From assembly GCA_965262985.1 (NCBI GenBank), contig OZ253576.1, positions 1,031,806-1,095,805 on the forward strand: a stretch of DNA of 64,000 nucleotides. The letters run 5' to 3'. Origin of the DNA: Vicinamibacterales bacterium (GTDB taxonomy: Bacteria > Acidobacteriota > Vicinamibacteria > Vicinamibacterales > UBA8438). The notes below the pieces were generated by a model. It made no database searches and was not told where the DNA came from. It was given only the letters and a program-made list of their open reading frames with translations. Below are positions 1 to 64,000 of the stretch, in pieces (position 1 is the stretch's first letter; each line of letters begins with the position of its first letter). Position numbers and translations under genes: made by a program.

Positions 1-1
1 C

Positions 2-1135
2 GGCGGTCTGCTCAGCGTGGGCGCAGGCACCGACCTGAGCTTCGTCAACGTGCTGGTCATGCGTGACAGCTTCGAGTTCGGGGCCGACCTGCTGGCCGAG
101 ATCGCGCGGGAGCCGGCGTTCGACCCGGCCGAGATCGAGCGGCAGCGGCAGCAGGTGCTGTCCGGCATCCAGGTCAGCCTCGACGATCCGGAGTATCTGG
201 CGAGTGTCGTGTTCGGTCGTCTGGTCTACGGCCGTCACCAGTACGGCATGCCCCACAACGGCACTGCCGGCTCTGTCCTGAGCATCACGCGTGACGATCT
301 TCGGGCGTTTCACGAGGCGCACTATGCGCCGAACAACGCGTTTCTCGCGATCGTGGGCGATGTCGAGGCAGAGCCGGCGTTCGCGTTGGCCGAACGGGTC
401 TTCGGCGATTGGGCGCGGCGGACGCTGCCATCCCCGCCGAGCGTCGATCTGCCGGCGCCGGAGCGCCGCGTCGTGGTGGTCGACAAGCCGGGCTCCGCTC
501 AGACGGCGATCAGGGTGGGCCACCTCGCGCTTGCGCGCACCAGTCCCGACCATCTCGCGTTCGATGTGGCGCTGAAGATCCTGGGGGGGGAAGGCGGCAA
601 CCGGCTCGGGAGCGTGCTGCGCACCGAACGGTCGCTGACGTATGCCGCCTCGGCCGATGTCGCCAGCCGGCGGTTCGGGGGCGACTTCATGGCCAAGGCG
701 GACACGCGGTCGGACGCGACCGCAGAAGTCCTGCAGCTCATGGTGGGGGAGGTGGCCCGGATGCAGCGGGAACGGGTGAGCCGCCGCGAGCTCGAGAATG
801 CCCAGGCGTATCTGGCAGGCAGCTTCCCGTTGACGATCGAGGCGCCCAACGCCATTGCCGCGCAGGTCCTGGAGTCGTTGCTCTACGGTCTCGACCTCGA
901 CGATCTGCCGGTCTATCCGAACTTGATCAACGGGGTGACCGTCGAAGAGATTCAGCGGGTGTCGCGCACCTATCTGCAACCGGAACAGCTTTCGATCGTG
1001 CTCGTGGGCGAAGCCGCGGCGTTCATCGACGATGTGGCCGACGCAGGGTTCGACGACATCGACGTGGTGTCGATCGACGAGCTCGAGCAGTTTCTCCAGG
1101 CGGCGGACGCGCCGCGCTCCCAGCCGGCTCGCTGA
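2..1135 (+). CDS. M16 (pitrilysin/insulinase) family peptidase subunit, 5' truncated by the window edge
   Basis: Open frame from the window start. M16 C-terminal domain motifs (LRAFHEAHYAPNNAFLAIVGD, VVVDKPGSAQT, ILGGEGGNRL..LRTERSLTY). Confidence 0.85.
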   Translation, partial: GGLLSVGAGTDLSFVNVLVMRDSFEFGADLLAEIAREPAFDPAEIERQRQQVLSGIQVSLDDPEYLASVVFGRLVYGRHQYGMPHNGTAGSVLSITRDDLRAFHEAHYAPNNAFLAIVGDVEAEPAFALAERVFGDWARRTLPSPPSVDLPAPERRVVVVDKPGSAQTAIRVGHLALARTSPDHLAFDVALKILGGEGGNRLGSVLRTERSLTYAASADVASRRFGGDFMAKADTRSDATAEVLQLMVGEVARMQRERVSRRELENAQAYLAGSFPLTIEAPNAIAAQVLESLLYGLDLDDLPVYPNLINGVTVEEIQRVSRTYLQPEQLSIVLVGEAAAFIDDVADAGFDDIDVVSIDELEQFLQAADAPRSQPAR

Positions 1136-1166
1136 CCCGATTCTGCCGCAATCTATCGGACGCCGC

Positions 1167-2345
1167 ATGCCGGCCGCGACCAAGGTGATGCTCTCATGCG
1201 GTGAGCCGTCGGGCGACCTGTACGCCGGTGCGCTGACCGCCGAGATCCGCAAGCTGGCTCCGGCGGCCGAGGTGTTCGGCCTGGGGGGCGAACGTCTCGT
1301 TGCGGCGGGTGGGCGCCTGCTCGCCGATTTCGAAGGGCTGGCGGTGACCGGGTTGGCGGAGGTGCTGCCGGCGCTGCCGCGGCATTGGGCCGTCTATCGG
1401 CGCCTGCTGGCCGCCGCCCGGGCTGAACGCCCGGATGTGTTCGTGGCCATCGATTATTCGGGCTTCAATTTCTGGATTGGCCGCGCTGTTGCGGCGCTGG
1501 GGATTCCGGTGGTCTACTACATCAGTCCCCAGGTCTGGGCCTGGCGCCGCCACCGGCTCAGGACGATGCGTCGGTTCGTGACCAGGGCGCTGGTGATTTT
1601 TCCCTTCGAGGAAGCGTTGTATCGCGAGGCCGGAATCCCGGTGACCTTTGTCGGGCATCCGCTGATCGATCTGGCGACGCCACGCCTCGGTCGCGACGCG
1701 TTTCGGCAGGCACACGGCATGGATCCGGACGCGCCGGCGGTGGCGCTGCTGCCGGGCAGCCGCCCCAGCGAGCTGCGCATGATTCTGCCGGATCTGGTCG
1801 TCGCGGCCGAGCGTGTGGTCAGGGAGGTCCCGTCGGTGCAGTTCGTCGTCGCCCGTGCCCCCGGTCTGCCCGACGCGCTGTTCGAGCCGCTCGCGTCGCT
1901 CGCCGGCGGGTCGTCCGCGCGGCTGCGGGTCGTCGAGGCCCAGACGGACAATGTACTCGCGGCGGCAGACGTGGTCCTGACGGCGTCCGGCACCGCGACC
2001 ATTCAGAGCGCGATACACGAGCGGCCCATGGTCGTCGTCTATCGGTTGTCGCCCCTGACCTATCGGATGGGGCGCAGGTTCGTGCGGATCGAGGCCTTCG
2101 GCATGGTCAATCTGGTGGCCGGACGGAAGATCGTGCCCGAGTACCTCCAGGAGGCGTTCACCCCGGACGCCGTCGCGGCTGCCGCGCTGCGATTCCTGAC
2201 TGACGAGGATCATGCGGAACGGACGCGGCAGAGCCTGCGCGCAGTCCGCGCGGCTTTGGGCGGCGCCGGTGCCAGCCGCCGCGCGGCGCAGGCGGTGCTG
2301 GCCCTGGCCGGTGATGCCGACCAACAGCGCGCGCCGGCGTCGTAA
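1167..2345 (+). CDS. lpxB: Lipid-A-disaccharide synthase
   Basis: GEPSGDLY, IDYSGFN, YISPQVWAWR, IFPFE, LLPGSRPSE and ASGTAT motifs. ATG at 1167. Confidence 0.95.
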   Translation: MPAATKVMLSCGEPSGDLYAGALTAEIRKLAPAAEVFGLGGERLVAAGGRLLADFEGLAVTGLAEVLPALPRHWAVYRRLLAAARAERPDVFVAIDYSGFNFWIGRAVAALGIPVVYYISPQVWAWRRHRLRTMRRFVTRALVIFPFEEALYREAGIPVTFVGHPLIDLATPRLGRDAFRQAHGMDPDAPAVALLPGSRPSELRMILPDLVVAAERVVREVPSVQFVVARAPGLPDALFEPLASLAGGSSARLRVVEAQTDNVLAAADVVLTASGTATIQSAIHERPMVVVYRLSPLTYRMGRRFVRIEAFGMVNLVAGRKIVPEYLQEAFTPDAVAAAALRFLTDEDHAERTRQSLRAVRAALGGAGASRRAAQAVLALAGDADQQRAPAS

Positions 2346-2361
2346 CATGGGAGAGGGAAGG

Positions 2362-5300
2362 ATGAGGGACGTTCGTGCGGTCTGTGCGCTCTGGCTGCTG
2401 CTGGCGGGCGGCAGTCTCGTCGCCCAGACGAATACCGGTGAGATCAGCGGTGTCGTGCTCGACGCCAGCGGCGGGGTGTTGCCCGGCGCAACGGTTACGG
2501 CGACCCATCCGGCCAGCGGGCGGACGATCGAGCGCGTCACCGACGCGGAGGGCCGGTTCTTTCTCCCGGGGCTGTCGACCGGCCAGTGGGAGGTGACGGC
2601 CGGGTTGCCCGGCTTTCAGCGCGAAACACAGACCGGCATCGCCCTCGAGATCGGCCGTTCGCTGCACATCGAGTTCGAGCTCACCCTCGGCGCAGTGAGC
2701 GAGGAGGTCACCGTCGCGGTCGAAACGCCGCTGCTGCAGGTGACGACCGCGGAGATCAGCGACGTCATCGAGACCCGCGAAGTGGAGCAGATGCCGCTCA
2801 ACGGGCGGCAGTTTCTCCAGCTTGCCCAACTGACCGACGCGGTGGTGATCCCGCCCGGCGGGACTCGGGGCGGGGCGCTGCAACAGGCGGGACCGCTGCC
2901 GAACGTGGGGGGCCAGCGCGCGGGGCACAACATCTACCTGCTCGACGGGTTCAAGGTGACCGACGAGCTGTTCAACAACCTGGTCGTCAACCCGTCGGTC
3001 GACTCCATCCAGGAGTTCAAGATCCTGAAGTCGATGTATCCGCCCGAATTCGGCGGGAAAGCGTCGGCACTGATCAACGTGGCCACCAAGGCCGGCAGCA
3101 ACAGCCTGCACGGCAGTCTCTTCGAATTCGTCCGCGACGAACGCTTCGATGCGCGGAACTACTTCGATGACCCGGCCCTGCCGGTCCCGCCGCTCGACCA
3201 GCAGCAGTACGGCGGGTCGCTCGGCGGACCCCTCGTCCGCGATCGGACGTTCTTTTTCCTCAGCTACGAGCGGCAGGACACGCGGCGGTCCGTGACCCGG
3301 ACTTTCTCCGTGCCGGACGCGGCGGCGCGCGGCGGCGATTTCGCGGGCTGGGATGCAGTCTGTGACCCGCGCACGATCGACCCGCGCACCGGCGGCTGCA
3401 CGCCGTTCCCTGGCAATCGGATTCCGGCCGGCCGACTCGACCCGATCGCGCAGGCGTTTCTCTCGAACGTCTCGTTGCCGAGCGGGCCGGGGCAGTTGCA
3501 GAACCTGACGGCGGTGGAGCCGCAGGACAAGGACGTGCATCAGTTCAGCGTGCGGATCGACCACCGGCTGACCGATACCGACCAGGTGTTCGTCCGCTTC
3601 AGCACCTTCGACGCCGACGAGATCCAGCCCTTCGGCACCAGCGTGCAGCAGGAAGCGCTCGTGCCAGGGTTCGGGCGGACCCTCGATACGACGACACGCA
3701 ACCTCGGCATCAGCCATACCCGCACGTTCGGTCTCAACCGGCTCAACGAGGTCCGCTTCGGCTACCTGTCGGTCGACGGCGGACAGCGCAGCCTGAACGC
3801 CGGGGTCGATTTCGCCGGCCAGGTCGGCCTGCGGGGCGTCACCGCCGATCCCCGTGACGCCGGGTTCCCGCAGGTCTCGACGGCGGGCTTGTTCAGCACC
3901 ATGGGCGACCCCACCACCTTCATCACGAGAGCGAACGAGCACTTCGAGCTCTACGACAACTTCCTGATCGACCGGGGCGATCACCGCCTGAAATTCGGCG
4001 GCTATCTGTTCCATCTTCGCTTCCGGCCGGTCAACGCCGACACGGCGCGCGGCGCGTTCACCTACACCGGGCAGTGGACCGGCAACGCGCTGGCCGATTT
4101 CCTGCTCGGGTACCCGACGTCGGCGCGATCCGGTCTGGGCAGCGGGCGCGAGGACGCGCGCACGACCTGGCTGCATCTCTACGCCCAGGACGATTGGCGC
4201 GCCCGATCCAACCTCACGATCAATTACGGGCTGCGCTACGAGTTCAACTCGCACATGAAGGACGTCGACAACCGTCTGTCGTCGATCGACCTGTCCGTGC
4301 CGGGCGGCCGGTACGTGGTGGCCAGTGACGACGCCGGCCGCATCTCGTCCGAGGCGCAGGCGCTGCTGCCGCTGCTGCCGATGCCCTGGGTCACCTCCGC
4401 CGAGGCGGGCTGGGAGCGCAGTCTGCTTGAACCGAGCCGGCTGCGGCTGGCGCCCCGGTTCGGGCTCGCCCTGTCGCTCGGCGAGGATCGCCCGGCCGTG
4501 ATCCGCGGCGGCTATGGCGTGTTCCTCAATCAGTGGGCCTACAGCGTCCAGACGGCGTTTACGCGCAATCTGCCGTTCTTCTTCCTGAAACAGGTCGATG
4601 CGCCGTCCGACCAGTTGATCCCGACGTTGCAGACCCGCGACATGCTCGCCAGCAACGCCACCGGCAGCATCGGCGGCGCGATCATGGATAACGACTATCA
4701 GGTCGAGTACACGCAGACCTGGAGCGCTGGATTGCAAGTGGAAGCGCTGCCGCGGACGATGTTCGAGGTGTCGTACATGGGGTCGTACACAATCGGCGCC
4801 GACAACTCGACCATCCGCAACGTGCCCGAGCCGGGGCCGGGATCGATCACCGCCCGCAGACCGATTCCCGCGCTGGGTGCGGTGCGCGCCATCCGCTTCG
4901 ACGGCACATCGATATACCATGCGCTGACGTTCAAGGCCGAGCGCCGCTTCAACGGGAGCTTCTCGTTCAATACCGCCTACACGTTGTCGCAGTCCAGGGA
5001 CGACGCGTCGAGCCCGGGCGCCACCGCATTCGAGGCGAATGTGCCACAGGACGTGCGCAATATCTTCCCGGGCGAGGTGGCGCTGTCCAGCTTTGACCAT
5101 CGTCATCAGTTCGTGGCCAGCGGCAGCTACCAGTTTCCCTTCTTCGCCGGCGCCGGTGGCGCGGCGCAGACGCTGGGTGCCGGCTGGCGGGTGAACACCA
5201 TCGTCACGGTGCAGTCGGGGGCGCCGTTCACGGTCAATCTCGGGCAGGACCGCGCGAACATCGGGTCGGGGCCGGCCCAACGCCCCGATCAGATCGGCGA

Positions 5301-5622
5301 CCCGGCGCTCCCGGCGAGTCGGCGATCGGCGGAGCAGTGGTTCAACACCGCCGCCTTTGCGTTGCCGGCGCCGTTCACGTTCGGCAGCGCCCCGCGGAAC
5401 AGCGTGTTCGCGCCCGGGCTGGCGATGGTGGATCTGTCCCTGCAGAAGGACTGGCCGATCGGCCGCGACGGGCGCCTGGAGTTCCGCTGGGAAATCTTCA
5501 ACCTCCTGAACCGCACCAACTTCGACGTCCCCAACCGCATCTTCGGCACGCCCAACTTCGGCCGCATCTTCAGCGCCCTGAACGCGCGAGAGATGCAGTT
5601 CGGCGTGCGCTACCGTTTCTGA
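2362..5622 (+). CDS. TonB-dependent receptor with N-terminal carboxypeptidase-regulatory-like domain (Oar-like)
   Basis: Signal peptide, GEISGVVLDASGGVLPGATV, MPLNGRQFLQL, C-terminal Phe (GVRYRF). Purine-rich RBS before ATG 2362. Confidence 0.9.
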   Translation: MRDVRAVCALWLLLAGGSLVAQTNTGEISGVVLDASGGVLPGATVTATHPASGRTIERVTDAEGRFFLPGLSTGQWEVTAGLPGFQRETQTGIALEIGRSLHIEFELTLGAVSEEVTVAVETPLLQVTTAEISDVIETREVEQMPLNGRQFLQLAQLTDAVVIPPGGTRGGALQQAGPLPNVGGQRAGHNIYLLDGFKVTDELFNNLVVNPSVDSIQEFKILKSMYPPEFGGKASALINVATKAGSNSLHGSLFEFVRDERFDARNYFDDPALPVPPLDQQQYGGSLGGPLVRDRTFFFLSYERQDTRRSVTRTFSVPDAAARGGDFAGWDAVCDPRTIDPRTGGCTPFPGNRIPAGRLDPIAQAFLSNVSLPSGPGQLQNLTAVEPQDKDVHQFSVRIDHRLTDTDQVFVRFSTFDADEIQPFGTSVQQEALVPGFGRTLDTTTRNLGISHTRTFGLNRLNEVRFGYLSVDGGQRSLNAGVDFAGQVGLRGVTADPRDAGFPQVSTAGLFSTMGDPTTFITRANEHFELYDNFLIDRGDHRLKFGGYLFHLRFRPVNADTARGAFTYTGQWTGNALADFLLGYPTSARSGLGSGREDARTTWLHLYAQDDWRARSNLTINYGLRYEFNSHMKDVDNRLSSIDLSVPGGRYVVASDDAGRISSEAQALLPLLPMPWVTSAEAGWERSLLEPSRLRLAPRFGLALSLGEDRPAVIRGGYGVFLNQWAYSVQTAFTRNLPFFFLKQVDAPSDQLIPTLQTRDMLASNATGSIGGAIMDNDYQVEYTQTWSAGLQVEALPRTMFEVSYMGSYTIGADNSTIRNVPEPGPGSITARRPIPALGAVRAIRFDGTSIYHALTFKAERRFNGSFSFNTAYTLSQSRDDASSPGATAFEANVPQDVRNIFPGEVALSSFDHRHQFVASGSYQFPFFAGAGGAAQTLGAGWRVNTIVTVQSGAPFTVNLGQDRANIGSGPAQRPDQIGDPALPASRRSAEQWFNTAAFALPAPFTFGSAPRNSVFAPGLAMVDLSLQKDWPIGRDGRLEFRWEIFNLLNRTNFDVPNRIFGTPNFGRIFSALNAREMQFGVRYRF

Positions 5623-5642
5623 GCAATCCGCCCGATGTCGTC

Positions 5643-6743
5643 ATGCTGACAGCCGATGGGGTGAAGGCCCGCGCCCGGGAGATCGGGTTCGACTTGTGCG
5701 GTATCGCACCGGCCGAGGCGCTGCCACGGCTGCGGTTCCTGCCCGAGTGGCTGGGACAGGGGAACGCCGGCGAGATGGCCTACATGACCCGCACCGCCGA
5801 GCGTCGGGCGGATGTCCGCGCGGTGCTGCCGTCCGCCCGCGCGGTGGTCGTGCTGGGGACGCTGTACAACACCGCACATCCCTACTCCACGGAGGTCTCG
5901 AATGCCGGTGCGGCCGTGATCTCACGCTACGCCTGGGGCGACGACTACCATGACGTGCTGGGAACCCGGACCGAGGCGTTGCGGACCTGGATGACACAGA
6001 CCGAGCCCGGGGTCGAGACACGGGCGTATGTCGACACCGGACCGGTGCAGGAGAAAGTCTACGCCGAACGCGCGGGGCTCGGGTGGATCGGCAAGAACAC
6101 CTGTCTCATCCATCCGAACCTGGGGTCCTGGCTCTTTCTGTCGGAGATTCTGTGCAGCGCGGCGCTCGCCGCCGACGCCCCCGGGTTCGACCAGTGCGGC
6201 ACATGCACGCTGTGTCTCGACGCGTGCCCGACCGGCGCATTCCCCGAACCGGGCGTCCTCGACGCCACCCGCTGTCTGTCGTATCTGACCATCGAGACGA
6301 AGGGGGTCATCCCCGCGGCCGACCGTCCGGGGCTCGGGGGGCACGTCTACGGGTGCGACGTCTGTCAGGAGGTGTGCCCGTTCAACGGCGCGGCGCCGGT
6401 CAGCGACGACCCGGCGTGGCAGCCGCGCGCCGCGTTCGACCAGCCGACGCTGGCTGCGCTGTGGCGCCGGTCGGATGCCGATCTGCGGGCCGCGATTCGC
6501 CGTGGGGCAATGACCAGGGTGCGCGTGACACGGCTGCGCCGCAACCTCGCGGTGGCGATGGGCAACAGCGGCGCCCCGGAAGCGGCCGCAGCGCTCGACC
6601 AGGATGCGGTCGAGCGACGTCCGGAGGCCGAGTCGGTGCGCGATCCACTGGTGGCCGAGCATGTCGCCTGGGCTCGCACCCGTCTGGCAGCCCGTGGGGA
6701 CGACGCGCCGCCCAACCTGCTAGAATCGACGGAAGGACGATGA
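5643..6743 (+). CDS. queG: tRNA epoxyqueuosine(34) reductase
   Basis: SRYAWGDDYH, YVDTGPVQEK, GWIGKN, CGTCTLCLDACPT and YGCDVCQEVCP Fe-S motifs. Confidence 0.95.
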   Translation: MLTADGVKARAREIGFDLCGIAPAEALPRLRFLPEWLGQGNAGEMAYMTRTAERRADVRAVLPSARAVVVLGTLYNTAHPYSTEVSNAGAAVISRYAWGDDYHDVLGTRTEALRTWMTQTEPGVETRAYVDTGPVQEKVYAERAGLGWIGKNTCLIHPNLGSWLFLSEILCSAALAADAPGFDQCGTCTLCLDACPTGAFPEPGVLDATRCLSYLTIETKGVIPAADRPGLGGHVYGCDVCQEVCPFNGAAPVSDDPAWQPRAAFDQPTLAALWRRSDADLRAAIRRGAMTRVRVTRLRRNLAVAMGNSGAPEAAAALDQDAVERRPEAESVRDPLVAEHVAWARTRLAARGDDAPPNLLESTEGR

Positions 6744-7309
6744 CGAAGGTGGGAAGCGGGACGTCGCTGGCGCCAACCCTGCTGCTGTCGATGCCGCAGC
6801 TCTGCGACTCGAACTTCAAGCAGACGGTGGTGCTGCTGTGCGAGCACACGAAGGACAGCGCGTTCGGACTGGTTTTGAACCGCCAGACGGACACGCCGGC
6901 CTCGGCGGTCGTGCGGCTGAGCCCGCCGGTCGACCTGAAAGAGGACAACGGCCTGCAGCTTTGGATCGGCGGGCCCGTCGAGCCGGAGCGGGGCTGGATT
7001 CTGATGGGCCAGGAGCCGACGGACGCCGAGTCGGTTCAAGTCTGCGAAGGGTTGTATCTGTCGACCTCCCCCCACCTGCTCCGAAGGCTGCTCGTCGACC
7101 GCTCTCCGGCCCGGATCCGGCTGCTGACCGGCTACGCGGGCTGGGGCGCCGGGCAACTGGACGCCGAACTCTCATCGTCGTCGTGGCTCATCTCCGATAT
7201 CGCGCTGGATCTGATTTTCGACACCAACCCCGCCTTGATGTGGGAGACGGCGATTCGCCGCCTCGGCGCCGAGCCCTCGATGTTGCAGATGGGCCGCGGC
7301 GTACACTAG
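6740..7309 (+). CDS. YqgE/AlgH (UPF0301) family protein
   Basis: LLLSMPQL.D.NF..TVVLLCEH, GLVLNR, WIGGPVE, GYAGWGAGQL. ATGA overlap with the queG stop. Confidence 0.92.
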   Translation: MTKVGSGTSLAPTLLLSMPQLCDSNFKQTVVLLCEHTKDSAFGLVLNRQTDTPASAVVRLSPPVDLKEDNGLQLWIGGPVEPERGWILMGQEPTDAESVQVCEGLYLSTSPHLLRRLLVDRSPARIRLLTGYAGWGAGQLDAELSSSSWLISDIALDLIFDTNPALMWETAIRRLGAEPSMLQMGRGVH

Positions 7310-7348
7310 CAGCGCGTCCGGTGGCGCAACGCGGGCTCCTGTTCGCGA

Positions 7349-8983
7349 TCAGTCCGCCAGACTGAAGGTGTAGACGACGTTGCCGGCGGCGATGGTGACG
7401 TACTGCGTGCCGTCGACCGCGAAGCTCATCGGGGCGGCGTGCACCTGCCGGCCGACGGCGATGTGCCAGAGTTCTTCGCCGCTGGCGGCGTCGAGCGCGA
7501 AGAAGTAGCCGTCGACACTGCCGCTGAAGACGAGGCCGCCCGCCGTCGACAGGATGCCGGCCGTCGAGCGCGGCTGGATCACGTATTCCCACCGCCGGTC
7601 GCCGGTGCGCGGGTCGATCGCCCGGATGGCGCTGGTCGAGTTGTCCGTCGGACCGGTCGACTGCGACCCGCCGCCGAGGAAGATCTCTCCCTCCTTGTAT
7701 TCGTCGTCACGAATGAAGAAGCTCGCTTCGCTGTCGTGCGCCTGGACGTAGAACAGCTCCGTCTGCGGGCTGTAGCTCGGCGAGAACCAGTTGGTGCCGC
7801 CGCCCACGGCCGGCGACACGACGGTACCCTCGACGGTAGGAAAGGTGTCGGGCACCCGGATCGGCCGGCCGGTCGAGTCGAGGCCCTCGGCCCAGGTCTG
7901 GCGGGCGAACGGCTCGCCCACCAGGAACTCGCCGGTCTCCCGGTCGAGCGTGTAGAAGAACGCGTTCCGATTGGCCCACATCATCACCTTCCGGATGCCG
8001 CCGTTCCATTCCAGATCTCCGAGAATCGGTACCTGGATGGCGTCCCAGTCGTGCACGTCGTGCGGCGTGAACTGGAAATACCACTGCATCTCGCCGGTGT
8101 TTGCGTTGAGCGCCAGCGCCGAATCCGCATACAGGTTGTCGCCCATGCGCACGTCGCCGTTCCAGTCGGGGCCCGGGTTGCCGGTGCCCCAGTAGACGAG
8201 ATCCAGATCCGGGTCATAGGCGCCGGTGATCCAGGTCGGCGATCCGCCGGTGCGCCACGAGTCGCCGGCCCATGTCTGATTGTCCGGATGGTCCGGGCCG
8301 GGAATGGTGTTGGTGCGCCACTCGAGCTCACCGGTGGCCGCGTCATACGAGTCGAGGAACCCCCGGATGCCATACTCGCCGCCGGCGATGCCGGTCACGA
8401 CCTGGTCCTTGACGATCAGCGGCGCCGCGGTCTTGCTGTAGCCGGCCGCATGGTCGGCCACTTCCCGGTTCCACATCAGGTTGCCGGTGCGGGCGTCGAT
8501 GGCGACCAGATGGGCGTCGAGCGTGCTCATGTAGAGTGTCTCGTCGAGGATGGCGACGCCGCGGTTGTTGCGGCCGCAGCAGATCTTGAGGTCATCTGGC
8601 AGCTCGTGGTCGTAGCGCCAGAACTGCCGCCCGGTCGCGGCGTCGACCGCGACCACGTTGCTCGGCGCCTCGGTGATGAACATGATGCCGTCGACCACCA
8701 GTGGCGTCGTCTCGGCGCGATCGAGTTGCGGGATCTGGTAGGCCCACTTGAACTGCAAGTCAGAGACGTTGCCGGTGGTGATCTGATCGAGACCGCTGAA
8801 GCGCTGGCTGTCGAGTGTGCCCGAGTACATCAGCCAGTTCTGCGGTTCGTCGGCGGCGTTGAGCAGCCGCTCCCAGGTCACCGGCCGGAACGACGGGGCG
8901 CCGTCCTGGCCTGCGGCGGACAGCGGCGCCGCCGCCAGGAATCCGATCAGGACCAGGCTGGCGGTCATGGCGAATCGCTGCAT
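7349..8983 (-). CDS. PQQ-dependent alcohol dehydrogenase (methanol/ethanol family)
   Basis: Signal peptide, NWLMY, ETTPLVVDG, vicinal CC (CCGRNNRG), WGTGNPGP, TPHDVHDWD. Confidence 0.9.
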   Translation of the reverse strand: MQRFAMTASLVLIGFLAAAPLSAAGQDGAPSFRPVTWERLLNAADEPQNWLMYSGTLDSQRFSGLDQITTGNVSDLQFKWAYQIPQLDRAETTPLVVDGIMFITEAPSNVVAVDAATGRQFWRYDHELPDDLKICCGRNNRGVAILDETLYMSTLDAHLVAIDARTGNLMWNREVADHAAGYSKTAAPLIVKDQVVTGIAGGEYGIRGFLDSYDAATGELEWRTNTIPGPDHPDNQTWAGDSWRTGGSPTWITGAYDPDLDLVYWGTGNPGPDWNGDVRMGDNLYADSALALNANTGEMQWYFQFTPHDVHDWDAIQVPILGDLEWNGGIRKVMMWANRNAFFYTLDRETGEFLVGEPFARQTWAEGLDSTGRPIRVPDTFPTVEGTVVSPAVGGGTNWFSPSYSPQTELFYVQAHDSEASFFIRDDEYKEGEIFLGGGSQSTGPTDNSTSAIRAIDPRTGDRRWEYVIQPRSTAGILSTAGGLVFSGSVDGYFFALDAASGEELWHIAVGRQVHAAPMSFAVDGTQYVTIAAGNVVYTFSLAD

Positions 8984-9188
8984 CTCGAATCTCCGATCTC
9001 TGATTTCACGTCCGGCCAGCGGCGAACCAGTCGACCGCCATCCGGGGTGCGGCGTTGCCACGGTCATCCGGGGCGCCCGTGTCATCGCCGGGGCCCGCGA
9101 ACGGGTATCATCAGACGAGTGGCCGCGCATGAGGAAACACGGTACTCGAAGCGGGCCCGGAACGGAAGAGACAGAATCAGGAGGCACC

Positions 9189-9629
9189 ATGGCAACGGGA
9201 TCGGCCGCAGGCACGGACAGCAGGCAGGAGCTGATTGACGGACTCAACGAAGACCTCAACCTCGAACTCGAGGCGGTGCTGCGATATCTGTATCACTCGG
9301 CGTCGGCCACCGGTCTCCTCGGACACGAGTTGCGCGAGGAGTTGAAGTCGGACATCGTCGGCGAGGTGAATCACGCCGTGTTCCTGGCCGACAAGATCAC
9401 CGCCCTGGGCGGCGAACTCGACATCAGGCCGGCGATGCCGAAGAAAGTGCGGACCGCGAAGGAAATGATGCAGATTGACATCGCGGCCGAGCGGCAGGTG
9501 ATCGAGCACTACACCCGGCGGATCGAACAGGCCGAGGCGTTCGGCGACAAGGGTCTGGTCATCCGGCTCGAGGACATGCTGGCCGAAGAGACCGATCACG
9601 CCGAGGAACTCGAGCGTCTCGGGCGGTAG
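9189..9629 (+). CDS. Ferritin-like/bacterioferritin-family protein
   Basis: Ferroxidase pattern E..A..RY / E..HA / E..VIEHY / EE..H. AGGAGG RBS. Confidence 0.85.
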   Translation: MATGSAAGTDSRQELIDGLNEDLNLELEAVLRYLYHSASATGLLGHELREELKSDIVGEVNHAVFLADKITALGGELDIRPAMPKKVRTAKEMMQIDIAAERQVIEHYTRRIEQAEAFGDKGLVIRLEDMLAEETDHAEELERLGR

Positions 9630-9648
9630 CGAACTGACAGCCAGCGAC

Positions 9649-10884
9649 TCAACGGTCGCCGGACAGGCGGCTGGTTGACCGCAGGGCGCGGTGCGCGCTG
9701 GACGTGCGCCGCTGCTCCTGCAGACGGGCCAGGTCGTCCCGCCGTTGTTGCAGCAGCGCTCCCTCGCGTTTGAGCCCACGGTAGTGCTCGACCCGCCGCG
9801 TCGCCAGCGTGCCGCGTTCGGCCGCGGCGCGTACCGCGCAGCCCGGTTCCCGGTCGTGCCCGCAGTCGCGGAAGCGGCAGTCGGTCGCCAGGGTCTCGAT
9901 GTCGTCAAACGTCTCGTCCAGCGACTCGGCGCTGTCCCAGAGCTGCAGTTCGCGCATGCCGGGGGTGTCGATGAGCAATGCCCCGGCCGGCATGACGATG
10001 AGTTCTCGCTGTGTCGTGGTGTGACGTCCGCGGCCGTCGCGTGATCGGATGGCGCGGGTGCGCTGGCGGTCGGCGCCGAGCAGGCGGTTGATGATGGTCG
10101 ACTTGCCGACACCGGACGAGCCGAGCAGCGCGACCGTGCGGCCCGCTGCGAGGTGGGACTGCAGCGCATCGAGCCCGATGTTCCGCTGGCAACTGACGAG
10201 GTGAATCGGCACACCGGGCGCCGCCGCCGCGGTGGCGGCGCGGGCCGCCTCGGGATCGGGGCAGACGTCCGCCTTGTTCAGCACGATGACGGCCTCGGCG
10301 CCGCTCTCCCGAATGGCGACGAGGTAGCGCTCGATGCGCGGCACGTTGAAATCGTTATCGAGTCCGCACACCAGGAACACGGTGTCGATGTTGGCCGCCA
10401 CGATCTGCCGTCTGGTGGGTTCGCCCGCCGCCTTGCGGGAAAACGTGGTCCGGCGCGGCAGCACTGCTTCGATGGTGGCCTTCCGTTCCGTCAGACTCGG
10501 TCTCATCGCCACCCAGTCGCCCACCACCGGGATCGCGTCGGGGCTGCCGGACTGGTGGCGGTGGCGGCCCGACACCTCGGCCAGCACCTCGCCATCCACG
10601 CCCAGCAGTTGATACAGATAGTTGTGGGCCACGGTCACCCGGGCCGGGTGCAGGCCGTCGCGTGCATGCGGTTCGAACCGCTCGGCGAACCAGGCGTTCC
10701 AGCCAAGCGTTGCGAGATCGATCTGATCGGGGTCTTCTGCGGGCGTGCGATGTCGCGGAGGCGTCCGCGTGCGCCCGTTCCTGGCAGCTCGTGGCGAAAG
10801 CCCCGCTGCATTCGACCGGCCATGCGGTCGCAAATTTCCCAATTTGCTCCCTGTCCCGTCTGAACTGCGTTGCTCCTCGGTCAC
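9649..10884 (-). CDS. rsgA: Ribosome small subunit-dependent GTPase A (true start uncertain; upstream starts lie inside a repeat element)
   Basis: VGDWV, AANID, LNKAD, GSSGVGKST, GRHTTT, IDTPGMREL, CRFRDCGH.EPGC zinc motif. Confidence 0.93.
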   Translation of the reverse strand: MTEEQRSSDGTGSKLGNLRPHGRSNAAGLSPRAARNGRTRTPPRHRTPAEDPDQIDLATLGWNAWFAERFEPHARDGLHPARVTVAHNYLYQLLGVDGEVLAEVSGRHRHQSGSPDAIPVVGDWVAMRPSLTERKATIEAVLPRRTTFSRKAAGEPTRRQIVAANIDTVFLVCGLDNDFNVPRIERYLVAIRESGAEAVIVLNKADVCPDPEAARAATAAAAPGVPIHLVSCQRNIGLDALQSHLAAGRTVALLGSSGVGKSTIINRLLGADRQRTRAIRSRDGRGRHTTTQRELIVMPAGALLIDTPGMRELQLWDSAESLDETFDDIETLATDCRFRDCGHDREPGCAVRAAAERGTLATRRVEHYRGLKREGALLQQRRDDLARLQEQRRTSSAHRALRSTSRLSGDR

Positions 10885-10974
10885 AAATGCCCCAATTTGC
10901 TCCCTCGTCGCGCCTTGTCAGCCGGGCGCCTGACCGGTCTCGGTGCGACGCGGGGTTTCACCACGGACTGCTAG
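10781..10974. mobile_element. MITE-like modular repeat, copy A
   Basis: Imperfect terminal inverted repeats (ctggcagctcgtggcgaaagccccgc ... gcggggtttcaccacggactgctag). Internal module shared with the copy at 33229. Confidence 0.8.
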
Positions 10975-11214
10975 TCACTCGCGGGGTTCGCCGGTATGGC
11001 GCGTCACGCTCGTCACGCTGCCCATCAGAAACTGCAGCCTGACGCGGTCGCCCGGCTTGAGCCCGTGGTCGACCGCCTCGGGGCCCACCCGGGCCACGCG
11101 CACCTGGCCATCCGGATAGTCGGGGTCGCTGAAGGACAGGTCCCAGGAGATCTGACCGTGGATACTGATGGGCTGCACTTTCCGCAAGATGGCGGCGCGG
11201 CTGCCTTTGAGCAT
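10975..11214 (-). CDS. Small hypothetical protein (79 aa)
   Basis: GC3-biased codons. Fills the gap after dinB. TAAGAT -10-like box 6 nt before ATG. Confidence 0.7.
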   Translation of the reverse strand: MLKGSRAAILRKVQPISIHGQISWDLSFSDPDYPDGQVRVARVGPEAVDHGLKPGDRVRLQFLMGSVTSVTRHTGEPRE

Positions 11215-11258
11215 GCAGACATCTTACCTTACCGCAGAGGGTGTCCCCGTATCGGCCG

Positions 11259-12344
11259 TCACAGCGGCAACGTTGCGTTCGTGGGCTCGCCGCCGGTGTC
11301 ATCGTCCCCGCACAGGTTGTGCAGGCTGACGCCCAGCAGCCGCACCGGGCGGGCGCCGGCCTCCGTGCGGTCGAGCAGCCGTACGGCGCGGGCGGCGATA
11401 CGGTCCGCGTCGCGGGCGCCGAGCCGTTCGCTGTGACTGCGCGTCGTGGTCGTGAAATCCGAGTAGCGCACCTTCAGGGTCACCGTCCGGGCGCGCAACC
11501 GCTTGCGCGCCAGCCAGTCGGCGCCGCGTCGCGCCATGCGCTCCACCTCGGCGCGAATCGCGTCCAACTCGGTGAGATCGCGGGCGTACGTGTTCTCCGA
11601 CCCGCACGACTTGGCGGCGCGGTGCGGTGTCACCGGCCGGTCGTCGATCCCGTGCGCCAGGCGCCTCAGCCAGTCGGCTTGGTGGCCCACCGTATGTTTG
11701 AGCGCGCGAGGTTCGACAGTCCGGACGTCGACAAGTCGCGTGATGCCGGCCGCGCGGAGCCGTCTGGCGGTGACCGGACCGACGCCCCAGAGCGCCTCGA
11801 CCGGCAACTTCTGCAGGAACGCCTCCACACGCTGCGTCGGTATGACGGTGAGACCGTCCGGCTTGTCCCAATCGGACGCGATCTTGGCGAGAAACTTGTT
11901 GGGGGCGGCCCCGGCCGAGACCGTCAGCCGCGTTGCCTCCTTGATCTGCCGCTTGAGCCGTTTCGCCACGGTGGTGGCCAGCGGCTCGCCCCAGCGGTTC
12001 TCGGTGACGTCGAGATATGCCTCATCGAGCGACAGCGGCTCGACGAGCGGCGTGACCGCGCGATACATCTCGAACACGTCGGACGACACCTGCCGGTAGC
12101 GGCCGATATCCGGTTTGACGATGACCAGATCGGGACAGAGGCGGACCGCCTTGGCCATCGCCATGGCTGATCGCACCCCGAAGGCACGCGCTTCGTAACT
12201 GGCCGCCGCCACCACGCCGCGGCCCTCCGGACGGCCGCCCACGGCCACCGGTTTCCCGCGCAACGCCGGGTCGTCGCGTTGCTCGACCGAGGCATAGAAC
12301 GCATCCATGTCAAGGTGCAGAATGCGCCGGACGGGGGAGTCCAC
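11259..12344 (-). CDS. dinB: DNA polymerase IV
   Basis: ILHLDMDAFYASVE, SYEARAFGVRSAM, SLDEAYLD, AKIASDWDKPDG, little-finger RLLGV. Confidence 0.96.
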   Translation of the reverse strand: MDSPVRRILHLDMDAFYASVEQRDDPALRGKPVAVGGRPEGRGVVAAASYEARAFGVRSAMAMAKAVRLCPDLVIVKPDIGRYRQVSSDVFEMYRAVTPLVEPLSLDEAYLDVTENRWGEPLATTVAKRLKRQIKEATRLTVSAGAAPNKFLAKIASDWDKPDGLTVIPTQRVEAFLQKLPVEALWGVGPVTARRLRAAGITRLVDVRTVEPRALKHTVGHQADWLRRLAHGIDDRPVTPHRAAKSCGSENTYARDLTELDAIRAEVERMARRGADWLARKRLRARTVTLKVRYSDFTTTTRSHSERLGARDADRIAARAVRLLDRTEAGARPVRLLGVSLHNLCGDDDTGGEPTNATLPL

Positions 12345-12407
12345 GGCGACAGTCTACCGCCGTCGTTGTACTCCGGCAGTGGCGACGCACGCCGGCCAGT
12401 GGTGCCT

Positions 12408-12423
12408 GGGTACACCGTTTGCC
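12408..12423 (+). promoter_or_regulatory. Possible sigma-54 (-24/-12) promoter
   Basis: gGGTACaccgtTTGCc: GG-N10-GC spacing, close to the TGGCAC-N5-TTGC consensus. Confidence 0.35.
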
Positions 12424-12675
12424 TTTCCATGGTGTGCTCCCATACTCAATCTCTCCAGGAACACACTCTTACGTTCGCCCTGGTCCGGTGTACTGGGTGC
12501 GGAACAGCGGGTGGTCCCGATAGCGTATCGCGGGGGTGGGCGACGTGACGGCGTGGGCGGAAGACGATTGCACGGTCCATCTCACCCGTCCACCTGCGGA
12601 GTGCAGGTAAGGTAGGCTAACGGTTTGCCGGTGCGTCAGGTTGCCGGTGCGTCAGGCGCGGAAGGGCAGTTCCAG

Positions 12676-14493
12676 ATGGCGGACAACACACTGCAGAAGA
12701 AGAAAAAAGCGTTCGTGACAGCGGGGGCCTGGGTCGAGGCGAAGGCGCTCGTGCACCGCCACCGCTACCGGCTGATGCTCGGCATGGCGTTGATGCTCGT
12801 CAGCCGTCTGGCCGGCCTGGTGTTGCCCTGGATGTCGGGCTATGTCATCGACGACGTCATCGCGCCGGGGCGGACCGACCTGCTGGTGCCGCTGGCGCTC
12901 GTTGCGGCGGCCGCCACCCTGGTGCAGTCGAGCACCGGGTTCGCCCTGTCGCAGGTGCTGGGCGTGGCTGCGCAGCGTGCCATTACCGAGATGCGCAAGC
13001 GGGTGCAGCGGCATGTGACCCGCCTGCCGGTCAGCTACTTCGATTCGACCAAGACCGGCGTGTTGATCTCGCGGGTCATGACCGACGCCGAGGGCATTCG
13101 GAACCTCGTCGGGACCGGGCTGGCGCAACTGGTCGGGGGGGTCGTCACGGCCACCGTCGGGACCGGCGTGCTGTTCTATCTGAACTGGCGGTTGACCAGC
13201 GTGACCCTGGTGATCCTGATCGGCTTCGGCGTGGTCCTGGCGAAGGCGTTCTCGAGGCTGCGCCCGCTGTTTCGCGAGCGCGGCAAGATCAACGCCGAGG
13301 TGACCGGCCGGTTGGCCGAGACGCTGGGCGGTGTGCGCATCGTCAAGGCGTACAGCGTCGAGAAGCGTGAGCAACTGGTGTTCGCGCGCGGCGCCCACCG
13401 ACTGCTCCGCAACGTGGCGAAGACCGTCACCGGCGTGTCGGCGACGACGTCGGCGGCGTCGCTCGCGGTCGGCTTGATCGGCGCCTTGATCATCGTGATG
13501 GGGGGCCAGGCGATCATCTCCGGCGAGTGGACGGTCGGCTATCTGCTGCGCTATCTCATGTTCACCGCTGTTGTGGTGGCGCCGGTCGTCTCGATGGCGT
13601 CGATCGGCACACAGATCACCGAGGCGTTCGCCGGTCTCGATCGCATCCAGGAGATTCTCGGCACCCCGACCGAGATCGACGAAGACGCCGGGCGCGCCCC
13701 AATCGACGAGGTGCACGGCGACATCGAGCTCGAGCGGGTGACGTTTGCCTACACCGAGGGTGTGCCGGTGTTGCGGGACGTGTCGTTGACCGCTCCAGCC
13801 GGCGCCACCATCGCGCTGGTAGGGTCGAGCGGGTCCGGCAAGAGCACGCTGGTCAGCCTGGTCATGGCGTTCAACCGTCCACAGACCGGCCGGGTGCTGG
13901 TGGATGGCCGCGATCTGTCGACCATCAAGCTGGCCGACTTTCGTCGGCAACTGGGGGTCGTGCTGCAGGAGAACTTCCTGTTCGACGGGTCGATCGCGTC
14001 CAACATCAGCTTCGCGCGGCGTCACGCCACCCGCGCCGACATCGAGGCGGTGAGCCGTCTCGCCCACTGCGACGAGTTCATCCGCGGCTTTCCGGATGGC
14101 TACGACACGATCGTCGGCGAGCGGGGGGTCAAGCTGTCGGGCGGGCAGCGGCAGCGCGTCGCCATTGCGCGCGCGATTCTGGCCGACCCCCGCATTTTGA
14201 TTCTGGACGAGGCCACATCGAGCCTCGACAGCGAGAGCGAGGCGCTGATTCAGGACGGGTTGCGGGCGCTGCGCCGGGGGCGGACCACGTTCGTCATCGC
14301 CCACCGGCTGTCGACCATTCAGAGCTCCGATCAGATCGTCGTCATCGAGCACGGGCAGATCGTCGAGCGGGGCACGCACGCCGATCTGCTGGCGGCGGCG
14401 GGACGCTACCGCGAGCTGTACGACACCCAGTATCGTTTCGAGCAGGACCGCTTCATCAACCCCGGTGAGGACTTCACGCCGGAGCCCGAGTAG
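12676..14493 (+). CDS. ABC exporter, fused permease/ATP-binding (MsbA/MdlB-like)
   Basis: N-terminal TM helices, GSSGSGKST, LSGGQRQR, ILDEATS, IAHRLST. Confidence 0.93.
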   Translation: MADNTLQKKKKAFVTAGAWVEAKALVHRHRYRLMLGMALMLVSRLAGLVLPWMSGYVIDDVIAPGRTDLLVPLALVAAAATLVQSSTGFALSQVLGVAAQRAITEMRKRVQRHVTRLPVSYFDSTKTGVLISRVMTDAEGIRNLVGTGLAQLVGGVVTATVGTGVLFYLNWRLTSVTLVILIGFGVVLAKAFSRLRPLFRERGKINAEVTGRLAETLGGVRIVKAYSVEKREQLVFARGAHRLLRNVAKTVTGVSATTSAASLAVGLIGALIIVMGGQAIISGEWTVGYLLRYLMFTAVVVAPVVSMASIGTQITEAFAGLDRIQEILGTPTEIDEDAGRAPIDEVHGDIELERVTFAYTEGVPVLRDVSLTAPAGATIALVGSSGSGKSTLVSLVMAFNRPQTGRVLVDGRDLSTIKLADFRRQLGVVLQENFLFDGSIASNISFARRHATRADIEAVSRLAHCDEFIRGFPDGYDTIVGERGVKLSGGQRQRVAIARAILADPRILILDEATSSLDSESEALIQDGLRALRRGRTTFVIAHRLSTIQSSDQIVVIEHGQIVERGTHADLLAAAGRYRELYDTQYRFEQDRFINPGEDFTPEPE

Positions 14494-14533
14494 GTGGAAG
14501 TGTCGAGGTAGGACCGGATATTGTGAGAGGGGC

Positions 14534-14599
14534 GCAGCGTGAAACCGCAGAATTCTGCGGGGATCGAAGGCAGCGGGGCTTTCGCCACGGGCTGCCTGG
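14534..14599. mobile_element. MITE-like modular repeat, partial copy B (one terminus plus gcagaattc module)
   Basis: gcagcgtgaaaccgcagaattctgcggggatcgaaggcagcggggctttcgccacgggctgcc matches the end of copy F. Confidence 0.75.
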
Positions 14600-14696
14600 A
14601 CAGGCTATTCTGAGAGACGTGCAGCGCAAATGGCGCGGCGGGTGCCGGACGTCGCCAGTCGGCGGACGCGGCCGGCCGGTGCGATAGAGTACAGCC

Positions 14697-15419
14697 ATGG
14701 GCAGATGGATGGGGACAGGGGCGTGGCTCGCGACGGCCGCCGCGGCGGCCGGGATGCTCGTGCCCGCCGCCGGCGCGGTGCTCGAAGGCGAAGTGCAGGC
14801 GACCGGCAGAATCACCGGGGTCGTCACCATGGATGACCCGCCGCCGCCGGGCACGGTCGCGGTCACCTCCGATCAGGCGGACTGCGGTGACAGCGTGCCC
14901 AACGAGGAGATCATCGCCGACGCCGATGGACATGTCGCCAACGCCGTCGTGCGGGTGACCGGCGTGCCGTGGCCGGACGGCGTGCCCCCGCCGCGGATCG
15001 ACAACGTCGGGTGTCTGTTCGTCCCGCACGTGCAGATTGCGCCGACGCGCAGCGCGTTGCTAGTGACCAGCCAGGACGACGTGCTGCACTCGACCCACTC
15101 GTACGACGACCGCGAGCGCACCGGCTTCAACGTCGCCCTGCCGTTCGCCGGTATGGAGGTCGACCGGCCGCTGCGCCGTCCCGGGGTGGTGCGTATCGAG
15201 TGCGATTCGCACTCCTGGATGCGCGGCTGGATCGTGGTGAGCAACGACCTCGGCGCCGTCAGCGGGACCGATGGCATGTTCACGATCGAGGGCGTGCCGG
15301 CCGGCACGCACGAGCTCACGATCTGGCACGAACGACTGGGCGCCGCGCCGCGGTCGGTCACCGTCGCCGCCGGACGGACGACCGAGGTGGAGTTCACGCT
15401 GGAACCGCCCCAGGGCTAG
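14697..15419 (+). CDS. Secreted carboxypeptidase-regulatory-like / cupredoxin-like protein
   Basis: Signal peptide, GCLFVPHV, D..LH, CDSHSWM, DGMFTIEGVPAGTHELTIWHE. Confidence 0.8.
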   Translation: MGRWMGTGAWLATAAAAAGMLVPAAGAVLEGEVQATGRITGVVTMDDPPPPGTVAVTSDQADCGDSVPNEEIIADADGHVANAVVRVTGVPWPDGVPPPRIDNVGCLFVPHVQIAPTRSALLVTSQDDVLHSTHSYDDRERTGFNVALPFAGMEVDRPLRRPGVVRIECDSHSWMRGWIVVSNDLGAVSGTDGMFTIEGVPAGTHELTIWHERLGAAPRSVTVAAGRTTEVEFTLEPPQG

Positions 15420-15526
15420 CCGTCCGATGGCCGGTGGGGTGTGACGCGGTCGAGACGGACATTCGTGGCGCGACGGGGCCGGCGGCGCGGGCCTCGGCCT
15501 GCGTCCGACCGCGGGAGATGAGTTGC

Positions 15527-17203
<1,677 letters not shown>

Positions 17204-17209
17204 CTGGCG

Positions 17210-19243
17210 CTACGCCGGAGACGCGTGCGTCGCGGGCCGTCCCAGGTGCATCACGATCGCGGCGATGAAGAGCGCGGCGCCGATGAGGTCGGTCATCGTC
17301 GTGGCGTAGAACAGCAGCAGTCCGCCGGCGACCGCAAGAGTTCGTTCCACCATGGTCGCTTCCTGCCGCAGCCAGCCGCCGAGTCCCATCGCGAGCGCCA
17401 GGACGCCGGCAATCGCCGTCGACACGGTCTTCAGGATGTCGCCGGCCGGCGCCTGCAACAGCACCCCCAGTCCTTCCGGGCTCAGCGTGAACGCGAACGG
17501 CACCAGGAACGCCGGCAGGGTGTACTTCCAGGTCAGCATCATCGTCTTGAACGGATTGGCGCCGGTGATCGCGGCCGCTGCGAACGGGGACAGGGCGGTC
17601 GGGGGACTGACCTCTGAAAGCACCGCGTAGTAGAAGATGAACATGTGCGCCGCCACCTCCGGCACACCCACGTTGGTGAGGGCGGGCGCGATCATGACGG
17701 CCGCGATGATGTAGGAGGCGGTCACCGGCACCGCCAGCCCGAGCATCCAGACGGCCAGCGCGGCGTAGACCACCGTGAGGAACAGGTTGCCGCCCGCGAG
17801 GTCAACGATGATGTTGGAGATCTTGAGCCCCAGCCCCGTCAGCGTCACCACGCCGACGATGACGCCCGCCGTGGCCGTGGTGGCCGCCACCGCCAGCACC
17901 GCCCGCCCGCCGGTCTCGAGCGCGGTCACCAGCCGCTTCGGTCGCAACGCCGTCTCGCGTCTGATGAAACTGAGCGCGATGGCCCCCATCGTGGCGTAGA
18001 AGACGGCGCGGAACGGGGTCATGCCCGAGACGAGGAGCACGACAAGCGCGATCAGCGGCAGAAAGTGATACCCCGAGCGGCGCGTCAATGCGCCGACGGA
18101 CGGCAGGTCGACGGCGACCGCTTTCGTGCCGAGCCGCCGCGCATCCGCCTCGATCATCAGCACGATCGACAGGTAATAGAGGACAGCCGGCACGATCGCC
18201 ATCGCGATCACCTGCAGGTAGCTGATCTGCAGGAACTCCACGATAATGAAGGCTGCGGCTCCCATGGTGGGCGGGGCCATGATGGCGCCGATGCCGCTGG
18301 CCGAGAGAATGCCGGCGCCCACCTCCGGCGTGAACCCGGCGCGGCGCAGCATCGGCCAGGCCACCGCGCCCAGCGTGACGGTGGTGGCGACGCCGCTGCC
18401 GGAGACGGTGCCGAGCAGGAACCCCGACATCGTGACGGTGCGTCCCGGGCCGGCGCCGCTCGCGGACCGTCCGAAGGCCGACATGGTCCAGGTGATGAAG
18501 AACTGCCCGGCGCCCGAGTGCTGCAGCATCGCGCCGAAGATGGTGAACAGCACGATGTAGGTGGCGGCCACGCGCAGCGGCACGCCGAAGATGCCTTCCA
18601 GGGTCATGTAGAGGGTGCCCATGAGACGCGCCAGCGAGTAGCCCCGGTGCGCGAAGATCTCGAGTCCCAGCAGTTCGAGATACGGGCCGTAGTAGCCATA
18701 CAGCAGGAAGACAACGGCGGTGATTGGCAGAATCCAGCCGACGGTGCGGCGGGTGGCCTCGAGGACGAGCAGGGTGGTGACGGCGCCGAAGGCGATGTCG
18801 AGCCCGCTCGGAGTCGCCGCGCGGCGCACGAAGTTGTCGAAATCGACAATCGGCCACAGCAGCACGAGAATCGAGACGCCGGCCAGCGCCCAGTCCAGGG
18901 CGGCCACCCGGCCCCGCCCCGAGGGCGCCGCCGGGTACAGCACGAACGTCAACACCAGGGCGACCAGCAGGAAGCTGACCCGGTAGATCTGGGGCTGCAC
19001 GATACCCACGACCCAGTACAGCGCATACAGGGACAGCCCGGCGGCCAGCACCGTGACAAGCCGGTGCGGGAATCCGGTCAGCCGCCGGGTCGGGACTTCG
19101 GCGTCCGGGTCGTCCAGGGCATCGGCCGGCGGGACAGGCAGGTTCTCCAGCGGTGGTCCTCGATTCGATACGGTCTCACGCGGTTGGCAGCCCGCGGCAC
19201 AAGCCCCGCTGCATGCGGATGGCGCGACGCGGAGTTTTACCAC
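17210..19243 (-). CDS. TRAP transporter fused 4TM/12TM permease (TAXI type); start may be near 19150
   Basis: Many TM helices, EGIFGVP, SGSGVAT, PPTMGAAAF, HMFIFYYAVLSEVSPP. Confidence 0.92.
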   Translation of the reverse strand: MVKLRVAPSACSGACAAGCQPRETVSNRGPPLENLPVPPADALDDPDAEVPTRRLTGFPHRLVTVLAAGLSLYALYWVVGIVQPQIYRVSFLLVALVLTFVLYPAAPSGRGRVAALDWALAGVSILVLLWPIVDFDNFVRRAATPSGLDIAFGAVTTLLVLEATRRTVGWILPITAVVFLLYGYYGPYLELLGLEIFAHRGYSLARLMGTLYMTLEGIFGVPLRVAATYIVLFTIFGAMLQHSGAGQFFITWTMSAFGRSASGAGPGRTVTMSGFLLGTVSGSGVATTVTLGAVAWPMLRRAGFTPEVGAGILSASGIGAIMAPPTMGAAAFIIVEFLQISYLQVIAMAIVPAVLYYLSIVLMIEADARRLGTKAVAVDLPSVGALTRRSGYHFLPLIALVVLLVSGMTPFRAVFYATMGAIALSFIRRETALRPKRLVTALETGGRAVLAVAATTATAGVIVGVVTLTGLGLKISNIIVDLAGGNLFLTVVYAALAVWMLGLAVPVTASYIIAAVMIAPALTNVGVPEVAAHMFIFYYAVLSEVSPPTALSPFAAAAITGANPFKTMMLTWKYTLPAFLVPFAFTLSPEGLGVLLQAPAGDILKTVSTAIAGVLALAMGLGGWLRQEATMVERTLAVAGGLLLFYATTMTDLIGAALFIAAIVMHLGRPATHASPA

Positions 19244-19281
19244 GAACTGCCGGGCAGGCGTGCACCCGCGTCGGTTCGGAC

Positions 19282-20325
19282 CTATTCGCCGCCCGGCCAG
19301 ACGTTGCGTTCACGGTAGTAGCGGATGGCGCCCGCGTGAAACGGCACGGTCGACCCGACCACCGCGCTGTCGAGCGTCAGCTTGGCCGCCTCCGGGTGCA
19401 CCGCCGACAGCTCGTCATGATGCTCGAAGAGCGCCTGTGTGATGCGGTACGCCAGATCCTCGGTCATCTGTTCGTGCGCGACCAGGACGTTGGCGACTCC
19501 GATCACCTCGACGTCGCCGCTCATGCCGGGGTAGGTGATGCGAGGAATCGTCACGGCGTGGTAGACCTCGTCGCCGTAGTGCTCGTGCAGGAACGGCAGC
19601 GTGTCGGTGTTCGGCACCAGCTTCACCGTGCGGCCCGGAGTCGACGCCAGATCGAGGACCGAGCCGGTCGGCACCCCGCCGCTCCAGAAGAACGCGTCGA
19701 TCTTGTCGTCTTTCAGCGCGTCGACCGATTGCGCGGCACCCAGATTCTGCCGCCGGATGTCGGCGTCGGGATTCAGGCCGGCCGCCTCCAGCACCCGCAG
19801 CGCGGTGATCTCCGTGCCGCTGCCGGGCGCGCCGGTCGAGATGATCCGGTCGCGCAGGTCGGCGACCGTCTCGATGCCCTTGCCCTCGAGCGTCACGAGC
19901 TGGTTCAGATTGTCGTAAAGCACGGCGATCGCGCGTGCCGGCACGGTGCCGAAGTCGGCGAAGGCGCCGCGTCCCCCCGCGGCGTCGTCCAGCGAATCGG
20001 CCAGCGCAAAGGCGAGGTCGGCACCCTCGTTCGCGAGGAACTTCAGGTTGTCCACCGTGCCGGCGGTCACCTCAGCCGTCGCCTCCACCCCCTCGACGTG
20101 GTCGCTGATGACCTGCGCCACGCCGCCGCCGTAGGGGTAGTAGACGCCGCCGGTACCGCCGGTGGCCACCGAGATCCGCTGCGTCAGACCACCGGCGCCC
20201 TGCGGGCCGCAGGCCGCCGCGACCGCGACCGCCGACACCAGCGCGACAACTCCCGTCCGCAGAGCCGGGGGAATGAGATCGAGACGGTTCGGGTCTCCCG
20301 ACCCGGTGCTGAGACGCTTCATCAT
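19282..20325 (-). CDS. TAXI family TRAP solute-binding lipoprotein
   Basis: ATGGTGGVYYPYG, GAPGSGT, PFHAGAIRYY. Lipobox-like AAAC. Confidence 0.92.
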   Translation of the reverse strand: MMKRLSTGSGDPNRLDLIPPALRTGVVALVSAVAVAAACGPQGAGGLTQRISVATGGTGGVYYPYGGGVAQVISDHVEGVEATAEVTAGTVDNLKFLANEGADLAFALADSLDDAAGGRGAFADFGTVPARAIAVLYDNLNQLVTLEGKGIETVADLRDRIISTGAPGSGTEITALRVLEAAGLNPDADIRRQNLGAAQSVDALKDDKIDAFFWSGGVPTGSVLDLASTPGRTVKLVPNTDTLPFLHEHYGDEVYHAVTIPRITYPGMSGDVEVIGVANVLVAHEQMTEDLAYRITQALFEHHDELSAVHPEAAKLTLDSAVVGSTVPFHAGAIRYYRERNVWPGGE

Positions 20326-20416
20326 CAGATTCACTCCAGGCGCTGTCCCGCGAACCCTCATTCTATCCCTTGCAGCCCGCGGTCCGATCCGTCCCGTCAT
20401 CGATGACGTGGGCACA

Positions 20417-20483
20417 TGCAGCCCGTGGCAGAAGCCCCGCGGTATTCGACCGGCGCGGCGCCAGATTCAACCACGGGTTGCTA
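20417..20483. mobile_element. MITE-like modular repeat, minimal copy C (termini only)
   Basis: gcagcccgtggcagaagccccgc ... ttcaaccacgggttgcta inverted termini, no internal modules. Confidence 0.65.
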
Positions 20484-20517
20484 TGATACGCGGAGAACCG
20501 CCCGGGCGCCTTTCCGA

Positions 20518-22062
20518 ATGACCTGCACGTGCGTCCCGTTCGTCCGGCGCAGACTCCTTGTCGTGTGCGGGGTACTGGCGGTCGCTGGTCCCGCGGCGCC
20601 GCAGCCTGCGCCCGCCGATCTGCGCTTCGAGGTCGTCCTCGATGCCTCGCTGCCGGTCCAGCCAGCGGGCCGTCTGCTCGTCGTGCTCGGTGCCGATGAC
20701 CAGGTCGAGCCGCGGCGGCGCATCGGCCGCACCGGCCGGCGGGCCGCGCCCACCTTCGGGGTCGACGCGCCGGCGCTCGGTCCCGGAGACCGGGTGACGG
20801 TCGGCGCCGCCGCCGCGGCATTTCCGCTCGCGAGTCTGGCCGATCTGCCCGCCGGCGACTATGTCGCGCAGGCCGTGCTCGTCACCAACCGTGATCTGCG
20901 GTTGCCGAATGCCCCCGGCAACCTGTTCAGCACACCGCGGCGCGTCACGATCGACGCGGCGCAGACCGACCCGATCCGACTGACGCTGAGTGACCGGGAG
21001 CCCGCCGAGCAGCTTCCGCCCGATGACGGCGACCTGCGGTTCATCAGGATCCGGTCCGAGCTGCTGTCCGCGTTTCACGGCCGGCCCATCTTTCTGCGCG
21101 CCGGCGTCATCCTGCCGCGCGGCTTCGACCAGCAGCCGGAGCGCCGCTACCCCCTGCGTGTCCGCATCGGCGGTTACGGCGAACGTTACACGGCGGTCGC
21201 GTCGCTGATGCGACCCGGCTCGCCATTTCACGCTGCCTGGACCGCCGACGGCGCGCCGCGCATGCTGCTGCTGCACCTCGACGGCGCCGGCCCGTTCGGC
21301 GATCCGTATCAGATCGATTCGGCCAACAACGGACCGTACGGCGAGGCGATCACCCGCGAACTGATCCCGTATGTGGAACGGGAATTCCGGGGGATCGGGA
21401 CCGGGCAGACCCGCGTACTTGACGGCGGGTCGACCGGCGGATGGGTCTCGCTGGCCCTGCAGATCTTCTACCCGGACCTTTTCAACGGTGCCTGGGCCTC
21501 TTGCCCGGACAGCGTCGACTTCCGGGCGTTTCAGCTCGTCGACATCTACGGCGACGAAAACGCCTACCTCGACGCGCAGGGCGCCGAGCGCGCCTCCGCG
21601 CGCAATCTCGACGGCAACGTCCGGTTCACCATGCGTCATGAACTGCAGATGGAGAACGTGCTGGGCGACGGCGACCGTTGGACGACGTCAGGGCGCCAGT
21701 GGGGCGCCTGGAACGCCGCCTACGGTCCGCGGGGTACGGATGGGCGTCCCGTCCCGTTGTGGGATCCGCGGACCGGCGCCATCGACCACGCCGTGGCGCG
21801 CCAGTGGCAGCGCTTCGACCTCGCACGGGTGATCGCGCAGAACCGGAACGAGCTGATTCCGAAGCTCAGGGGCAAGCTGAACATCTGGGTCGGCGAGCTG
21901 GACGACTACTTCCTGAACGACGCCGTGCACCTGTTCGAACGGTTACTCCAGACTCTGCCTGCTCTCGACGCGCGTATCGCCTACGGCCCCGGCCGGGGCC
22001 ACTGCTGGACCGGTATCTCGCCGGCCGAGATGCTGCGCGAGATGGCCGCCGCCGTCCGCTAA
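20518..22062 (+). CDS. Secreted alpha/beta-hydrolase (putative esterase)
   Basis: Signal peptide, DSANNGPYG, nucleophile elbow GGSTGG, DDYFL, C-terminal His. Confidence 0.82.
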   Translation: MTCTCVPFVRRRLLVVCGVLAVAGPAAPQPAPADLRFEVVLDASLPVQPAGRLLVVLGADDQVEPRRRIGRTGRRAAPTFGVDAPALGPGDRVTVGAAAAAFPLASLADLPAGDYVAQAVLVTNRDLRLPNAPGNLFSTPRRVTIDAAQTDPIRLTLSDREPAEQLPPDDGDLRFIRIRSELLSAFHGRPIFLRAGVILPRGFDQQPERRYPLRVRIGGYGERYTAVASLMRPGSPFHAAWTADGAPRMLLLHLDGAGPFGDPYQIDSANNGPYGEAITRELIPYVEREFRGIGTGQTRVLDGGSTGGWVSLALQIFYPDLFNGAWASCPDSVDFRAFQLVDIYGDENAYLDAQGAERASARNLDGNVRFTMRHELQMENVLGDGDRWTTSGRQWGAWNAAYGPRGTDGRPVPLWDPRTGAIDHAVARQWQRFDLARVIAQNRNELIPKLRGKLNIWVGELDDYFLNDAVHLFERLLQTLPALDARIAYGPGRGHCWTGISPAEMLREMAAAVR

Positions 22063-22149
22063 ACAACCGTCCGTTTGTTCGGAGGGTAGTCCCTGTTGGC
22101 CGTAGCGGTCTGGGCGTAGCCCATGGGAGTCGACGGACCCGGCATGCGG

Positions 22150-22388
22150 CGAATCCGATCTCCTTATGGGGCGCGAAGCACGCCAACTTCGCGGATCACG
22201 GCATTCAACTGAGCCGCAGCTTCCGCGCGGCAATCCAAAGCGGGCTCGATCTGGCCGCTCGGGCCGCGGAATACGCCAGCACGAGCCGCACGCTGGAATT
22301 GATGTCGGCGTCGCTTGGTATGGTGTGCTTCCGCGTCAACCCCGCCGGCGTCGGCGAGGACGCCCTGGCCACCATGAACCGCTCCTGA
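22150..22388 (+). pseudogene. Fragment of a group II PLP-dependent decarboxylase
   Basis: NFADHGIQLSRSFRA and LGMVCFRV motifs. No N-terminus; internal deletion. Confidence 0.6.
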
Positions 22389-22649
22389 ACGTCTGAACCT
22401 CGGGCCAGTGCCGTGTGAAGATCGATGCGGCGCGACACGGTCGGATGATCGACGTGTAGCCGGGCACGCGGTCGAGAAGCGTACCAACCCCGTCCGTCGT
22501 GGTATCGTCATCGCCGCAGGAGGCAGCAGGTCGCCCCCGCATCTCCAGCGCACCGATGCCCGGCCGGTTCACGGAGGGTCTCGGGTGTTGCGGCGTGCGG
22601 TGATCGACTTGGCGGTGGCGAGACGGAAAAGCATGGGGAGGCAGGGCCG

Positions 22650-23111
22650 ATGACGCCGGAATTCGGGACGACACAACTCGATTCGCAGCCCATCGTGGGC
22701 ATTCGAACGACCATTCCGATGAACGAGATCGGGAAGGTCATGGGACCGTTGTTCGGGGAGGTGTACGGATACATCCAGCAGAGCGGCCAGACACCGGCCG
22801 GAATGCCCCTCGCGATCTACCACTCGACGCCCGGCGAAACCGTCGACCTCGAATGCGCGATGCCCGTTGCCTCGCCCATCGCCGGATCGGGCCGGGTCCA
22901 GGCCGGCGAGCTTCCCGCCGGGACCGCGGCGACCGTCACTCACCTCGGGCCCTACGACGACCTTGGGCAAACGTGGGCGGCGCTGACGGAGTGGATGAAG
23001 TCGCAGGGCCTCGACGCCGCGGGAGCACCCTGGGAGGTCTACGTCACCGACCCCGGCGCCGAGCCCGACCAGTCGAAGTGGCGCACGGATATCTTCTTCC
23101 CGGTTCGCTGA
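22650..23111 (+). CDS. GyrI-like small-molecule-binding domain protein
   Basis: ELPAGTAATVTHLGPYDDL..TW, PWEVYVTDP, RTDIFFPV. Confidence 0.88.
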   Translation: MTPEFGTTQLDSQPIVGIRTTIPMNEIGKVMGPLFGEVYGYIQQSGQTPAGMPLAIYHSTPGETVDLECAMPVASPIAGSGRVQAGELPAGTAATVTHLGPYDDLGQTWAALTEWMKSQGLDAAGAPWEVYVTDPGAEPDQSKWRTDIFFPVR

Positions 23112-23155
23112 TCCGGCGGACATCCTCCACAGAATCCAATGCAGGATGAGTGGTG

Positions 23156-23410
23156 ATGCCTGACGCGGGGCTTCCGGCACGGATACAGAGCCCCGAAGAA
23201 CGCGAACTCGATCTGAAACGGAACGAGCTCGCCAAGCTGGAAGCCGATCTCGTCGAGCAGGAACTCCAACTCTCGACCCTCCAGGCTGAACTCGCCGCGT
23301 TTAGGAATGAGTATCTGCGGGTCGTTGGGCGTCGGTACGCCGCGCTCGACGACCTCAAGGCTCGGATCGTCGAAGTCAAGGCGGCCCGGCGACCGAGCGA
23401 TGACTCCGCA
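23156..23410 (+). pseudogene. N-terminal coiled-coil fragment, probably of a J-domain-associated protein
   Basis: SPEERELDLKRNEL...EYLRVVGRRYAALDDLKARI, then degenerates. Confidence 0.5.
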
Positions 23411-23668
23411 TCAAGAGCCGCGACGCACAGGACGCCCTCTGCCAACTGGTCGAGATGGCGCACGAGCGCGGTGTCGTGGCCGTGGACGTGGCCGTGGCCG
23501 TGGCCGTGAACCGCATCTTGATCATCTGCGCCGAGAGCGGCAACACGCGGTCGGCCGGCTCCGGGTTCGTGAGAAGACTTGCAGCGTCCGGAGGACGAGC
23601 AGGGCAGCGGCGCTGGAGGCGCTGTCGCGCTCTCTGACGCGATATACTCGTCTCAGGAGGTGGCGCTT

Positions 23669-23887
23669 GTGACAGATCTACTCAAGGAGGCGTTCGCGGA
23701 GGCCACCCGTTTGCCCGACGACGAGCAGGACGCCTTCGCGCGATGGCTGATGGACGAGATCGAGTCCGAGCGGCACTGGTCCCGGTCGTTCGAGACCTCA
23801 CAGCGGCAGCTCGCCAATCTCGCTCGAGAGGCTCTCGCAGCGGATCTGGTCGGCCAAACTGAGCCGCTCGACCCCGACCGGCTGTGA
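23669..23887 (+). CDS. Putative antitoxin (72 aa)
   Basis: AGGAGG RBS. MTDLLKEAFAEATRLPDDEQD..A.WL..E.ESE..W family. GTGA overlap with a toxin stub. Confidence 0.7.
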   Translation: MTDLLKEAFAEATRLPDDEQDAFARWLMDEIESERHWSRSFETSQRQLANLAREALAADLVGQTEPLDPDRL

Positions 23888-23919
23888 AGTCCCGTCGCAC
23901 CAGGCGCTTCCATGAGTGC
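23884..23919 (+). pseudogene. Stub of a RelE/ParE-like toxin
   Basis: MKSRRTRRFHEC start coupled to the antitoxin stop, then unrelated sequence. Confidence 0.5.
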
Positions 23920-24039
23920 CGGGCCGGCCTCCAGCGCCCGCGCGACCGACAGCATGACCTCCTCGGCCCGCACCGTCTCGGCGTTGCCCAGCGCCCGCGC
24001 CAGCGCCCACCGGCACTCGTCTCAACGTTGTGATCAACC

Positions 24040-24096
24040 AGGGGTGGGGGAATTTACGATGACCGCAGGTGGGGGAATTTGGAGTGACCGTTGACA
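24040..24096. mobile_element. Orphan IS21-family end
   Basis: Two 25-bp-period repeats ggtgggggaattt..tgaccg ending in TTGACA. Confidence 0.7.
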
Positions 24097-24200
24097 GGGC
24101 GACCAAGGACGCCGTCGCTGACTACATCGAAGGCAATTACAATCCGTACTGACCTGCCCCCAGTGGTCGTACCAGTTCTTATGGGAGAGCTGGGCTCATG
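24097..24200. mobile_element. IS3-family remnants (transposase scrap plus TGACCTGCCCCC end)
   Basis: ATKDAVADYIEGNYNP resembles the IS3 integrase C-terminus. TGACCTGCCCCC at 24150 is an IS407-group-like IR. Confidence 0.5.
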
Positions 24201-24201
24201 T

Positions 24202-24474
24202 TCATGCAACCTCGATCAGCGCGCGCGGGTTCTTAGCCGCGATGAGCAAGAGCGTTCGAGCGGCGCCCGACGGTGCTCGCCGGCCCTGCTCCCACTCCTG
24301 CAGCGTGCGGACCGAGACCCCGAGCAGCTCAGCGAATCGCGGCTGCGAGAGCCCAGTCCCTTCCCGGACGGTCGCGACCGACGGCACTGTGGTGATCCTG
24401 CCGTGTTCGCCCAGCTTGAGTTGACGAAGCCCCTCCAGGATCTCCGCTCCGATCTTTCGCTTAGGCGCCGCCAT
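24202..24474 (-). CDS. HigA-like XRE HTH antitoxin
   Basis: GLSQPRFAELLGVSVRTLQEWEQGRRAPSG. Confidence 0.9.
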   Translation of the reverse strand: MAAPKRKIGAEILEGLRQLKLGEHGRITTVPSVATVREGTGLSQPRFAELLGVSVRTLQEWEQGRRAPSGAARTLLLIAAKNPRALIEVA

Positions 24475-24778
24475 CGATCTCCTCCTTGATCTTCTTCAAG
24501 ATGTGCCCCGGGATGCTCTCGGCCTCATTCTTGGCGTACAGCGTGAGCATCCATGTTTCTCGCTGTCGAGACCGCAGGTAGTAGATGACCCGAATCCCGC
24601 CGCGCTTGCCGCGCCCCGCGATCCCCCAGCGAATCTTACGGACCCCGCCGGAGGCGCGCATCACGTCACCCGCTTCCGGGTTGTCGGTCAACGCCTGCTG
24701 CAGTGCAGCATACTCGTCGTCCGACAGATACTCGTGGACGACGGACGTGAACAGTGTGCTCTCGACGAACGTCAGCAC
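24461..24778 (-). CDS. HigB/RelE-family toxin
   Basis: FVES..F, NPEAGD...SGGVRKIRW, GKRGGIRVIYY, LTLYAKNE. Toxin-first order. Confidence 0.9.
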   Translation of the reverse strand: MLTFVESTLFTSVVHEYLSDDEYAALQQALTDNPEAGDVMRASGGVRKIRWGIAGRGKRGGIRVIYYLRSRQRETWMLTLYAKNEAESIPGHILKKIKEEIDGGA

Positions 24779-24788
24779 TCTGGATCTG

Positions 24789-24817
24789 AATATACGTCAA
24801 AGACGTAGGTCCGTCAA
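24789..24817 (-). promoter_or_regulatory. Sigma-70 promoter of the higBA-like operon with palindromic operator
   Basis: Minus strand TTGACG-N17-TATATT. TACGTC-aaa-GACGTA palindrome at 24793-24807. Confidence 0.7.
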
Positions 24818-25069
24818 AGGCGGGCAACCGGCGCTCACACCCTGGGCCGTGACAAGGACAATCCTCCGACTCTGCTGAACAGCGTCAATCGCCATGGACG
24901 GTACCGGTTGAGCGCATCGCGCAGTCACCGATACTCTCGTAGGAGAGTATTGTTCCGAAATGCGTGCAAAATCGCTTGCCTGCGACAACGCCCGGGACAC
25001 AGACCCGTGCGGCGCGTGTCCGGCATGAGTGCAACGTCGAATCGACAACATGATGGGCCTGTAGTGATG

Positions 25070-25482
25070 TCAGCACGCGATGACCCGTACGTGGCCGTGA
25101 GCGCCGTACTCCAGGATCTTGGCGTCACGAGTCGCGAGCACGTACCCGAAGGCACGTGCTGTTGCGATGATGATGCGATCCGCCGGATCGTGAGGCGGCG
25201 TCCCCGGCAGTGCAGTCGATGCGACCAGCACGGACGTTGGCATCGCGGCCAGCGTCACCGAGGGCAACTCGCAGAAACGTTGGAACCAGAGACCGGCATC
25301 GAGCGCGAGCGCGATCTTCCCCTTCGCCACGAGCATTGCAATCTCCCATGCTGTGATGGGGGCACGAATAGCCGTGCCCCGTGCCGGTAGGTGTCTTGCA
25401 GTCTGCTCGCGGCTGGTTTGCGCAAGGGATCGTTGTGTGCGGTCCAGATGACGGCGCACGTATCGAGCAGGAAGTTCGTCAT
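25070..25482 (-). pseudogene. vapC: VapC PIN-domain toxin, frameshifted
   Basis: FLLDTCAVIW N-terminus and PITAWEI...DPADRIIIATA...TRD C-terminus in different frames. The break is at a 5-G run (25358-25362). Confidence 0.8.
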
Positions 25483-25489
25483 GTGGCCG

Positions 25490-25894
25490 TTACCCCGCAG
25501 CGTTCCAGTCCTGGTCGATCGGGTCTGTCAGATTCGTACCAGGCGAGATCGTCACGGTGTCCTTCAGTGCACCAAAGATGTCTGCGAACGATCCGCTACG
25601 TTCCGCCGTGGACGATCCGCTGCCGGTATCTTGGGCCGGCGCGTCCCGTACGGCCTTCCGAAACACGAGCTTGCGTTTCTCCATGTCGACTTTCTCGGTC
25701 TCGTATCCCGCCGCGAGCCACGCCTTCGTCATGACCCAGTTGCCGGGGTTGTTGGACCACAATGCACGGTGCTTGAAGGCTGCCGGTGGCAGTCGTACAC
25801 CGATGACATTCTCGATTTCGTCGAAAGTCATGGGCACGCGCGCGCGGCCTGAATCACGAAGGTGTAATCCGAGCGGGGCGTACTTGCTGGTCAT
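25490..25894 (-). CDS. Putative VapB-type antitoxin with DUF7662-like N-terminal domain
   Basis: SKYAPL..HL, MTFDEIE.VIG..LP..A....WSN, AWLAAGY. C-terminal FGALKDTVTI...LTDPIDQDW. Directly upstream of vapC. Confidence 0.75.
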   Translation of the reverse strand: MTSKYAPLGLHLRDSGRARVPMTFDEIENVIGVRLPPAAFKHRALWSNNPGNWVMTKAWLAAGYETEKVDMEKRKLVFRKAVRDAPAQDTGSGSSTAERSGSFADIFGALKDTVTISPGTNLTDPIDQDWNAAG

Positions 25895-25906
25895 GGTGGT
25901 GTGTTC

Positions 25907-26094
25907 CTGGCAGTCCGTGGTGAAACCCCGCGTTGCACCGAGATTGGCGATGCGCCCGCTGCGCAAGGCGAGAAGAGGGAGCATACCTGTAGGGGCAACC
26001 CTTGTGGTTGCCCTGTTCGTCAGCCGGAGCAACGCCGTCAGTCGGGATGCAGCGCCGTTCGAATGCAGAGGGGCTTCTTGCCACGGGCTGCCAG
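25907..26094. mobile_element. MITE-like modular repeat, full copy D containing a GTAG REP
   Basis: ctggcagtccgtggtgaaa ... ttgccacgggctgccag termini. REP GTAG-GGGCAACC-cttgt-GGTTGCCC at 25989-26013. Confidence 0.85.
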
Positions 26095-26353
26095 CGTTGT
26101 AAATCTGGTGGCCGAGAATCCCGAGGCAGGCGTATCGCTCGGTGGCGGTGTCCGAAAGGTTCGAATCGCTTGTCCGGGACGCGGTAAGAGCGGCGGTGCG
26201 CGGGTGGTGTTTCTGTTTGCGGGCGAGGAATTACCCGTGTTCCTGCTCACCGTCTTCGCCAAGAACGAGAAGGCGAATCTCACCGTCAGGGAAAAAACGG
26301 CGTTGATCGCCTCTGCGAAGGAGCTGGTCGCAGACTACAGGAGAAACCCGTGA
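26095..26353 (+). pseudogene. HigB/RelE-family toxin, N-terminus replaced by repeat D
   Basis: NPEAG..LGGGVRKVR, GKSGGARVV, LLTVFAKNEK. No native start. Confidence 0.75.
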
Positions 26354-26658
26354 CCAAGGCATTCGAGAAGATCATGGCCGGGCTCGACGATGCGCGCGCC
26401 TACCTGAATGGCGATCGCTCCGGGTTCGCCGTGCATGCTATCAAGGTGTCCTATCCCGATGTCGTTGCGATCCGAAGCAGGACCGGACTGTCGCAACCGG
26501 CATTTGCCCGCAGCATCGGCATTCCGCTCGGTACGCTCAAGAACTGGGAGCAGGGGCGCCGGCGCCCGGAGGGACCGGCGCGCGTGCTGCTGGCGCTGAT
26601 TGACAAACGGCCGTCGATTGTCCAGGAAGAGCTGGGCCCCGGACTCCGGTCGTGTTGA
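26350..26658 (+). CDS. HigA-like XRE HTH antitoxin
   Basis: KAFEKIMAGL, GLSQPAFA..IGI..GTLKNWEQGRRRPEGPA. GTGA coupling. Confidence 0.9.
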   Translation: MTKAFEKIMAGLDDARAYLNGDRSGFAVHAIKVSYPDVVAIRSRTGLSQPAFARSIGIPLGTLKNWEQGRRRPEGPARVLLALIDKRPSIVQEELGPGLRSC

Positions 26659-26747
26659 CGCCCGAGAACGCACCCACCACAGTGCCCGCGCCGTTTCGGC
26701 GAAGAGGGTTCAGGTCCGGAATCCGTGCCAGAGCGCCGTCCGGATCG

Positions 26748-26954
26748 TCAGCTTCCCTCGGCCTGCACCTTTTTTCTGAGGTAACGCAAGAGGATCATGT
26801 ACCCGGCACCCTGGAATCCCGCCTGCGTGCCGATCCACAGGCCAACGCTACGGTCGTAGAGCAGCACCCAAAGCAGGAACACGCCAAGGACGATGATGGC
26901 GACGCCACAAAGAAATCGGACGGGCGCCCTTCGAATCGTGCTGAACAGTTCCAT
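26748..26954 (-). CDS. Small two-TM membrane protein
   Basis: Two hydrophobic segments. GGAAGGA upstream. Follows the beta-propeller gene. Confidence 0.5.
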   Translation of the reverse strand: MELFSTIRRAPVRFLCGVAIIVLGVFLLWVLLYDRSVGLWIGTQAGFQGAGYMILLRYLRKKVQAEGS

Positions 26955-26984
26955 TTGTCCGGGTTCCTTCCACGATGCCGGCAA

Positions 26985-28349
26985 TCATTCGTAGTCCGCG
27001 GCGGCCAGCGACGCGCGGATGATCTCCTGGTCGTTGCGGTGGACGATGTGACGGTTGGCGTAGGCGGGGTGTGACCAGTTCACGATGCGGTCATAGCGTC
27101 TGACGGCGCCCAGGCCGGCGCGGGTCGTCGGTTCGATCAGCGTCGTGCGGCTGAGTTCTTCGTAGCCGTCCGGCGTGAAGCGGGCGATGATCAGGTTGCC
27201 TTCGTCGCTGTTCAGGAAGTAGCGGTCGGCCTGGCGGACCATGAATGCCGTGCCCCAGCGGACCACGCCCCACTGGGCGCGGGCCTCGGCGTTCATCTCG
27301 ACGTTCTCCCAGACGCGCTCGCCGGTGCGGGCATCGAGGCCGCGGATCTCGCCGTTGACGCCCAGGCCGTAGAAATGATCGCCGATGATGATCGGGCTGC
27401 CGATCGTCGTGTGCAGGCCCTCCGGGCGGTCCGGGCTGCGGCTCTGTCCCTGCCAGAGCATCGTGGCGGCCGGCCGGTCCGGGTTGAGCCGCATCATGGT
27501 CGAACCGTTGTAGAGCTGTGAGACCAGCAGATAGTCGCCGCCCTTGACCGGCGTGGCGATCGCCATCCCGGCGCCCGCCGCCACCGGCTGCTCCCAGTAC
27601 AGCGCGCCGCTGACCGGATCCAGGGAGACCAGCGCCGAGGCATGCCACACGATCAACTGCCGGACCCCGCCCGCTTCGTAGATCACCGGCTGGCTGTAGC
27701 CGATCTCGCCGGTTACCGCGCCTGAGCGCCAGCGTTCAGCGCCAGTCAGCTTGTCGAACGCGACCACCATGCCGTCCGGTTCCGCCCCGACCACCGCGAT
27801 GAGCCGGTCGCCGTCGACAAGCGGCGCGCTGCTCACGCCCCAGGTGGGGATGGACGTGCCGTAGTCGGCGGCGAAGTCGGTCTCCCAGCGGACGGCGCCG
27901 GTCTCGACATCCAGACACAACAGCCGTCCGGTGGCGCCCAGCACGTACACGCGGTCGCCGTCGACGGTCGGGGTCGCGCGGGGCCCGATGGCGTAGGTGG
28001 CCATCAGCATGCGGTAGCTGGTGCGCCACTCGCGGCTCCAGAGCATCTCGCCGGTCGCCTCGTCCAGCGCCAGCACGCGTTCCATGCCGTCGGCGGTGCG
28101 TGACCCGTCGTCCTCCAGCCAGTCGGTGACGAACACCCGCCCGCCGGCGACAGCGGGGCCGGCGTAGCCGCCGTGGATCGGCACCCGCCAAGCGATGCGC
28201 AGCTCGGCGGGCAGCGTGTCGACGATGCCGGTTTCGTCCCAGAGCGCCAGGCGGTCGGGGCCGCGCCACTGCGGCCAATCGCTGGCGGTGAGGACGGCGC
28301 CCAGCAATCCTGTGAGGCAGATCAACGTCGCGGTGTGTCGCAGCGGCAT
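26985..28349 (-). CDS. PQQ-binding-like beta-propeller protein (BamB-like)
   Basis: Signal peptide, DWPQWRGP, GPRATPTVDG, Trp-docking repeats, WSHPA.AN. GGAG RBS. Confidence 0.88.
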   Translation of the reverse strand: MPLRHTATLICLTGLLGAVLTASDWPQWRGPDRLALWDETGIVDTLPAELRIAWRVPIHGGYAGPAVAGGRVFVTDWLEDDGSRTADGMERVLALDEATGEMLWSREWRTSYRMLMATYAIGPRATPTVDGDRVYVLGATGRLLCLDVETGAVRWETDFAADYGTSIPTWGVSSAPLVDGDRLIAVVGAEPDGMVVAFDKLTGAERWRSGAVTGEIGYSQPVIYEAGGVRQLIVWHASALVSLDPVSGALYWEQPVAAGAGMAIATPVKGGDYLLVSQLYNGSTMMRLNPDRPAATMLWQGQSRSPDRPEGLHTTIGSPIIIGDHFYGLGVNGEIRGLDARTGERVWENVEMNAEARAQWGVVRWGTAFMVRQADRYFLNSDEGNLIIARFTPDGYEELSRTTLIEPTTRAGLGAVRRYDRIVNWSHPAYANRHIVHRNDQEIIRASLAAADYE

Positions 28350-28459
28350 CGGAGGCTCCGTCAAAGGTGGCGTGCGTTCACGAACGGGTATGGTAAGACG
28401 TTGTGTCCCCCGCGGGGAAGCGCCGCCTGCGGCGCGTGGTAGACCATTTCGCGAAAGGC

Positions 28460-29503
28460 ATGTCGTTGACCGACGAATCACTGTCTCCGCCGTCCGCCCG
28501 GTTCAGCGCCTGGGAGCGTCGTACCCGGCGCTGGGCGCTCGCCCTGGCGGCGCTGGTCCTGGGGATCTCGCTGCTGCTCGCGCTCGTCCTGATCCGCTCC
28601 GGCCGGCCGGCCGGCACCACGCTGATTCTGGCCCTGGCGCCCGCCTGCGTGGCGTACGGGTGGCAGACCGGGCGCATCCGACGCCGGCACGCCCTTCTTC
28701 GCCAGCCGTTTCCTCCGGCCTGGGAAACGGTACTGCAGCGCGACGTGGTGTTCTTCCGCGTGCTCGACCCGCAGGCGCGGCAACGGTTTCGACGCGATCT
28801 GCAGGTCTTCCTGGGCGAGACGCGCATTACCGGCATCAAGGCGCCGATCGACACGACGACGCGCGTCTTGGCGGCGGCGAGCGCCGTCATCCCGATCTTC
28901 GGGTTCCCCGAGTGGGAGTGGGATCAGATCAACGAAGTGCTGGTGTATCCGACCCGGTTCGACGACGAGTTCTCATTCGGGGACCGGGAGGGCCACAACA
29001 TTCTCGGGATGGTGGGCACCGGCAGCCTCAATCGGTTGATGATTCTGTCGAAGCCCGATCTGATCAACGGGTTCAGGAACGCCGCCGACAAGCGCAACGT
29101 GGGCATCCACGAGTTCGCGCATCTCGTGGACAAGACCGACGGCGTGATCGACGGGGTGCCCGGGGTGGGCCTCGGGCGTGAGGCGGTCGGCCCCTGGATC
29201 GACCTGGTGCGCAGGAAGATGGCGGAGATCGAGGCCGGGCGGTCCGACATCAATCGCTATGCGCTGACCAACGAGGCGGAGTTCTTTGCCGTGACCGCGG
29301 AGTATTTCTTCGAGCGCCCCGGGGTGATGCAGCGCAAGCACCCGGAGCTCTATGCGGCGCTCGAGGGTATCTTCAATCAGGATCTGCGTGCGCGGGTGGG
29401 CGCGTTTCGGCGTGAGTTGACGCGAGGTCGTCCGACGTTCGGGCGGAATTCACCCTGCCCGTGCGGCAGCGGCCGCAAGTTCAAGAAGTGCTGTCTGCAG
29501 TAG
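28460..29503 (+). CDS. MtfA/M90 zinc-dependent peptidase with N-terminal TM helices and C-terminal SEC-C motif
   Basis: [48 protein letters not shown]. Confidence 0.88.
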
Positions 29504-29642
29504 AGCGGCCACCGTCGGCAGCACCGCGCCGCGCAGGGCGCCGCGCGCCGCCGCCTGAAGATCGTGGCGGGGCGTGCGCCAGGGGTTGCTATGATGTCCA
29601 GCGAGTCCCATGTCCCGTTCATGCCCGTGGCGACGGGCCCGC

Positions 29643-30506
29643 GTGGTCTGCAAACGCCTCCTGGTGGGCGCAGCCGTGGCGGTCTGGGTGGCGCCCGTCG
29701 CGGCGCAGCCACTGCAACTCGTGCATGTCGAGCCGGGTCGCCTGACCGTCGCCGCGCACGACGTGCCGCTTCGTCCGCTGGTGGAGGAGATTGCACGAGA
29801 AAGCGGTGTGGCGCTGGACGGCGTGGAGACGCTGACCGGTACGGTGACGGTGCGGTTCCGCCGGCACACGTGGGAGCGTGCGTTGCCGCTCCTGCTTGGC
29901 GACCGGGACTACGCATTGTCATGGTCGCCGCGCCGTCTGCCTGACGGCGGCGTCACGGTGACGCCCACCAGACTGCGGATCTTCGAAGCGCCTCCTCCGG
30001 CGGTGCCGAGCAGGTCACGCGCGGCGCGCGACGCAGCCCCTCGCCCGCCAGCCGCCGCCGAGCCGGCGCAGGTCATCGACGTGTTCATTCCCGGCGCAGA
30101 CCCGGACGCCGTCCGCCGCGCCGGTCGGGCGGCGCTCCGCGACGCGGACCGGGACGTGCGCTCCGCGACGGTCGCACGGCTGGCGCGCATGGGCGGCGAC
30201 GTCGCGGTCGAGACGCTGGAGCTGGCCCTCCGCGACGCGGACACCGGTATTCGCGAAGAGGCGGTCGCAGCCATGCAGCAGATTGGCGGCGACCGTGCCG
30301 CTCGCGGTCTGACGGCGGCCACCCACGACCGCACTGTCGGCATCCGGCTGCGGGCGGTTGACGCGCTCAGCGCCATTGGCGGGCCGGTGGCGGCGCAACT
30401 GCTCGAGTATGTGCGGGCGGTCGATCGGGACGCTGCCGTTCGCGCCGCCGCGGGCGCGCGGCTCGCCGGCACGGGCGGCGGCCAGTCTGCGCCCGGGGGC
30501 CTCTGA
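29643..30506 (+). CDS. Secreted HEAT-repeat protein
   Basis: Signal peptide, STN-like N-domain, repeated ALRD.D..VR..A motifs. Confidence 0.72.
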   Translation: MVCKRLLVGAAVAVWVAPVAAQPLQLVHVEPGRLTVAAHDVPLRPLVEEIARESGVALDGVETLTGTVTVRFRRHTWERALPLLLGDRDYALSWSPRRLPDGGVTVTPTRLRIFEAPPPAVPSRSRAARDAAPRPPAAAEPAQVIDVFIPGADPDAVRRAGRAALRDADRDVRSATVARLARMGGDVAVETLELALRDADTGIREEAVAAMQQIGGDRAARGLTAATHDRTVGIRLRAVDALSAIGGPVAAQLLEYVRAVDRDAAVRAAAGARLAGTGGGQSAPGGL

Positions 30507-30604
30507 GGTGGTCTGCCCGGTCAGTGGCCCACCCGGTCGCCGGTGTGCTGTTCCGCCAACCTTGCGGATTCAATGGTTGTGCGGGCGGTTGACGCGGTAA
30601 GGGT

Positions 30605-31192
30605 ATGCGAGCCCAATGGTATGGCGACGTTCGGGACGTGGTGAAGTGGAGCGCGCTCATCCACCTGGCGCGGCGGGAGTCGGCGCCGGTGATCCTGCAC
30701 GTGGCGATGTGTCGTCCGGACGACGCGCCGCCGCCGCTGGCGACCGCGTACGGCCATGTTCCGTTGCCGGAGGACGTGTTACGGCATTTCTGGAACCTCG
30801 ACAACCTGCGCCGGCTGTCCGAGTCGACGGGGATCGCCATCGACATCCATGACGATCTGTTCACCCACCGTGCCGCCTACTTCGGCGGCGTCTGCCGGCG
30901 CATTCTGGGACTGGAGATGCCGGCGCTGGTGTTTCTGGACCCGGACATCGGCCTCGAGTCCGAGACCCCGGGACCGCCGGTCGTGACCTCGGCCGAGGTC
31001 GCGTTGCTGTTCGACGCGCTGCGGTCGGGCGACATTCTGGTCTGCTACCAGCACGCCAGGCGACAGAAAGGCTGGCGCGGTCGTGCCCGCCGCGCCTTCG
31101 CCAACGCACCGGGGCTGCCCTCATTCGACGTCGAGATACTGGAATCAAAGCTGGCGAGCGACGTACTGCTGCTGGCGGTGAAGAAACCCTGA
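30605..31192 (+). CDS. Hypothetical protein, possible Rossmann methyltransferase-like fold
   Basis: MRAQWYGD.RD..KW start, LVFLDPDIGL, V.YQH. Strong GC3. Confidence 0.65.
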   Translation: MRAQWYGDVRDVVKWSALIHLARRESAPVILHVAMCRPDDAPPPLATAYGHVPLPEDVLRHFWNLDNLRRLSESTGIAIDIHDDLFTHRAAYFGGVCRRILGLEMPALVFLDPDIGLESETPGPPVVTSAEVALLFDALRSGDILVCYQHARRQKGWRGRARRAFANAPGLPSFDVEILESKLASDVLLLAVKKP

Positions 31193-32307
31193 TGGTCAAG
31201 CAGACCGTGTTTCCAGCAGTGCTCCGTCTCGTCTGGATCATCGGCCTGTGGCTTGCGGCGCCCGCCGCGCACGCAGGGCAGAGCGATTTCTGGTTCACGG
31301 CAGAGTTGGATGCCTACAGGGCGGTGGTGGAGGACTACCGCGCCCAGTCGGTGGAAGAGGTGATCGACCGGGTGCGGGCCTTCGAGCCTCGCGCGGTGCA
31401 CGAGCTGATCGATCGGGTTCGCGGCCCGGACCTCCGTCTCACCGGGACCGATGCCGAACCGGCGCTGAACGAACGGTTGTTCCGCTCGGCCGCGATGCTG
31501 CACATCGACATCGCGGAGCGCCTGTGGTGGCGGGGGCTCGAGAGCGCCGCCACCGATCAGATCGAGGTCGCGGTCCGCTGGGCCGATCTGAGCGCACGGC
31601 GGCCGGAGCCGCCCGGGTCGTTCCGGCGCCGGTGGTACCTGGCGGTGACCCTGCTGGCGTTCGAGCGCGGCGGTTGGCAGGCCGGGTTGGCGTTCGCGGA
31701 GCTGGCGTGCGACGCGCTGCCGGACGACGTACCGGTGCTGACCGCCGCCGCCTGGATGAACGAAGAACTGGCGCTGACTCCGTTCAACGTCGGCGTGAGC
31801 GGGGAGTCCGGACTGCGCCGGCGGCAGGAGGCGCAACGCACGCTGCTGGAGGCGGCGGCCGGTCTGGCCGGCAGGGCGCTGGCTGTCGCGCCACTGGCGG
31901 GGGAGGCGGCGCTGCGGCGGGCGCGGGTCGAGCTGCTGCTTGGCCGCGCGGACGACGCCCGGGAGCGTTTGCAGGGATTGATCGGCCGCCCCGATCTTTC
32001 GCGCCCGCATGCGTATCTGGCCCGGCTGCTGCTTGGGAGGATGTACGCGCGGGCGGATGACCCGGAGAACGCCGAGCGCCTGCTGCGAGAGGCGAGTGCG
32101 CTGTTGCCGGAGGGACAGGCGGCCCGTGTGGCGCTGAGCCGGCTGCTCGACACGCTGGGCGATCGACGCGCTGCGGCGGTCGTGCTCGAGCCGGTCCTCA
32201 GGGCCGAGGTGCCGGGGGGCGCGGCCGACCCCTGGGTGGCCTACCGGCTGGGGAGGAATCCGGGCCCGGCGCTGCGGGAGGCGCTGCGGGGCGAGGTGCG
32301 CCAATGA
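31192..32307 (+). CDS. Secreted TPR-like protein
   Basis: Signal peptide, helical repeats, DPWVAY C-terminal motif. TGATG coupling. Confidence 0.75.
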   Translation: MVKQTVFPAVLRLVWIIGLWLAAPAAHAGQSDFWFTAELDAYRAVVEDYRAQSVEEVIDRVRAFEPRAVHELIDRVRGPDLRLTGTDAEPALNERLFRSAAMLHIDIAERLWWRGLESAATDQIEVAVRWADLSARRPEPPGSFRRRWYLAVTLLAFERGGWQAGLAFAELACDALPDDVPVLTAAAWMNEELALTPFNVGVSGESGLRRRQEAQRTLLEAAAGLAGRALAVAPLAGEAALRRARVELLLGRADDARERLQGLIGRPDLSRPHAYLARLLLGRMYARADDPENAERLLREASALLPEGQAARVALSRLLDTLGDRRAAAVVLEPVLRAEVPGGAADPWVAYRLGRNPGPALREALRGEVRQ

Positions 32308-33230
32308 GGCGGCGTGCCCGGGGCTGCGCGTTGCTGGCGTGCCTGTTGGCCGGCGCCGGCGCCTCGGTGCACGCCCAGACCTTCCGCAGCGGCGTCGACG
32401 CCGTCGCGGTGGACGTGCTGGTCAGCGTGCGCGGGCGGCCGGTCAGCGGATTGACCGCGAGCGATTTCACCCTGCTCGACAACGACGTCCCGCAACCGGT
32501 CGAGGCGCTGCTGGTCGAGGACTTGCCGATCACGCTGCTGCTGGTGCTTGACACCAGCGGGAGCGTCGCTGGCGCGCCGCTCGAGCAATTGCGGGCAGCG
32601 GCCGAGGCGGCGGCCACGACGCTGCGCGCCGACGATCGCGTCGGTCTGGTCACCTTTTCCGACAAGCTGCGGATGGTCGTCGAGCCGCCGGCGCCGGTCA
32701 GCGACCTGCCCGCTGCACTGCGGCGGGTTCGCGCCGGCGGCGCCACCGCGCTCTACGACGCGGCGTTCGCGGCGTTCCTGCTGCGCGAGCAGACCGTGGG
32801 GCGGGTGCTGATGCTGGTCTTCAGCGACGGCGACGACACCGCGAGCTGGCTCGACCCGCGCGACGTCCTCGGCACCGCTCAACGCAGTGACGTGGTGGTC
32901 TATGGGGTGACGCTCGACAGGGCCCGCGGCGACGGGTGGGCCGACGGACCGACCGCCGCGTTCATCCGCCGCTGGTTTCCCGCCGCGCCGTATCTGCTGG
33001 GCCGGCACTTCCTGCCGCGTCTCGCGGAGGATACCGGCGGCTCGGTGTTCGTCGCCAACGAGATCGGCCGTCTGCGCGAGGCGTTCTCGCGGGTCATCAG
33101 CGAGTTTCGGAGCCGGTATCTGTTGACCTACTCGCCACAAGGGGTGGAGGCCGGCGGATGGCACGACCTGGAGGTGTCGGTGAGGGGGCGGGGGCGCCGG
33201 GTGCAGGCGCGTCGCGGCTACATGCGTTAG
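32304..33230 (+). CDS. VWA domain protein (Acidobacterial type)
   Basis: QTFRSGVDAV.VDV, DTSGS MIDAS, TALYDA, SDG.D, YLLTY.P, ARRGY. Confidence 0.9.
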   Translation: MRRRARGCALLACLLAGAGASVHAQTFRSGVDAVAVDVLVSVRGRPVSGLTASDFTLLDNDVPQPVEALLVEDLPITLLLVLDTSGSVAGAPLEQLRAAAEAAATTLRADDRVGLVTFSDKLRMVVEPPAPVSDLPAALRRVRAGGATALYDAAFAAFLLREQTVGRVLMLVFSDGDDTASWLDPRDVLGTAQRSDVVVYGVTLDRARGDGWADGPTAAFIRRWFPAAPYLLGRHFLPRLAEDTGGSVFVANEIGRLREAFSRVISEFRSRYLLTYSPQGVEAGGWHDLEVSVRGRGRRVQARRGYMR

Positions 33231-33425
33231 GAGCCCGTGGTGAAACCGCGCGCAGCACCGAGCGTGGCGAAGCGCCCGCATGGCAAGGCGAGATGTAGGG
33301 GCAACCCTTGTGGTTGCCCTGTTCGTCTGCCGAAACAACGCCGTCCAGGCGGGACAGGGAGCAAATTGGGAAATTTGCGACCGCATCGCCGCGCGAATGC
33401 CGCGGGGCTTTCACCACGGGCTCCT
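33229..33425. mobile_element. MITE-like modular repeat, full copy E
   Basis: Perfect 17-bp TIR aggagcccgtggtgaaa / tttcaccacgggctcct. REP at 33295-33319 plus the gggacagggagcaaattgggaaatttgcgaccgcat module. Confidence 0.88.
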
Positions 33426-33525
33426 TGCGCCGGCCGTCGAACAGCGAGTCGACCGGATCATCCCGGCGCGAGCGTCTCGCCGCGGCCGAGCGCCCGCGCC
33501 GCCGCCGTCCCCGGAAATCAATCGA

Positions 33526-34203
33526 TCACAGCTCGAGCCGGTCGTTGAAGACCATCTCCTCGAGCTTGAACTTGCGCTTGATCGTCGTATCTCCGACCTT
33601 CGAGACGAACTCGATCTCATCGTCTTCCAGCACGATCGGGTCGTCCTTGGGGAAGACGTAGACGAGCGAGAGGCTGCGCCCCTCCCGCTGTGGACCGGCC
33701 TGGACCGGCAGGATCGGAGGCTTCCCGTTCCGCTCCAACCGTGCTTCGGCTCCCAGTTCCCCCGATGACAGTCCGGCAAACTGGCCAGGAATGCCGGTGA
33801 CGAACACGTAGTACCCGGGTGGCGGCTGGTTGAGCACATCGAGCACCCCTTCCGGGACGGTGGCTCCTCGTTCAATCTGCGCCCGAACCTGCGCCTGTCT
33901 CACCGGCAGCGCGCTCTGCCAGCGGACCACGAGTCTGGACTGGCCAGCGCCGCCAAAACCGCCGCGTCCTCCGCCTCCGCCGCCCGCACCACCTCCGGCG
34001 GCAACGCCCCCACGCGCACCTTCCCTGGGGGGACGCGGAAACACGACGGTGATCCGTTTCGCCCAGGGCGAGTTGGACATCATCTTCTCGACGTCCCCGT
34101 CGGACCAGTCGTTGAACGCCTTCTCCTCCCAGAAGTCCGCGGCGAACACCGCGGCGCACGCCAGCACGCAGACGACTGAGATCGCCAAGCATCTCCGGGC
34201 CAC
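33526..34203 (-). CDS. Secreted hypothetical protein
   Basis: Signal peptide, DFWEEK.F.DWS...KMMSNSPWA, Gly-rich linker, RKFKLEEMVFN. AAGG upstream. Confidence 0.75.
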   Translation of the reverse strand: MARRCLAISVVCVLACAAVFAADFWEEKAFNDWSDGDVEKMMSNSPWAKRITVVFPRPPREGARGGVAAGGGAGGGGGGRGGFGGAGQSRLVVRWQSALPVRQAQVRAQIERGATVPEGVLDVLNQPPPGYYVFVTGIPGQFAGLSSGELGAEARLERNGKPPILPVQAGPQREGRSLSLVYVFPKDDPIVLEDDEIEFVSKVGDTTIKRKFKLEEMVFNDRLEL

Positions 34204-34471
34204 TCTGCACCTTCCTTTGCACGGGGTCCGCTGCGCGGTGTCAACTGCACGGGGTCAGCGAACGCGCATGGGCTAATTTAACACCCTTTTCCGGTACATT
34301 GAACCGCTCTGGATGAAGGAATCGCGCGCTGCACAGGTAATCGCGACACTGTCCATCAACGCCGCGAAAAGTGAACCGTGACGCGATGGAGCCGAAGCTC
34401 GTGTGCACGTCTTCCACCGCCAGCGCCGTTTCGGCCGGTCGGGCCGCGCGGAGTCGCCTACGAGGATCGGG

Positions 34472-35116
34472 TCATCCGGTGAGAGCGCGTGAGAAGCGCC
34501 AGACGGTGGCGGGCGGGAGATTGGCGGCGGCAAATGCCACTCGCTTGCCCGTCAGCCCGAGAGTCTGGCACGGCAGGGGAGACGCCACGCCGTAGGAATA
34601 CTGTATGAGACAGCCCTCGTCCGACAGCACGCGGAACGCGGCCCGTACGATCTCGTCACGATCGTTCGGCGTCAGGCTGTTGAGGGGAAGCGAGGAGACG
34701 ACCGTCGATACGCGGCCGGCCCGCCCGGCCGGGAGAATCTCGTCGAGCCGCAATGCGTTCAAGTGAAGTACGGTCGCGCTCGGAAAGTGCCCTTCCAGCC
34801 AGGCGTGCAGGTGCCGGTCCCGCTCCACCAGGACGAGACGCTTCTCGGAAACGCCGGCCGCGAGCAGGGCGCGGGTCACCGACCCGGTCCCCGGCCCGAG
34901 CTCGATCACCCAATCTCCATTCCTGTTGTTCATCTGCGCCGCGCGGGCCATGGCCCGCGCGAGGGCCGGCGAGCTTGGTGCGATTGAGCCCATCCGGAGA
35001 GGATTTGCGAGCCATCGCCGGAGGAACAGGGCAAGCTCGGCGCGCCGGCGGGATGCAACCAGGGAACTCGCGCCGTGGGTGTGCGGCGGCTGTGGAACGG
35101 ACGCTTCTCTTCTCAT
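34472..35116 (-). CDS. Phospholipid N-methyltransferase (PmtA-like)
   Basis: WLANPLRMGSIAPSS, ELGPGTG, VSSLPL, IQYSY, NLPPATVW. Confidence 0.85.
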   Translation of the reverse strand: MRREASVPQPPHTHGASSLVASRRRAELALFLRRWLANPLRMGSIAPSSPALARAMARAAQMNNRNGDWVIELGPGTGSVTRALLAAGVSEKRLVLVERDRHLHAWLEGHFPSATVLHLNALRLDEILPAGRAGRVSTVVSSLPLNSLTPNDRDEIVRAAFRVLSDEGCLIQYSYGVASPLPCQTLGLTGKRVAFAAANLPPATVWRFSRALTG

Positions 35117-35124
35117 CGCGATTC

Positions 35125-35220
35125 GATACGGTTACGGATTGGCCGATCCCGCGGACAGTCGCGAGCATGCTGGACAGTATGCGCTATTGGGTGCAGGCAA
35201 TGCACGCCGACGGATTCCGG
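35125..35220 (+). pseudogene. Small fragment of a glycogen debranching enzyme (GlgX-like)
   Basis: MLDSMRYWVQAMHADGFR resembles the conserved GlgX segment DSLRYWV.EMHVDGFR. Confidence 0.55.
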
Positions 35221-35245
35221 TCCACGTCCAACGCCAGCCGGCGGC

Positions 35246-36067
35246 TCAATGCGCGGGCGCGTAGGCGGCCGCGCGAACGGTCACGCCTGGACGCGCCACG
35301 GTGACCCGCGGTACGCCGCCGCCGGCATCCGCCGCGCGGAGCGACAGCAGATACTGCAGACCCAGTTCGCGGCCGATGCCCGCCAGCGCGTCGCTGAACT
35401 CCTCCGAGGCGGCGACGGTCTGAAAGTGCGCGCCGCTGCCGGCGGCGAGCTGCTCGAAGTTCGTCAGCGGGACGTCGGTCACTGCGATGCCGTAGAACAG
35501 GATGCCGTGCATCGCCAGCGACTCGGCCAGGTGATCGAGGCGGCCGCTCAGATCGGCCGCGCGCCGGCGGCCGCGCACCTGTGAGGACTGCAGGTCCGAC
35601 GGTGCGATCTCGCTGGCCTGGCCCAGCATCAGAATGATCGGTCGTGCGGCGCCGCGGGCATGGAGGTCGTCAATCGCTTCGATGATCGCTGCGTCGAGCT
35701 CGCCCTCGACACTTTGCATGTCGACGATGCTGTCGTCGTCGAGGCTGCCGATGAACACGGACAGGGCGGAGGACAGTTGGCGCTGAGTCACGGCGAGGCC
35801 TTCGAAGATGGCCACGACCTGTACGGCGGGCGGCGCCGGGTCGACCGACACGATCTCCAGCAGGTCACCCTCAACGCGCACGGTGAAATCGTCCGCCGTC
35901 AATCCGCTGACCGGTGTTCCACCGGTATCGGTCACCGACACCAGCAGCCTTTGGTGAACGTCCTGCGTCGCACCGAGGGCGGCGGGGCTGCGCGCTGGCA
36001 AGGCGAGCCAGACGGCCGCGAGGCCGATCAGGAGGGCGGCGCCGGAGCGCAGGGGTGAGCGTTGCAT
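35246..36067 (-). CDS. Secreted VWA-like hypothetical protein
   Basis: Signal peptide, VSVTD..G.PVSGLTADDF.V, QYLLS, VTVARPGVTVRA. Confidence 0.75.
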   Translation of the reverse strand: MQRSPLRSGAALLIGLAAVWLALPARSPAALGATQDVHQRLLVSVTDTGGTPVSGLTADDFTVRVEGDLLEIVSVDPAPPAVQVVAIFEGLAVTQRQLSSALSVFIGSLDDDSIVDMQSVEGELDAAIIEAIDDLHARGAARPIILMLGQASEIAPSDLQSSQVRGRRRAADLSGRLDHLAESLAMHGILFYGIAVTDVPLTNFEQLAAGSGAHFQTVAASEEFSDALAGIGRELGLQYLLSLRAADAGGGVPRVTVARPGVTVRAAAYAPAH

Positions 36068-36146
36068 CGGATGGCTGAGGGGCGGTCTGCGGCGTCCCCT
36101 GGTCGATCAGGGGGCGCAGCGGCCGCTGAGCAGCGATTCGAGTGGA

Positions 36147-39032
36147 TTATACCGGTGCGAGCTGCGACGCCAACACGGTGGCGGGGTGGCGGGCGCTGAC
36201 CCCTGCCAAGTCGTGCACCTGGTGCCGGCAGGAGACGCCGGCGGCGACGAGGGTCTCGCCGGGACCAAGCGCCCGCGCCGCCGGCAGCAACCGGCGTTCG
36301 CCGATCTGCCGTGACAGGTCGAAGTGCTCGCGCGCATACCCGAACGAGCCGGCCATGCCGCAGCAGCCGGCGTCGAGGTCGACCACCTCGGCGTCCGGCA
36401 CCCGTCCGAGCAGCGCCAGGGCCGGGGCGACCAGTCCCAGCGACTTCTGATGACAGTGTCCGTGCAGCAGCAGGCGGGTCGGCCCGGGCCGGAAACGCAG
36501 CAGGTCCGGTTCGCCGCGCAGCCGGTCCTCCAACCACTCTTCGAACAGCAGGCAGGCCGCCGCCACCTCGCGCGCGCGCCGCTGGTCGTCATCCCGCAGC
36601 AGCGCCGGCAGATCGTCACGCAGCGCAGACAGGCAACTCGGCTCGAGCACCACGATGCGTGTCCCGGCCGACGCCAGTGGATGCAGACGCCGGACCGTCT
36701 CGATCGCCTGCCGCCGCGCGGCGGGCAACAGCCCCTGCGAGAAGAGCGGCCGCCCGCAGCAGGCCTCCGGTCCGAGTCCGACCGCGATGCCCGCGCGGTC
36801 ACACAGCGCCGCGACCGCCATCCCGACCTCGGGGTGGTAGTAGTTGGTGAACGTATCGCGGAACAGCACCACGCCGGGCGGCTCGGCTGGCGTCGGACGG
36901 TCGCGCCAGCGCGCGGCCAGGGTGCGCGGGGTCCAGGCGGGCAGCGCCCGGCGGCGGTCCAGGCCGAGCAGCCGTTCGTTGAGGGCGCGCACCAGGGGGT
37001 TCGACAGGCAGGGGTTGAGCAAGCGGGCGAACGGGCTGGCCCAGGCTGACAGCTCGTGGATGCCCCCGAGCAGGCGCGCGCGCAGCGGCGTGCCGTGCCG
37101 GCTCCAGTAGTCGGCCAGGAACTCGCTCTTGAAGCGGGCCATGTCGACGCCCACCGGGCATTCCGCCTTGCAGGCGCGGCACTCCAGGCACAGGTCGAGG
37201 GCGTCGAACACGCCGTCGTCGCCCAGACCGGTCTCGCCGAGGCGTCCGGTCATGGCGGAACGCAGCGCATTGGCCCGGCCGCGGGTCGAGTGGGTCTCGT
37301 CGCGGGTCGCCATGTAGGAGGGGCACATGGTGCCCTCGAGCGTCTTGCGGCAGGCGCCGACGCCGCTGCACATCTCCACCGCCCGGCCGAAGCCCCCATG
37401 TTCGGCGTAGTCGAACTGCGTGGGCGGGTCGGGTGTCCGATACTTGGATCCGTAGCGGAGATTCGACGTCAGGGGCGGTGTGTCGACGATCTTGCCGGGG
37501 TTGAACAGGCCGTCCGGGTCGAAGGTCCGTTTGACGTCGCGAAACGCGTCGTAGAGCTGCGCGCCGAACATGCGCTCCATGAAGGGGCCGCGCACCAGGC
37601 CGTCCCCATGTTCCCCCGACAGCGCGCCGCCGAACTCGAGGACGAGGTCGGCGATGTCGTTGGCGATCGCCTCGAACCGGGCGATGCCGTCGGCGGTCTT
37701 GAGATTGACGACCGGCCGCACATGCAGGCAGCCGACCGACGCGTGGGCGTAGACCCCGGTGCGGCTGCCGTGCCGCTGCACGATGGCCAGGAACCGCTCG
37801 ATGTAGTCCCGCAGCCGGTCCGGTGCGACCGCCGTGTCCTCGACGAAGGAGAGACTCTTGGCGTCTCCCTTCATCGCCATCGAGAGCCCCAGCGACGATT
37901 GACGCAGCTTCCAGATGCGGGCCTGGGCCGCCGGGGTGAGGGCGCGTGCGGTGCGGGCAGCGATGCCGCGGGTCTGCAGGTCCTGCTCGATCGCGGTGAG
38001 CCGGTCCGGCAGTTCGCCGGCGTCGTCTGCCTGCAGTTCGACACAGAGCAGCGCGCCGGGCGTCTCCCCCAGCAGCACCTCCCGGCGCAGTGCATCGAGG
38101 GCCGGATTCTCTCGGGAGTGATCCAGGATGAAACGGTCCATCACCTCGATCGCGGACGGGTGATGCTCGAGAATGACCGGCGTCGCGCCCAGGGCGTCGA
38201 GCAGATCGTCGAACTCGATCGTCAGGACCGCCTTGGCGGCGGGCAGCGGCACGAGATTCAGGCGCGCCTCGACCAGCACCCCGAGCGTTCCTTCCGATCC
38301 GACGACCAGCTTCGCGAGGTTGCACGGCTGATCGGGGTCGACGAACGCGTCCAGGTTGTATCCACCGACGCGGCGCAGGATGTTCGGAAAACGCCGCCCG
38401 ATTTCGGCGGCGTGCTCGGACCCGAGGCGGCGGACCTCGCGATAACAGCGGCCCTCGAGCGTGTCTGTCCGGCAGACCGCCTCCAGCTCGTCCGGGTGCA
38501 GCGGACGCAGGTGCGCGATGGATCCGTCGCTCAGGGCGACGTGCAGATCGAGCACGTGGTCGATCGTCTTGCCGTACAGCACCGATCGGGCGCCGCTGGA
38601 GTTGTTGCTGACCATGCCGCCGATGGTGGCGCGGTTGGCGGTCGAGATGTCCGGCGCGAAGCGCAGCCGGTGGGGGAGCAGCTTGGCGTTCAGCTCGTCG
38701 AGGACGATGCCCGGTTCGACCCGCACCCAGCGCTCGTCGGCGTTCACCTCGAGGACGCGGTTGAAGTACTTGGACGTGTCGAGCTGCAGCCCGGCGCCGA
38801 TCGCCTGACCGGCCTGCGAGGTGCCGCCGCCGCGCGCCGTGATCGAGACGCCGTGCCGGCGCGCGATCTCGATCGTGCGGACGACGTCCTCGCGCGAGCG
38901 GACGATGACGACGCCGGCCGGATCGATCTGATAGACGCTGGCGTCGGTCGAGTACAACGCTCTGGTGATGGCGTCGAAGCGGACTTCGCCGTCGAGGGCA
39001 TCCGTCAGGTCGCGTTGCAGCGAATCGGTCAC
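36147..39032 (-). CDS. FAD-binding and Fe-S-binding oxidoreductase (GlcD/GlcF-like fusion, 2-hydroxyacid dehydrogenase)
   Basis: RGGGTSQAGQ, GSEGTLG, SGEHGDG, CSGVGAC, CLECRACKAECP, CCG domains, HGHCHQ. Confidence 0.92.
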   Translation of the reverse strand: MTDSLQRDLTDALDGEVRFDAITRALYSTDASVYQIDPAGVVIVRSREDVVRTIEIARRHGVSITARGGGTSQAGQAIGAGLQLDTSKYFNRVLEVNADERWVRVEPGIVLDELNAKLLPHRLRFAPDISTANRATIGGMVSNNSSGARSVLYGKTIDHVLDLHVALSDGSIAHLRPLHPDELEAVCRTDTLEGRCYREVRRLGSEHAAEIGRRFPNILRRVGGYNLDAFVDPDQPCNLAKLVVGSEGTLGVLVEARLNLVPLPAAKAVLTIEFDDLLDALGATPVILEHHPSAIEVMDRFILDHSRENPALDALRREVLLGETPGALLCVELQADDAGELPDRLTAIEQDLQTRGIAARTARALTPAAQARIWKLRQSSLGLSMAMKGDAKSLSFVEDTAVAPDRLRDYIERFLAIVQRHGSRTGVYAHASVGCLHVRPVVNLKTADGIARFEAIANDIADLVLEFGGALSGEHGDGLVRGPFMERMFGAQLYDAFRDVKRTFDPDGLFNPGKIVDTPPLTSNLRYGSKYRTPDPPTQFDYAEHGGFGRAVEMCSGVGACRKTLEGTMCPSYMATRDETHSTRGRANALRSAMTGRLGETGLGDDGVFDALDLCLECRACKAECPVGVDMARFKSEFLADYWSRHGTPLRARLLGGIHELSAWASPFARLLNPCLSNPLVRALNERLLGLDRRRALPAWTPRTLAARWRDRPTPAEPPGVVLFRDTFTNYYHPEVGMAVAALCDRAGIAVGLGPEACCGRPLFSQGLLPAARRQAIETVRRLHPLASAGTRIVVLEPSCLSALRDDLPALLRDDDQRRAREVAAACLLFEEWLEDRLRGEPDLLRFRPGPTRLLLHGHCHQKSLGLVAPALALLGRVPDAEVVDLDAGCCGMAGSFGYAREHFDLSRQIGERRLLPAARALGPGETLVAAGVSCRHQVHDLAGVSARHPATVLASQLAPV

Positions 39033-39319
39033 GGAGGGGAGTATACCCTTGGGGTTCGGCCGTCACCCGCGCCGCACTCTGGCGATCCGGCGGTCGAGAT
39101 CGCCGGCCCCGCGGGCGGCCCGAGGCCGCGCCTCGCCGGCCTCCATCGTGCCCGGAGGCTGGCCCCCGCGGAGCGGGGCTCCGAGAAACGTCGTCCAGCG
39201 AGGCGGAGCCGACCGGGCCAGAGCGGCTTTCGGCGGAGCCGCGCGGAATCGGTGATAGATTGTCGGGTGGAGCTTGCCACGGGCGGCTGACGCCGCACAC
39301 CCGGGATCAGCGAGAGATC

Positions 39320-40486
39320 ATGTCCTACCGCGCCGGCCGTCACTTCCTGCAGATTCCGGGACCGACAAACGTTCCCGACCGGGTCCTTCGGGCGATGGCC
39401 CGCCCGACCATCGACCACCGCGGACCGGAGTTTCAGCAGCTCGGGCGCGAGCTGCTCACGAACGTGCGGGAGGTGTTCCGCACCGGATGCCCGGTGGTGA
39501 TTTTCCCCGCGTCCGGCACCGGCGCCTGGGAGGCGGCCCTGGTCAACTGTCTCTCGGCCGGTGACCGGGTGCTGATGGTGGAGACCGGACACTTCGCCAC
39601 CTTGTGGAAACGGATCGCGCTCAACCTCGGGCTCCGCGTCGACTGGGTGCAGGGCGACTGGCGGCACGGTGTCGACCCCGGCGCGGTCGAAGCGAGGCTG
39701 GCCGATGACCGGGCGCATGCGATCAAGGCGGTCTGCGTGGTGCACAACGAGACATCGACCGGGGTGGCGAGCCGGATTCCGCTCGTGCGCCGCGCGATCG
39801 ACCAGGCCCGCCACCCCGCCCTGTTCATCGTCGACACGATCTCGTCGCTCGGGTCCATCGACTACCGCCACGACGAGTGGTCGGTCGACGTGACCGTCGG
39901 GGCGTCCCAGAAGGGGTTGATGCTGCCGCCCGGGCTCAGCTTCAATGCGGTCGGCGAGAAGGCGCTGGCCGCGCACCGCCGCGCCACGCTCCCGCGGGCG
40001 TTCTGGGACTGGAGCGCGGTGCTGGCCGCCAACGAGAAAGGGTTCTTTCCCTATACCCCGGCGACCAACCTGCTGTACGGCTTGCAGGAGGCGCTGGCGA
40101 TGCTGCGGGAAGAGGGCCTGTCCGCGGTGTTTGCCCGCCACGCACGGCACGCGGCGGCCACCCGTGCGGCCACGCGGGCGTGGGGGCTCGAGATTCTCTG
40201 CCGGAATCCCGAGGAATACAGCGCGTCGATCACCGCGGTCCTGACGCCCGACGGCCACGACGCGGATCGACTGCGCGAGACGGTGCTTGACCGTTTCGAT
40301 TTGTCGCTCGGGGTCGGGCTCGCGAAGCTGGCGGGGAAGGTGTTTCGGATCGGGCATCTCGGCGATCTCAATGACCTGAGCCTGCTCGGCACGCTGGGCG
40401 GTGTGGAGATGGGTCTGGCGCGGGCCGGAATTCCGCACCAGCCGTGCGGAGTGCAGGCGGCGATGAAGCTGCTGACCGACGCCTGA
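39320..40486 (+). CDS. Class V aminotransferase (serine/aspartate-glyoxylate aminotransferase-like)
   Basis: GRHFLQIPGPTNVP, SGTGAWE, VHNETSTG, DTISS, SQKGLMLPPG, FRIGHLG. Confidence 0.92.
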   Translation: MSYRAGRHFLQIPGPTNVPDRVLRAMARPTIDHRGPEFQQLGRELLTNVREVFRTGCPVVIFPASGTGAWEAALVNCLSAGDRVLMVETGHFATLWKRIALNLGLRVDWVQGDWRHGVDPGAVEARLADDRAHAIKAVCVVHNETSTGVASRIPLVRRAIDQARHPALFIVDTISSLGSIDYRHDEWSVDVTVGASQKGLMLPPGLSFNAVGEKALAAHRRATLPRAFWDWSAVLAANEKGFFPYTPATNLLYGLQEALAMLREEGLSAVFARHARHAAATRAATRAWGLEILCRNPEEYSASITAVLTPDGHDADRLRETVLDRFDLSLGVGLAKLAGKVFRIGHLGDLNDLSLLGTLGGVEMGLARAGIPHQPCGVQAAMKLLTDA

Positions 40487-40497
40487 TGTCGGAGAGA

Positions 40498-40523
40498 CCA
40501 GGAGTCTGCTGCTAGACTCCTGG
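40498..40523. other. Intergenic stem-loop (no U-tract)
   Basis: ccaggagtct-N6-agactcctgg, perfect 10-bp stem. Confidence 0.5.
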
Positions 40524-40570
40524 CGCCCGCGGGACCGCGGACGCGGGCCGCGGGTTGGACACGCAAGGAG

Positions 40571-42310
40571 ATGACGATGGCACGACGAATGCTCGGGCGG
40601 GTGGTGACGACATTGGCCGCGGCGGCGGTGGCGGGAACGGTGACGAGTTCGCCGGCGGCGGCGCAGACGCCGGCCGCCGACTATACGCCGGTGACGGACG
40701 AGCGGCTGCGGTCGCCGGACGCGGACGACTGGCTGATGTACCGGCGCACGTACGACAGTTGGGGGTACAGTCCACTGGACCAGATCACCACGGACAACGT
40801 GGCCGGCCTCGTGCCGGTCTGGTCGATGTCTACCGGGGTGGTGTCGGGCCATCAGTCGCCGCCGATGGTCAACGACGGCATCATGTTCGTCACGACGCCG
40901 GAAGACCAGGTGCTGGCGATCGACGCCCGGGGCGGGGAGCTGCTCTGGCGTTACCGGCGCCAGCTTCCCGAGGACACGCTGCGGGCGCACTGGACCAATC
41001 GCGGCGTCGGGTTGTACGGCGACAAGGTCTTCGTCACGACCCATGACGCAGTCGTGGTCGCGCTCGACGCGCGCACGGGCGAGGTCGTCTGGGAATCTTC
41101 CGTCGCCGACTACCGGAGCGGGTACTACATGACCATGGCGCCGCTCGTCGCGAACGGCAAGGTGCTGGTCGGCGCGTCGGGCGGCGAGCGCGGTATCCGG
41201 GGCTTCGTCGCCGCCTACGATCCCGACAGCGGACAGGAGGTCTGGCGGTCGCACACGGTGCCCGGCCCCGGCGAGCCCGGCAACGAGACGTGGCCCGGCG
41301 AGACCTGGCGCACCGGCGGCGCGTCGATCTGGATCACCGGGTCGTTCGACCCGGAGTTGAACCTGACCTACTGGGGCACCGGGAATCCGGGGCCGTGGAT
41401 CGGCGACCAGCGCCCCGGCGACAACCTGTATACGAACTCCGTGGTCGCCTTCGACGCCGACACCGGCGACCTGAAGGCGTATCACCAGTATCACCACAAC
41501 GGCTCGTGGGACTGGGACGAGGTCTCGGCGCCGCTGCTGATCGACGTGCCGCGGGCCGGGCGCACCGTCAAGGCGCTGGTCCACCCGGCGCGCAACGGCT
41601 ATCTGTGGCTGCTCGAGCGCGAGGCGAACGCCATCAACTTCGTCGACGCGCAGCCCTACGTCGATCAGAACGTGTTCCGGTCGATCGACCCGCAGACGGG
41701 ACGTCCCGAGTACGACGAGGAGCGGAAGCCGGGCACCAACAAGCCGGCGACGTTCTGTCCGTCGTTGTGGGGTGGCAAGGACTGGCCGCCGGCCGCCTAC
41801 AGCCCGCAGACGGGATATCTCTACATCCCGGCCAATGAGAATCTCTGCACGACGATGGTGGGGCGCGAGGTCGAATACCGGCCGGGCGCCGGATACACGG
41901 GTGCGACGTCACAGGTCTTCGTGGTCGACGGCGCCGACCACCTGGGCGAGCTGCAGGCGTGGGATCTCTCGACGGGTGAACAGGTGTGGACCCACGAGTT
42001 CGCCGAGTCGCAGAACTGGGGCCCGATTCTGACCACCGGCGGCGGTCTGGTCTTCGCAGGGGGTACCCACGACCGCTATTTCAGGGCCTTCGATGCGCGC
42101 ACGGGTGAAGTGTTGTGGGAACAGCGCACGAACTCGGGCGTCACCGGGGTGCCATCCTCGTATGCCATCGACGGGGTGCAGTACATCGCGGTGCAGTCTG
42201 GCTGGGGCGTCGACGCGCAGGGCATGCAGCGCGCGGTCAACGCGCATCTCGAACGCGACATCCAGGTGCCGCAGGGCGGCGTCATCTGGGTCTTCGCGCT
42301 GCGGCAGTGA
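40571..42310 (+). CDS. PQQ-dependent dehydrogenase
   Basis: AAGGAG RBS, signal peptide, DWLMYRRTY, GGERGIRG, WGTGNPGP, WDWD, GGKDW, QYIAV. Confidence 0.9.
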   Translation: MTMARRMLGRVVTTLAAAAVAGTVTSSPAAAQTPAADYTPVTDERLRSPDADDWLMYRRTYDSWGYSPLDQITTDNVAGLVPVWSMSTGVVSGHQSPPMVNDGIMFVTTPEDQVLAIDARGGELLWRYRRQLPEDTLRAHWTNRGVGLYGDKVFVTTHDAVVVALDARTGEVVWESSVADYRSGYYMTMAPLVANGKVLVGASGGERGIRGFVAAYDPDSGQEVWRSHTVPGPGEPGNETWPGETWRTGGASIWITGSFDPELNLTYWGTGNPGPWIGDQRPGDNLYTNSVVAFDADTGDLKAYHQYHHNGSWDWDEVSAPLLIDVPRAGRTVKALVHPARNGYLWLLEREANAINFVDAQPYVDQNVFRSIDPQTGRPEYDEERKPGTNKPATFCPSLWGGKDWPPAAYSPQTGYLYIPANENLCTTMVGREVEYRPGAGYTGATSQVFVVDGADHLGELQAWDLSTGEQVWTHEFAESQNWGPILTTGGGLVFAGGTHDRYFRAFDARTGEVLWEQRTNSGVTGVPSSYAIDGVQYIAVQSGWGVDAQGMQRAVNAHLERDIQVPQGGVIWVFALRQ

Positions 42311-42379
42311 GCGCCGCGCACTGACCGGCCGATGGCCGCGGGTGGACGGCGGGCCGTGCACTGACCGCCCGCGGGCCCT

Positions 42380-44509
42380 CTACTTTGCGAGCGGGTCGGG
42401 ACGGATCTGGAACTTCACGTTCTTCTGATGCGTGCCGGACCCGCCCTCGAGGTGCCAGGCGGCGTAGTTCGAGTAGCTCGACCACAACCCCTTGCCCTTC
42501 CAGCCTGCCGCCGGGTCGTCGATGCGTCCGTTCGACGAGCGCGAGAAGAAGCCCATCGGATAGGGCACCCGCAGCGTCACGAACTGTCCCGTGTCAGGCA
42601 CGAACACTTCGAGCGAGTCGGTGTTGACCACCCCGTAGAGCGGGACGTCGTGTCCCAGGCCCAGCACGTCGTGATGGTCGATCTGCGTGAGATAGCTCTC
42701 GTCGGAGTTGATCGGGAACTCGGCGTTCGAAAAGGTCGGCTTCTCCATGCGGTGGAACGTCCACCCATCGGGGCAGCTCTGGCCCGTCGCTCCCGGGTCG
42801 GCGGTGTCGGCGCACAGGCGGCGGTCGAACGAGGCAAAATGTCCACTGCCGCGCCAATCCTGCCAGGCGACGCCGTCGTTGGTGAAATGCAGGCCGCCGC
42901 TGCCGTACGCGGCCGGGTTCATCAGGGTCGGGGGCGGCTCGTAGACCTCGGCCTTGCATGACTGCGGCGGGTTCGCGCCGAGATCGATCCGTACCAGCTT
43001 GTTGTCGGCCTGCCCGTTGCCGGAGCACCAGACGCTGCCATCGGTCGGGTTCACCGCCGGCGAGTAGCACCCGAACCGAATGCGATGGTCCCGGGTCGCC
43101 TCGATGGCGTCGCCCGGTTCGGTCCAGCCCGCCGTGATCACGCCGTCGCCGGTCGTATCGACGACCCCCGGACACCAGCCCTGCGCCGCTTCGGCGTCCC
43201 CGGTGTCGTCCCAGACCTCCATGTCGATCCAGCCCAGGCCGGCATTGAAGCCGTAGTAGATGACGTCGTTCTCGCCGATCATGTTGTGGTCGGCCGAGAA
43301 GCAGGTGTCGATCTCGGAAAACGCCTCCGCTGCGGGGTCGTACACGAACACCTGCCGGCTGCCGCGTTGCAGCGGATAGTAGCCGGCGAAGCGGTTCGAC
43401 GCGCCCGTGCAGAACTGCGGCTGGGCATCTGCGGCCCGGATGCGGCCGGTGAGCCAGACCCGTCCCTCGCCGTCCATCGCGACGCTGCGTGGATCGGCCT
43501 GGCGGGCCCAGATGTCGTCGTCGCCCCAGTATGGCGATTCCGGCGTGTCGGTCTGAATCGTCGGCCCGTTCGAGGGAATGGCGATGGTGGTCGCCCGATG
43601 CTCGACAGGATCGAGCACGGCCAGGATGTCGCTGGGTTGCACGACACCGTAGACGAGGCCGTTCGCGTTGACCGTCGCGTCGCGCACGTCCGACGCGGCG
43701 CTGTCGGTGCGGCCGTCGGTGGCGGTGCCCCAGTCCCAGAGGGTGACGACGACGTTGCGTTCGATACCCGCCGGCCGCGGTGGAATCTGGGCGGGGGTCT
43801 CACCGGCGGCGATGCGGTCGGTCCAGTCGGCGAACATGCGCCGCTGGTCGCCCAGACGGCGGTACATGCCGTTCATGCTGGCCCCCATCGGCCCCATCGC
43901 GACACGCCGGTCCCACGCCGCGAGGTGCGAGTCGGCGCTGCTCAGAATGCTGCCGGGAATCTCCCGTGTCGCTCTGTTGCCCAGTTGGTGGCAGTTGAGA
44001 CATCCGGTGACCGAGCTGCCGAGCACCTGCTGGGAATGCTCTCCCGGCGGCAGCTCGATCATCGACAGCCACCACGCCGCCGGGTACACCTGGGCCGCCG
44101 CCGCCGCATCCGGGGCGACGACGCCCTCGAGATCGACGATCTGACCCGGTGAGGCGGAGACACGCGCAGAATCGACCAGCCCGTAGCCGCGCACGAACAG
44201 GTCGTACGTGGCGTCCGGCAGATCGGGCAGCACGTAGCGGCCCTCGTCGTCGGTCGCCACGATGCGGATGAACCGGGTCGGCAGGTCGGTCGTCTCGGCG
44301 ACCACCCAGACGCCCGCTTCCGGGCCGGCGGTGCTCGTGACGGTGCCCCCGATGTCGTCGGCGTCGATCTCGATGCCGGCCGCGGCGCCCGTTGCGTCTG
44401 CGCCGGCTGGCGGTTCGCCCGTGCAGTTCGCCGCTACGGCAAGGGCGCCGGCCAGGCATCCCGCCCGCAGCACGTCGCGCAGCCGATAGCTTCCAGGACC
44501 ATTCGCCAT
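42380..44509 (-). CDS. Secreted carboxypeptidase-regulatory-like domain protein with CxxCH haem c motif
   Basis: Signal/lipoprotein-like start, GPEAGVWV.AET, VRGYGL, CLNCH, LRVPYPMGF. GGAGG RBS. Confidence 0.8.
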   Translation of the reverse strand: MANGPGSYRLRDVLRAGCLAGALAVAANCTGEPPAGADATGAAAGIEIDADDIGGTVTSTAGPEAGVWVVAETTDLPTRFIRIVATDDEGRYVLPDLPDATYDLFVRGYGLVDSARVSASPGQIVDLEGVVAPDAAAAAQVYPAAWWLSMIELPPGEHSQQVLGSSVTGCLNCHQLGNRATREIPGSILSSADSHLAAWDRRVAMGPMGASMNGMYRRLGDQRRMFADWTDRIAAGETPAQIPPRPAGIERNVVVTLWDWGTATDGRTDSAASDVRDATVNANGLVYGVVQPSDILAVLDPVEHRATTIAIPSNGPTIQTDTPESPYWGDDDIWARQADPRSVAMDGEGRVWLTGRIRAADAQPQFCTGASNRFAGYYPLQRGSRQVFVYDPAAEAFSEIDTCFSADHNMIGENDVIYYGFNAGLGWIDMEVWDDTGDAEAAQGWCPGVVDTTGDGVITAGWTEPGDAIEATRDHRIRFGCYSPAVNPTDGSVWCSGNGQADNKLVRIDLGANPPQSCKAEVYEPPPTLMNPAAYGSGGLHFTNDGVAWQDWRGSGHFASFDRRLCADTADPGATGQSCPDGWTFHRMEKPTFSNAEFPINSDESYLTQIDHHDVLGLGHDVPLYGVVNTDSLEVFVPDTGQFVTLRVPYPMGFFSRSSNGRIDDPAAGWKGKGLWSSYSNYAAWHLEGGSGTHQKNVKFQIRPDPLAK

Positions 44510-44637
44510 GACGTCCCTCCCGTATGCCGCATGAATGCCGCCTGTCGGTGCGACACAGCATACGCCATGTGCGGGATGCAGCGCAGGGAGAGGTCGGGGG
44601 ACCCGCTCGCGCGCGTCACCCAGCCGGCGGCGGACAG

Positions 44638-44667
44638 AAAAACGGCCCGGCATGAATGCCGGGCCGT
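44638..44667 (-). terminator. Rho-independent terminator after the DUF1552 gene
   Basis: Minus strand acggcccggca-ttca-tgccgggccgt followed by tttt. Confidence 0.75.
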
Positions 44668-44717
44668 GGTGAAATCCGGGCGCCTGCCCGCCGCACGTGT
44701 CGCGGCGGTTATCGCAG

Positions 44718-46052
44718 CTACCCGACGCTCAGCAGTTCGAGCTTTCCGGTGCTGCCGCTCATCTTGTCCACCGGGATGCCCATCTTGTCGAGAATCGTGA
44801 GGTGCAGGTTGCTGACCGGCGTCCGCTCGGCATAGCGGATGTGACCGGCCGGTTTCAACTGTCCGGAACCGCCGCCGACGAGCACGAGGGGCAGGCCCTT
44901 GTTGTCATGCCGGTTGCTGTCGGACATGCCGGCGCCGTAGATCGTCACCATGTTGTCGAGCAGGGTGCCGTCGCCGTCAGGCGTCGCCCGCGCCTTCTCG
45001 AGGAAATACGAGAACAACGACAGGTGGAACTCGTTGATCTTCGCGATCTTCTCGTAGAGCGTCGGGTCGTTGCGGTGGTGCGACGTGGGGTGATGCGAGT
45101 CGGGAACCCCGATTTCCGGATAGGTGCGGCCGCTGATCTCGCGCGCCAGCATGTAGGTGCTGACCCGTGTCAGGTCGGTCTGATAGGCGAGCAGCAGCAG
45201 GTCGAACATCAGCTTGGCGTGCTCTTCGTAGGTGGCCGGGATGCCGGCCGGCTGGTCGACTTCCGGCAGCTCGCGGTCACTCTGTTCCTCGGCCTTCTGG
45301 ATACGGCGTTCGATGTCGCGCACCGCCTCCAGATACTCGTTGACCCGGAGCTGGTCGTTGGGACCCAGCCCGCGCTGCAGCGCGTCGATCTTGTCCGACA
45401 CCGAGTCGAGAATGCTCTGATCCTTCCTGATTCGGAGCAGACGCGCCGCCGGATCGGTCGAGCCGCTGTCGCCGAACAGCCGCTCGAACACGGCCCGCGG
45501 GTTGTTCTCGCCCATGAGCGGGGTGGTCTCGTTGCGCCAGGAGATCGTGTTCGTGTAGGTGCAACTGAACCCGACGTCGCAGGAGCCGGAGACGTCGCGG
45601 CTGTCCAGGGCGATCTCGAGCGACCCGAGCTGCGTGTGCTGCGCGAACTCCCGGGCGATGAGCTGGTCGACCGAGACGCCGGCGCGCAGGTTCGACTCGG
45701 TGCGGGCCGGTGTGACGCCGGTCAGGAAGCGGGTGGCGGCGCTGGCGTGGACCCCGGCATTGCTGGGAACCCCGTTCAGACCCGTCAGCAGCGTCATCTG
45801 GTCGCGGTACGCGGCAATCGGATTGAGCAGCCGGGTAGTCTCGAAGGCGCTTCCCTCGCCCTCGGGCGTCCAGTGCTTCATCGCCATCCCGTTCGGCACG
45901 TAGACGACGCCGAAACGGCGCACCGGATTGGCGGCGCTGTTGCGGATGGCGGCGAATGCCGGCACCATGCCGTCGAGCAGCGGCAGCGCCAGACCGGCGC
46001 CGATGCCCCGCAGCACGGTACGGCGAGGGATAGCCTTCTTGGTGATCATCAT
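44718..46052 (-). CDS. DUF1552 (HXXSHH) domain protein, Tat signal
   Basis: RRTVLRG..LALPLLDGM, YVPNG, SVDQLIA, HHPTSHH, DGTLLDN. Confidence 0.9.
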   Translation of the reverse strand: MMITKKAIPRRTVLRGIGAGLALPLLDGMVPAFAAIRNSAANPVRRFGVVYVPNGMAMKHWTPEGEGSAFETTRLLNPIAAYRDQMTLLTGLNGVPSNAGVHASAATRFLTGVTPARTESNLRAGVSVDQLIAREFAQHTQLGSLEIALDSRDVSGSCDVGFSCTYTNTISWRNETTPLMGENNPRAVFERLFGDSGSTDPAARLLRIRKDQSILDSVSDKIDALQRGLGPNDQLRVNEYLEAVRDIERRIQKAEEQSDRELPEVDQPAGIPATYEEHAKLMFDLLLLAYQTDLTRVSTYMLAREISGRTYPEIGVPDSHHPTSHHRNDPTLYEKIAKINEFHLSLFSYFLEKARATPDGDGTLLDNMVTIYGAGMSDSNRHDNKGLPLVLVGGGSGQLKPAGHIRYAERTPVSNLHLTILDKMGIPVDKMSGSTGKLELLSVG

Positions 46053-48541
46053 GAGTCTGACCTCCGCATCTGGAACGCGGTGCTCTTCACAATTCCGAGG
46101 ATGATAGTTGACCAGCGGTAGTCGTCGCCAGCCGCGTCACGCACGATTCCTCTCACGGTCGGGGCGTCGTAGTACTCGATCCCGCGTCCCAGGGCATATC
46201 CCATCAGTTTTTCGGTCACGGTGCCCACGAAGTCGTCGGGACGATCGAGCAGCAGGTCACGCAGTCCGGTCGGCCCCTCGAACGCGGCGCCGTCCGGCAG
46301 CGTTCCCGTCGCGTCGATCGGCGTGCCCGCCTCGCTGACCTGGCGCCAGTTTCCGACGGCGTCGAAGTTCTCCAGCGAAAATCCGATCGGGTCCATCGGC
46401 GCATGACAGACGGCGCAGGAGGGGTTCTCGCGGTGCTGCACCATCGCCTGACGCATCGACAGCGGTTCGCCGTCTTCGTTCTTTTCCTCGAGGGTCGGCA
46501 CGTCGGGCGGCGGCTCGGGCGGCGGCGCGCCCAGCAGGTTCTCGAGCACCCATTTGCCGCGCAGCACCGGCGACGTGCGGTTCGGATACGACGTGACCGT
46601 CATGACGCTGCCGTGGCTCAGCAACCCGGCGCGCTCGCCGTCGGCGAAGGTCACCTTCCGGAACCGGTTGCCGTAGATGTTCGGGATGCCGTAGTGCTCG
46701 GCCAGCCGCTCGTTCACGAACGTGTAGTTCGCCCGCAGCAGGTCGAGCACGCTGCGGTCTTCCTGCAACAGGCTTTCGATGAAAAGCCGGGTCTCCTGCT
46801 GATAGGCCTCGCGCAGGTTGTCGTCGAAGTGCGGGAAGGCCAGCGGGTCCGGATACACGGTCTGCACGTTGCGGAAGTGCAGCCACTGACCGGCGAAGTT
46901 CTCCACCAGCGCGGTGGCGCGCTCGTCGGCCAGCATCCGCCGCACCTGCTGCTCGAGGATGTCCGGCTCGCTGAGGCTGCCGTTCTCGGCGACCGCCAGC
47001 AGCTCGTCGTCCGGCATGCTGCTCCAGAGGAAGAACGACAACCGCGACGCCAGCTCGACGTCGCGCAGTGCGTAGATGGCGCCCGGGGCGCCGTCGACCG
47101 GGTCGTTCTCGATGCGATACAGGAACTCGGGGTCGGCGAGCAGGCGCTCGAGGGCGAAGCCGATGCCTTCGTCGAAGCTGCCGCCGCTGCGGCCCGCTTC
47201 GAAGAAGCTGAGCAGTGTGCGGACGTCGCCGTCGGTGACCGGCCGGCGATAGGCGCGGCGCGCGAGCGTCGAGAGGATCTCGGTGGCGCAGGGCAGCTCG
47301 TCGCCGCCGGCGGCCGGGGTGCACGAGAACACGCGGCGCCGCGTCGGGGTCACTCCCGGCCCGTCGACGACGAAGGGGCCGCTGATCTCGACCCGGTCGA
47401 GCGCCGGATTGGAGTCCGGCATGTCGTTCACCGCCAGGGCGAAGCCGGTCTGACGCGGTTGCAGCACGCCATCTTCTTCCCAGGTTTCGCGCGGGAACGA
47501 AACGCCGATCAGGTGCGGGCCGGCGTCGACGGCAATGCGCACTTCAAGGTCGTCGTCGGCGTGCAGCGTGTAGGACTCCCACACGTCATCGCCGCGAATG
47601 TTGCCCGCAAAGCTGATGGGGGCTGGCGTGCCGGGGGCCTCGCCGCCGAAGGTGAACTGCCGGATGCGGCGGCCGTCGAGCCGGATCTCGACGTCGTGCG
47701 CCTGGTCGATGCCGCGCACGTAGCCGACGTAGTTCGTGCGCAGGCGCAGCTTGATCAGATACTCGCCATCGACCGGGAAGTGGTGCCGGACAGCCGTCCC
47801 GCCGCGCGACCCGAACGGCAGGTCCTCGCTCTGCTGGTTCTCCTGAACAAGCAGCAGCGGAACCTCGTAGGTCTCGATAACGCTGCCTCCCGCCGGCGGA
47901 CGGCCGATGGCCAGCCGGCTGATCTTCCGCGCCGCCGAGACGTAACGCTCGAACAGGGCGGGGGACAGCGACAGGGCGCCGGCGTTGTTGTCGAACCCGT
48001 AGCGGTCCGGGGCGTCCGCCGGAATCCACTCGCCGACATCGATGTTCAGGTCGAGCAGATCGCGAATGACGTTGCGGTATTCGGTCTGATTCAGACGGTG
48101 AAACGCCTGCGTCCGGCCAGGGTTGGGGTTCGCCTCGGCGGCGCGATCCAGCTCGTCTTCGAGCCAGCGCCGGAACCGGTCGTAGGTCGCCTTGTCCGGT
48201 CGGGGCCGCGGCTGCGGTGGCATGGCGCCCACCCGCAGTTTGCGCACGACGCTTTCCCAGATCTCCGGATGTTCGGCGACGTTGTCGACGTTCACGTCGT
48301 CCAGCGCCAGTCCTACGGCGCGCAACTGCGAGATGAGCAGCGAGCGCGGTTCGTCGGTGCCGTCGACGTAGTCGCCGTTGTGGCAGGTGACGCAATACTC
48401 GTCAAGGAGCGCGCGCTGAGGCGAAACCACGGCCGGGGCGCCGCCCGCGCGTGGCGGCTGACCCGCCGCCTGGGGCGACAGGGACGCCCAGAAGGCGGCG
48501 ACGAGCACCGTTCCGCCGACCGCACATACACCTCTACGCAC
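46049..48541 (-). CDS. DUF1592/DUF1588/DUF1585 (PSD) protein with cytochrome c domain
   Basis: CVTCH, MPP, RLNQTEYRN, ELASRLSFFLWSS.PD, TSPVLRGKW, CAVCH. ATGA coupling to DUF1552. Confidence 0.9.
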   Translation of the reverse strand: MRRGVCAVGGTVLVAAFWASLSPQAAGQPPRAGGAPAVVSPQRALLDEYCVTCHNGDYVDGTDEPRSLLISQLRAVGLALDDVNVDNVAEHPEIWESVVRKLRVGAMPPQPRPRPDKATYDRFRRWLEDELDRAAEANPNPGRTQAFHRLNQTEYRNVIRDLLDLNIDVGEWIPADAPDRYGFDNNAGALSLSPALFERYVSAARKISRLAIGRPPAGGSVIETYEVPLLLVQENQQSEDLPFGSRGGTAVRHHFPVDGEYLIKLRLRTNYVGYVRGIDQAHDVEIRLDGRRIRQFTFGGEAPGTPAPISFAGNIRGDDVWESYTLHADDDLEVRIAVDAGPHLIGVSFPRETWEEDGVLQPRQTGFALAVNDMPDSNPALDRVEISGPFVVDGPGVTPTRRRVFSCTPAAGGDELPCATEILSTLARRAYRRPVTDGDVRTLLSFFEAGRSGGSFDEGIGFALERLLADPEFLYRIENDPVDGAPGAIYALRDVELASRLSFFLWSSMPDDELLAVAENGSLSEPDILEQQVRRMLADERATALVENFAGQWLHFRNVQTVYPDPLAFPHFDDNLREAYQQETRLFIESLLQEDRSVLDLLRANYTFVNERLAEHYGIPNIYGNRFRKVTFADGERAGLLSHGSVMTVTSYPNRTSPVLRGKWVLENLLGAPPPEPPPDVPTLEEKNEDGEPLSMRQAMVQHRENPSCAVCHAPMDPIGFSLENFDAVGNWRQVSEAGTPIDATGTLPDGAAFEGPTGLRDLLLDRPDDFVGTVTEKLMGYALGRGIEYYDAPTVRGIVRDAAGDDYRWSTIILGIVKSTAFQMRRSDS

Positions 48542-48656
48542 CGACCTGCCTTCCTCGTGGTCTGCCCGCTACATACACTTCAAGACACGATAGTGTGGAC
48601 CCAAGGGCGCGTCGTTGTCAATCGTGGTCCCGTGCGGTAGGATGACGTTCTGAGAA

Positions 48657-48944
48657 GTAGGGGCAACCCTTGTGGTTGCCCTGTTCGTCTGCCGGAACAA
48701 CGCAGATCGGCAGGTTTCGGCATGAAACCGCAGAATTCCGCGGGGAAGCGCAGAATTCCGTAGGGGCAACCCTTGTGGTTGCCCTGTTCGTCTGCCGGAA
48801 CAACGCACATCAGCGGGATGCAACGTCGATCCGCAGATGTGCACGCGGATCGGCGGGTTTCAGCGTGAAACAGCAGAATTCCGCGGGGAAGCGCAGAATT
48901 CAGCGGGGATCGAATGCAGCGGGGCTTTCGCCACGGGCTGCCAA
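48657..48944. mobile_element. MITE-like modular repeat, copy F (two REP modules plus right terminus)
   Basis: REPs at 48657-48681 and 48760-48784, repeated gcagaattc modules, ends gcggggctttcgccacgggctgcc. Confidence 0.85.
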
Positions 48945-48957
48945 GGAGAACGTGTCG

Positions 48958-50544
48958 ATGTCAGTGTCCCGAAGCGGCTGGTTCATCCTGCTGGCGGCCT
49001 GCGTCCTGCTGGCGGGTAGCGCCCTGCCCGACGCCGCGGCGGCAGAAGATGCGCCGCTGATCGCGGCCGTCAAGGCAGAGGACGCCGGCGCGGTCAGCGC
49101 GCTGCTGGACGGCGGCGCCGACGTGAACGCAACGCAACCGGATGGGGCGACGGCGCTGCACTGGGCGGCGTTTCGGGATCACCACGAGATTGCGAGTCGG
49201 CTGATCGCGGCCGGTGCGGATGTCAACGCCGCCAACGAGTTGGGGGCGACGGCGCTGTGGCTGGCCGCGGACAACGGCAGCGCGACGATGGTGGAGCGCC
49301 TGCTTGCCGCCGGCGCCCGTCCCGACAGGGCGCTGCCGGAAGGAGAGACACCCGTCATGACGGCGTCCCGCACGGGGAACGCCGATGCGGTGACCCTGCT
49401 GGTCGCGGCCGGCGCCGACGTCAACGTGGCGGAGGACACCCGCGGGCAGACCGCCCTCATGTGGGCCGTGGCCCAGGGGCATCATGCGGTCGTGGCGGCG
49501 CTGATCGAGCACGGCGCCGATGTCGCCGCGAGGTCCAGGCTGCGGTCGCGCCTGATGCATGCCGACGCCACGAACGCGTCGCAGTACGACCAGGGCGTCA
49601 CGTGGCACCGGGGCGGCTTCACCCCGCTGCTCTTCGCGGCGCGGCACGGCGACATCGAGTCGGCGCGGCTGCTGCTGGCGGCCGGCGCCGATGTGGACGA
49701 CCCCGCTCCGACCGGCGCGACTCCGCTCGTGCTGGCCGCACACAGCGGCCATGGCGAGTTCGGCGCCTTTCTGCTTGACGCCGGGGCTGACCCCAACGCC
49801 ATCGGCGCGGGCTACAACGCGCTGCACGCCGCCACGCTGCGCGGGGACGAGCGGCTGGTCGAAGCGTTGCTGAGACATGGCGCCGACCCGGACGCGCGTC
49901 TCGAGTCCGGCACGCCGCTGCGGCGCACGAGCCAGGACTGGGCCTTGAATCCGTCGCTGGTGAGCGCGACGCCCTACTGGCTGGCCGCCTATTTTCGCGA
50001 GCCGAACATCATGCGCGACCTGGTGGCGGCCGGCGCCGACCCGCGCTTGACGACGCTCGAACGGTGGCGGCCGGTCGCCGAGCGTGCCGGCGGCGTCGGG
50101 CCGCCGCACCCCGCCAACGGGTTCATTCCGGCGCTGGTCGCGGCCCTGCGCGGTCCCGCCGACAGGGGGCGTTTCTTCAACACCGCGGCGCGCGACCCCG
50201 ACGGTGAGGAGCGCAAGGCCCTGGAGACGGTGCGCGTCGCTGTCGAGCACGGCGCCGACGTCAACGGCACCGCCGAGGATGGCGGCGCGGCGATACATAC
50301 GGCCGCCCAGCGCAACTTTGCGAGCGTCGTGAGCCTGCTGGCCGAGCACGGCGCCGACATCGATCTGAAGAACGGCTCTGGACGGTCTCCGCTGCAGATC
50401 GCTGCCGGGGCGGAAGCGGGGCGGGCCCGCAGTGCTGCAGCGGCAGAGCGCGCCCCCGCCGGCAACTCCGCCGAGGTGCTGCGTGAACTCGGCGCGATCG
50501 AAGAGACGGACGAGACAGCGGACGAGGCCGACGCGGCCCGCTGA
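48958..50544 (+). CDS. Secreted ankyrin-repeat protein
   Basis: Signal peptide and many G.T(A/P)L..AA..G....LL..GADVN repeats. AAGGAG RBS. Confidence 0.92.
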   Translation: MSVSRSGWFILLAACVLLAGSALPDAAAAEDAPLIAAVKAEDAGAVSALLDGGADVNATQPDGATALHWAAFRDHHEIASRLIAAGADVNAANELGATALWLAADNGSATMVERLLAAGARPDRALPEGETPVMTASRTGNADAVTLLVAAGADVNVAEDTRGQTALMWAVAQGHHAVVAALIEHGADVAARSRLRSRLMHADATNASQYDQGVTWHRGGFTPLLFAARHGDIESARLLLAAGADVDDPAPTGATPLVLAAHSGHGEFGAFLLDAGADPNAIGAGYNALHAATLRGDERLVEALLRHGADPDARLESGTPLRRTSQDWALNPSLVSATPYWLAAYFREPNIMRDLVAAGADPRLTTLERWRPVAERAGGVGPPHPANGFIPALVAALRGPADRGRFFNTAARDPDGEERKALETVRVAVEHGADVNGTAEDGGAAIHTAAQRNFASVVSLLAEHGADIDLKNGSGRSPLQIAAGAEAGRARSAAAAERAPAGNSAEVLRELGAIEETDETADEADAAR

Positions 50545-50606
50545 GACCGGCGGCCGGCAGACCGCGCGCGACACTACCGCCGCGTCCGGTTCACCACCTC
50601 CATGTG

Positions 50607-51956
50607 ATGCGAACAGCGGCCATCGGCACCATCGTGGCGGCCTCGCTGCTGATACCGGCGGCAGCCGTGGCGCAGCCGGGGCAATGGGCCCGCTTCCGGG
50701 GTCCGGATGCCGGCGCCGCAGCGGACGATCCGCGCCTGCCGGAAACCTGGAGCGAGACCGAAAATGTCGTGTGGGCCGCCGATATCCCCGGCCTGGGTTG
50801 GAGTTCGCCGGTCGTCTGGGACGATCACGTCTTTCTGACGACCGCGGTCAGTGCGGGCACAGAGCGGGCTCCGGTGCGCGGGCTCTACGACCCGGGGTCC
50901 ACCAGCGGCGCCACCCGTTCGACCGCACCGCATCGCTGGTTCGTCTACGACCTGGACTTCGATACCGGCGCCGTGCGCTGGGTGCGCGAGCTGCAGTCCG
51001 CGGTCCCGCAGATTGAGCGGCACCTGAAGAACAGCTTCGCGTCAGAGACTCCGGTCACCGACGGAGAACGGCTCTACGTCTATTTCGGGACGATCGGCCT
51101 GGTGGCGGCGCTGGACCTGGACGGCGAGGTGCTCTGGCGGCGCGAGCTCGGGGTGTTCAACGGCCGCCAGCGATTCGGCACCGCGGCCTCGCCGGCGCTG
51201 CATGACGGCCGGTTGTATGTCGTCAACGACAACACCACGCAGTCGTTTCTTGTGGCGCTCGATTCCGCGACCGGGGCAGAGGTGTGGCGCGTTGAGCGGG
51301 ACGAAGTCGAGAACTGGGCCACGCCGTTCGTCTGGGAGAACGATCTGCGCACGGAGATCGTCACCGCCGGGTTGCGGCGGGTGCGGTCGTATGACCTCGA
51401 TGGCCGGCTGCTGTGGGAGCTGGGCGGGATGACGGTGAACGTGGTGCCGACACCGTTCGCCAGGGACGGGCTGGTGTATATCAGCTCCGGGTACCCCGGC
51501 GGCCTGCCCAGACCGGTCTACGCGATCCGGCCGGGCGCGTCGGGCGACATTTCACTGAGAGAGGGCGAGAACGCCAACGATTTCATCGTCTGGTATCAGC
51601 CGATGCTGGGCACATACAACACGTCGGCGCTGGTCTACGACGGGCACTACTACACGCTGCTCGACCGCGGCTTCCTGCTGAACCATGACGCCCGCACGGG
51701 ACGCGAGATCTACGGCCGGACACGCATCAAGCCGGGCTCGGGGTTCACGGCCTCTCCGTGGGCCTACAACGACCGCATCTTCCTGCTGGGCGAGGATGGC
51801 GACACCTTCGTCGTGCGCGCCGGGCCCGAGTTCGAGCTGCTCGGCACGAACTCGCTCAACGAGATGGCGCTGGCGACGCCGGCGGTCGTGCGCGGGAGTC
51901 TGATCCTGCGCACGCAGTCGAAGCTGTATCGCATCAGCAACGACCCCGGCTTGTAA
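50607..51956 (+). CDS. PQQ-binding-like beta-propeller protein
   Basis: Signal peptide, WARFRGP, WSETENVVW, GWSSPVVW, ASETPVTDG, ATPA...LRT. Confidence 0.88.
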   Translation: MRTAAIGTIVAASLLIPAAAVAQPGQWARFRGPDAGAAADDPRLPETWSETENVVWAADIPGLGWSSPVVWDDHVFLTTAVSAGTERAPVRGLYDPGSTSGATRSTAPHRWFVYDLDFDTGAVRWVRELQSAVPQIERHLKNSFASETPVTDGERLYVYFGTIGLVAALDLDGEVLWRRELGVFNGRQRFGTAASPALHDGRLYVVNDNTTQSFLVALDSATGAEVWRVERDEVENWATPFVWENDLRTEIVTAGLRRVRSYDLDGRLLWELGGMTVNVVPTPFARDGLVYISSGYPGGLPRPVYAIRPGASGDISLREGENANDFIVWYQPMLGTYNTSALVYDGHYYTLLDRGFLLNHDARTGREIYGRTRIKPGSGFTASPWAYNDRIFLLGEDGDTFVVRAGPEFELLGTNSLNEMALATPAVVRGSLILRTQSKLYRISNDPGL

Positions 51957-51976
51957 TCGGCGGTCGTCCCTCAACG

Positions 51977-52101
51977 CTGGCAGCCCGTGAAGAAACCGCG
52001 CGTTGCACCGAGATCGGCGATGTGCACGGTGAGCAAGGCGAGAAGAGTAGGGGCAACCCTTGTGGTTGCCCTGTTCGTCTGCCGGAACAACGCACATCAG
52101 C
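51977..52101. mobile_element. MITE-like modular repeat, copy G (left terminus plus REP)
   Basis: ctggcagcccgtgaagaaaccgcgcgttgcaccgagatc start. REP at 52047-52071. Confidence 0.85.
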
Positions 52102-52392
52102 ATGAAGATCCGCCGGATGTCGTGCCGCACGGCGACGATCAACGAGATCCGCCCGCTCGCGACCAGGCGGCCCATCTTCACCCACCTCGCGCTGCGCGCC
52201 GCGTCGATCGCGGCCCACGCGCTGGACCACACGCCCACGATGCGCGCGGTCCTGTGCGCCGACGGCTCTCCGCTGCCGCCTCAGGCCGCGGCCCGCCTCG
52301 TCGGGAGCGCCGCCGCCTGGACCCGTAACGTCATCCTGGCCCGAGCGCGTGAGAACGCCGCGGGAAAATCCGCGGACAGCGGTTCGAGATAG
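52102..52392 (+). pseudogene. Probable gene remnant (unknown family) abutting repeat G
   Basis: Strong GC3 frame (TINEIRPLATRRPIFTHLALRAASI...) beginning at the repeat edge. Confidence 0.35.
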
Positions 52393-52486
52393 GAGCGGGC
52401 GCCGGCGCGCGCCGCCGGGGCTCGATCGGTCGGCGACTTGTGGACAGACCCTTGTCTTGATGTGACTGGTCATGTAGTCTGGTCAC

Positions 52487-52726
52487 ATGGAAACGATCAA
52501 CGCTTCGGACTTCAAGGCGCGGTGTCTGGCGATTCTCGACCGCGTGCAGGCCACGGGTGAACGCGTTCTCATCCTGAAGCGGGGTCGGCCCGTTGCGGAG
52601 TTGTCGCCCGCAACACGAACCGGGGCCGAATACCCCCAGATGGAGCTCAAGGGGACGGTCACCGTGGTCGGCGACATCGTCGGACCGGTGGTTCCGGAAG
52701 ACGACTGGGAGAGCCTGCGCCGATGA
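52487..52726 (+). CDS. Phd/YefM-family antitoxin
   Basis: INASDFKARCLAILDRV..TGE.V.I.KRGRPVA. TTGTCT-N17-TAGTCT promoter directly upstream. Confidence 0.92.
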   Translation: METINASDFKARCLAILDRVQATGERVLILKRGRPVAELSPATRTGAEYPQMELKGTVTVVGDIVGPVVPEDDWESLRR

Positions 52727-53121
52727 AGGCGTTGCTCGACACGCATGTGCTGGTGTGGTGGATCGATGCCCTCCATCGGCTTTCGACCGCGCAGCGCGAG
52801 GTCGTGGCCTCGGCCGACGCCGAGTCACCCTTGCTGGTGTCCGACATCTCGCTCTGGGAGGTGGCGATGTTGCAGAGCCTGGGACGGATCCGCCTGGGGA
52901 TTCCGCTGCGAGACTGGCTCGACAAGGCGGTCGCGCCGCCGCTCGTGCGGCGCTGCGGCATCTCTCCGGCGATTGCGGCGGAAGTCGCCGGATTCCCCGA
53001 TTCGTTCCAGCGCGATCCGGCGGACCGAATCCTGGTCGCTACCTCCCGGGTGCTCGGCGCGACGCTGCTGACACGGGATCGGCGAATCGTCGACGCGGCG
53101 CTGACGGAGACGTTGAGTTGA
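52723..53121 (+). CDS. vapC: VapC PIN-domain toxin
   Basis: LLDTHVLVW, SDISLWE, DPADRILVAT, LLTRD. ATGA coupling. Confidence 0.92.
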   Translation: MKALLDTHVLVWWIDALHRLSTAQREVVASADAESPLLVSDISLWEVAMLQSLGRIRLGIPLRDWLDKAVAPPLVRRCGISPAIAAEVAGFPDSFQRDPADRILVATSRVLGATLLTRDRRIVDAALTETLS

Positions 53122-53285
53122 ACGCATGCTGTAGCCGCCGTGTGCCCGCGGTCGGCGAAGGTGCGATTCGACGTGACGCAACCCGACGATAGACGATATG
53201 TGAACCCCCTCGACGCGACCCCTGAGCCCCAGGACAGGCGGATCGGCCGGCATCATCGAGATGCTGGCGGACTTTGAGCGCGGGC

Positions 53286-53868
53286 GTGATCTTCGTGGAC
53301 TCCAATGCCCCGATGTATCTAGTCGGGATCCTCTCCGGAACCGGGATCTCATCGAAGCGTTCCCTGGCAGCCCGTGGTAAAAGCCCTGCTGCATTCAATC
53401 GGCGCAGAATTCTGCGCTTACCCGTGGAATTCTGCGGCTTCACGCTGCATCCCGCTGATCTGCGTTGCTCCGGCTGACGAACAGGGCAACCACAAGGGTT
53501 GCCCCTACAGGTATTTTCCCTCTTCTCGCCTTGCTCAGCGGGCGCATCGCCGATCTCGGTGCAACGCAGGGTTCTACCACGGGCCTGGACGTCATGCCTG
53601 TGCGGACCAGGATACGAATGCGGAGGATTATCAGGAGATCATTCATCGCTACGTCTCGATCGAGAGCGGCGACGCGAACGTCGATGCGTTTCGGTTGCTG
53701 GACGACCTGGTGGTCTCCGAGTTTCCGATCACCCGCGACGATGTCGATACGACACGGCGAATCTCCGCTGAGCAGCATGCGCTGTCGGCGCGTGATTGGC
53801 TGCACCTGGCCGTTATGGAGCGGCGAGGCGTGGATGTCACGCTTCGTACGACCGGGAATTCGCATTGA
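53286..53868 (+). pseudogene. VapC-like PIN toxin interrupted by repeat H
   Basis: MIFVDSNAPMYLVG before the repeat, QEIIHRY...LSARD.LHLAVMERRG after it. Antitoxin-like EMLADFERG scrap upstream. Confidence 0.75.
53364..53588. mobile_element. MITE-like modular repeat, full copy H (inverted relative to D)
   Basis: ctggcagcccgtggtaaaagcc ... gggttctaccacgggc termini. REP on the minus strand at 53484-53508. Confidence 0.85.
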
Positions 53869-54122
53869 GGCCCGGGATCGACTGGTTCGGCTCTCGTGTG
53901 AACGGTACGCCTGCACCCGGCAGCGATGTCGATCTCTGCGTCGTGCTCGCCGATTCCGACAAGCCGTTCCGGGAACGCATCGGCGAGTATCTGCCGTTCG
54001 GCTTTCCCGTGGGTCTGGATCTGTTTCCCTACACCGTGGCGGAGCTTGAACGGATCCGCACCGAGCACCCGTCGTGGTACCGGGCAATCACCGCCGGCAT
54101 TGACCTCATCCCGGCGCGCTGA
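53869..54122 (+). pseudogene. Minimal nucleotidyltransferase (MNT), 5' truncated
   Basis: WFGSR..G....GSDVDL, DLFPYT..E. No start, no HEPN partner. Confidence 0.7.
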
Positions 54123-54403
54123 CGCCTGCCCCGGCTCGTGATCGACCGGCGGCAGGGCGGCGTTCGACGCGGGACTTGGGGGAGGTCCGGGCGGCCATCG
54201 AGCGGCAGGGCCATTGTCGGAGACGCCTCAGACGGATCCTCGGCAGCTCCTCATTGGAACCCTCGACGCGACCCCTGAGCCTCCGGGCAGGCGAAGTTCC
54301 CCGCGTCGCCGAGGGAAATCGCAATCGTTCGCCGCATCGGTCCACAATGTGGCACACTGAAGCGCCTCGTGCGAGTCTCCCCCGAAACGATCGAGCGGTC
54401 CCG

Positions 54404-55762
54404 ATGAAGTCGACACTACAGCAACGCGCCGAAGCAGCCGCGGAGCGGTTCAGGGTGGCCAGGAAACCGGTAGTGGTCGAGTTCGCCGGTGTCCCGAAGG
54501 CCGGCAAGAGCACCACGCTCGGCCAGGTGCATGCGTTTCTCAAGCGGTGCGGGTTCCGCGTCGAGGTCGTTGTGGAACACGCATCGATCTGTCCGATTCG
54601 GGACAAGAAGCACGCCAATTTTAACGTCTGGACTGCCTGTACGACCTTGTCTCAGCTTCTGGAGAAAACGCAGATTCCGTCACGAACCGGCGATCCGGAC
54701 GTTCTGCTTCTCGATCGGGGCCTGTTCGACGCAGTGAACTGGTTCACGGTCATGGAACGTCTCGCCAGAATCCGCGGGGCTGAGCGTGAGTTGATCGAAA
54801 GATTCCTCTTGATGGACGAGTGGCGCAAGCGAATCACTGGGGTGATCGTGATGACCGCGTCGCCCGCCGATTCGATGAAACGCGAGCGGGGTTATCTTCC
54901 GGTCGACGGTGCATCCGGTTCTATCATGAACGACGACGTTCTGCGCACGATGCTCGAATCGACTCGAGCTACCGCCGCACGCCTGGGTAAGAAGCACTTT
55001 CGGATGTTCGAGGTCGACACGTCCGTGGGTGTTTCTGGCGGTCCCGAGGCGACCGCTGAGCAAGTCGCCGATCTCGTCCTCCGTCTGATCGAGGAGCAAC
55101 TCGAAGAGGAGATACTGTTTCTTCCCGCGGACACGGTGGCGCCGCTCTTCGACAAGACGACATGGATCGGCGGGACAGCGGCGCAGGAACTGGTCGATCT
55201 GTTCACCCGCAAGGGCACGTTCAGGAGCCGCGAGAGCGTAGAATCCGACTTGGCGCAGGTGCAGGCCCTGCCGGTCGTGGTAGTGCGCAATCGGAGCGGA
55301 GACCTTCTGAGACTGAAGCGTAGAGAGCAGCACAGGGACAGTCCGCTCCACGGCAAGATCGTAATCTGGGCTGGCGGTCACGTCAGACGGGAGGATGGCG
55401 CCAATGGTCTATCCATCGGGCAGGGCGCGGTCCGCGAGCTTCAGGAAGAACTCCGTATCAGCGTCGAGCCCTCGGATCTGAAGTTGCTCGGTGCTGTCTG
55501 GGTCCGCGGTCGAGATGGCGGCAGGACGCGGTGCCACGTGGCAATCGTCTACGAGTGGCGCGCGCGAACGGACGATGTCGCCGTCGCTCTGAGCGCAACG
55601 GAATTCTTCGAGCGCCGGGGAACGTCACTGAGCGGCAGCTTCGTCGCGCCACATCAGCTTGCGGCCGATATCGACAACGGTCGGATCTGCGAGCCCTGGA
55701 GCGTCGAAATCGTCCGGCACCTGTTGCCCGAGGGCAAGCTGTTGGAACCGCGGCTGGTCTAG
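54404..55762 (+). CDS. P-loop nucleotide-kinase-like domain fused to a Nudix hydrolase
   Basis: VVEFAGVPKAGKST Walker A, LLLDRG (thymidylate-kinase-like). C-terminal GGHV...AVRELQEEL Nudix box. Confidence 0.82.
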   Translation: MKSTLQQRAEAAAERFRVARKPVVVEFAGVPKAGKSTTLGQVHAFLKRCGFRVEVVVEHASICPIRDKKHANFNVWTACTTLSQLLEKTQIPSRTGDPDVLLLDRGLFDAVNWFTVMERLARIRGAERELIERFLLMDEWRKRITGVIVMTASPADSMKRERGYLPVDGASGSIMNDDVLRTMLESTRATAARLGKKHFRMFEVDTSVGVSGGPEATAEQVADLVLRLIEEQLEEEILFLPADTVAPLFDKTTWIGGTAAQELVDLFTRKGTFRSRESVESDLAQVQALPVVVVRNRSGDLLRLKRREQHRDSPLHGKIVIWAGGHVRREDGANGLSIGQGAVRELQEELRISVEPSDLKLLGAVWVRGRDGGRTRCHVAIVYEWRARTDDVAVALSATEFFERRGTSLSGSFVAPHQLAADIDNGRICEPWSVEIVRHLLPEGKLLEPRLV

Positions 55763-56205
55763 ACTCCTTGAACGAGCGTGATCTTTACAGGTCTTTGTTT
55801 ACCGGGGTGATTCGACGACCGCGGGCGGAGGTGCCGAGTTCTTCCTCAACAGCCACGGGGAGGCAGATTGACAGCGGCGCTGTTCTACTGACCGCGAACG
55901 AGGACACCCCCGGCCCGTTCGGACGGCGCCAGAGCTCGACCGGCGGGGTCGACACCAAGTCAGTGGCAATCCGTACCCCCGCAACGACACCGTTGCGATC
56001 CGGGCCGCGAAGCCCGGCCACAGAGCGTTGCGCTTTGCGTTTCGCACAGGTTTCGCGGTGCGGTCATGCTTCGGCGGGGGTCCGTCACCGACATCGGCCA
56101 GCAATGTCAACGATCGCGAGATAGTGACAAATTCTCGACACTCGTCGGTGCGCTCGGCTCGGGCACCGGTCTTTTCGTGTGGATCTTGAGGAAGATGAAG
56201 ATGAT

Positions 56206-56299
56206 GGCGGTGGGCGCTGTGGGAAACCGCGCCCACGCGGTTTTCCAAGCTCCGGTGGGCGCGCTCTGTGCGTCCATGGGAGCGGCGGCGTCCACGGCC
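56206..56299 (+). ncRNA. Putative structured RNA/ssDNA motif (three-way junction) in the IS left end
   Basis: Three stems with six G-T/G-U wobbles, all compatible with the plus strand only. Confidence 0.45.
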
Positions 56300-56487
56300 C
56301 CGGCGCTGGCGGTGGGCACGGCGTTCGGGTAGCGTAGGGAGCGGACTCAGACGTGGGGTGAGGGCCCGGTTTGCCCACCGGACCCTCGTGACCGCCCCGA
56401 GCTCCGACAGACCGAGCCGGTCCCTGCTGTTGTGCCACGGTTCAGGCTCGTTGTCCAGTCGGAGATCGCCCTGCGCGCTCCGACGCC

Positions 56488-56961
56488 GTGGACCAGCCCC
56501 TCCGCCAGAGAACCTGTCGCCAGTGCAGCCGTCTTTTCGCCGTCTGCGCGGCGTGTGACCGCGGCCATGCCTACTGCACGTCGCCGTGCCGGACGGCCGG
56601 TCGTCGCCGGTGCGTTCGAGCCGCCAACGCTCGTCATCAGCGCAGTCTGGAAGGACGTCTCGACCACCGCGACCGGCAGCGCGCCTACCGCGCCCGGCGG
56701 CGCGTGACGGATCACACTTCCCCCGCACCCCCGCCATCGGACAGACTCCCCGTCCCTGACGCCGCCCCGGTTCCGGCGGCCACGCGATGCGTGGTCTGCG
56801 GCCGATCGAGCCGGTGGCTGACCCCGATGCGGGAGCCTCGCGTCGTGCGGGGAAGGAGGAACGATGATCACGCCCGCGCAGCGCGCCGAGATCCGGCGCC
56901 TGTACTACAGCGAGCACTGGAAGCTCGGGACCATCGCCGCTCAACTCGGCCTCCACCGTGA
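56488..56961 (+). CDS. Cys-rich accessory protein upstream of istA
   Basis: CRQC..FAVCAACDRGHAYCTSPC, Arg-rich helix, distal CVVC. GGAG upstream. Confidence 0.65.
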   Translation: MDQPLRQRTCRQCSRLFAVCAACDRGHAYCTSPCRTAGRRRCVRAANARHQRSLEGRLDHRDRQRAYRARRRVTDHTSPAPPPSDRLPVPDAAPVPAATRCVVCGRSSRWLTPMREPRVVRGRRNDDHARAARRDPAPVLQRALEARDHRRSTRPPP

Positions 56962-58366
56962 GACGGTCCGCGCCGCGGTCGAGCACGCGTCGGGAAGCGT
57001 CCGGGGCGGCGTGTGTCGGCCGACCGCCCTCGACCCCTACCTGCCGTTCATTCGCGACACCCTGGCCCAGTACCCCCGGCTGCGCGCCACCCGCATCCAC
57101 GAGATGGTCCGCCAGCGCGGCTACCCGGGCTCGGTCATCCAGGTCCGCCGCCTCGTGCGGCGCCTGCGGCCCGAGTCCACCCGCACCGTCTACCGCCGCG
57201 TCGTCACCCTGGTGGGCGAGCAAGGTCAAGTGGACTGGGGCTCCTTCGGCAAGGTTCGCATCGGACACGGCACACGCGCCGTCTCCGGATTCGTCATGGT
57301 CCTCGGCTACTCGCGCGCCATCGCCGCCCTCTTCACCCTCGACCAGACCCTTGAGAGTTTCCTCCGCGGACACGTCGAGGCCTTCGAGGCCCTGGGCGGC
57401 ATCGCCCGCACGCTCGTCTACGACAACCTGCGCAGCGCTGTGCTCGACCGCCGCGGTACCGCCGTCCAGTTTCACCCCCGCCTGCTCGAGCTCGCCGGCC
57501 ACTACCACTTCGCGCCCCGCCCCTGCACGCCGGGACGCGGAAATGAGAAGGGAAAAATCGAGAGGCAGATCCAATACCTACGGCACGCCTTCTTCGCCGC
57601 CCGGCCCTTCCGCGACCTCGACGACCTCAACGCCCAGTTCCGACGCTGGCGCGACGAGGTCGCCCACCAACGACGCCACCCCGAGATGCCCGACCGCACC
57701 GTCGCCGACGTCTGGGCCGACGAGCAGCCCCGCCTCCTGCCGCTCCCCGCCCATCCCTTCGAGACCGACCTCGTGCGCGTCGTCCGCTCCGGCAAGACCC
57801 CCTACGTCCGCTTCGACCGCAATCTCTACTCCATCCCCCACACCCACGTCCGCAAGCCCCTGACCCTGCTCGCCAGCGACACCCGCGTCCGCATCCTCGA
57901 CCAGCAGACCGAGCTCGCCCGCCATCGCCGCACCTACGACACCGGACAGACCGTCGAGGACCCCGCGCATCTGGAAGGGTTGCTCGCCGCCACCCGCCAG
58001 GCCAACGTCCACACCACCCGCGACCGGCTCCGCGCCGCCGTCCCCGCCACCGCCACCCTCTTCGAACGGCTCGCAGAACGCGGGGAGGCGCTGCGACCGC
58101 ATGGCACCAGGCTGCTCGCGCTGCTCGACGACTACGGGCCGCAGGAACTCGCCGCCGCCGTCGACCACGCCCTCCAACGAGACGCCCTCGGCGCCGGCTC
58201 CATCACCCACATCCTCGAAACGCGCCGGCGACAGCGCGGACTCAAACCCCCGCTCCGGCTTACCTTGCCCGACCGCCCGGGACTGCGAGACCTCGACGTC
58301 CGGCCCCACGACCTGGAGACCTACGATGCCCTCGGACGACACACCCCCGACGACGCTGGCGACTGA
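56864..58366 (+). CDS. istA: IS21 transposase
   Basis: HTH, QGQVDWG, VYDNL, NEKGKIER DDE triad, VRFDRNLYSIP. AAGGAGG RBS. Confidence 0.95.
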   Translation: MITPAQRAEIRRLYYSEHWKLGTIAAQLGLHRETVRAAVEHASGSVRGGVCRPTALDPYLPFIRDTLAQYPRLRATRIHEMVRQRGYPGSVIQVRRLVRRLRPESTRTVYRRVVTLVGEQGQVDWGSFGKVRIGHGTRAVSGFVMVLGYSRAIAALFTLDQTLESFLRGHVEAFEALGGIARTLVYDNLRSAVLDRRGTAVQFHPRLLELAGHYHFAPRPCTPGRGNEKGKIERQIQYLRHAFFAARPFRDLDDLNAQFRRWRDEVAHQRRHPEMPDRTVADVWADEQPRLLPLPAHPFETDLVRVVRSGKTPYVRFDRNLYSIPHTHVRKPLTLLASDTRVRILDQQTELARHRRTYDTGQTVEDPAHLEGLLAATRQANVHTTRDRLRAAVPATATLFERLAERGEALRPHGTRLLALLDDYGPQELAAAVDHALQRDALGAGSITHILETRRRQRGLKPPLRLTLPDRPGLRDLDVRPHDLETYDALGRHTPDDAGD

Positions 58367-59153
58367 CCTCCGCCGACTCGGATGCCATCGCACCGCCGAC
58401 GACCTCAACGACCTCGTCGCCACAGCCACCCGCAAACGCTGGAGCACGACCGTGCTGCTCGAACACCTCGTCGCCGCCGAGCTCGAAGACCGACAGCGCC
58501 GCAGCGTCGAGCGCCGACTCACCTGCGCCCGATTGGGACGCTTCAAGCCCCTCGCCGACTGGGACTGGAACTGGCCGACCGCCCTCGACCGCCCCGTCCT
58601 CGAACGCATCCTCACCCTCGACTTCCTCGCCCGCGGCGAGAACGTCATCCTGGTCGGGGCCCAGGGCCTCGGCAAAACCATGCTCGCCAAGAACATCGCC
58701 CACCAGGCCATCCTCGCCGGACACTCCGCCCTCTTCACCACCGCCGCCGACCTCCTGCTCAACCTCAACGGACAGGAGACGGCCCGAGCCCTCGAACGAC
58801 GCCTCCGACACTACACGCGGCCATCACTACTCGTGGTCGATGAGGTAGGCTATCTCGCCTACGACGCACGGGCCGCCGACCTGCTCTTCCAACTCGTCAG
58901 CCGTCGTTACGAGCACCGCTCCCTGCTCATCACAACCAACCTGCCGTTCAAGCACTGGGACACCGTCTTCCCCAACGCCTCCTGCGCCGTCGCCCTGATC
59001 GACCGCCTGACTCACCACGTCGAGATCCTCCTCGTCGAAGGTCGGAGCTATCGCCGGCGCGAGGCCGAACTCACCCAGCAGCAGCGCAAACGACGACGTC
59101 CGCGCCGCAACGACTCGCCAGATGGGGACAACCCACCCCGTCGTCGTCAATGA
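58326..59153 (+). CDS. istB: IS21 helper AAA+ ATPase
   Basis: GAQGLGKT, LLVVDEVGY, RRYE..S..ITTN, DRLTHH, GRSYR. Confidence 0.95.
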   Translation: MPSDDTPPTTLATDLRRLGCHRTADDLNDLVATATRKRWSTTVLLEHLVAAELEDRQRRSVERRLTCARLGRFKPLADWDWNWPTALDRPVLERILTLDFLARGENVILVGAQGLGKTMLAKNIAHQAILAGHSALFTTAADLLLNLNGQETARALERRLRHYTRPSLLVVDEVGYLAYDARAADLLFQLVSRRYEHRSLLITTNLPFKHWDTVFPNASCAVALIDRLTHHVEILLVEGRSYRRREAELTQQQRKRRRPRRNDSPDGDNPPRRRQ

Positions 59154-59328
59154 ACCCGGTCGACAGCGGTGCAGAAAACGTCAGTTCCTGGAGATCGCCA
59201 ACAAGCAACCGCTCCTCGGCGGTCTCGGCCCAGCGCCACGCGAAGTCGTGCCGCTTCCCTCTCGCGCGCTGCCGCGCTTCGTGATCGTCAGCGCTCCTGA
59301 TACGCTACCTCGCAGGGTTGCCGTACCC

Positions 59329-59865
59329 ATGAAAACTCACGCGGCAGCGTTTTGCCTCGGCGTCTGGGTGATGGGTACGGTGTGTGTCAGCATCGTCGCG
59401 ATGCAGAACTTCTACACCATCGACCGGTTGCTCGACGGCCCGAGTCATGCGGCGTTCGCCGGCTTCGTCGAGGACGCGGGCCGGGAGCAGGCGCGGAACG
59501 TCCTGCGCTATCTGTCGTCGGAGTTGAACCGGCTGTTCTTCCAGCTCTGGAACGTGGCGCAACTCGGCATCGGCGGTGCGGTGCTCTGGCTGGTGTGGGG
59601 CCTGCGCGCGCCTGCCGCCGGGCGACTACGCTGGACGCTGATTGCGATGCTGGCGGTGGTGATCGTCCTTGCGGCCGGGATTACGCCGCAGATCCTCACC
59701 ATCGGCCGGAGCATCGACTTCGTGCCTCGCAACCCGCCGCCCCCGGCCGTCGCGACGTTCGGCGTACTGCACGCCGCGTACACCCTGCTCGAGCTGGCCA
59801 AGTGCGGCGCCGCGGCCGTGGCCGCGCTCTGGTTGGTCCGCCTGGGCCGCCCGCACGCGGCGTGA
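59329..59865 (+). CDS. Four-TM membrane protein (DUF4149/TMEM205-like)
   Basis: TM segments, LRYLSSELNR, FGVLHAAY. Confidence 0.75.
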   Translation: MKTHAAAFCLGVWVMGTVCVSIVAMQNFYTIDRLLDGPSHAAFAGFVEDAGREQARNVLRYLSSELNRLFFQLWNVAQLGIGGAVLWLVWGLRAPAAGRLRWTLIAMLAVVIVLAAGITPQILTIGRSIDFVPRNPPPPAVATFGVLHAAYTLLELAKCGAAAVAALWLVRLGRPHAA

Positions 59866-59878
59866 GAGGGCGCGTCCC

Positions 59879-60125
59879 TCACCCGACGATCGTCACCGTG
59901 CCCCGCGCCTGCGCCGGCGGCAGCACCTCCTCCAGGGTCTGCAACAGAGCTCCCTGCAGCGCGTGCCCGACGAAGACCATCGTTCCCTCGGGGTCGAGCA
60001 GCACGTAGGTGGGGTAGGCGATGATTCTGAATCGCTCCCGCACGAGGGAGTCCCCGTCCTCGGGACGGACCTCGGGCCAGTCCATCTCACGCTCCGCAAC
60101 GAACGCCCGGACCTCTCCCCGGCGA
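59879..60125 (-). pseudogene. C-terminal fragment of a TlpA/thioredoxin-like protein
   Basis: FV....MDWP, FRIIAYPTYVLLDPEG. CxxC region missing. Confidence 0.65.
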
Positions 60126-60274
60126 CGTTGTGTCGCCCCGAGGGGCAAAGGGCGTGGCGGATTGCACGGGTTGCTACATCGCGGGGGGTGGGCCGGCGGG
60201 TGGCGCGAGCACTGCAGGACAATCCGTTCCGACCGCCCGTTCCGACCCGTCCAGCCCGAAACGCCCGGTCGACC

Positions 60275-60985
60275 TTAACGGGAGACCGCCCGCTCCGCCC
60301 GAGTTGTCTCTCCCCGAAGTGTGCAGTTTTCGATTGCCATTGACACGCCGGGCTGTGATCCAACGAGCGGTCCCGGTAAAGCAAGCCGCACCGCACGCAG
60401 ACGTCGCCGCAGTTCGCCATCGACCGCGAGCCGTCCGCGGGGCGGCAACAGATTCCCTGGGACATCGAGCGGTACCGACAGCGGTATGGACACCCCACCC
60501 CCCGTCGCCGAGATGTCCGTGCCACACTTGCCAGATGTCTCCCCCGCCGAACCGCCCCGCGCGTCCGCACGCAACGCAACTTGCACAGTACGAGGTAGCC
60601 TGAACATTGCCCCGCTGAACGCATCAACGGAAAACACTATCGCCGGCCCAAGCAGAAGGCCATGGAACCCTTCCTGTCCCGCCCCCAACCCTGACGTGAC
60701 TGCATGCATCGCCGTCACAATTGCCCACGGACTCGTGGAACGACGAAGCTCGTGCTCCGCCGGAAAACATCCGTCCTTTTCCAGGCGGAGTCGATATGCG
60801 GACCGACGCCGACTCAAGGGGGCCACGACCGGAGTAACGCCCACTTCCTCGCCATCAACCATTACCCGGGCTCCCGGCGGGTCCGAGTGAATCCTCACGA
60901 GTGATGTCGAAGAACCTCGCAAGACCGTCGCGCAACCGCTCGAAGCTGCCAGCAGCGCACCCGCGGTCCTTGTTTGTCCTCTCAT
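60275..60985 (-). CDS. PEGA-domain lipoprotein-like protein (3' end probably disrupted)
   Basis: SGCAT lipobox-like motif, IHSDPPGARVMVDG...GVTP, VDAFSGAMF. The tail runs into an IS end. Confidence 0.6.
   Translation of the reverse strand: MRGQTRTAGALLAASSGCATVLRGSSTSLVRIHSDPPGARVMVDGEEVGVTPVVAPLSRRRSAYRLRLEKDGCFPAEHELRRSTSPWAIVTAMHAVTSGLGAGQEGFHGLLLGPAIVFSVDAFSGAMFRLPRTVQVALRADARGGSAGETSGKCGTDISATGGGVSIPLSVPLDVPGNLLPPRGRLAVDGELRRRLRAVRLALPGPLVGSQPGVSMAIENCTLRGETTRAERAVSR
60315..60345. mobile_element. Second orphan IS21-family end
   Basis: Reverse complement TGTCAATGGCAATCGAAAACTGCACACTT, typical of IS21 IRs. Confidence 0.6.
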
Positions 60986-61777
60986 CGCCCCCTCCATGGT
61001 CGTCGTGGCAACCAGCAAATCTCCTTCGCCGACGATGGTCCGTATCAACGTGCTCCCGGTCATCCCAACCTCGCTGTTCTTCGACCCGGCCCTCCCCTGG
61101 ACCCCCTCGCGCAGCACGTCCCCAGCCGACTTGAGCAGCGGGGCGCACCCGGATGCGCCGAGGAGCGAGCCCACGCGGACGAGCAGGCCCGGACGTGACC
61201 TGCGGTTCACGGGCGCCGGTGGCGGCGGTTCGCAATTGCTGCAGCTCATGCACCCACCATGACACCGGGCGCATCGAGTGTCTTGAACGAACCCTGAAGT
61301 TGGACTGAAGAGAATATGAGCGCGACGCCCCGGCCGCTATCTGGCGCGGTTGTCCAGCCGGGTCACGACGTCTGGGGTTTCGGCCTCGTCACCGTTGTCG
61401 GGATGGAGCACATGGGATGCCGCCAGACGATTGAAACCGGTCCCGACGGGAACACCTGCACGTACTTGAGCGGGCGCCCGGAAGACGGCCGACGTCAAGA
61501 ACGGCCGCTTGGGTTGCCTCGTGGTCCGCGGTACCGTGGCAGGTTCGCTCCACGCGGATAGTGGCATCGAGGAACTGGTCGGGGCCGAGTGGACAACCTA
61601 TTGAAAGATCACAGCCAGGAGTCTGCGCCGCAGAAGTTTGCGAAAGCGAAAATTCGATATCGCCATGGATTTCTTCACGCATTTGAGGAGCATAGCGGCA
61701 CTATGTGACGAAAAGGCGTGGTGAAAGCCATGAGTGAGAGCGGATTTGCAGCCGTAAACTTTCTGCGGCGCAGGCTC

Positions 61778-63031
61778 CTAGAAGCGCCGTGCCGCGTCGA
61801 ACTCGTCGTGCTCGAACGCCGACGCCATCCGGTCGATGTCCTGCCGGGCCGCACCCAGGCCGCGAGCGACGGCGCGCCACTGCGCAACCGCGTTCGCGAC
61901 CTCCTTCGCGATCATCCTCGCGTCGTTCAAGCCCAACCGGTAGTGCTCGGCGGTCTCCAGCGCCAGGTCGAGCGATGCCGTGGGATCGTCGTCGGCGATC
62001 GACGTGGAAAGCACCCGCGGCCGGATGTCGGCAGGCACCGGATTGAGATCGTAGGCGGGAGAAAGACGCCAGCCACGGTAGTCTTCGTACAGGAAGCCAT
62101 GGTTGCGGAGGTGGTCGTCGGTGTTCGAGATCAGTACGGTGAAGACGACGCGCCGCCACAACTGGTGCAGGTCCTGGGGTGCGGCCGCGCCGTGTCGCCG
62201 AAGGGCGTCGGCGATGTCCGGATACGAGCGGGGTTCACGGTCCGTCGCGCCGAGCATGCTCATCGCGGAGAGAAACGGGACGCGGTGACCAGCCCGGCGG
62301 TCAAAGCGTTGGACGATCAGCACGCGCTTGCCGGCGACCGTCTCGATCCGCCGCTCCGGCACGGCGATGCCGCTCGCTTTGGCAAGCGCAAGCGCAACGC
62401 CTTCCCAGAGCACGACGTTCAGCTCGTCCTGGGGGTGCGGGAACTTCGCGATGCAGAAACGGCCGTCCGTGTCCCGGACGGAAGCCTTCGGGCGCGCGCC
62501 GCCGAGTGAGGAGCCGGGACCGAGGAGAAGCCGCAGATCGTCGTCGTCTTCCGTATCGTCGGCGATGCGCTGCGCGCCAGCCAGCAGGCGCGGCAGCTCC
62601 ACGAGCGGTGGAATACGGGCAGAACCGGGTTCCGCCAGCAATGGACCGTTCGCTTCGGTAGAGAAACGAAGCGCCCCCTGCCGCGTCTCGTCGTCGACCA
62701 GCAGGAGGATGTCCGCCTCGGACAGAGCCCGTGGAGCGCGTCCCTCTCGCCGGGCGCGACGGCGTTCCGCGCGCCGCATCAGGAGGCGGCCCCAGCGGTC
62801 GGGCGTCGAATCGCCGATGGCGCCGAACAATGACCGTCCGGGTGCGGTGTGAAACGGACCGGGAGTCAGCGCCAGGGCCGGATCGAGGGCGAAGCGCTCC
62901 GGGTGATCGAGCCATCCGGGGTCGTACTCGAACGACGCGCTCTCCCGGCCCTTCCGGGTTCGCCACCACAGACGTCCGACGAAGACGGGCGTGCCATGGA
63001 GATCGACGGAAACGAGGATTTCCCTGTCCAT
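61778..63031 (-). CDS. hipA: HipA-family serine/threonine kinase toxin
   Basis: Couple_hipA N-domain (FEYD..W, DSTPDRWGR), GSSLGGARPKAS, RFDR, NTDDHLRNHGF, SPAYDLNP. Confidence 0.95.
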   Translation of the reverse strand: MDREILVSVDLHGTPVFVGRLWWRTRKGRESASFEYDPGWLDHPERFALDPALALTPGPFHTAPGRSLFGAIGDSTPDRWGRLLMRRAERRRARREGRAPRALSEADILLLVDDETRQGALRFSTEANGPLLAEPGSARIPPLVELPRLLAGAQRIADDTEDDDDLRLLLGPGSSLGGARPKASVRDTDGRFCIAKFPHPQDELNVVLWEGVALALAKASGIAVPERRIETVAGKRVLIVQRFDRRAGHRVPFLSAMSMLGATDREPRSYPDIADALRRHGAAAPQDLHQLWRRVVFTVLISNTDDHLRNHGFLYEDYRGWRLSPAYDLNPVPADIRPRVLSTSIADDDPTASLDLALETAEHYRLGLNDARMIAKEVANAVAQWRAVARGLGAARQDIDRMASAFEHDEFDAARRF

Positions 63032-63372
63032 CAGCCGCCTGTCGCAGGAGTGCGCCGGCGTCGAGCGCGGATGCGCTTGGGCAGCGCTTCCGCTTCGAGA
63101 TCCAGGCCGACCGCGTCGTTTCTCGGATCCGCCAGATCCGCGATGCGCTCCTCCAGGCCCAGCACGAACAACACCGTTGCGTAGACGCCGAGGGAGACGC
63201 CGGGGTCGCCCTTCTCGACCTTGTGCAGCGTCGTACGGCTGATCCCGGCGCGGTCCGCCATCGTCGCGGTTGGGATGCGGCGGCGGCGCCGGGCGTCGCG
63301 GACGTCCGCGCCGAGCCTGGCAAGGAGACGGAGCACGGGCAGGGGCAAGGCTCTGTTCCGTCGATCACTCAT
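63031..63372 (-). CDS. HipB-like XRE HTH antitoxin
   Basis: LG.DVRDARRRRRI....ADRAGISRTTL.KVEKGDPGVS. TGATG coupling to hipA. AT-rich promoter. Confidence 0.88.
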   Translation of the reverse strand: MSDRRNRALPLPVLRLLARLGADVRDARRRRRIPTATMADRAGISRTTLHKVEKGDPGVSLGVYATVLFVLGLEERIADLADPRNDAVGLDLEAEALPKRIRARRRRTPATGG

Positions 63373-63536
63373 AACGTCCAATATATATAACTTAATAGGT
63401 TTTAGTGTGTGTAAAACTGGATTTTAATGGATACCTCCTGGACATTGCGCCGCGCGCGTGTCCGCTTGGCGGGCCGTGGCAGGACCCGACGTGGGCTCGC
63501 CTGACCATGGGGTTGCTCAGCATCACCGGGGCACCC

Positions 63537-64000
63537 TCATCGCAACCACCTGTCGAGCCACTCGAGGACCGTCTCGTGCCACTGCATGCTGTTGTGGGGC
63601 TTCAGCACCCAGTGGTTCTCGTCGGGAAAGTAGAGCAGCCGGCTGGGTACCCCGCGCCGTTGCAGGGCGTTGAAGGTGGCGAGACCCTGTTCGAGCGGCA
63701 CGCGGTGGTCCTGCTGGCCGTGGATCACCAGCATCGGCGTGCGCCAATTTGCGACGTGCCGGGCTGGATTGTGCCTCTCGTGGCCCTCGGGATTGGCGTA
63801 GTACGGGCCGCCGTGCTCCCATTCCGGGAACCAGAGCTCTTCGGTCGAGTAGTACATCGAGCGCATGTCGAACACGCCGTCATGGTTCACCAGGCAGCGG
63901 AACCGGTCGGGCCAGTTGCCGGCAATCCAGTTGACCATGTAGCCGCCGTAGGAGGCGCCCAGCGCGCAGACGTTGTCGCCGTCCATCCAGTCGTAGCGTT
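63537..64000 (-). CDS. S9 family (prolyl oligopeptidase/dipeptidyl aminopeptidase) C-terminus, truncated by the window edge
   Basis: GASYGG nucleophile, IHGQQDHRV, FPDENHW. Confidence 0.92.
   Translation of the reverse strand, partial: RYDWMDGDNVCALGASYGGYMVNWIAGNWPDRFRCLVNHDGVFDMRSMYYSTEELWFPEWEHGGPYYANPEGHERHNPARHVANWRTPMLVIHGQQDHRVPLEQGLATFNALQRRGVPSRLLYFPDENHWVLKPHNSMQWHETVLEWLDRWLR

Follow-up and report, generated by a model that had tools for sequence, protein, structure and literature searches.

Enterobacterial BIMEs and pneumococcal BOX elements are mosaic intergenic repeats in which a handful of motifs follow a set order and the number of an internal unit varies. BIMEs alternate the orientation of their REPs and are not known to have terminal inverted repeats or a target duplication, and BOX elements are not known to carry a RAYT-type REP. 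Systems in which REPs or REPINs are paired with a RAYT are the subject of Nunvar et al. 2010 (PMC2817692, whose abstract also names BIMEs) and of Bertels and Rainey 2011 (PMC3116915), and the structure of a RAYT with its REP hairpin is available (4ER8; PMC3479197).

Here we describe a family of repeats from a 64,000-nucleotide stretch of DNA (the window): its anatomy, both of its partner genes, the fixed order of its modules, their reassortment between copies, the tandem arrays and the insertion polymorphism of the REP-bearing copies. We consider it likely that the family represents a two-tier element, namely a MITE shell mobilised by a DDE transposase and carrying a captured REP that belongs to an unrelated transposase system and spread by transposition and recombination, with arrays formed by slippage or unequal exchange; the enzyme of one kind of non-coding repeat would then distribute another kind throughout the genome. 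A two-tier arrangement had been proposed in an earlier sequence-only reading of the window, and this idea proved largely right, the role of RAYT inside the MITE being putative.

Elements of the window and their orthologous sites

The sequence-only reading had listed eight related elements, all of which were found, together with a ninth remnant. The termini pattern GCAGCCCGTGGYGAAA, with at most 2 mismatches, matches the window 11 times against 0.24 expected from shuffles, and the six identical GTAG palindromes of that reading correspond to 6 exact matches of the REP pattern GTAGGGGCAACC-N5-GGTTGCCC, with 0 expected. Individual inspection of the sequences showed that the termini thought to be common to all copies are both present in A, C, D, E and H, whereas B and F retain only an E1-type end and G only an E2-type end. 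The features are as follows.

10785..10970, minus strand: element A, a complete plain MITE with a double core (two core hairpins), without REP; flanks CTGG and CTAG
14534..14594, plus strand: element B, a one-ended remnant with one 20-nt X (gcagaattc) unit and the E1 arm
19187..19214, minus strand: ninth copy, new here, a solo E1 end
20419..20480, minus strand: element C, a 62-bp internally deleted mini form with two ends; flanks CATG and CTAT
25911..26090, plus strand: element D, with E2 arm, left half of the core, REP and E1 arm; flanks CTGG and CCAG
25989..26013, plus strand: REP in D, GTAG followed by an 8-bp stem with a CTTGT loop
33231..33423, plus strand: element E, with E2 arm, REP, plain core and E1 arm in a subfamily-1 shell; flanks TTAG and CTTG
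33295..33319, plus strand: REP in E, exact pattern match
48657..48940, plus strand: element F, one-ended, a tandemly duplicated 103-nt block of REP and X followed by the E1 arm (R X R X E1)
48657..48681, plus strand: REP copy 1 in F, exact pattern match
48760..48784, plus strand: REP copy 2 in F, exact pattern match
51981..52101 (right end approximate), plus strand: element G, with E2 arm and REP, truncated on the E1 side
52047..52071, plus strand: REP in G, exact pattern match
53368..53586 (right boundary +/- about 2 nt), minus strand: element H, with E1 arm, two X units, REP and E2 arm
53484..53508, minus strand: REP in H, exact pattern match

The elements sit between ORFs, and element E lies exactly on a stop codon, inserted at the TAG of the ORF 32304-33230, a position that follows from the CTAG target.

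Orthologous sites were compared at 12 loci in one sister genome (G058). Element A has a near-identical copy there, B a remnant without the X unit, and G an orthologue with GCAG in place of GTAG, beside a 5-nt indel; C is represented by a longer, differently deleted form, and the solo E1 end by a longer element at the same site. The site of E is empty and reads CTAG, that of F holds 46 unrelated nucleotides, and H lies within a segment of roughly 1 kb that is missing from the orthologous site. Copies with 15 and 11 REPs likewise correspond to empty CTAG and CTAC sites. This comparison of empty and filled sites, which the earlier reading had recommended, reveals REP-bearing copies as insertion polymorphisms against G058: they inserted after the split from the sister species, which keeps empty CTAG sites. 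As part of the reading that we favour, the eight elements and the ninth remnant are probably copies and wrecks of one MITE family.

The MITE shell, its insertion-sequence partner and module order

Module maps made with five query modules (blastn-short, E < 0.05), which under-count diverged copies and further optional modules, place the family at about 396 loci in the 6.43-Mb genome. The basic MITE shell is 153-160 bp long, with a central hairpin between an E2 and an E1 arm. This short plain form is the commonest in the maps (87 loci); the 87 aligned copies yield one consensus with CTAG at either side, and their diversity is even throughout the length (0.07-0.2). Three of the four discrete modules of the sequence-only reading turned out to be parts of the shell and not independent units: gcaaggcgaga belongs to the E2 arm, the plain MITE has gggagcaaattggg... 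as its native core hairpin, and gcagaattc is a 20-nt minisatellite (the X unit) adjoining the E1 arm. What had been called modules is an arm, then the native core hairpin or its REP replacement, then the 20-nt minisatellite, then the other arm.

The CTAG-like flanking tetramers that had been noticed in the window recur across the genome, where the flanking 4-mers are identical in 89 of 221 paired elements (CTAG/CTAG in 67 of these), in contrast to only 2 of 221 for control 4-mers taken four bases farther outward. Direct non-palindromic flanks (CTAT..CTAT, CTAA..CTAA and CTAC..CTAC) also occur among the 87 plain copies. The autonomous insertion sequence (IS) with the same terminal inverted repeats (TIRs) that the sequence-only reading had suggested seeking is present in 15 copies of 1465/1466 bp, with the ends CAGCCCGTGG..., the same termini as the MITE shell. 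Identical 4-bp flanks bound 13 of the 15 copies, three of these being non-palindromic (GTAG, CTAT and TTAG). The 456-aa ORF of this IS matches Pfam DUF772 (64.4 bits) and DDE_Tnp_1 (28.1 bits), both above the Pfam cut-offs, and its best NCBIfam model is IS1182 (162.9 bits, under the 270-bit cut-off); it is here called IS1182-like. The shared ends and the 4-bp CTAG-type duplication support the earlier suggestion of DDE (IS5/IS1182-type) mobilisation: in the first tier, the IS1182-like transposase would move the shell in trans, with common TIRs and the same 4-bp CTAG-like target duplication.

Shuffling of the modules, a central claim of the sequence-only reading, did not hold up, as one collinear order is kept in 242 of the 267 loci with at least two types of module. 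What varies between copies is the choice of variants. Nearly all combinations of core, arm and minisatellite variants are seen, and the REP core is found with both shell subfamilies and each of the three E2b arm variants, whether or not an X unit is present. The fixed order would fit a descent of all copies, by deletion, from one long parent without independent behaviour of the modules, and C, B, G and the solo end at 19187 have clearly lost internal sequence or one of their ends. Such a descent is nevertheless exceedingly improbable for the family as a whole: the plain core hairpin and the REP block occupy one position as alternatives, the commonest form is short and plain, and copies with up to 15 REPs at periods of 31 to 103 nt exceed any single parent. 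This scenario, which the sequence-only reading had itself set against its proposal, fails on two of its three clauses, since the cores are alternatives and the REP has an associated RAYT.

The REP core, its RAYT-like gene and tandem arrays

A RAYT gene flanked by the REP had also been proposed as something to look for. A tblastn search with the RAYTs of relatives as queries gave a match at G000:164443-164634, 867 kb upstream of the window, where a single-copy RAYT-like gene encodes P0001 (208 aa). P0001 matches NF047646, the REP-associated tyrosine transposase model (E 8.9e-15, 54.8 bits, against a curated cut-off of 80 bits), and PF01797 (16 bits, below the 23-bit cut-off); in their sources, some homologues carry the name RayT. 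H97, H99 and Y193 of its HUH and Tyr motifs are invariant across 30 aligned sequences, and among structures its model matches 4er8_A best (E 1.8e-5), a complex of a RAYT with a REP hairpin. Exact REPs on the same strand flank the gene, 15 nt before and 37 nt after it. The sister species has a likewise REP-flanked single copy (83% identity), and homologues in two other families of the order (G028, 40% identity; G026, 42%, truncated) adjoin REPs of the same family. Among 151 genomes of the order, the REP pattern is present in 5, and hundreds of copies are found only in this genome (295) and in G058 (248); the sister REP variants show compensatory stem changes and a conserved loop. The GTAG palindrome is a true REP, cognate to P0001, a predicted RAYT-like HUH/Tyr transposase.

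Most REPs lie inside the shell. Loci that also bear shell arms account for 205 of the 306 REP hits, with the REP in the same orientation as the E2 arm in 189 cases and in the opposite one in 6. The right junction of the REP is constant (TGTTC in 171 of 293), whereas the left junctions vary (ACCT, GAGAT, GACCT, GCCC and GAGAA), and three left half-stem variants adjoining the REP match three plain-core lineages. In the second tier, a block of roughly 47 nt, opened by the 25-nt GTAG-tagged REP, would have replaced the right half of the central hairpin in one lineage. On grounds of parsimony, the constant right junction makes a single capture of the REP probable; the three left half-stem variants could instead stem from repeated insertion at one site. 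The earlier remark that the REP is invariant while the termini drift is confirmed by 34 single-REP copies, whose nucleotide diversity amounts to 0.002 within the 25-nt REP and to 0.17 in the remainder. The shells of REP-bearing copies differ by 0.165 among themselves, much as those of REP-free copies do (0.18). These figures mark the REP as younger, or under more constraint, than the shell. We infer that MITE transposition, with the REP as a passenger, has since been the main route of its spread, and that recombination or gene conversion among the hundreds of dispersed copies also transferred it to older, diverged shells. As the longest invariant stretch common to the copies, the REP block would offer a patch for crossing over. 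The invariance of the REP and of about 20 nt after it could, alternatively, reflect selection or RAYT-dependent renewal instead of youth plus recombination.

Single copies hold up to about 15 REPs in tandem. Of the 58 arrays, 50 are uniform, with periods of 31-103 nt, and in 41 of these 50 the periodic region stops no more than 10 nt past the hairpin. The repeat spacer is often unlike the local upstream flank (left extension 0 in 21 of the 50), so simple in-situ duplication alone cannot explain such arrays. The REP with a few to some tens of flanking bases would expand and contract locally as a tandem array, as would, separately, the 20-nt unit beside the E1 arm, and replication slippage or unequal exchange appears the likeliest cause. 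The sequence-only reading had REP modules swapped or amplified independently; amplification independent of the shell stands for the arrays in single copies, and RAYT as the agent of amplification or swapping inside the MITE, in place of slippage or recombination, is putative.

These data bear on a more active role of the RAYT, which might repeatedly insert or re-copy the REP block into resident MITE core hairpins and make arrays by cleaving beside the hairpin and rejoining, the MITE being the preferred target and not only the vehicle. The intact single-copy gene with its invariant HUH and Tyr residues, a near-invariant REP (0.002) on shells differing by about 16%, the three left half-stem variants matching three plain-core lineages and the array breakpoints within 10 nt 3′ of the hairpin (41 of 50) all speak for it. 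So does the lean of free REP loci to one replication strand (27 versus 12), which MITE-borne copies do not share (64 versus 55), with origin and terminus roughly estimated from GC skew. However, nearly all MITE-borne copies share one right junction, about 20 nt of non-REP sequence included, and the native right half-stem never persists, both of which fit one capture better than many insertions; moreover, REP-bearing copies arrive as whole MITEs with 4-bp duplications, and other bacteria commonly reiterate REPs in tandem together with flanking DNA, with no proven role of RAYT (PMC3733652). We therefore regard recurrent RAYT insertion as unlikely.

The host might instead maintain the REP and the other hairpins for a use of its own, such as termination, mRNA stabilisation or protein binding, with purifying selection behind their invariance and the RAYT association incidental for MITE-borne copies. 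Such roles are named as hypotheses for REPs in abstracts of the REP literature, and the master REP is identical in G000 and G058 despite flanking DNA of 87-97% and RAYTs of 83% identity; the location of the elements between ORFs, with E exactly on a stop codon, also agrees with them. Yet the stop-codon location follows from the CTAG target, array copy number runs from 1 to about 15 without pattern and MITE-borne copies have no replication-orientation bias, which makes host selection quite improbable as the main explanation.

Relation to known systems

The REP carried by the shell resembles REP and REPIN–RAYT systems, as outlined in the accounts cited at the outset, in several respects: the palindrome is short, rich in GC, tagged with GTAG at its 5′ end and present in hundreds of copies; its HUH/Tyr transposase gene is single-copy and lies between its own REPs; REP and gene co-occur vertically in the sister species; and sister variants keep the loop and change the stem in a compensatory manner. 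Unlike those systems, about two thirds of the REP hits here lie inside a DDE-type MITE in one fixed orientation, the REPs are mostly singlets or direct tandem arrays and not inverted REPIN doublets, and the RAYT has an insertion of roughly 45 residues and scores below the Pfam and NCBIfam cut-offs. The arrays share tandem reiteration with the GTAG-tagged REP super-family (Di Nocera et al. 2013, PMC3733652); as far as the available text of that paper goes, MITEs are only a separate repeat class there, whereas here the REP is inside the MITE.

In its TIRs common with an IS of about 1.46 kb, its 4-bp CTAG-type target duplication, its central hairpin and its frequent landing on TAG stop codons, the shell is like MITEs derived from IS5-superfamily or IS1182-type elements, from which it differs by the additional REP-substituted core, minisatellites and reassortment. 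Like BIMEs and BOX elements, the family is a mosaic in which few motifs keep a set order and an internal unit varies in number; unlike them, this mosaic has IS-type ends at its borders and moves as one piece.

The MITE family and an IS1182-like insertion sequence with the same ends

Searching the window with the terminal pattern of the elements returned 11 matches against 0.24 expected, and the GTAG-tagged 25-nt palindrome with a CTTGT loop (REP; GTAGGGGCAACC-CTTGT-GGTTGCCC) matched six times, always exactly, against 0 expected. The sequence-only reading had described eight related elements, A to H, and all eight are present; it had overlooked a ninth remnant, a solo E1 end at 19187-19214 that a repeat scan of the window brought out. 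By site reading and the repeat scan, both ends are present in A, C, D, E and H, and one end in B, F and G. The two arms of the MITE shell, E1 (CAGCCCGTGGCGAAAGCCCCGCTGCATTCGA) and E2 (CAGYCCGTGGTGAAACCCCGCGTTGCACCGAGAT...GCAAGGCGAGA), diverge past the first 16 nt. At 35962-36007, a stretch weakly similar (72-75%) to the inner part of the E2 arm (GCACCGAG...GGCAAGGCGAG) is possibly a tenth, decayed remnant. Separate from the REP and MITE finding, a 44-nt motif occurs six times at 49086-50365, spaced by multiples of 99 nt within the long ORF 48670-50544; it looks like 33-residue protein repeats ending ...GADVNA, possibly of ankyrin type.

In the whole source genome (one contig, 6.43 Mb, 66.8% G+C), blastn-short with five window-derived queries at a single threshold of E < 0.05, on both of which detection depends, gave 1100 module matches that resolved into 396 loci. 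The commonest architecture was the bare E1-E2 form (87 loci, mostly 153-160 bp), and alignment of these 87 copies produced a clean consensus; at its centre is a hairpin, the native core, whose stem varies pairwise among sub-lineages (GCAAAT/ATTTG, GCATAT/ATATG and AATAC/GTATT); element A holds two such cores. Stretches that had been read as separate modules belong to this plain MITE: gcaaggcgaga is the inner part of the E2 arm, and gggagcaaattggg... is the core hairpin of the 87-copy consensus.

An autonomous insertion sequence with the same terminal inverted repeats, which the sequence-only reading had proposed to look for, was found by searching the genome for the same ends 0.6-4 kb apart. 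It is present in 15 copies of 1465/1466 bp, none of them within the window, and its ends, CAGCCCGTGGCAGAAGGGGC and CAGCCCGTGGTGAAAGTCCC, correspond to the MITE ends CAGCCCGTGGCGAAAGCCCC and CAGCCCGTGGTGAAACCCCG, so that the MITE has its terminal inverted repeats in common with an autonomous IS of the same genome. The target-site duplication is also that of the IS: 89 of 221 paired MITEs have the same 4-mer on both sides (CTAG/CTAG in 67 of these), compared with 2 of 221 for control 4-mers farther out, and so do 13 of 15 IS copies, including GTAG, CTAT and TTAG. Direct flank pairs that are not palindromic, such as CTAT..CTAT, indicate a duplication of 4 bp and not of TA, and with their occurrence on MITE and IS copies we reject mobilisation of the IS630/TA type. 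The IS encodes a 456-aa ORF with DUF772 and DDE_Tnp_1 domains, both above Pfam cut-offs; its best NCBIfam model was IS1182 (162.9 bits, cut-off 270), and IS5_4 reached 85.6 bits (cut-off 140).

The REP hairpin and a RAYT-like gene

The source genome holds 273 exact REP copies, and GTAG precedes the hairpin in 273 of 281 palindrome occurrences (562 matches, counted once per strand). The REP is a short, high-copy palindrome with a conserved 5′ GTAG, as in REP-RAYT systems. Within the hairpin family the GTAG and the CTTGT loop are conserved and the stems vary by paired changes (AACC/GGTT, 261; GCCC/GGGC, 22; ACCC/GGGT, 5; AGCC/GGCT, 2). REPs of this family occurred in 5 of the 151 genomes of the order sampled, reaching hundreds only in the source genome (295) and in G058, a sister species of the same genus (248). 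A test for REPIN doublets revealed a few inverted pairs, of which 3077947 and the surroundings of the RAYT-like gene described below provide examples; the majority of copies occur singly or as direct arrays. The dinucleotide before GTAG is CT in 142 of 293 cases, a figure dominated by the MITE junction ACCT (99) and for that reason uninformative as a clue to cleavage.

A Pfam scan of the source genome for PF01797 (Y1_Tnp) gave 0 matches, and neither it nor the sister genome is among the 103 of 151 order genomes that scored positive. After this empty scan the REPs might have passed for orphans, a view overturned by NF047646 and by tblastn with the RAYT frames of relatives, which hit G000:164443-164634, inside the genome's densest REP cluster. 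The Pfam result was thus a false negative for the following gene, 867 kb upstream of the window:

G000:C1:164026-164652 (L003:1127-1753; L031:1501-2124), outside the window: P0001, RAYT-like gene

The P0001 ORF comprises 208 aa (199 aa in the database gene call) and contains MPNHLHG and RQYILDNP. Its scores, E 8.9e-15 and 54.8 bits against NF047646 (REP-associated tyrosine transposase; cut-off 80) and 16 bits against PF01797 (cut-off 23), lie below both curated cut-offs, and we therefore call it RAYT-like, a member of a divergent clade in which some proteins are source-named RayT (several of its 5937 database relatives are entered as "REP element-mobilizing transposase RayT"). H97, H99 and Y193 were invariant in 30 aligned relatives. 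For the AlphaFold model (mean pLDDT only 71.6), Foldseek ranked 4er8_A first (E 1.8e-5), the E. coli RAYT in complex with a REP hairpin, and IS200/IS605 transposases next; in alignment, Y193 falls on the tyrosine of the 4er8_A motif 'DYIYINP'. These results point to a HUH motif, a catalytic tyrosine and a predicted HUH/Y1 fold in P0001.

The gene has an exact copy of the window REP on either side, 15 nt upstream and 37 nt downstream, both on its own strand, and arrays of a sister REP surround these two copies in the opposite orientation. The sister genome has one orthologue (83% identity) in the same REP arrangement, and the NF047646 search found one locus in each of the two genomes. P0001 is therefore a single-copy RAYT-like gene flanked by this REP, a match to the RAYT gene bordered by this very palindrome that the sequence-only reading had proposed to look for. 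Homologues in two other families of the order also adjoin REPs of the same family (40% identity in G028; 42%, truncated, in G026), which, together with the flanks in the source and sister genomes, leads us to take the REP as the cognate palindrome of a divergent RAYT. Motifs, modelled fold, context and co-occurrence thus assign P0001 as a probable RAYT relative though it falls short of the family thresholds. As PF01797 does not see P0001 at the usual thresholds, the tally of 103 of 151 genomes probably under-counts RAYTs.

The loci that PF01797 did find in the order relatives G026, G148 and G028 were discarded as partners: other GTAG hairpins flank them, not this REP, and all they establish is how common the pairing of RAYTs and GTAG REPs is in the order. 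In the region of G028 that aligns as the homologue of P0001, a REP of the window REP's family (L011:1721-1745, contig C21) lies where P0001 has its extra segment; it may be a REP inserted in a RAYT gene or an effect of the alignment. Beside P0001 itself, L003:200-640 and 1800-1930 (G000:C1 ~163.1-164.8 kb) contain runs of a 20-nt minisatellite that consists of the 3′ half of the REP plus flank (CGCGGTTGCCCTGTCCGGTC), that is, half-REP arrays.

The REP block in the MITE core

In one and the same shell lineage, the plain form reads ...GAGAAGAGGGAAAATACC-GGCAGTATTTGACCGATGAACAACG... and the REP-bearing form ...GAGAAGAGGGAAAATACC-T-[REP]-TGTTCGTCAGCCGGAACAACG...; the left half-stem of the core is kept, and the loop and right half are swapped for a block of ~47 nt. 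The sequence after the hairpin resembles that beside the RAYT gene (TGTTCGGTCCGCGG versus TGTTCGTCAGCCGG). Loci with shell arms account for 205 of 306 REP matches, and in 189 of 195 cases the REP and the E2 arm point the same way. The other 101 matches lie in 39 loci without an arm match, at least 11 of which carry a decayed shell by eye; the remainder are free REPs with other flanks, some as inverted pairs.

The claim that the REP is invariant while the shell drifts was borne out: in the same 34 copies, diversity was 0.002 in the REP, ~0.03 in 25 nt including the 3′ flank and 0.12-0.25 elsewhere. Plain copies have no such low-diversity trough, and shell divergence is much the same among REP-bearing (0.165) and REP-free copies (0.18). 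Less probably than in the account proposed below, the RAYT would renew the REP in MITE cores, insert it there or make its arrays; a block that is almost perfectly identical, and breakpoints that cluster directly 3′ of the hairpin, would be compatible with such an activity.

Module-order maps did not bear out the idea of elements built from shuffled modules. The order E2 - REP(n) - core/X(n) - E1 is kept in 242 of the 267 loci with at least two module types, and no clear case of permutation was seen among these 267. The 25 exceptions are tandem duplications of a REP+X block (as in element F), adjacent independent elements and a split match that is due to an insertion variant of the E2 arm. The X unit, gcagaattc, is likewise no free module: it is a 20-nt minisatellite (GCAGAATTCAGCGGGGAANN), close to the sub-terminal E1 sequence CGAATGCAGCGGGGCT and found almost exclusively beside the E1 arm. 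Further optional pieces have constant positions as well: the core may be followed by a second hairpin, and the E2 arm may contain a replacement segment.

Order apart, the elements vary in content. REP cores are combined with either shell subfamily (44 and 3 by E2 type) and with each of the three E2b variants (37, 6 and 4); X accompanies them in 41 cases and is missing in 9. Plain cores spread over shells, arms and X in like manner. The nearest-neighbour shell predicts the presence of X in 93% of cases and that of the REP in only 79%, for which the shuffle maximum is 73%.

Same-strand REP arrays number 58, of which 50 have a uniform period of 31-103 nt, and identical units (31, 34, 42 and 45 nt) recur at several loci. 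In 41 of the 50, periodicity ends no more than 10 nt past the hairpin, and its extent to the left ranges from 0 to 57 nt. The local upstream flank does not carry on the spacer sequence in 21 of 50, which indicates that not all arrays were made in place or that the left side was exchanged later. An exact start at GTAG (30 of 58 by strict match) was dropped as evidence of RAYT cleavage after tolerant extension exposed it as partly a single-mismatch artefact, and a CRISPR-like reading was rejected on the grounds that each array has one spacer sequence throughout. Replication-strand bias is weak, with the origin placed roughly from GC skew.

Spread of the REP block and comparison with known systems

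The comparison of empty and filled sites that had been suggested could be made in one sister genome (G058) at 12 loci. Element E, which in the source genome reads TTAG-[element]-CTTG at the TAG stop of the ORF 32304-33230, is missing from the sister genome, where the site reads gcgCTAGcgcc, and copies with 15 and 11 REPs face empty sites that read CTAG and CTAC. All three are insertion polymorphisms with an intact empty site, and for these three copies DDE-mediated transposition of REP-bearing MITEs is shown. Both species have elements A and G at orthologous sites, which makes capture of the REP older than the species split. Copies have also changed in place: the GTAG of the REP in G reads GCAG in the sister, remnant B carries one X unit that its orthologue does not have, and of the solo end at 19187 and of element C the source genome has the shorter form.

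Other sites differ in ways that we record as such. A 13-REP element (L043, G000:C1:5176293-5176841) has lost its E2 arm and begins CTAG-CAG-GGGCAACC..., apparently through a deletion between the terminal-repeat CAG and the TAG of GTAG; in the sister, just 15 nt separate CTAG from CTAT at this site, which may represent a footprint or a deletion that is nearly complete. Where the source genome has element D (25907-26094), the sister locus (L039) is occupied by 188 nt of different sequence, with an E2-type end of opposite orientation at its close, and the CTAG site seems to have been independently used or rearranged there. Window segments 53240-54260 and 54540-54909 are without a counterpart at the orthologous sister site; the former contains H and has a 54-nt direct repeat at its borders (53207-53260 and 54260-54313, 78% identical), and a piece of it, ~53882-54252, is 98% identical to a different sister locus.

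As the simplest account we propose that the REP block was probably captured once in a MITE core, as its constant right junction and orientation suggest, and that transposition of MITEs by the DDE enzyme then spread it. Recombination or conversion among ~400 homologous copies may have carried the young block onto older shells, as the sharing of arm and half-stem variants suggests, and arrays could have arisen by local slippage or unequal exchange. A more far-reaching reading, which we think rather unlikely, is that the REP-RAYT system colonised the MITE and depends on it, that the IS1182-like transposase makes most REPs, and that the RAYT, or gene conversion guided by the REP, keeps the block identical across shells that have drifted by ~16% and seeds the arrays. 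If true, there would be three layers (host, MITE with IS, and REP with RAYT), two non-autonomous elements would evolve as a unit, and the REP would be a recombination hotspot that reshuffles MITE halves.

The sister species, in which some sites are empty, some are shared and arrays lie at others, offers a natural system for the questions opened here: whether REPs can maintain a population as passengers of another element, what holds REPs identical while their surroundings decay, and how REP arrays grow. The P0001 clade, unseen by Pfam Y1_Tnp at usual thresholds, also indicates that calls of "orphan" REPs made with that model can err.

The individual layers are known: MITEs derived from IS, REP-RAYT pairs and tandem REP clusters, and tandem amplification of REPs is likewise behaviour already described. 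Among open-access papers and preprints we found no description of a RAYT-type REP nested in the core of a DDE-type MITE, nor of REP propagation mostly by a foreign transposase, which is weak evidence of novelty as subscription journals lie outside this coverage. BIMEs alternate REP orientation with set linkers, whereas the in-shell REPs here are direct (189 in the same and 6 in the opposite orientation to E2). REPs and MITEs have been treated as separate classes of non-coding mobile element, each with its own kind of transposase; here the REP lies inside the MITE, and both partner enzymes are encoded in one complete genome.
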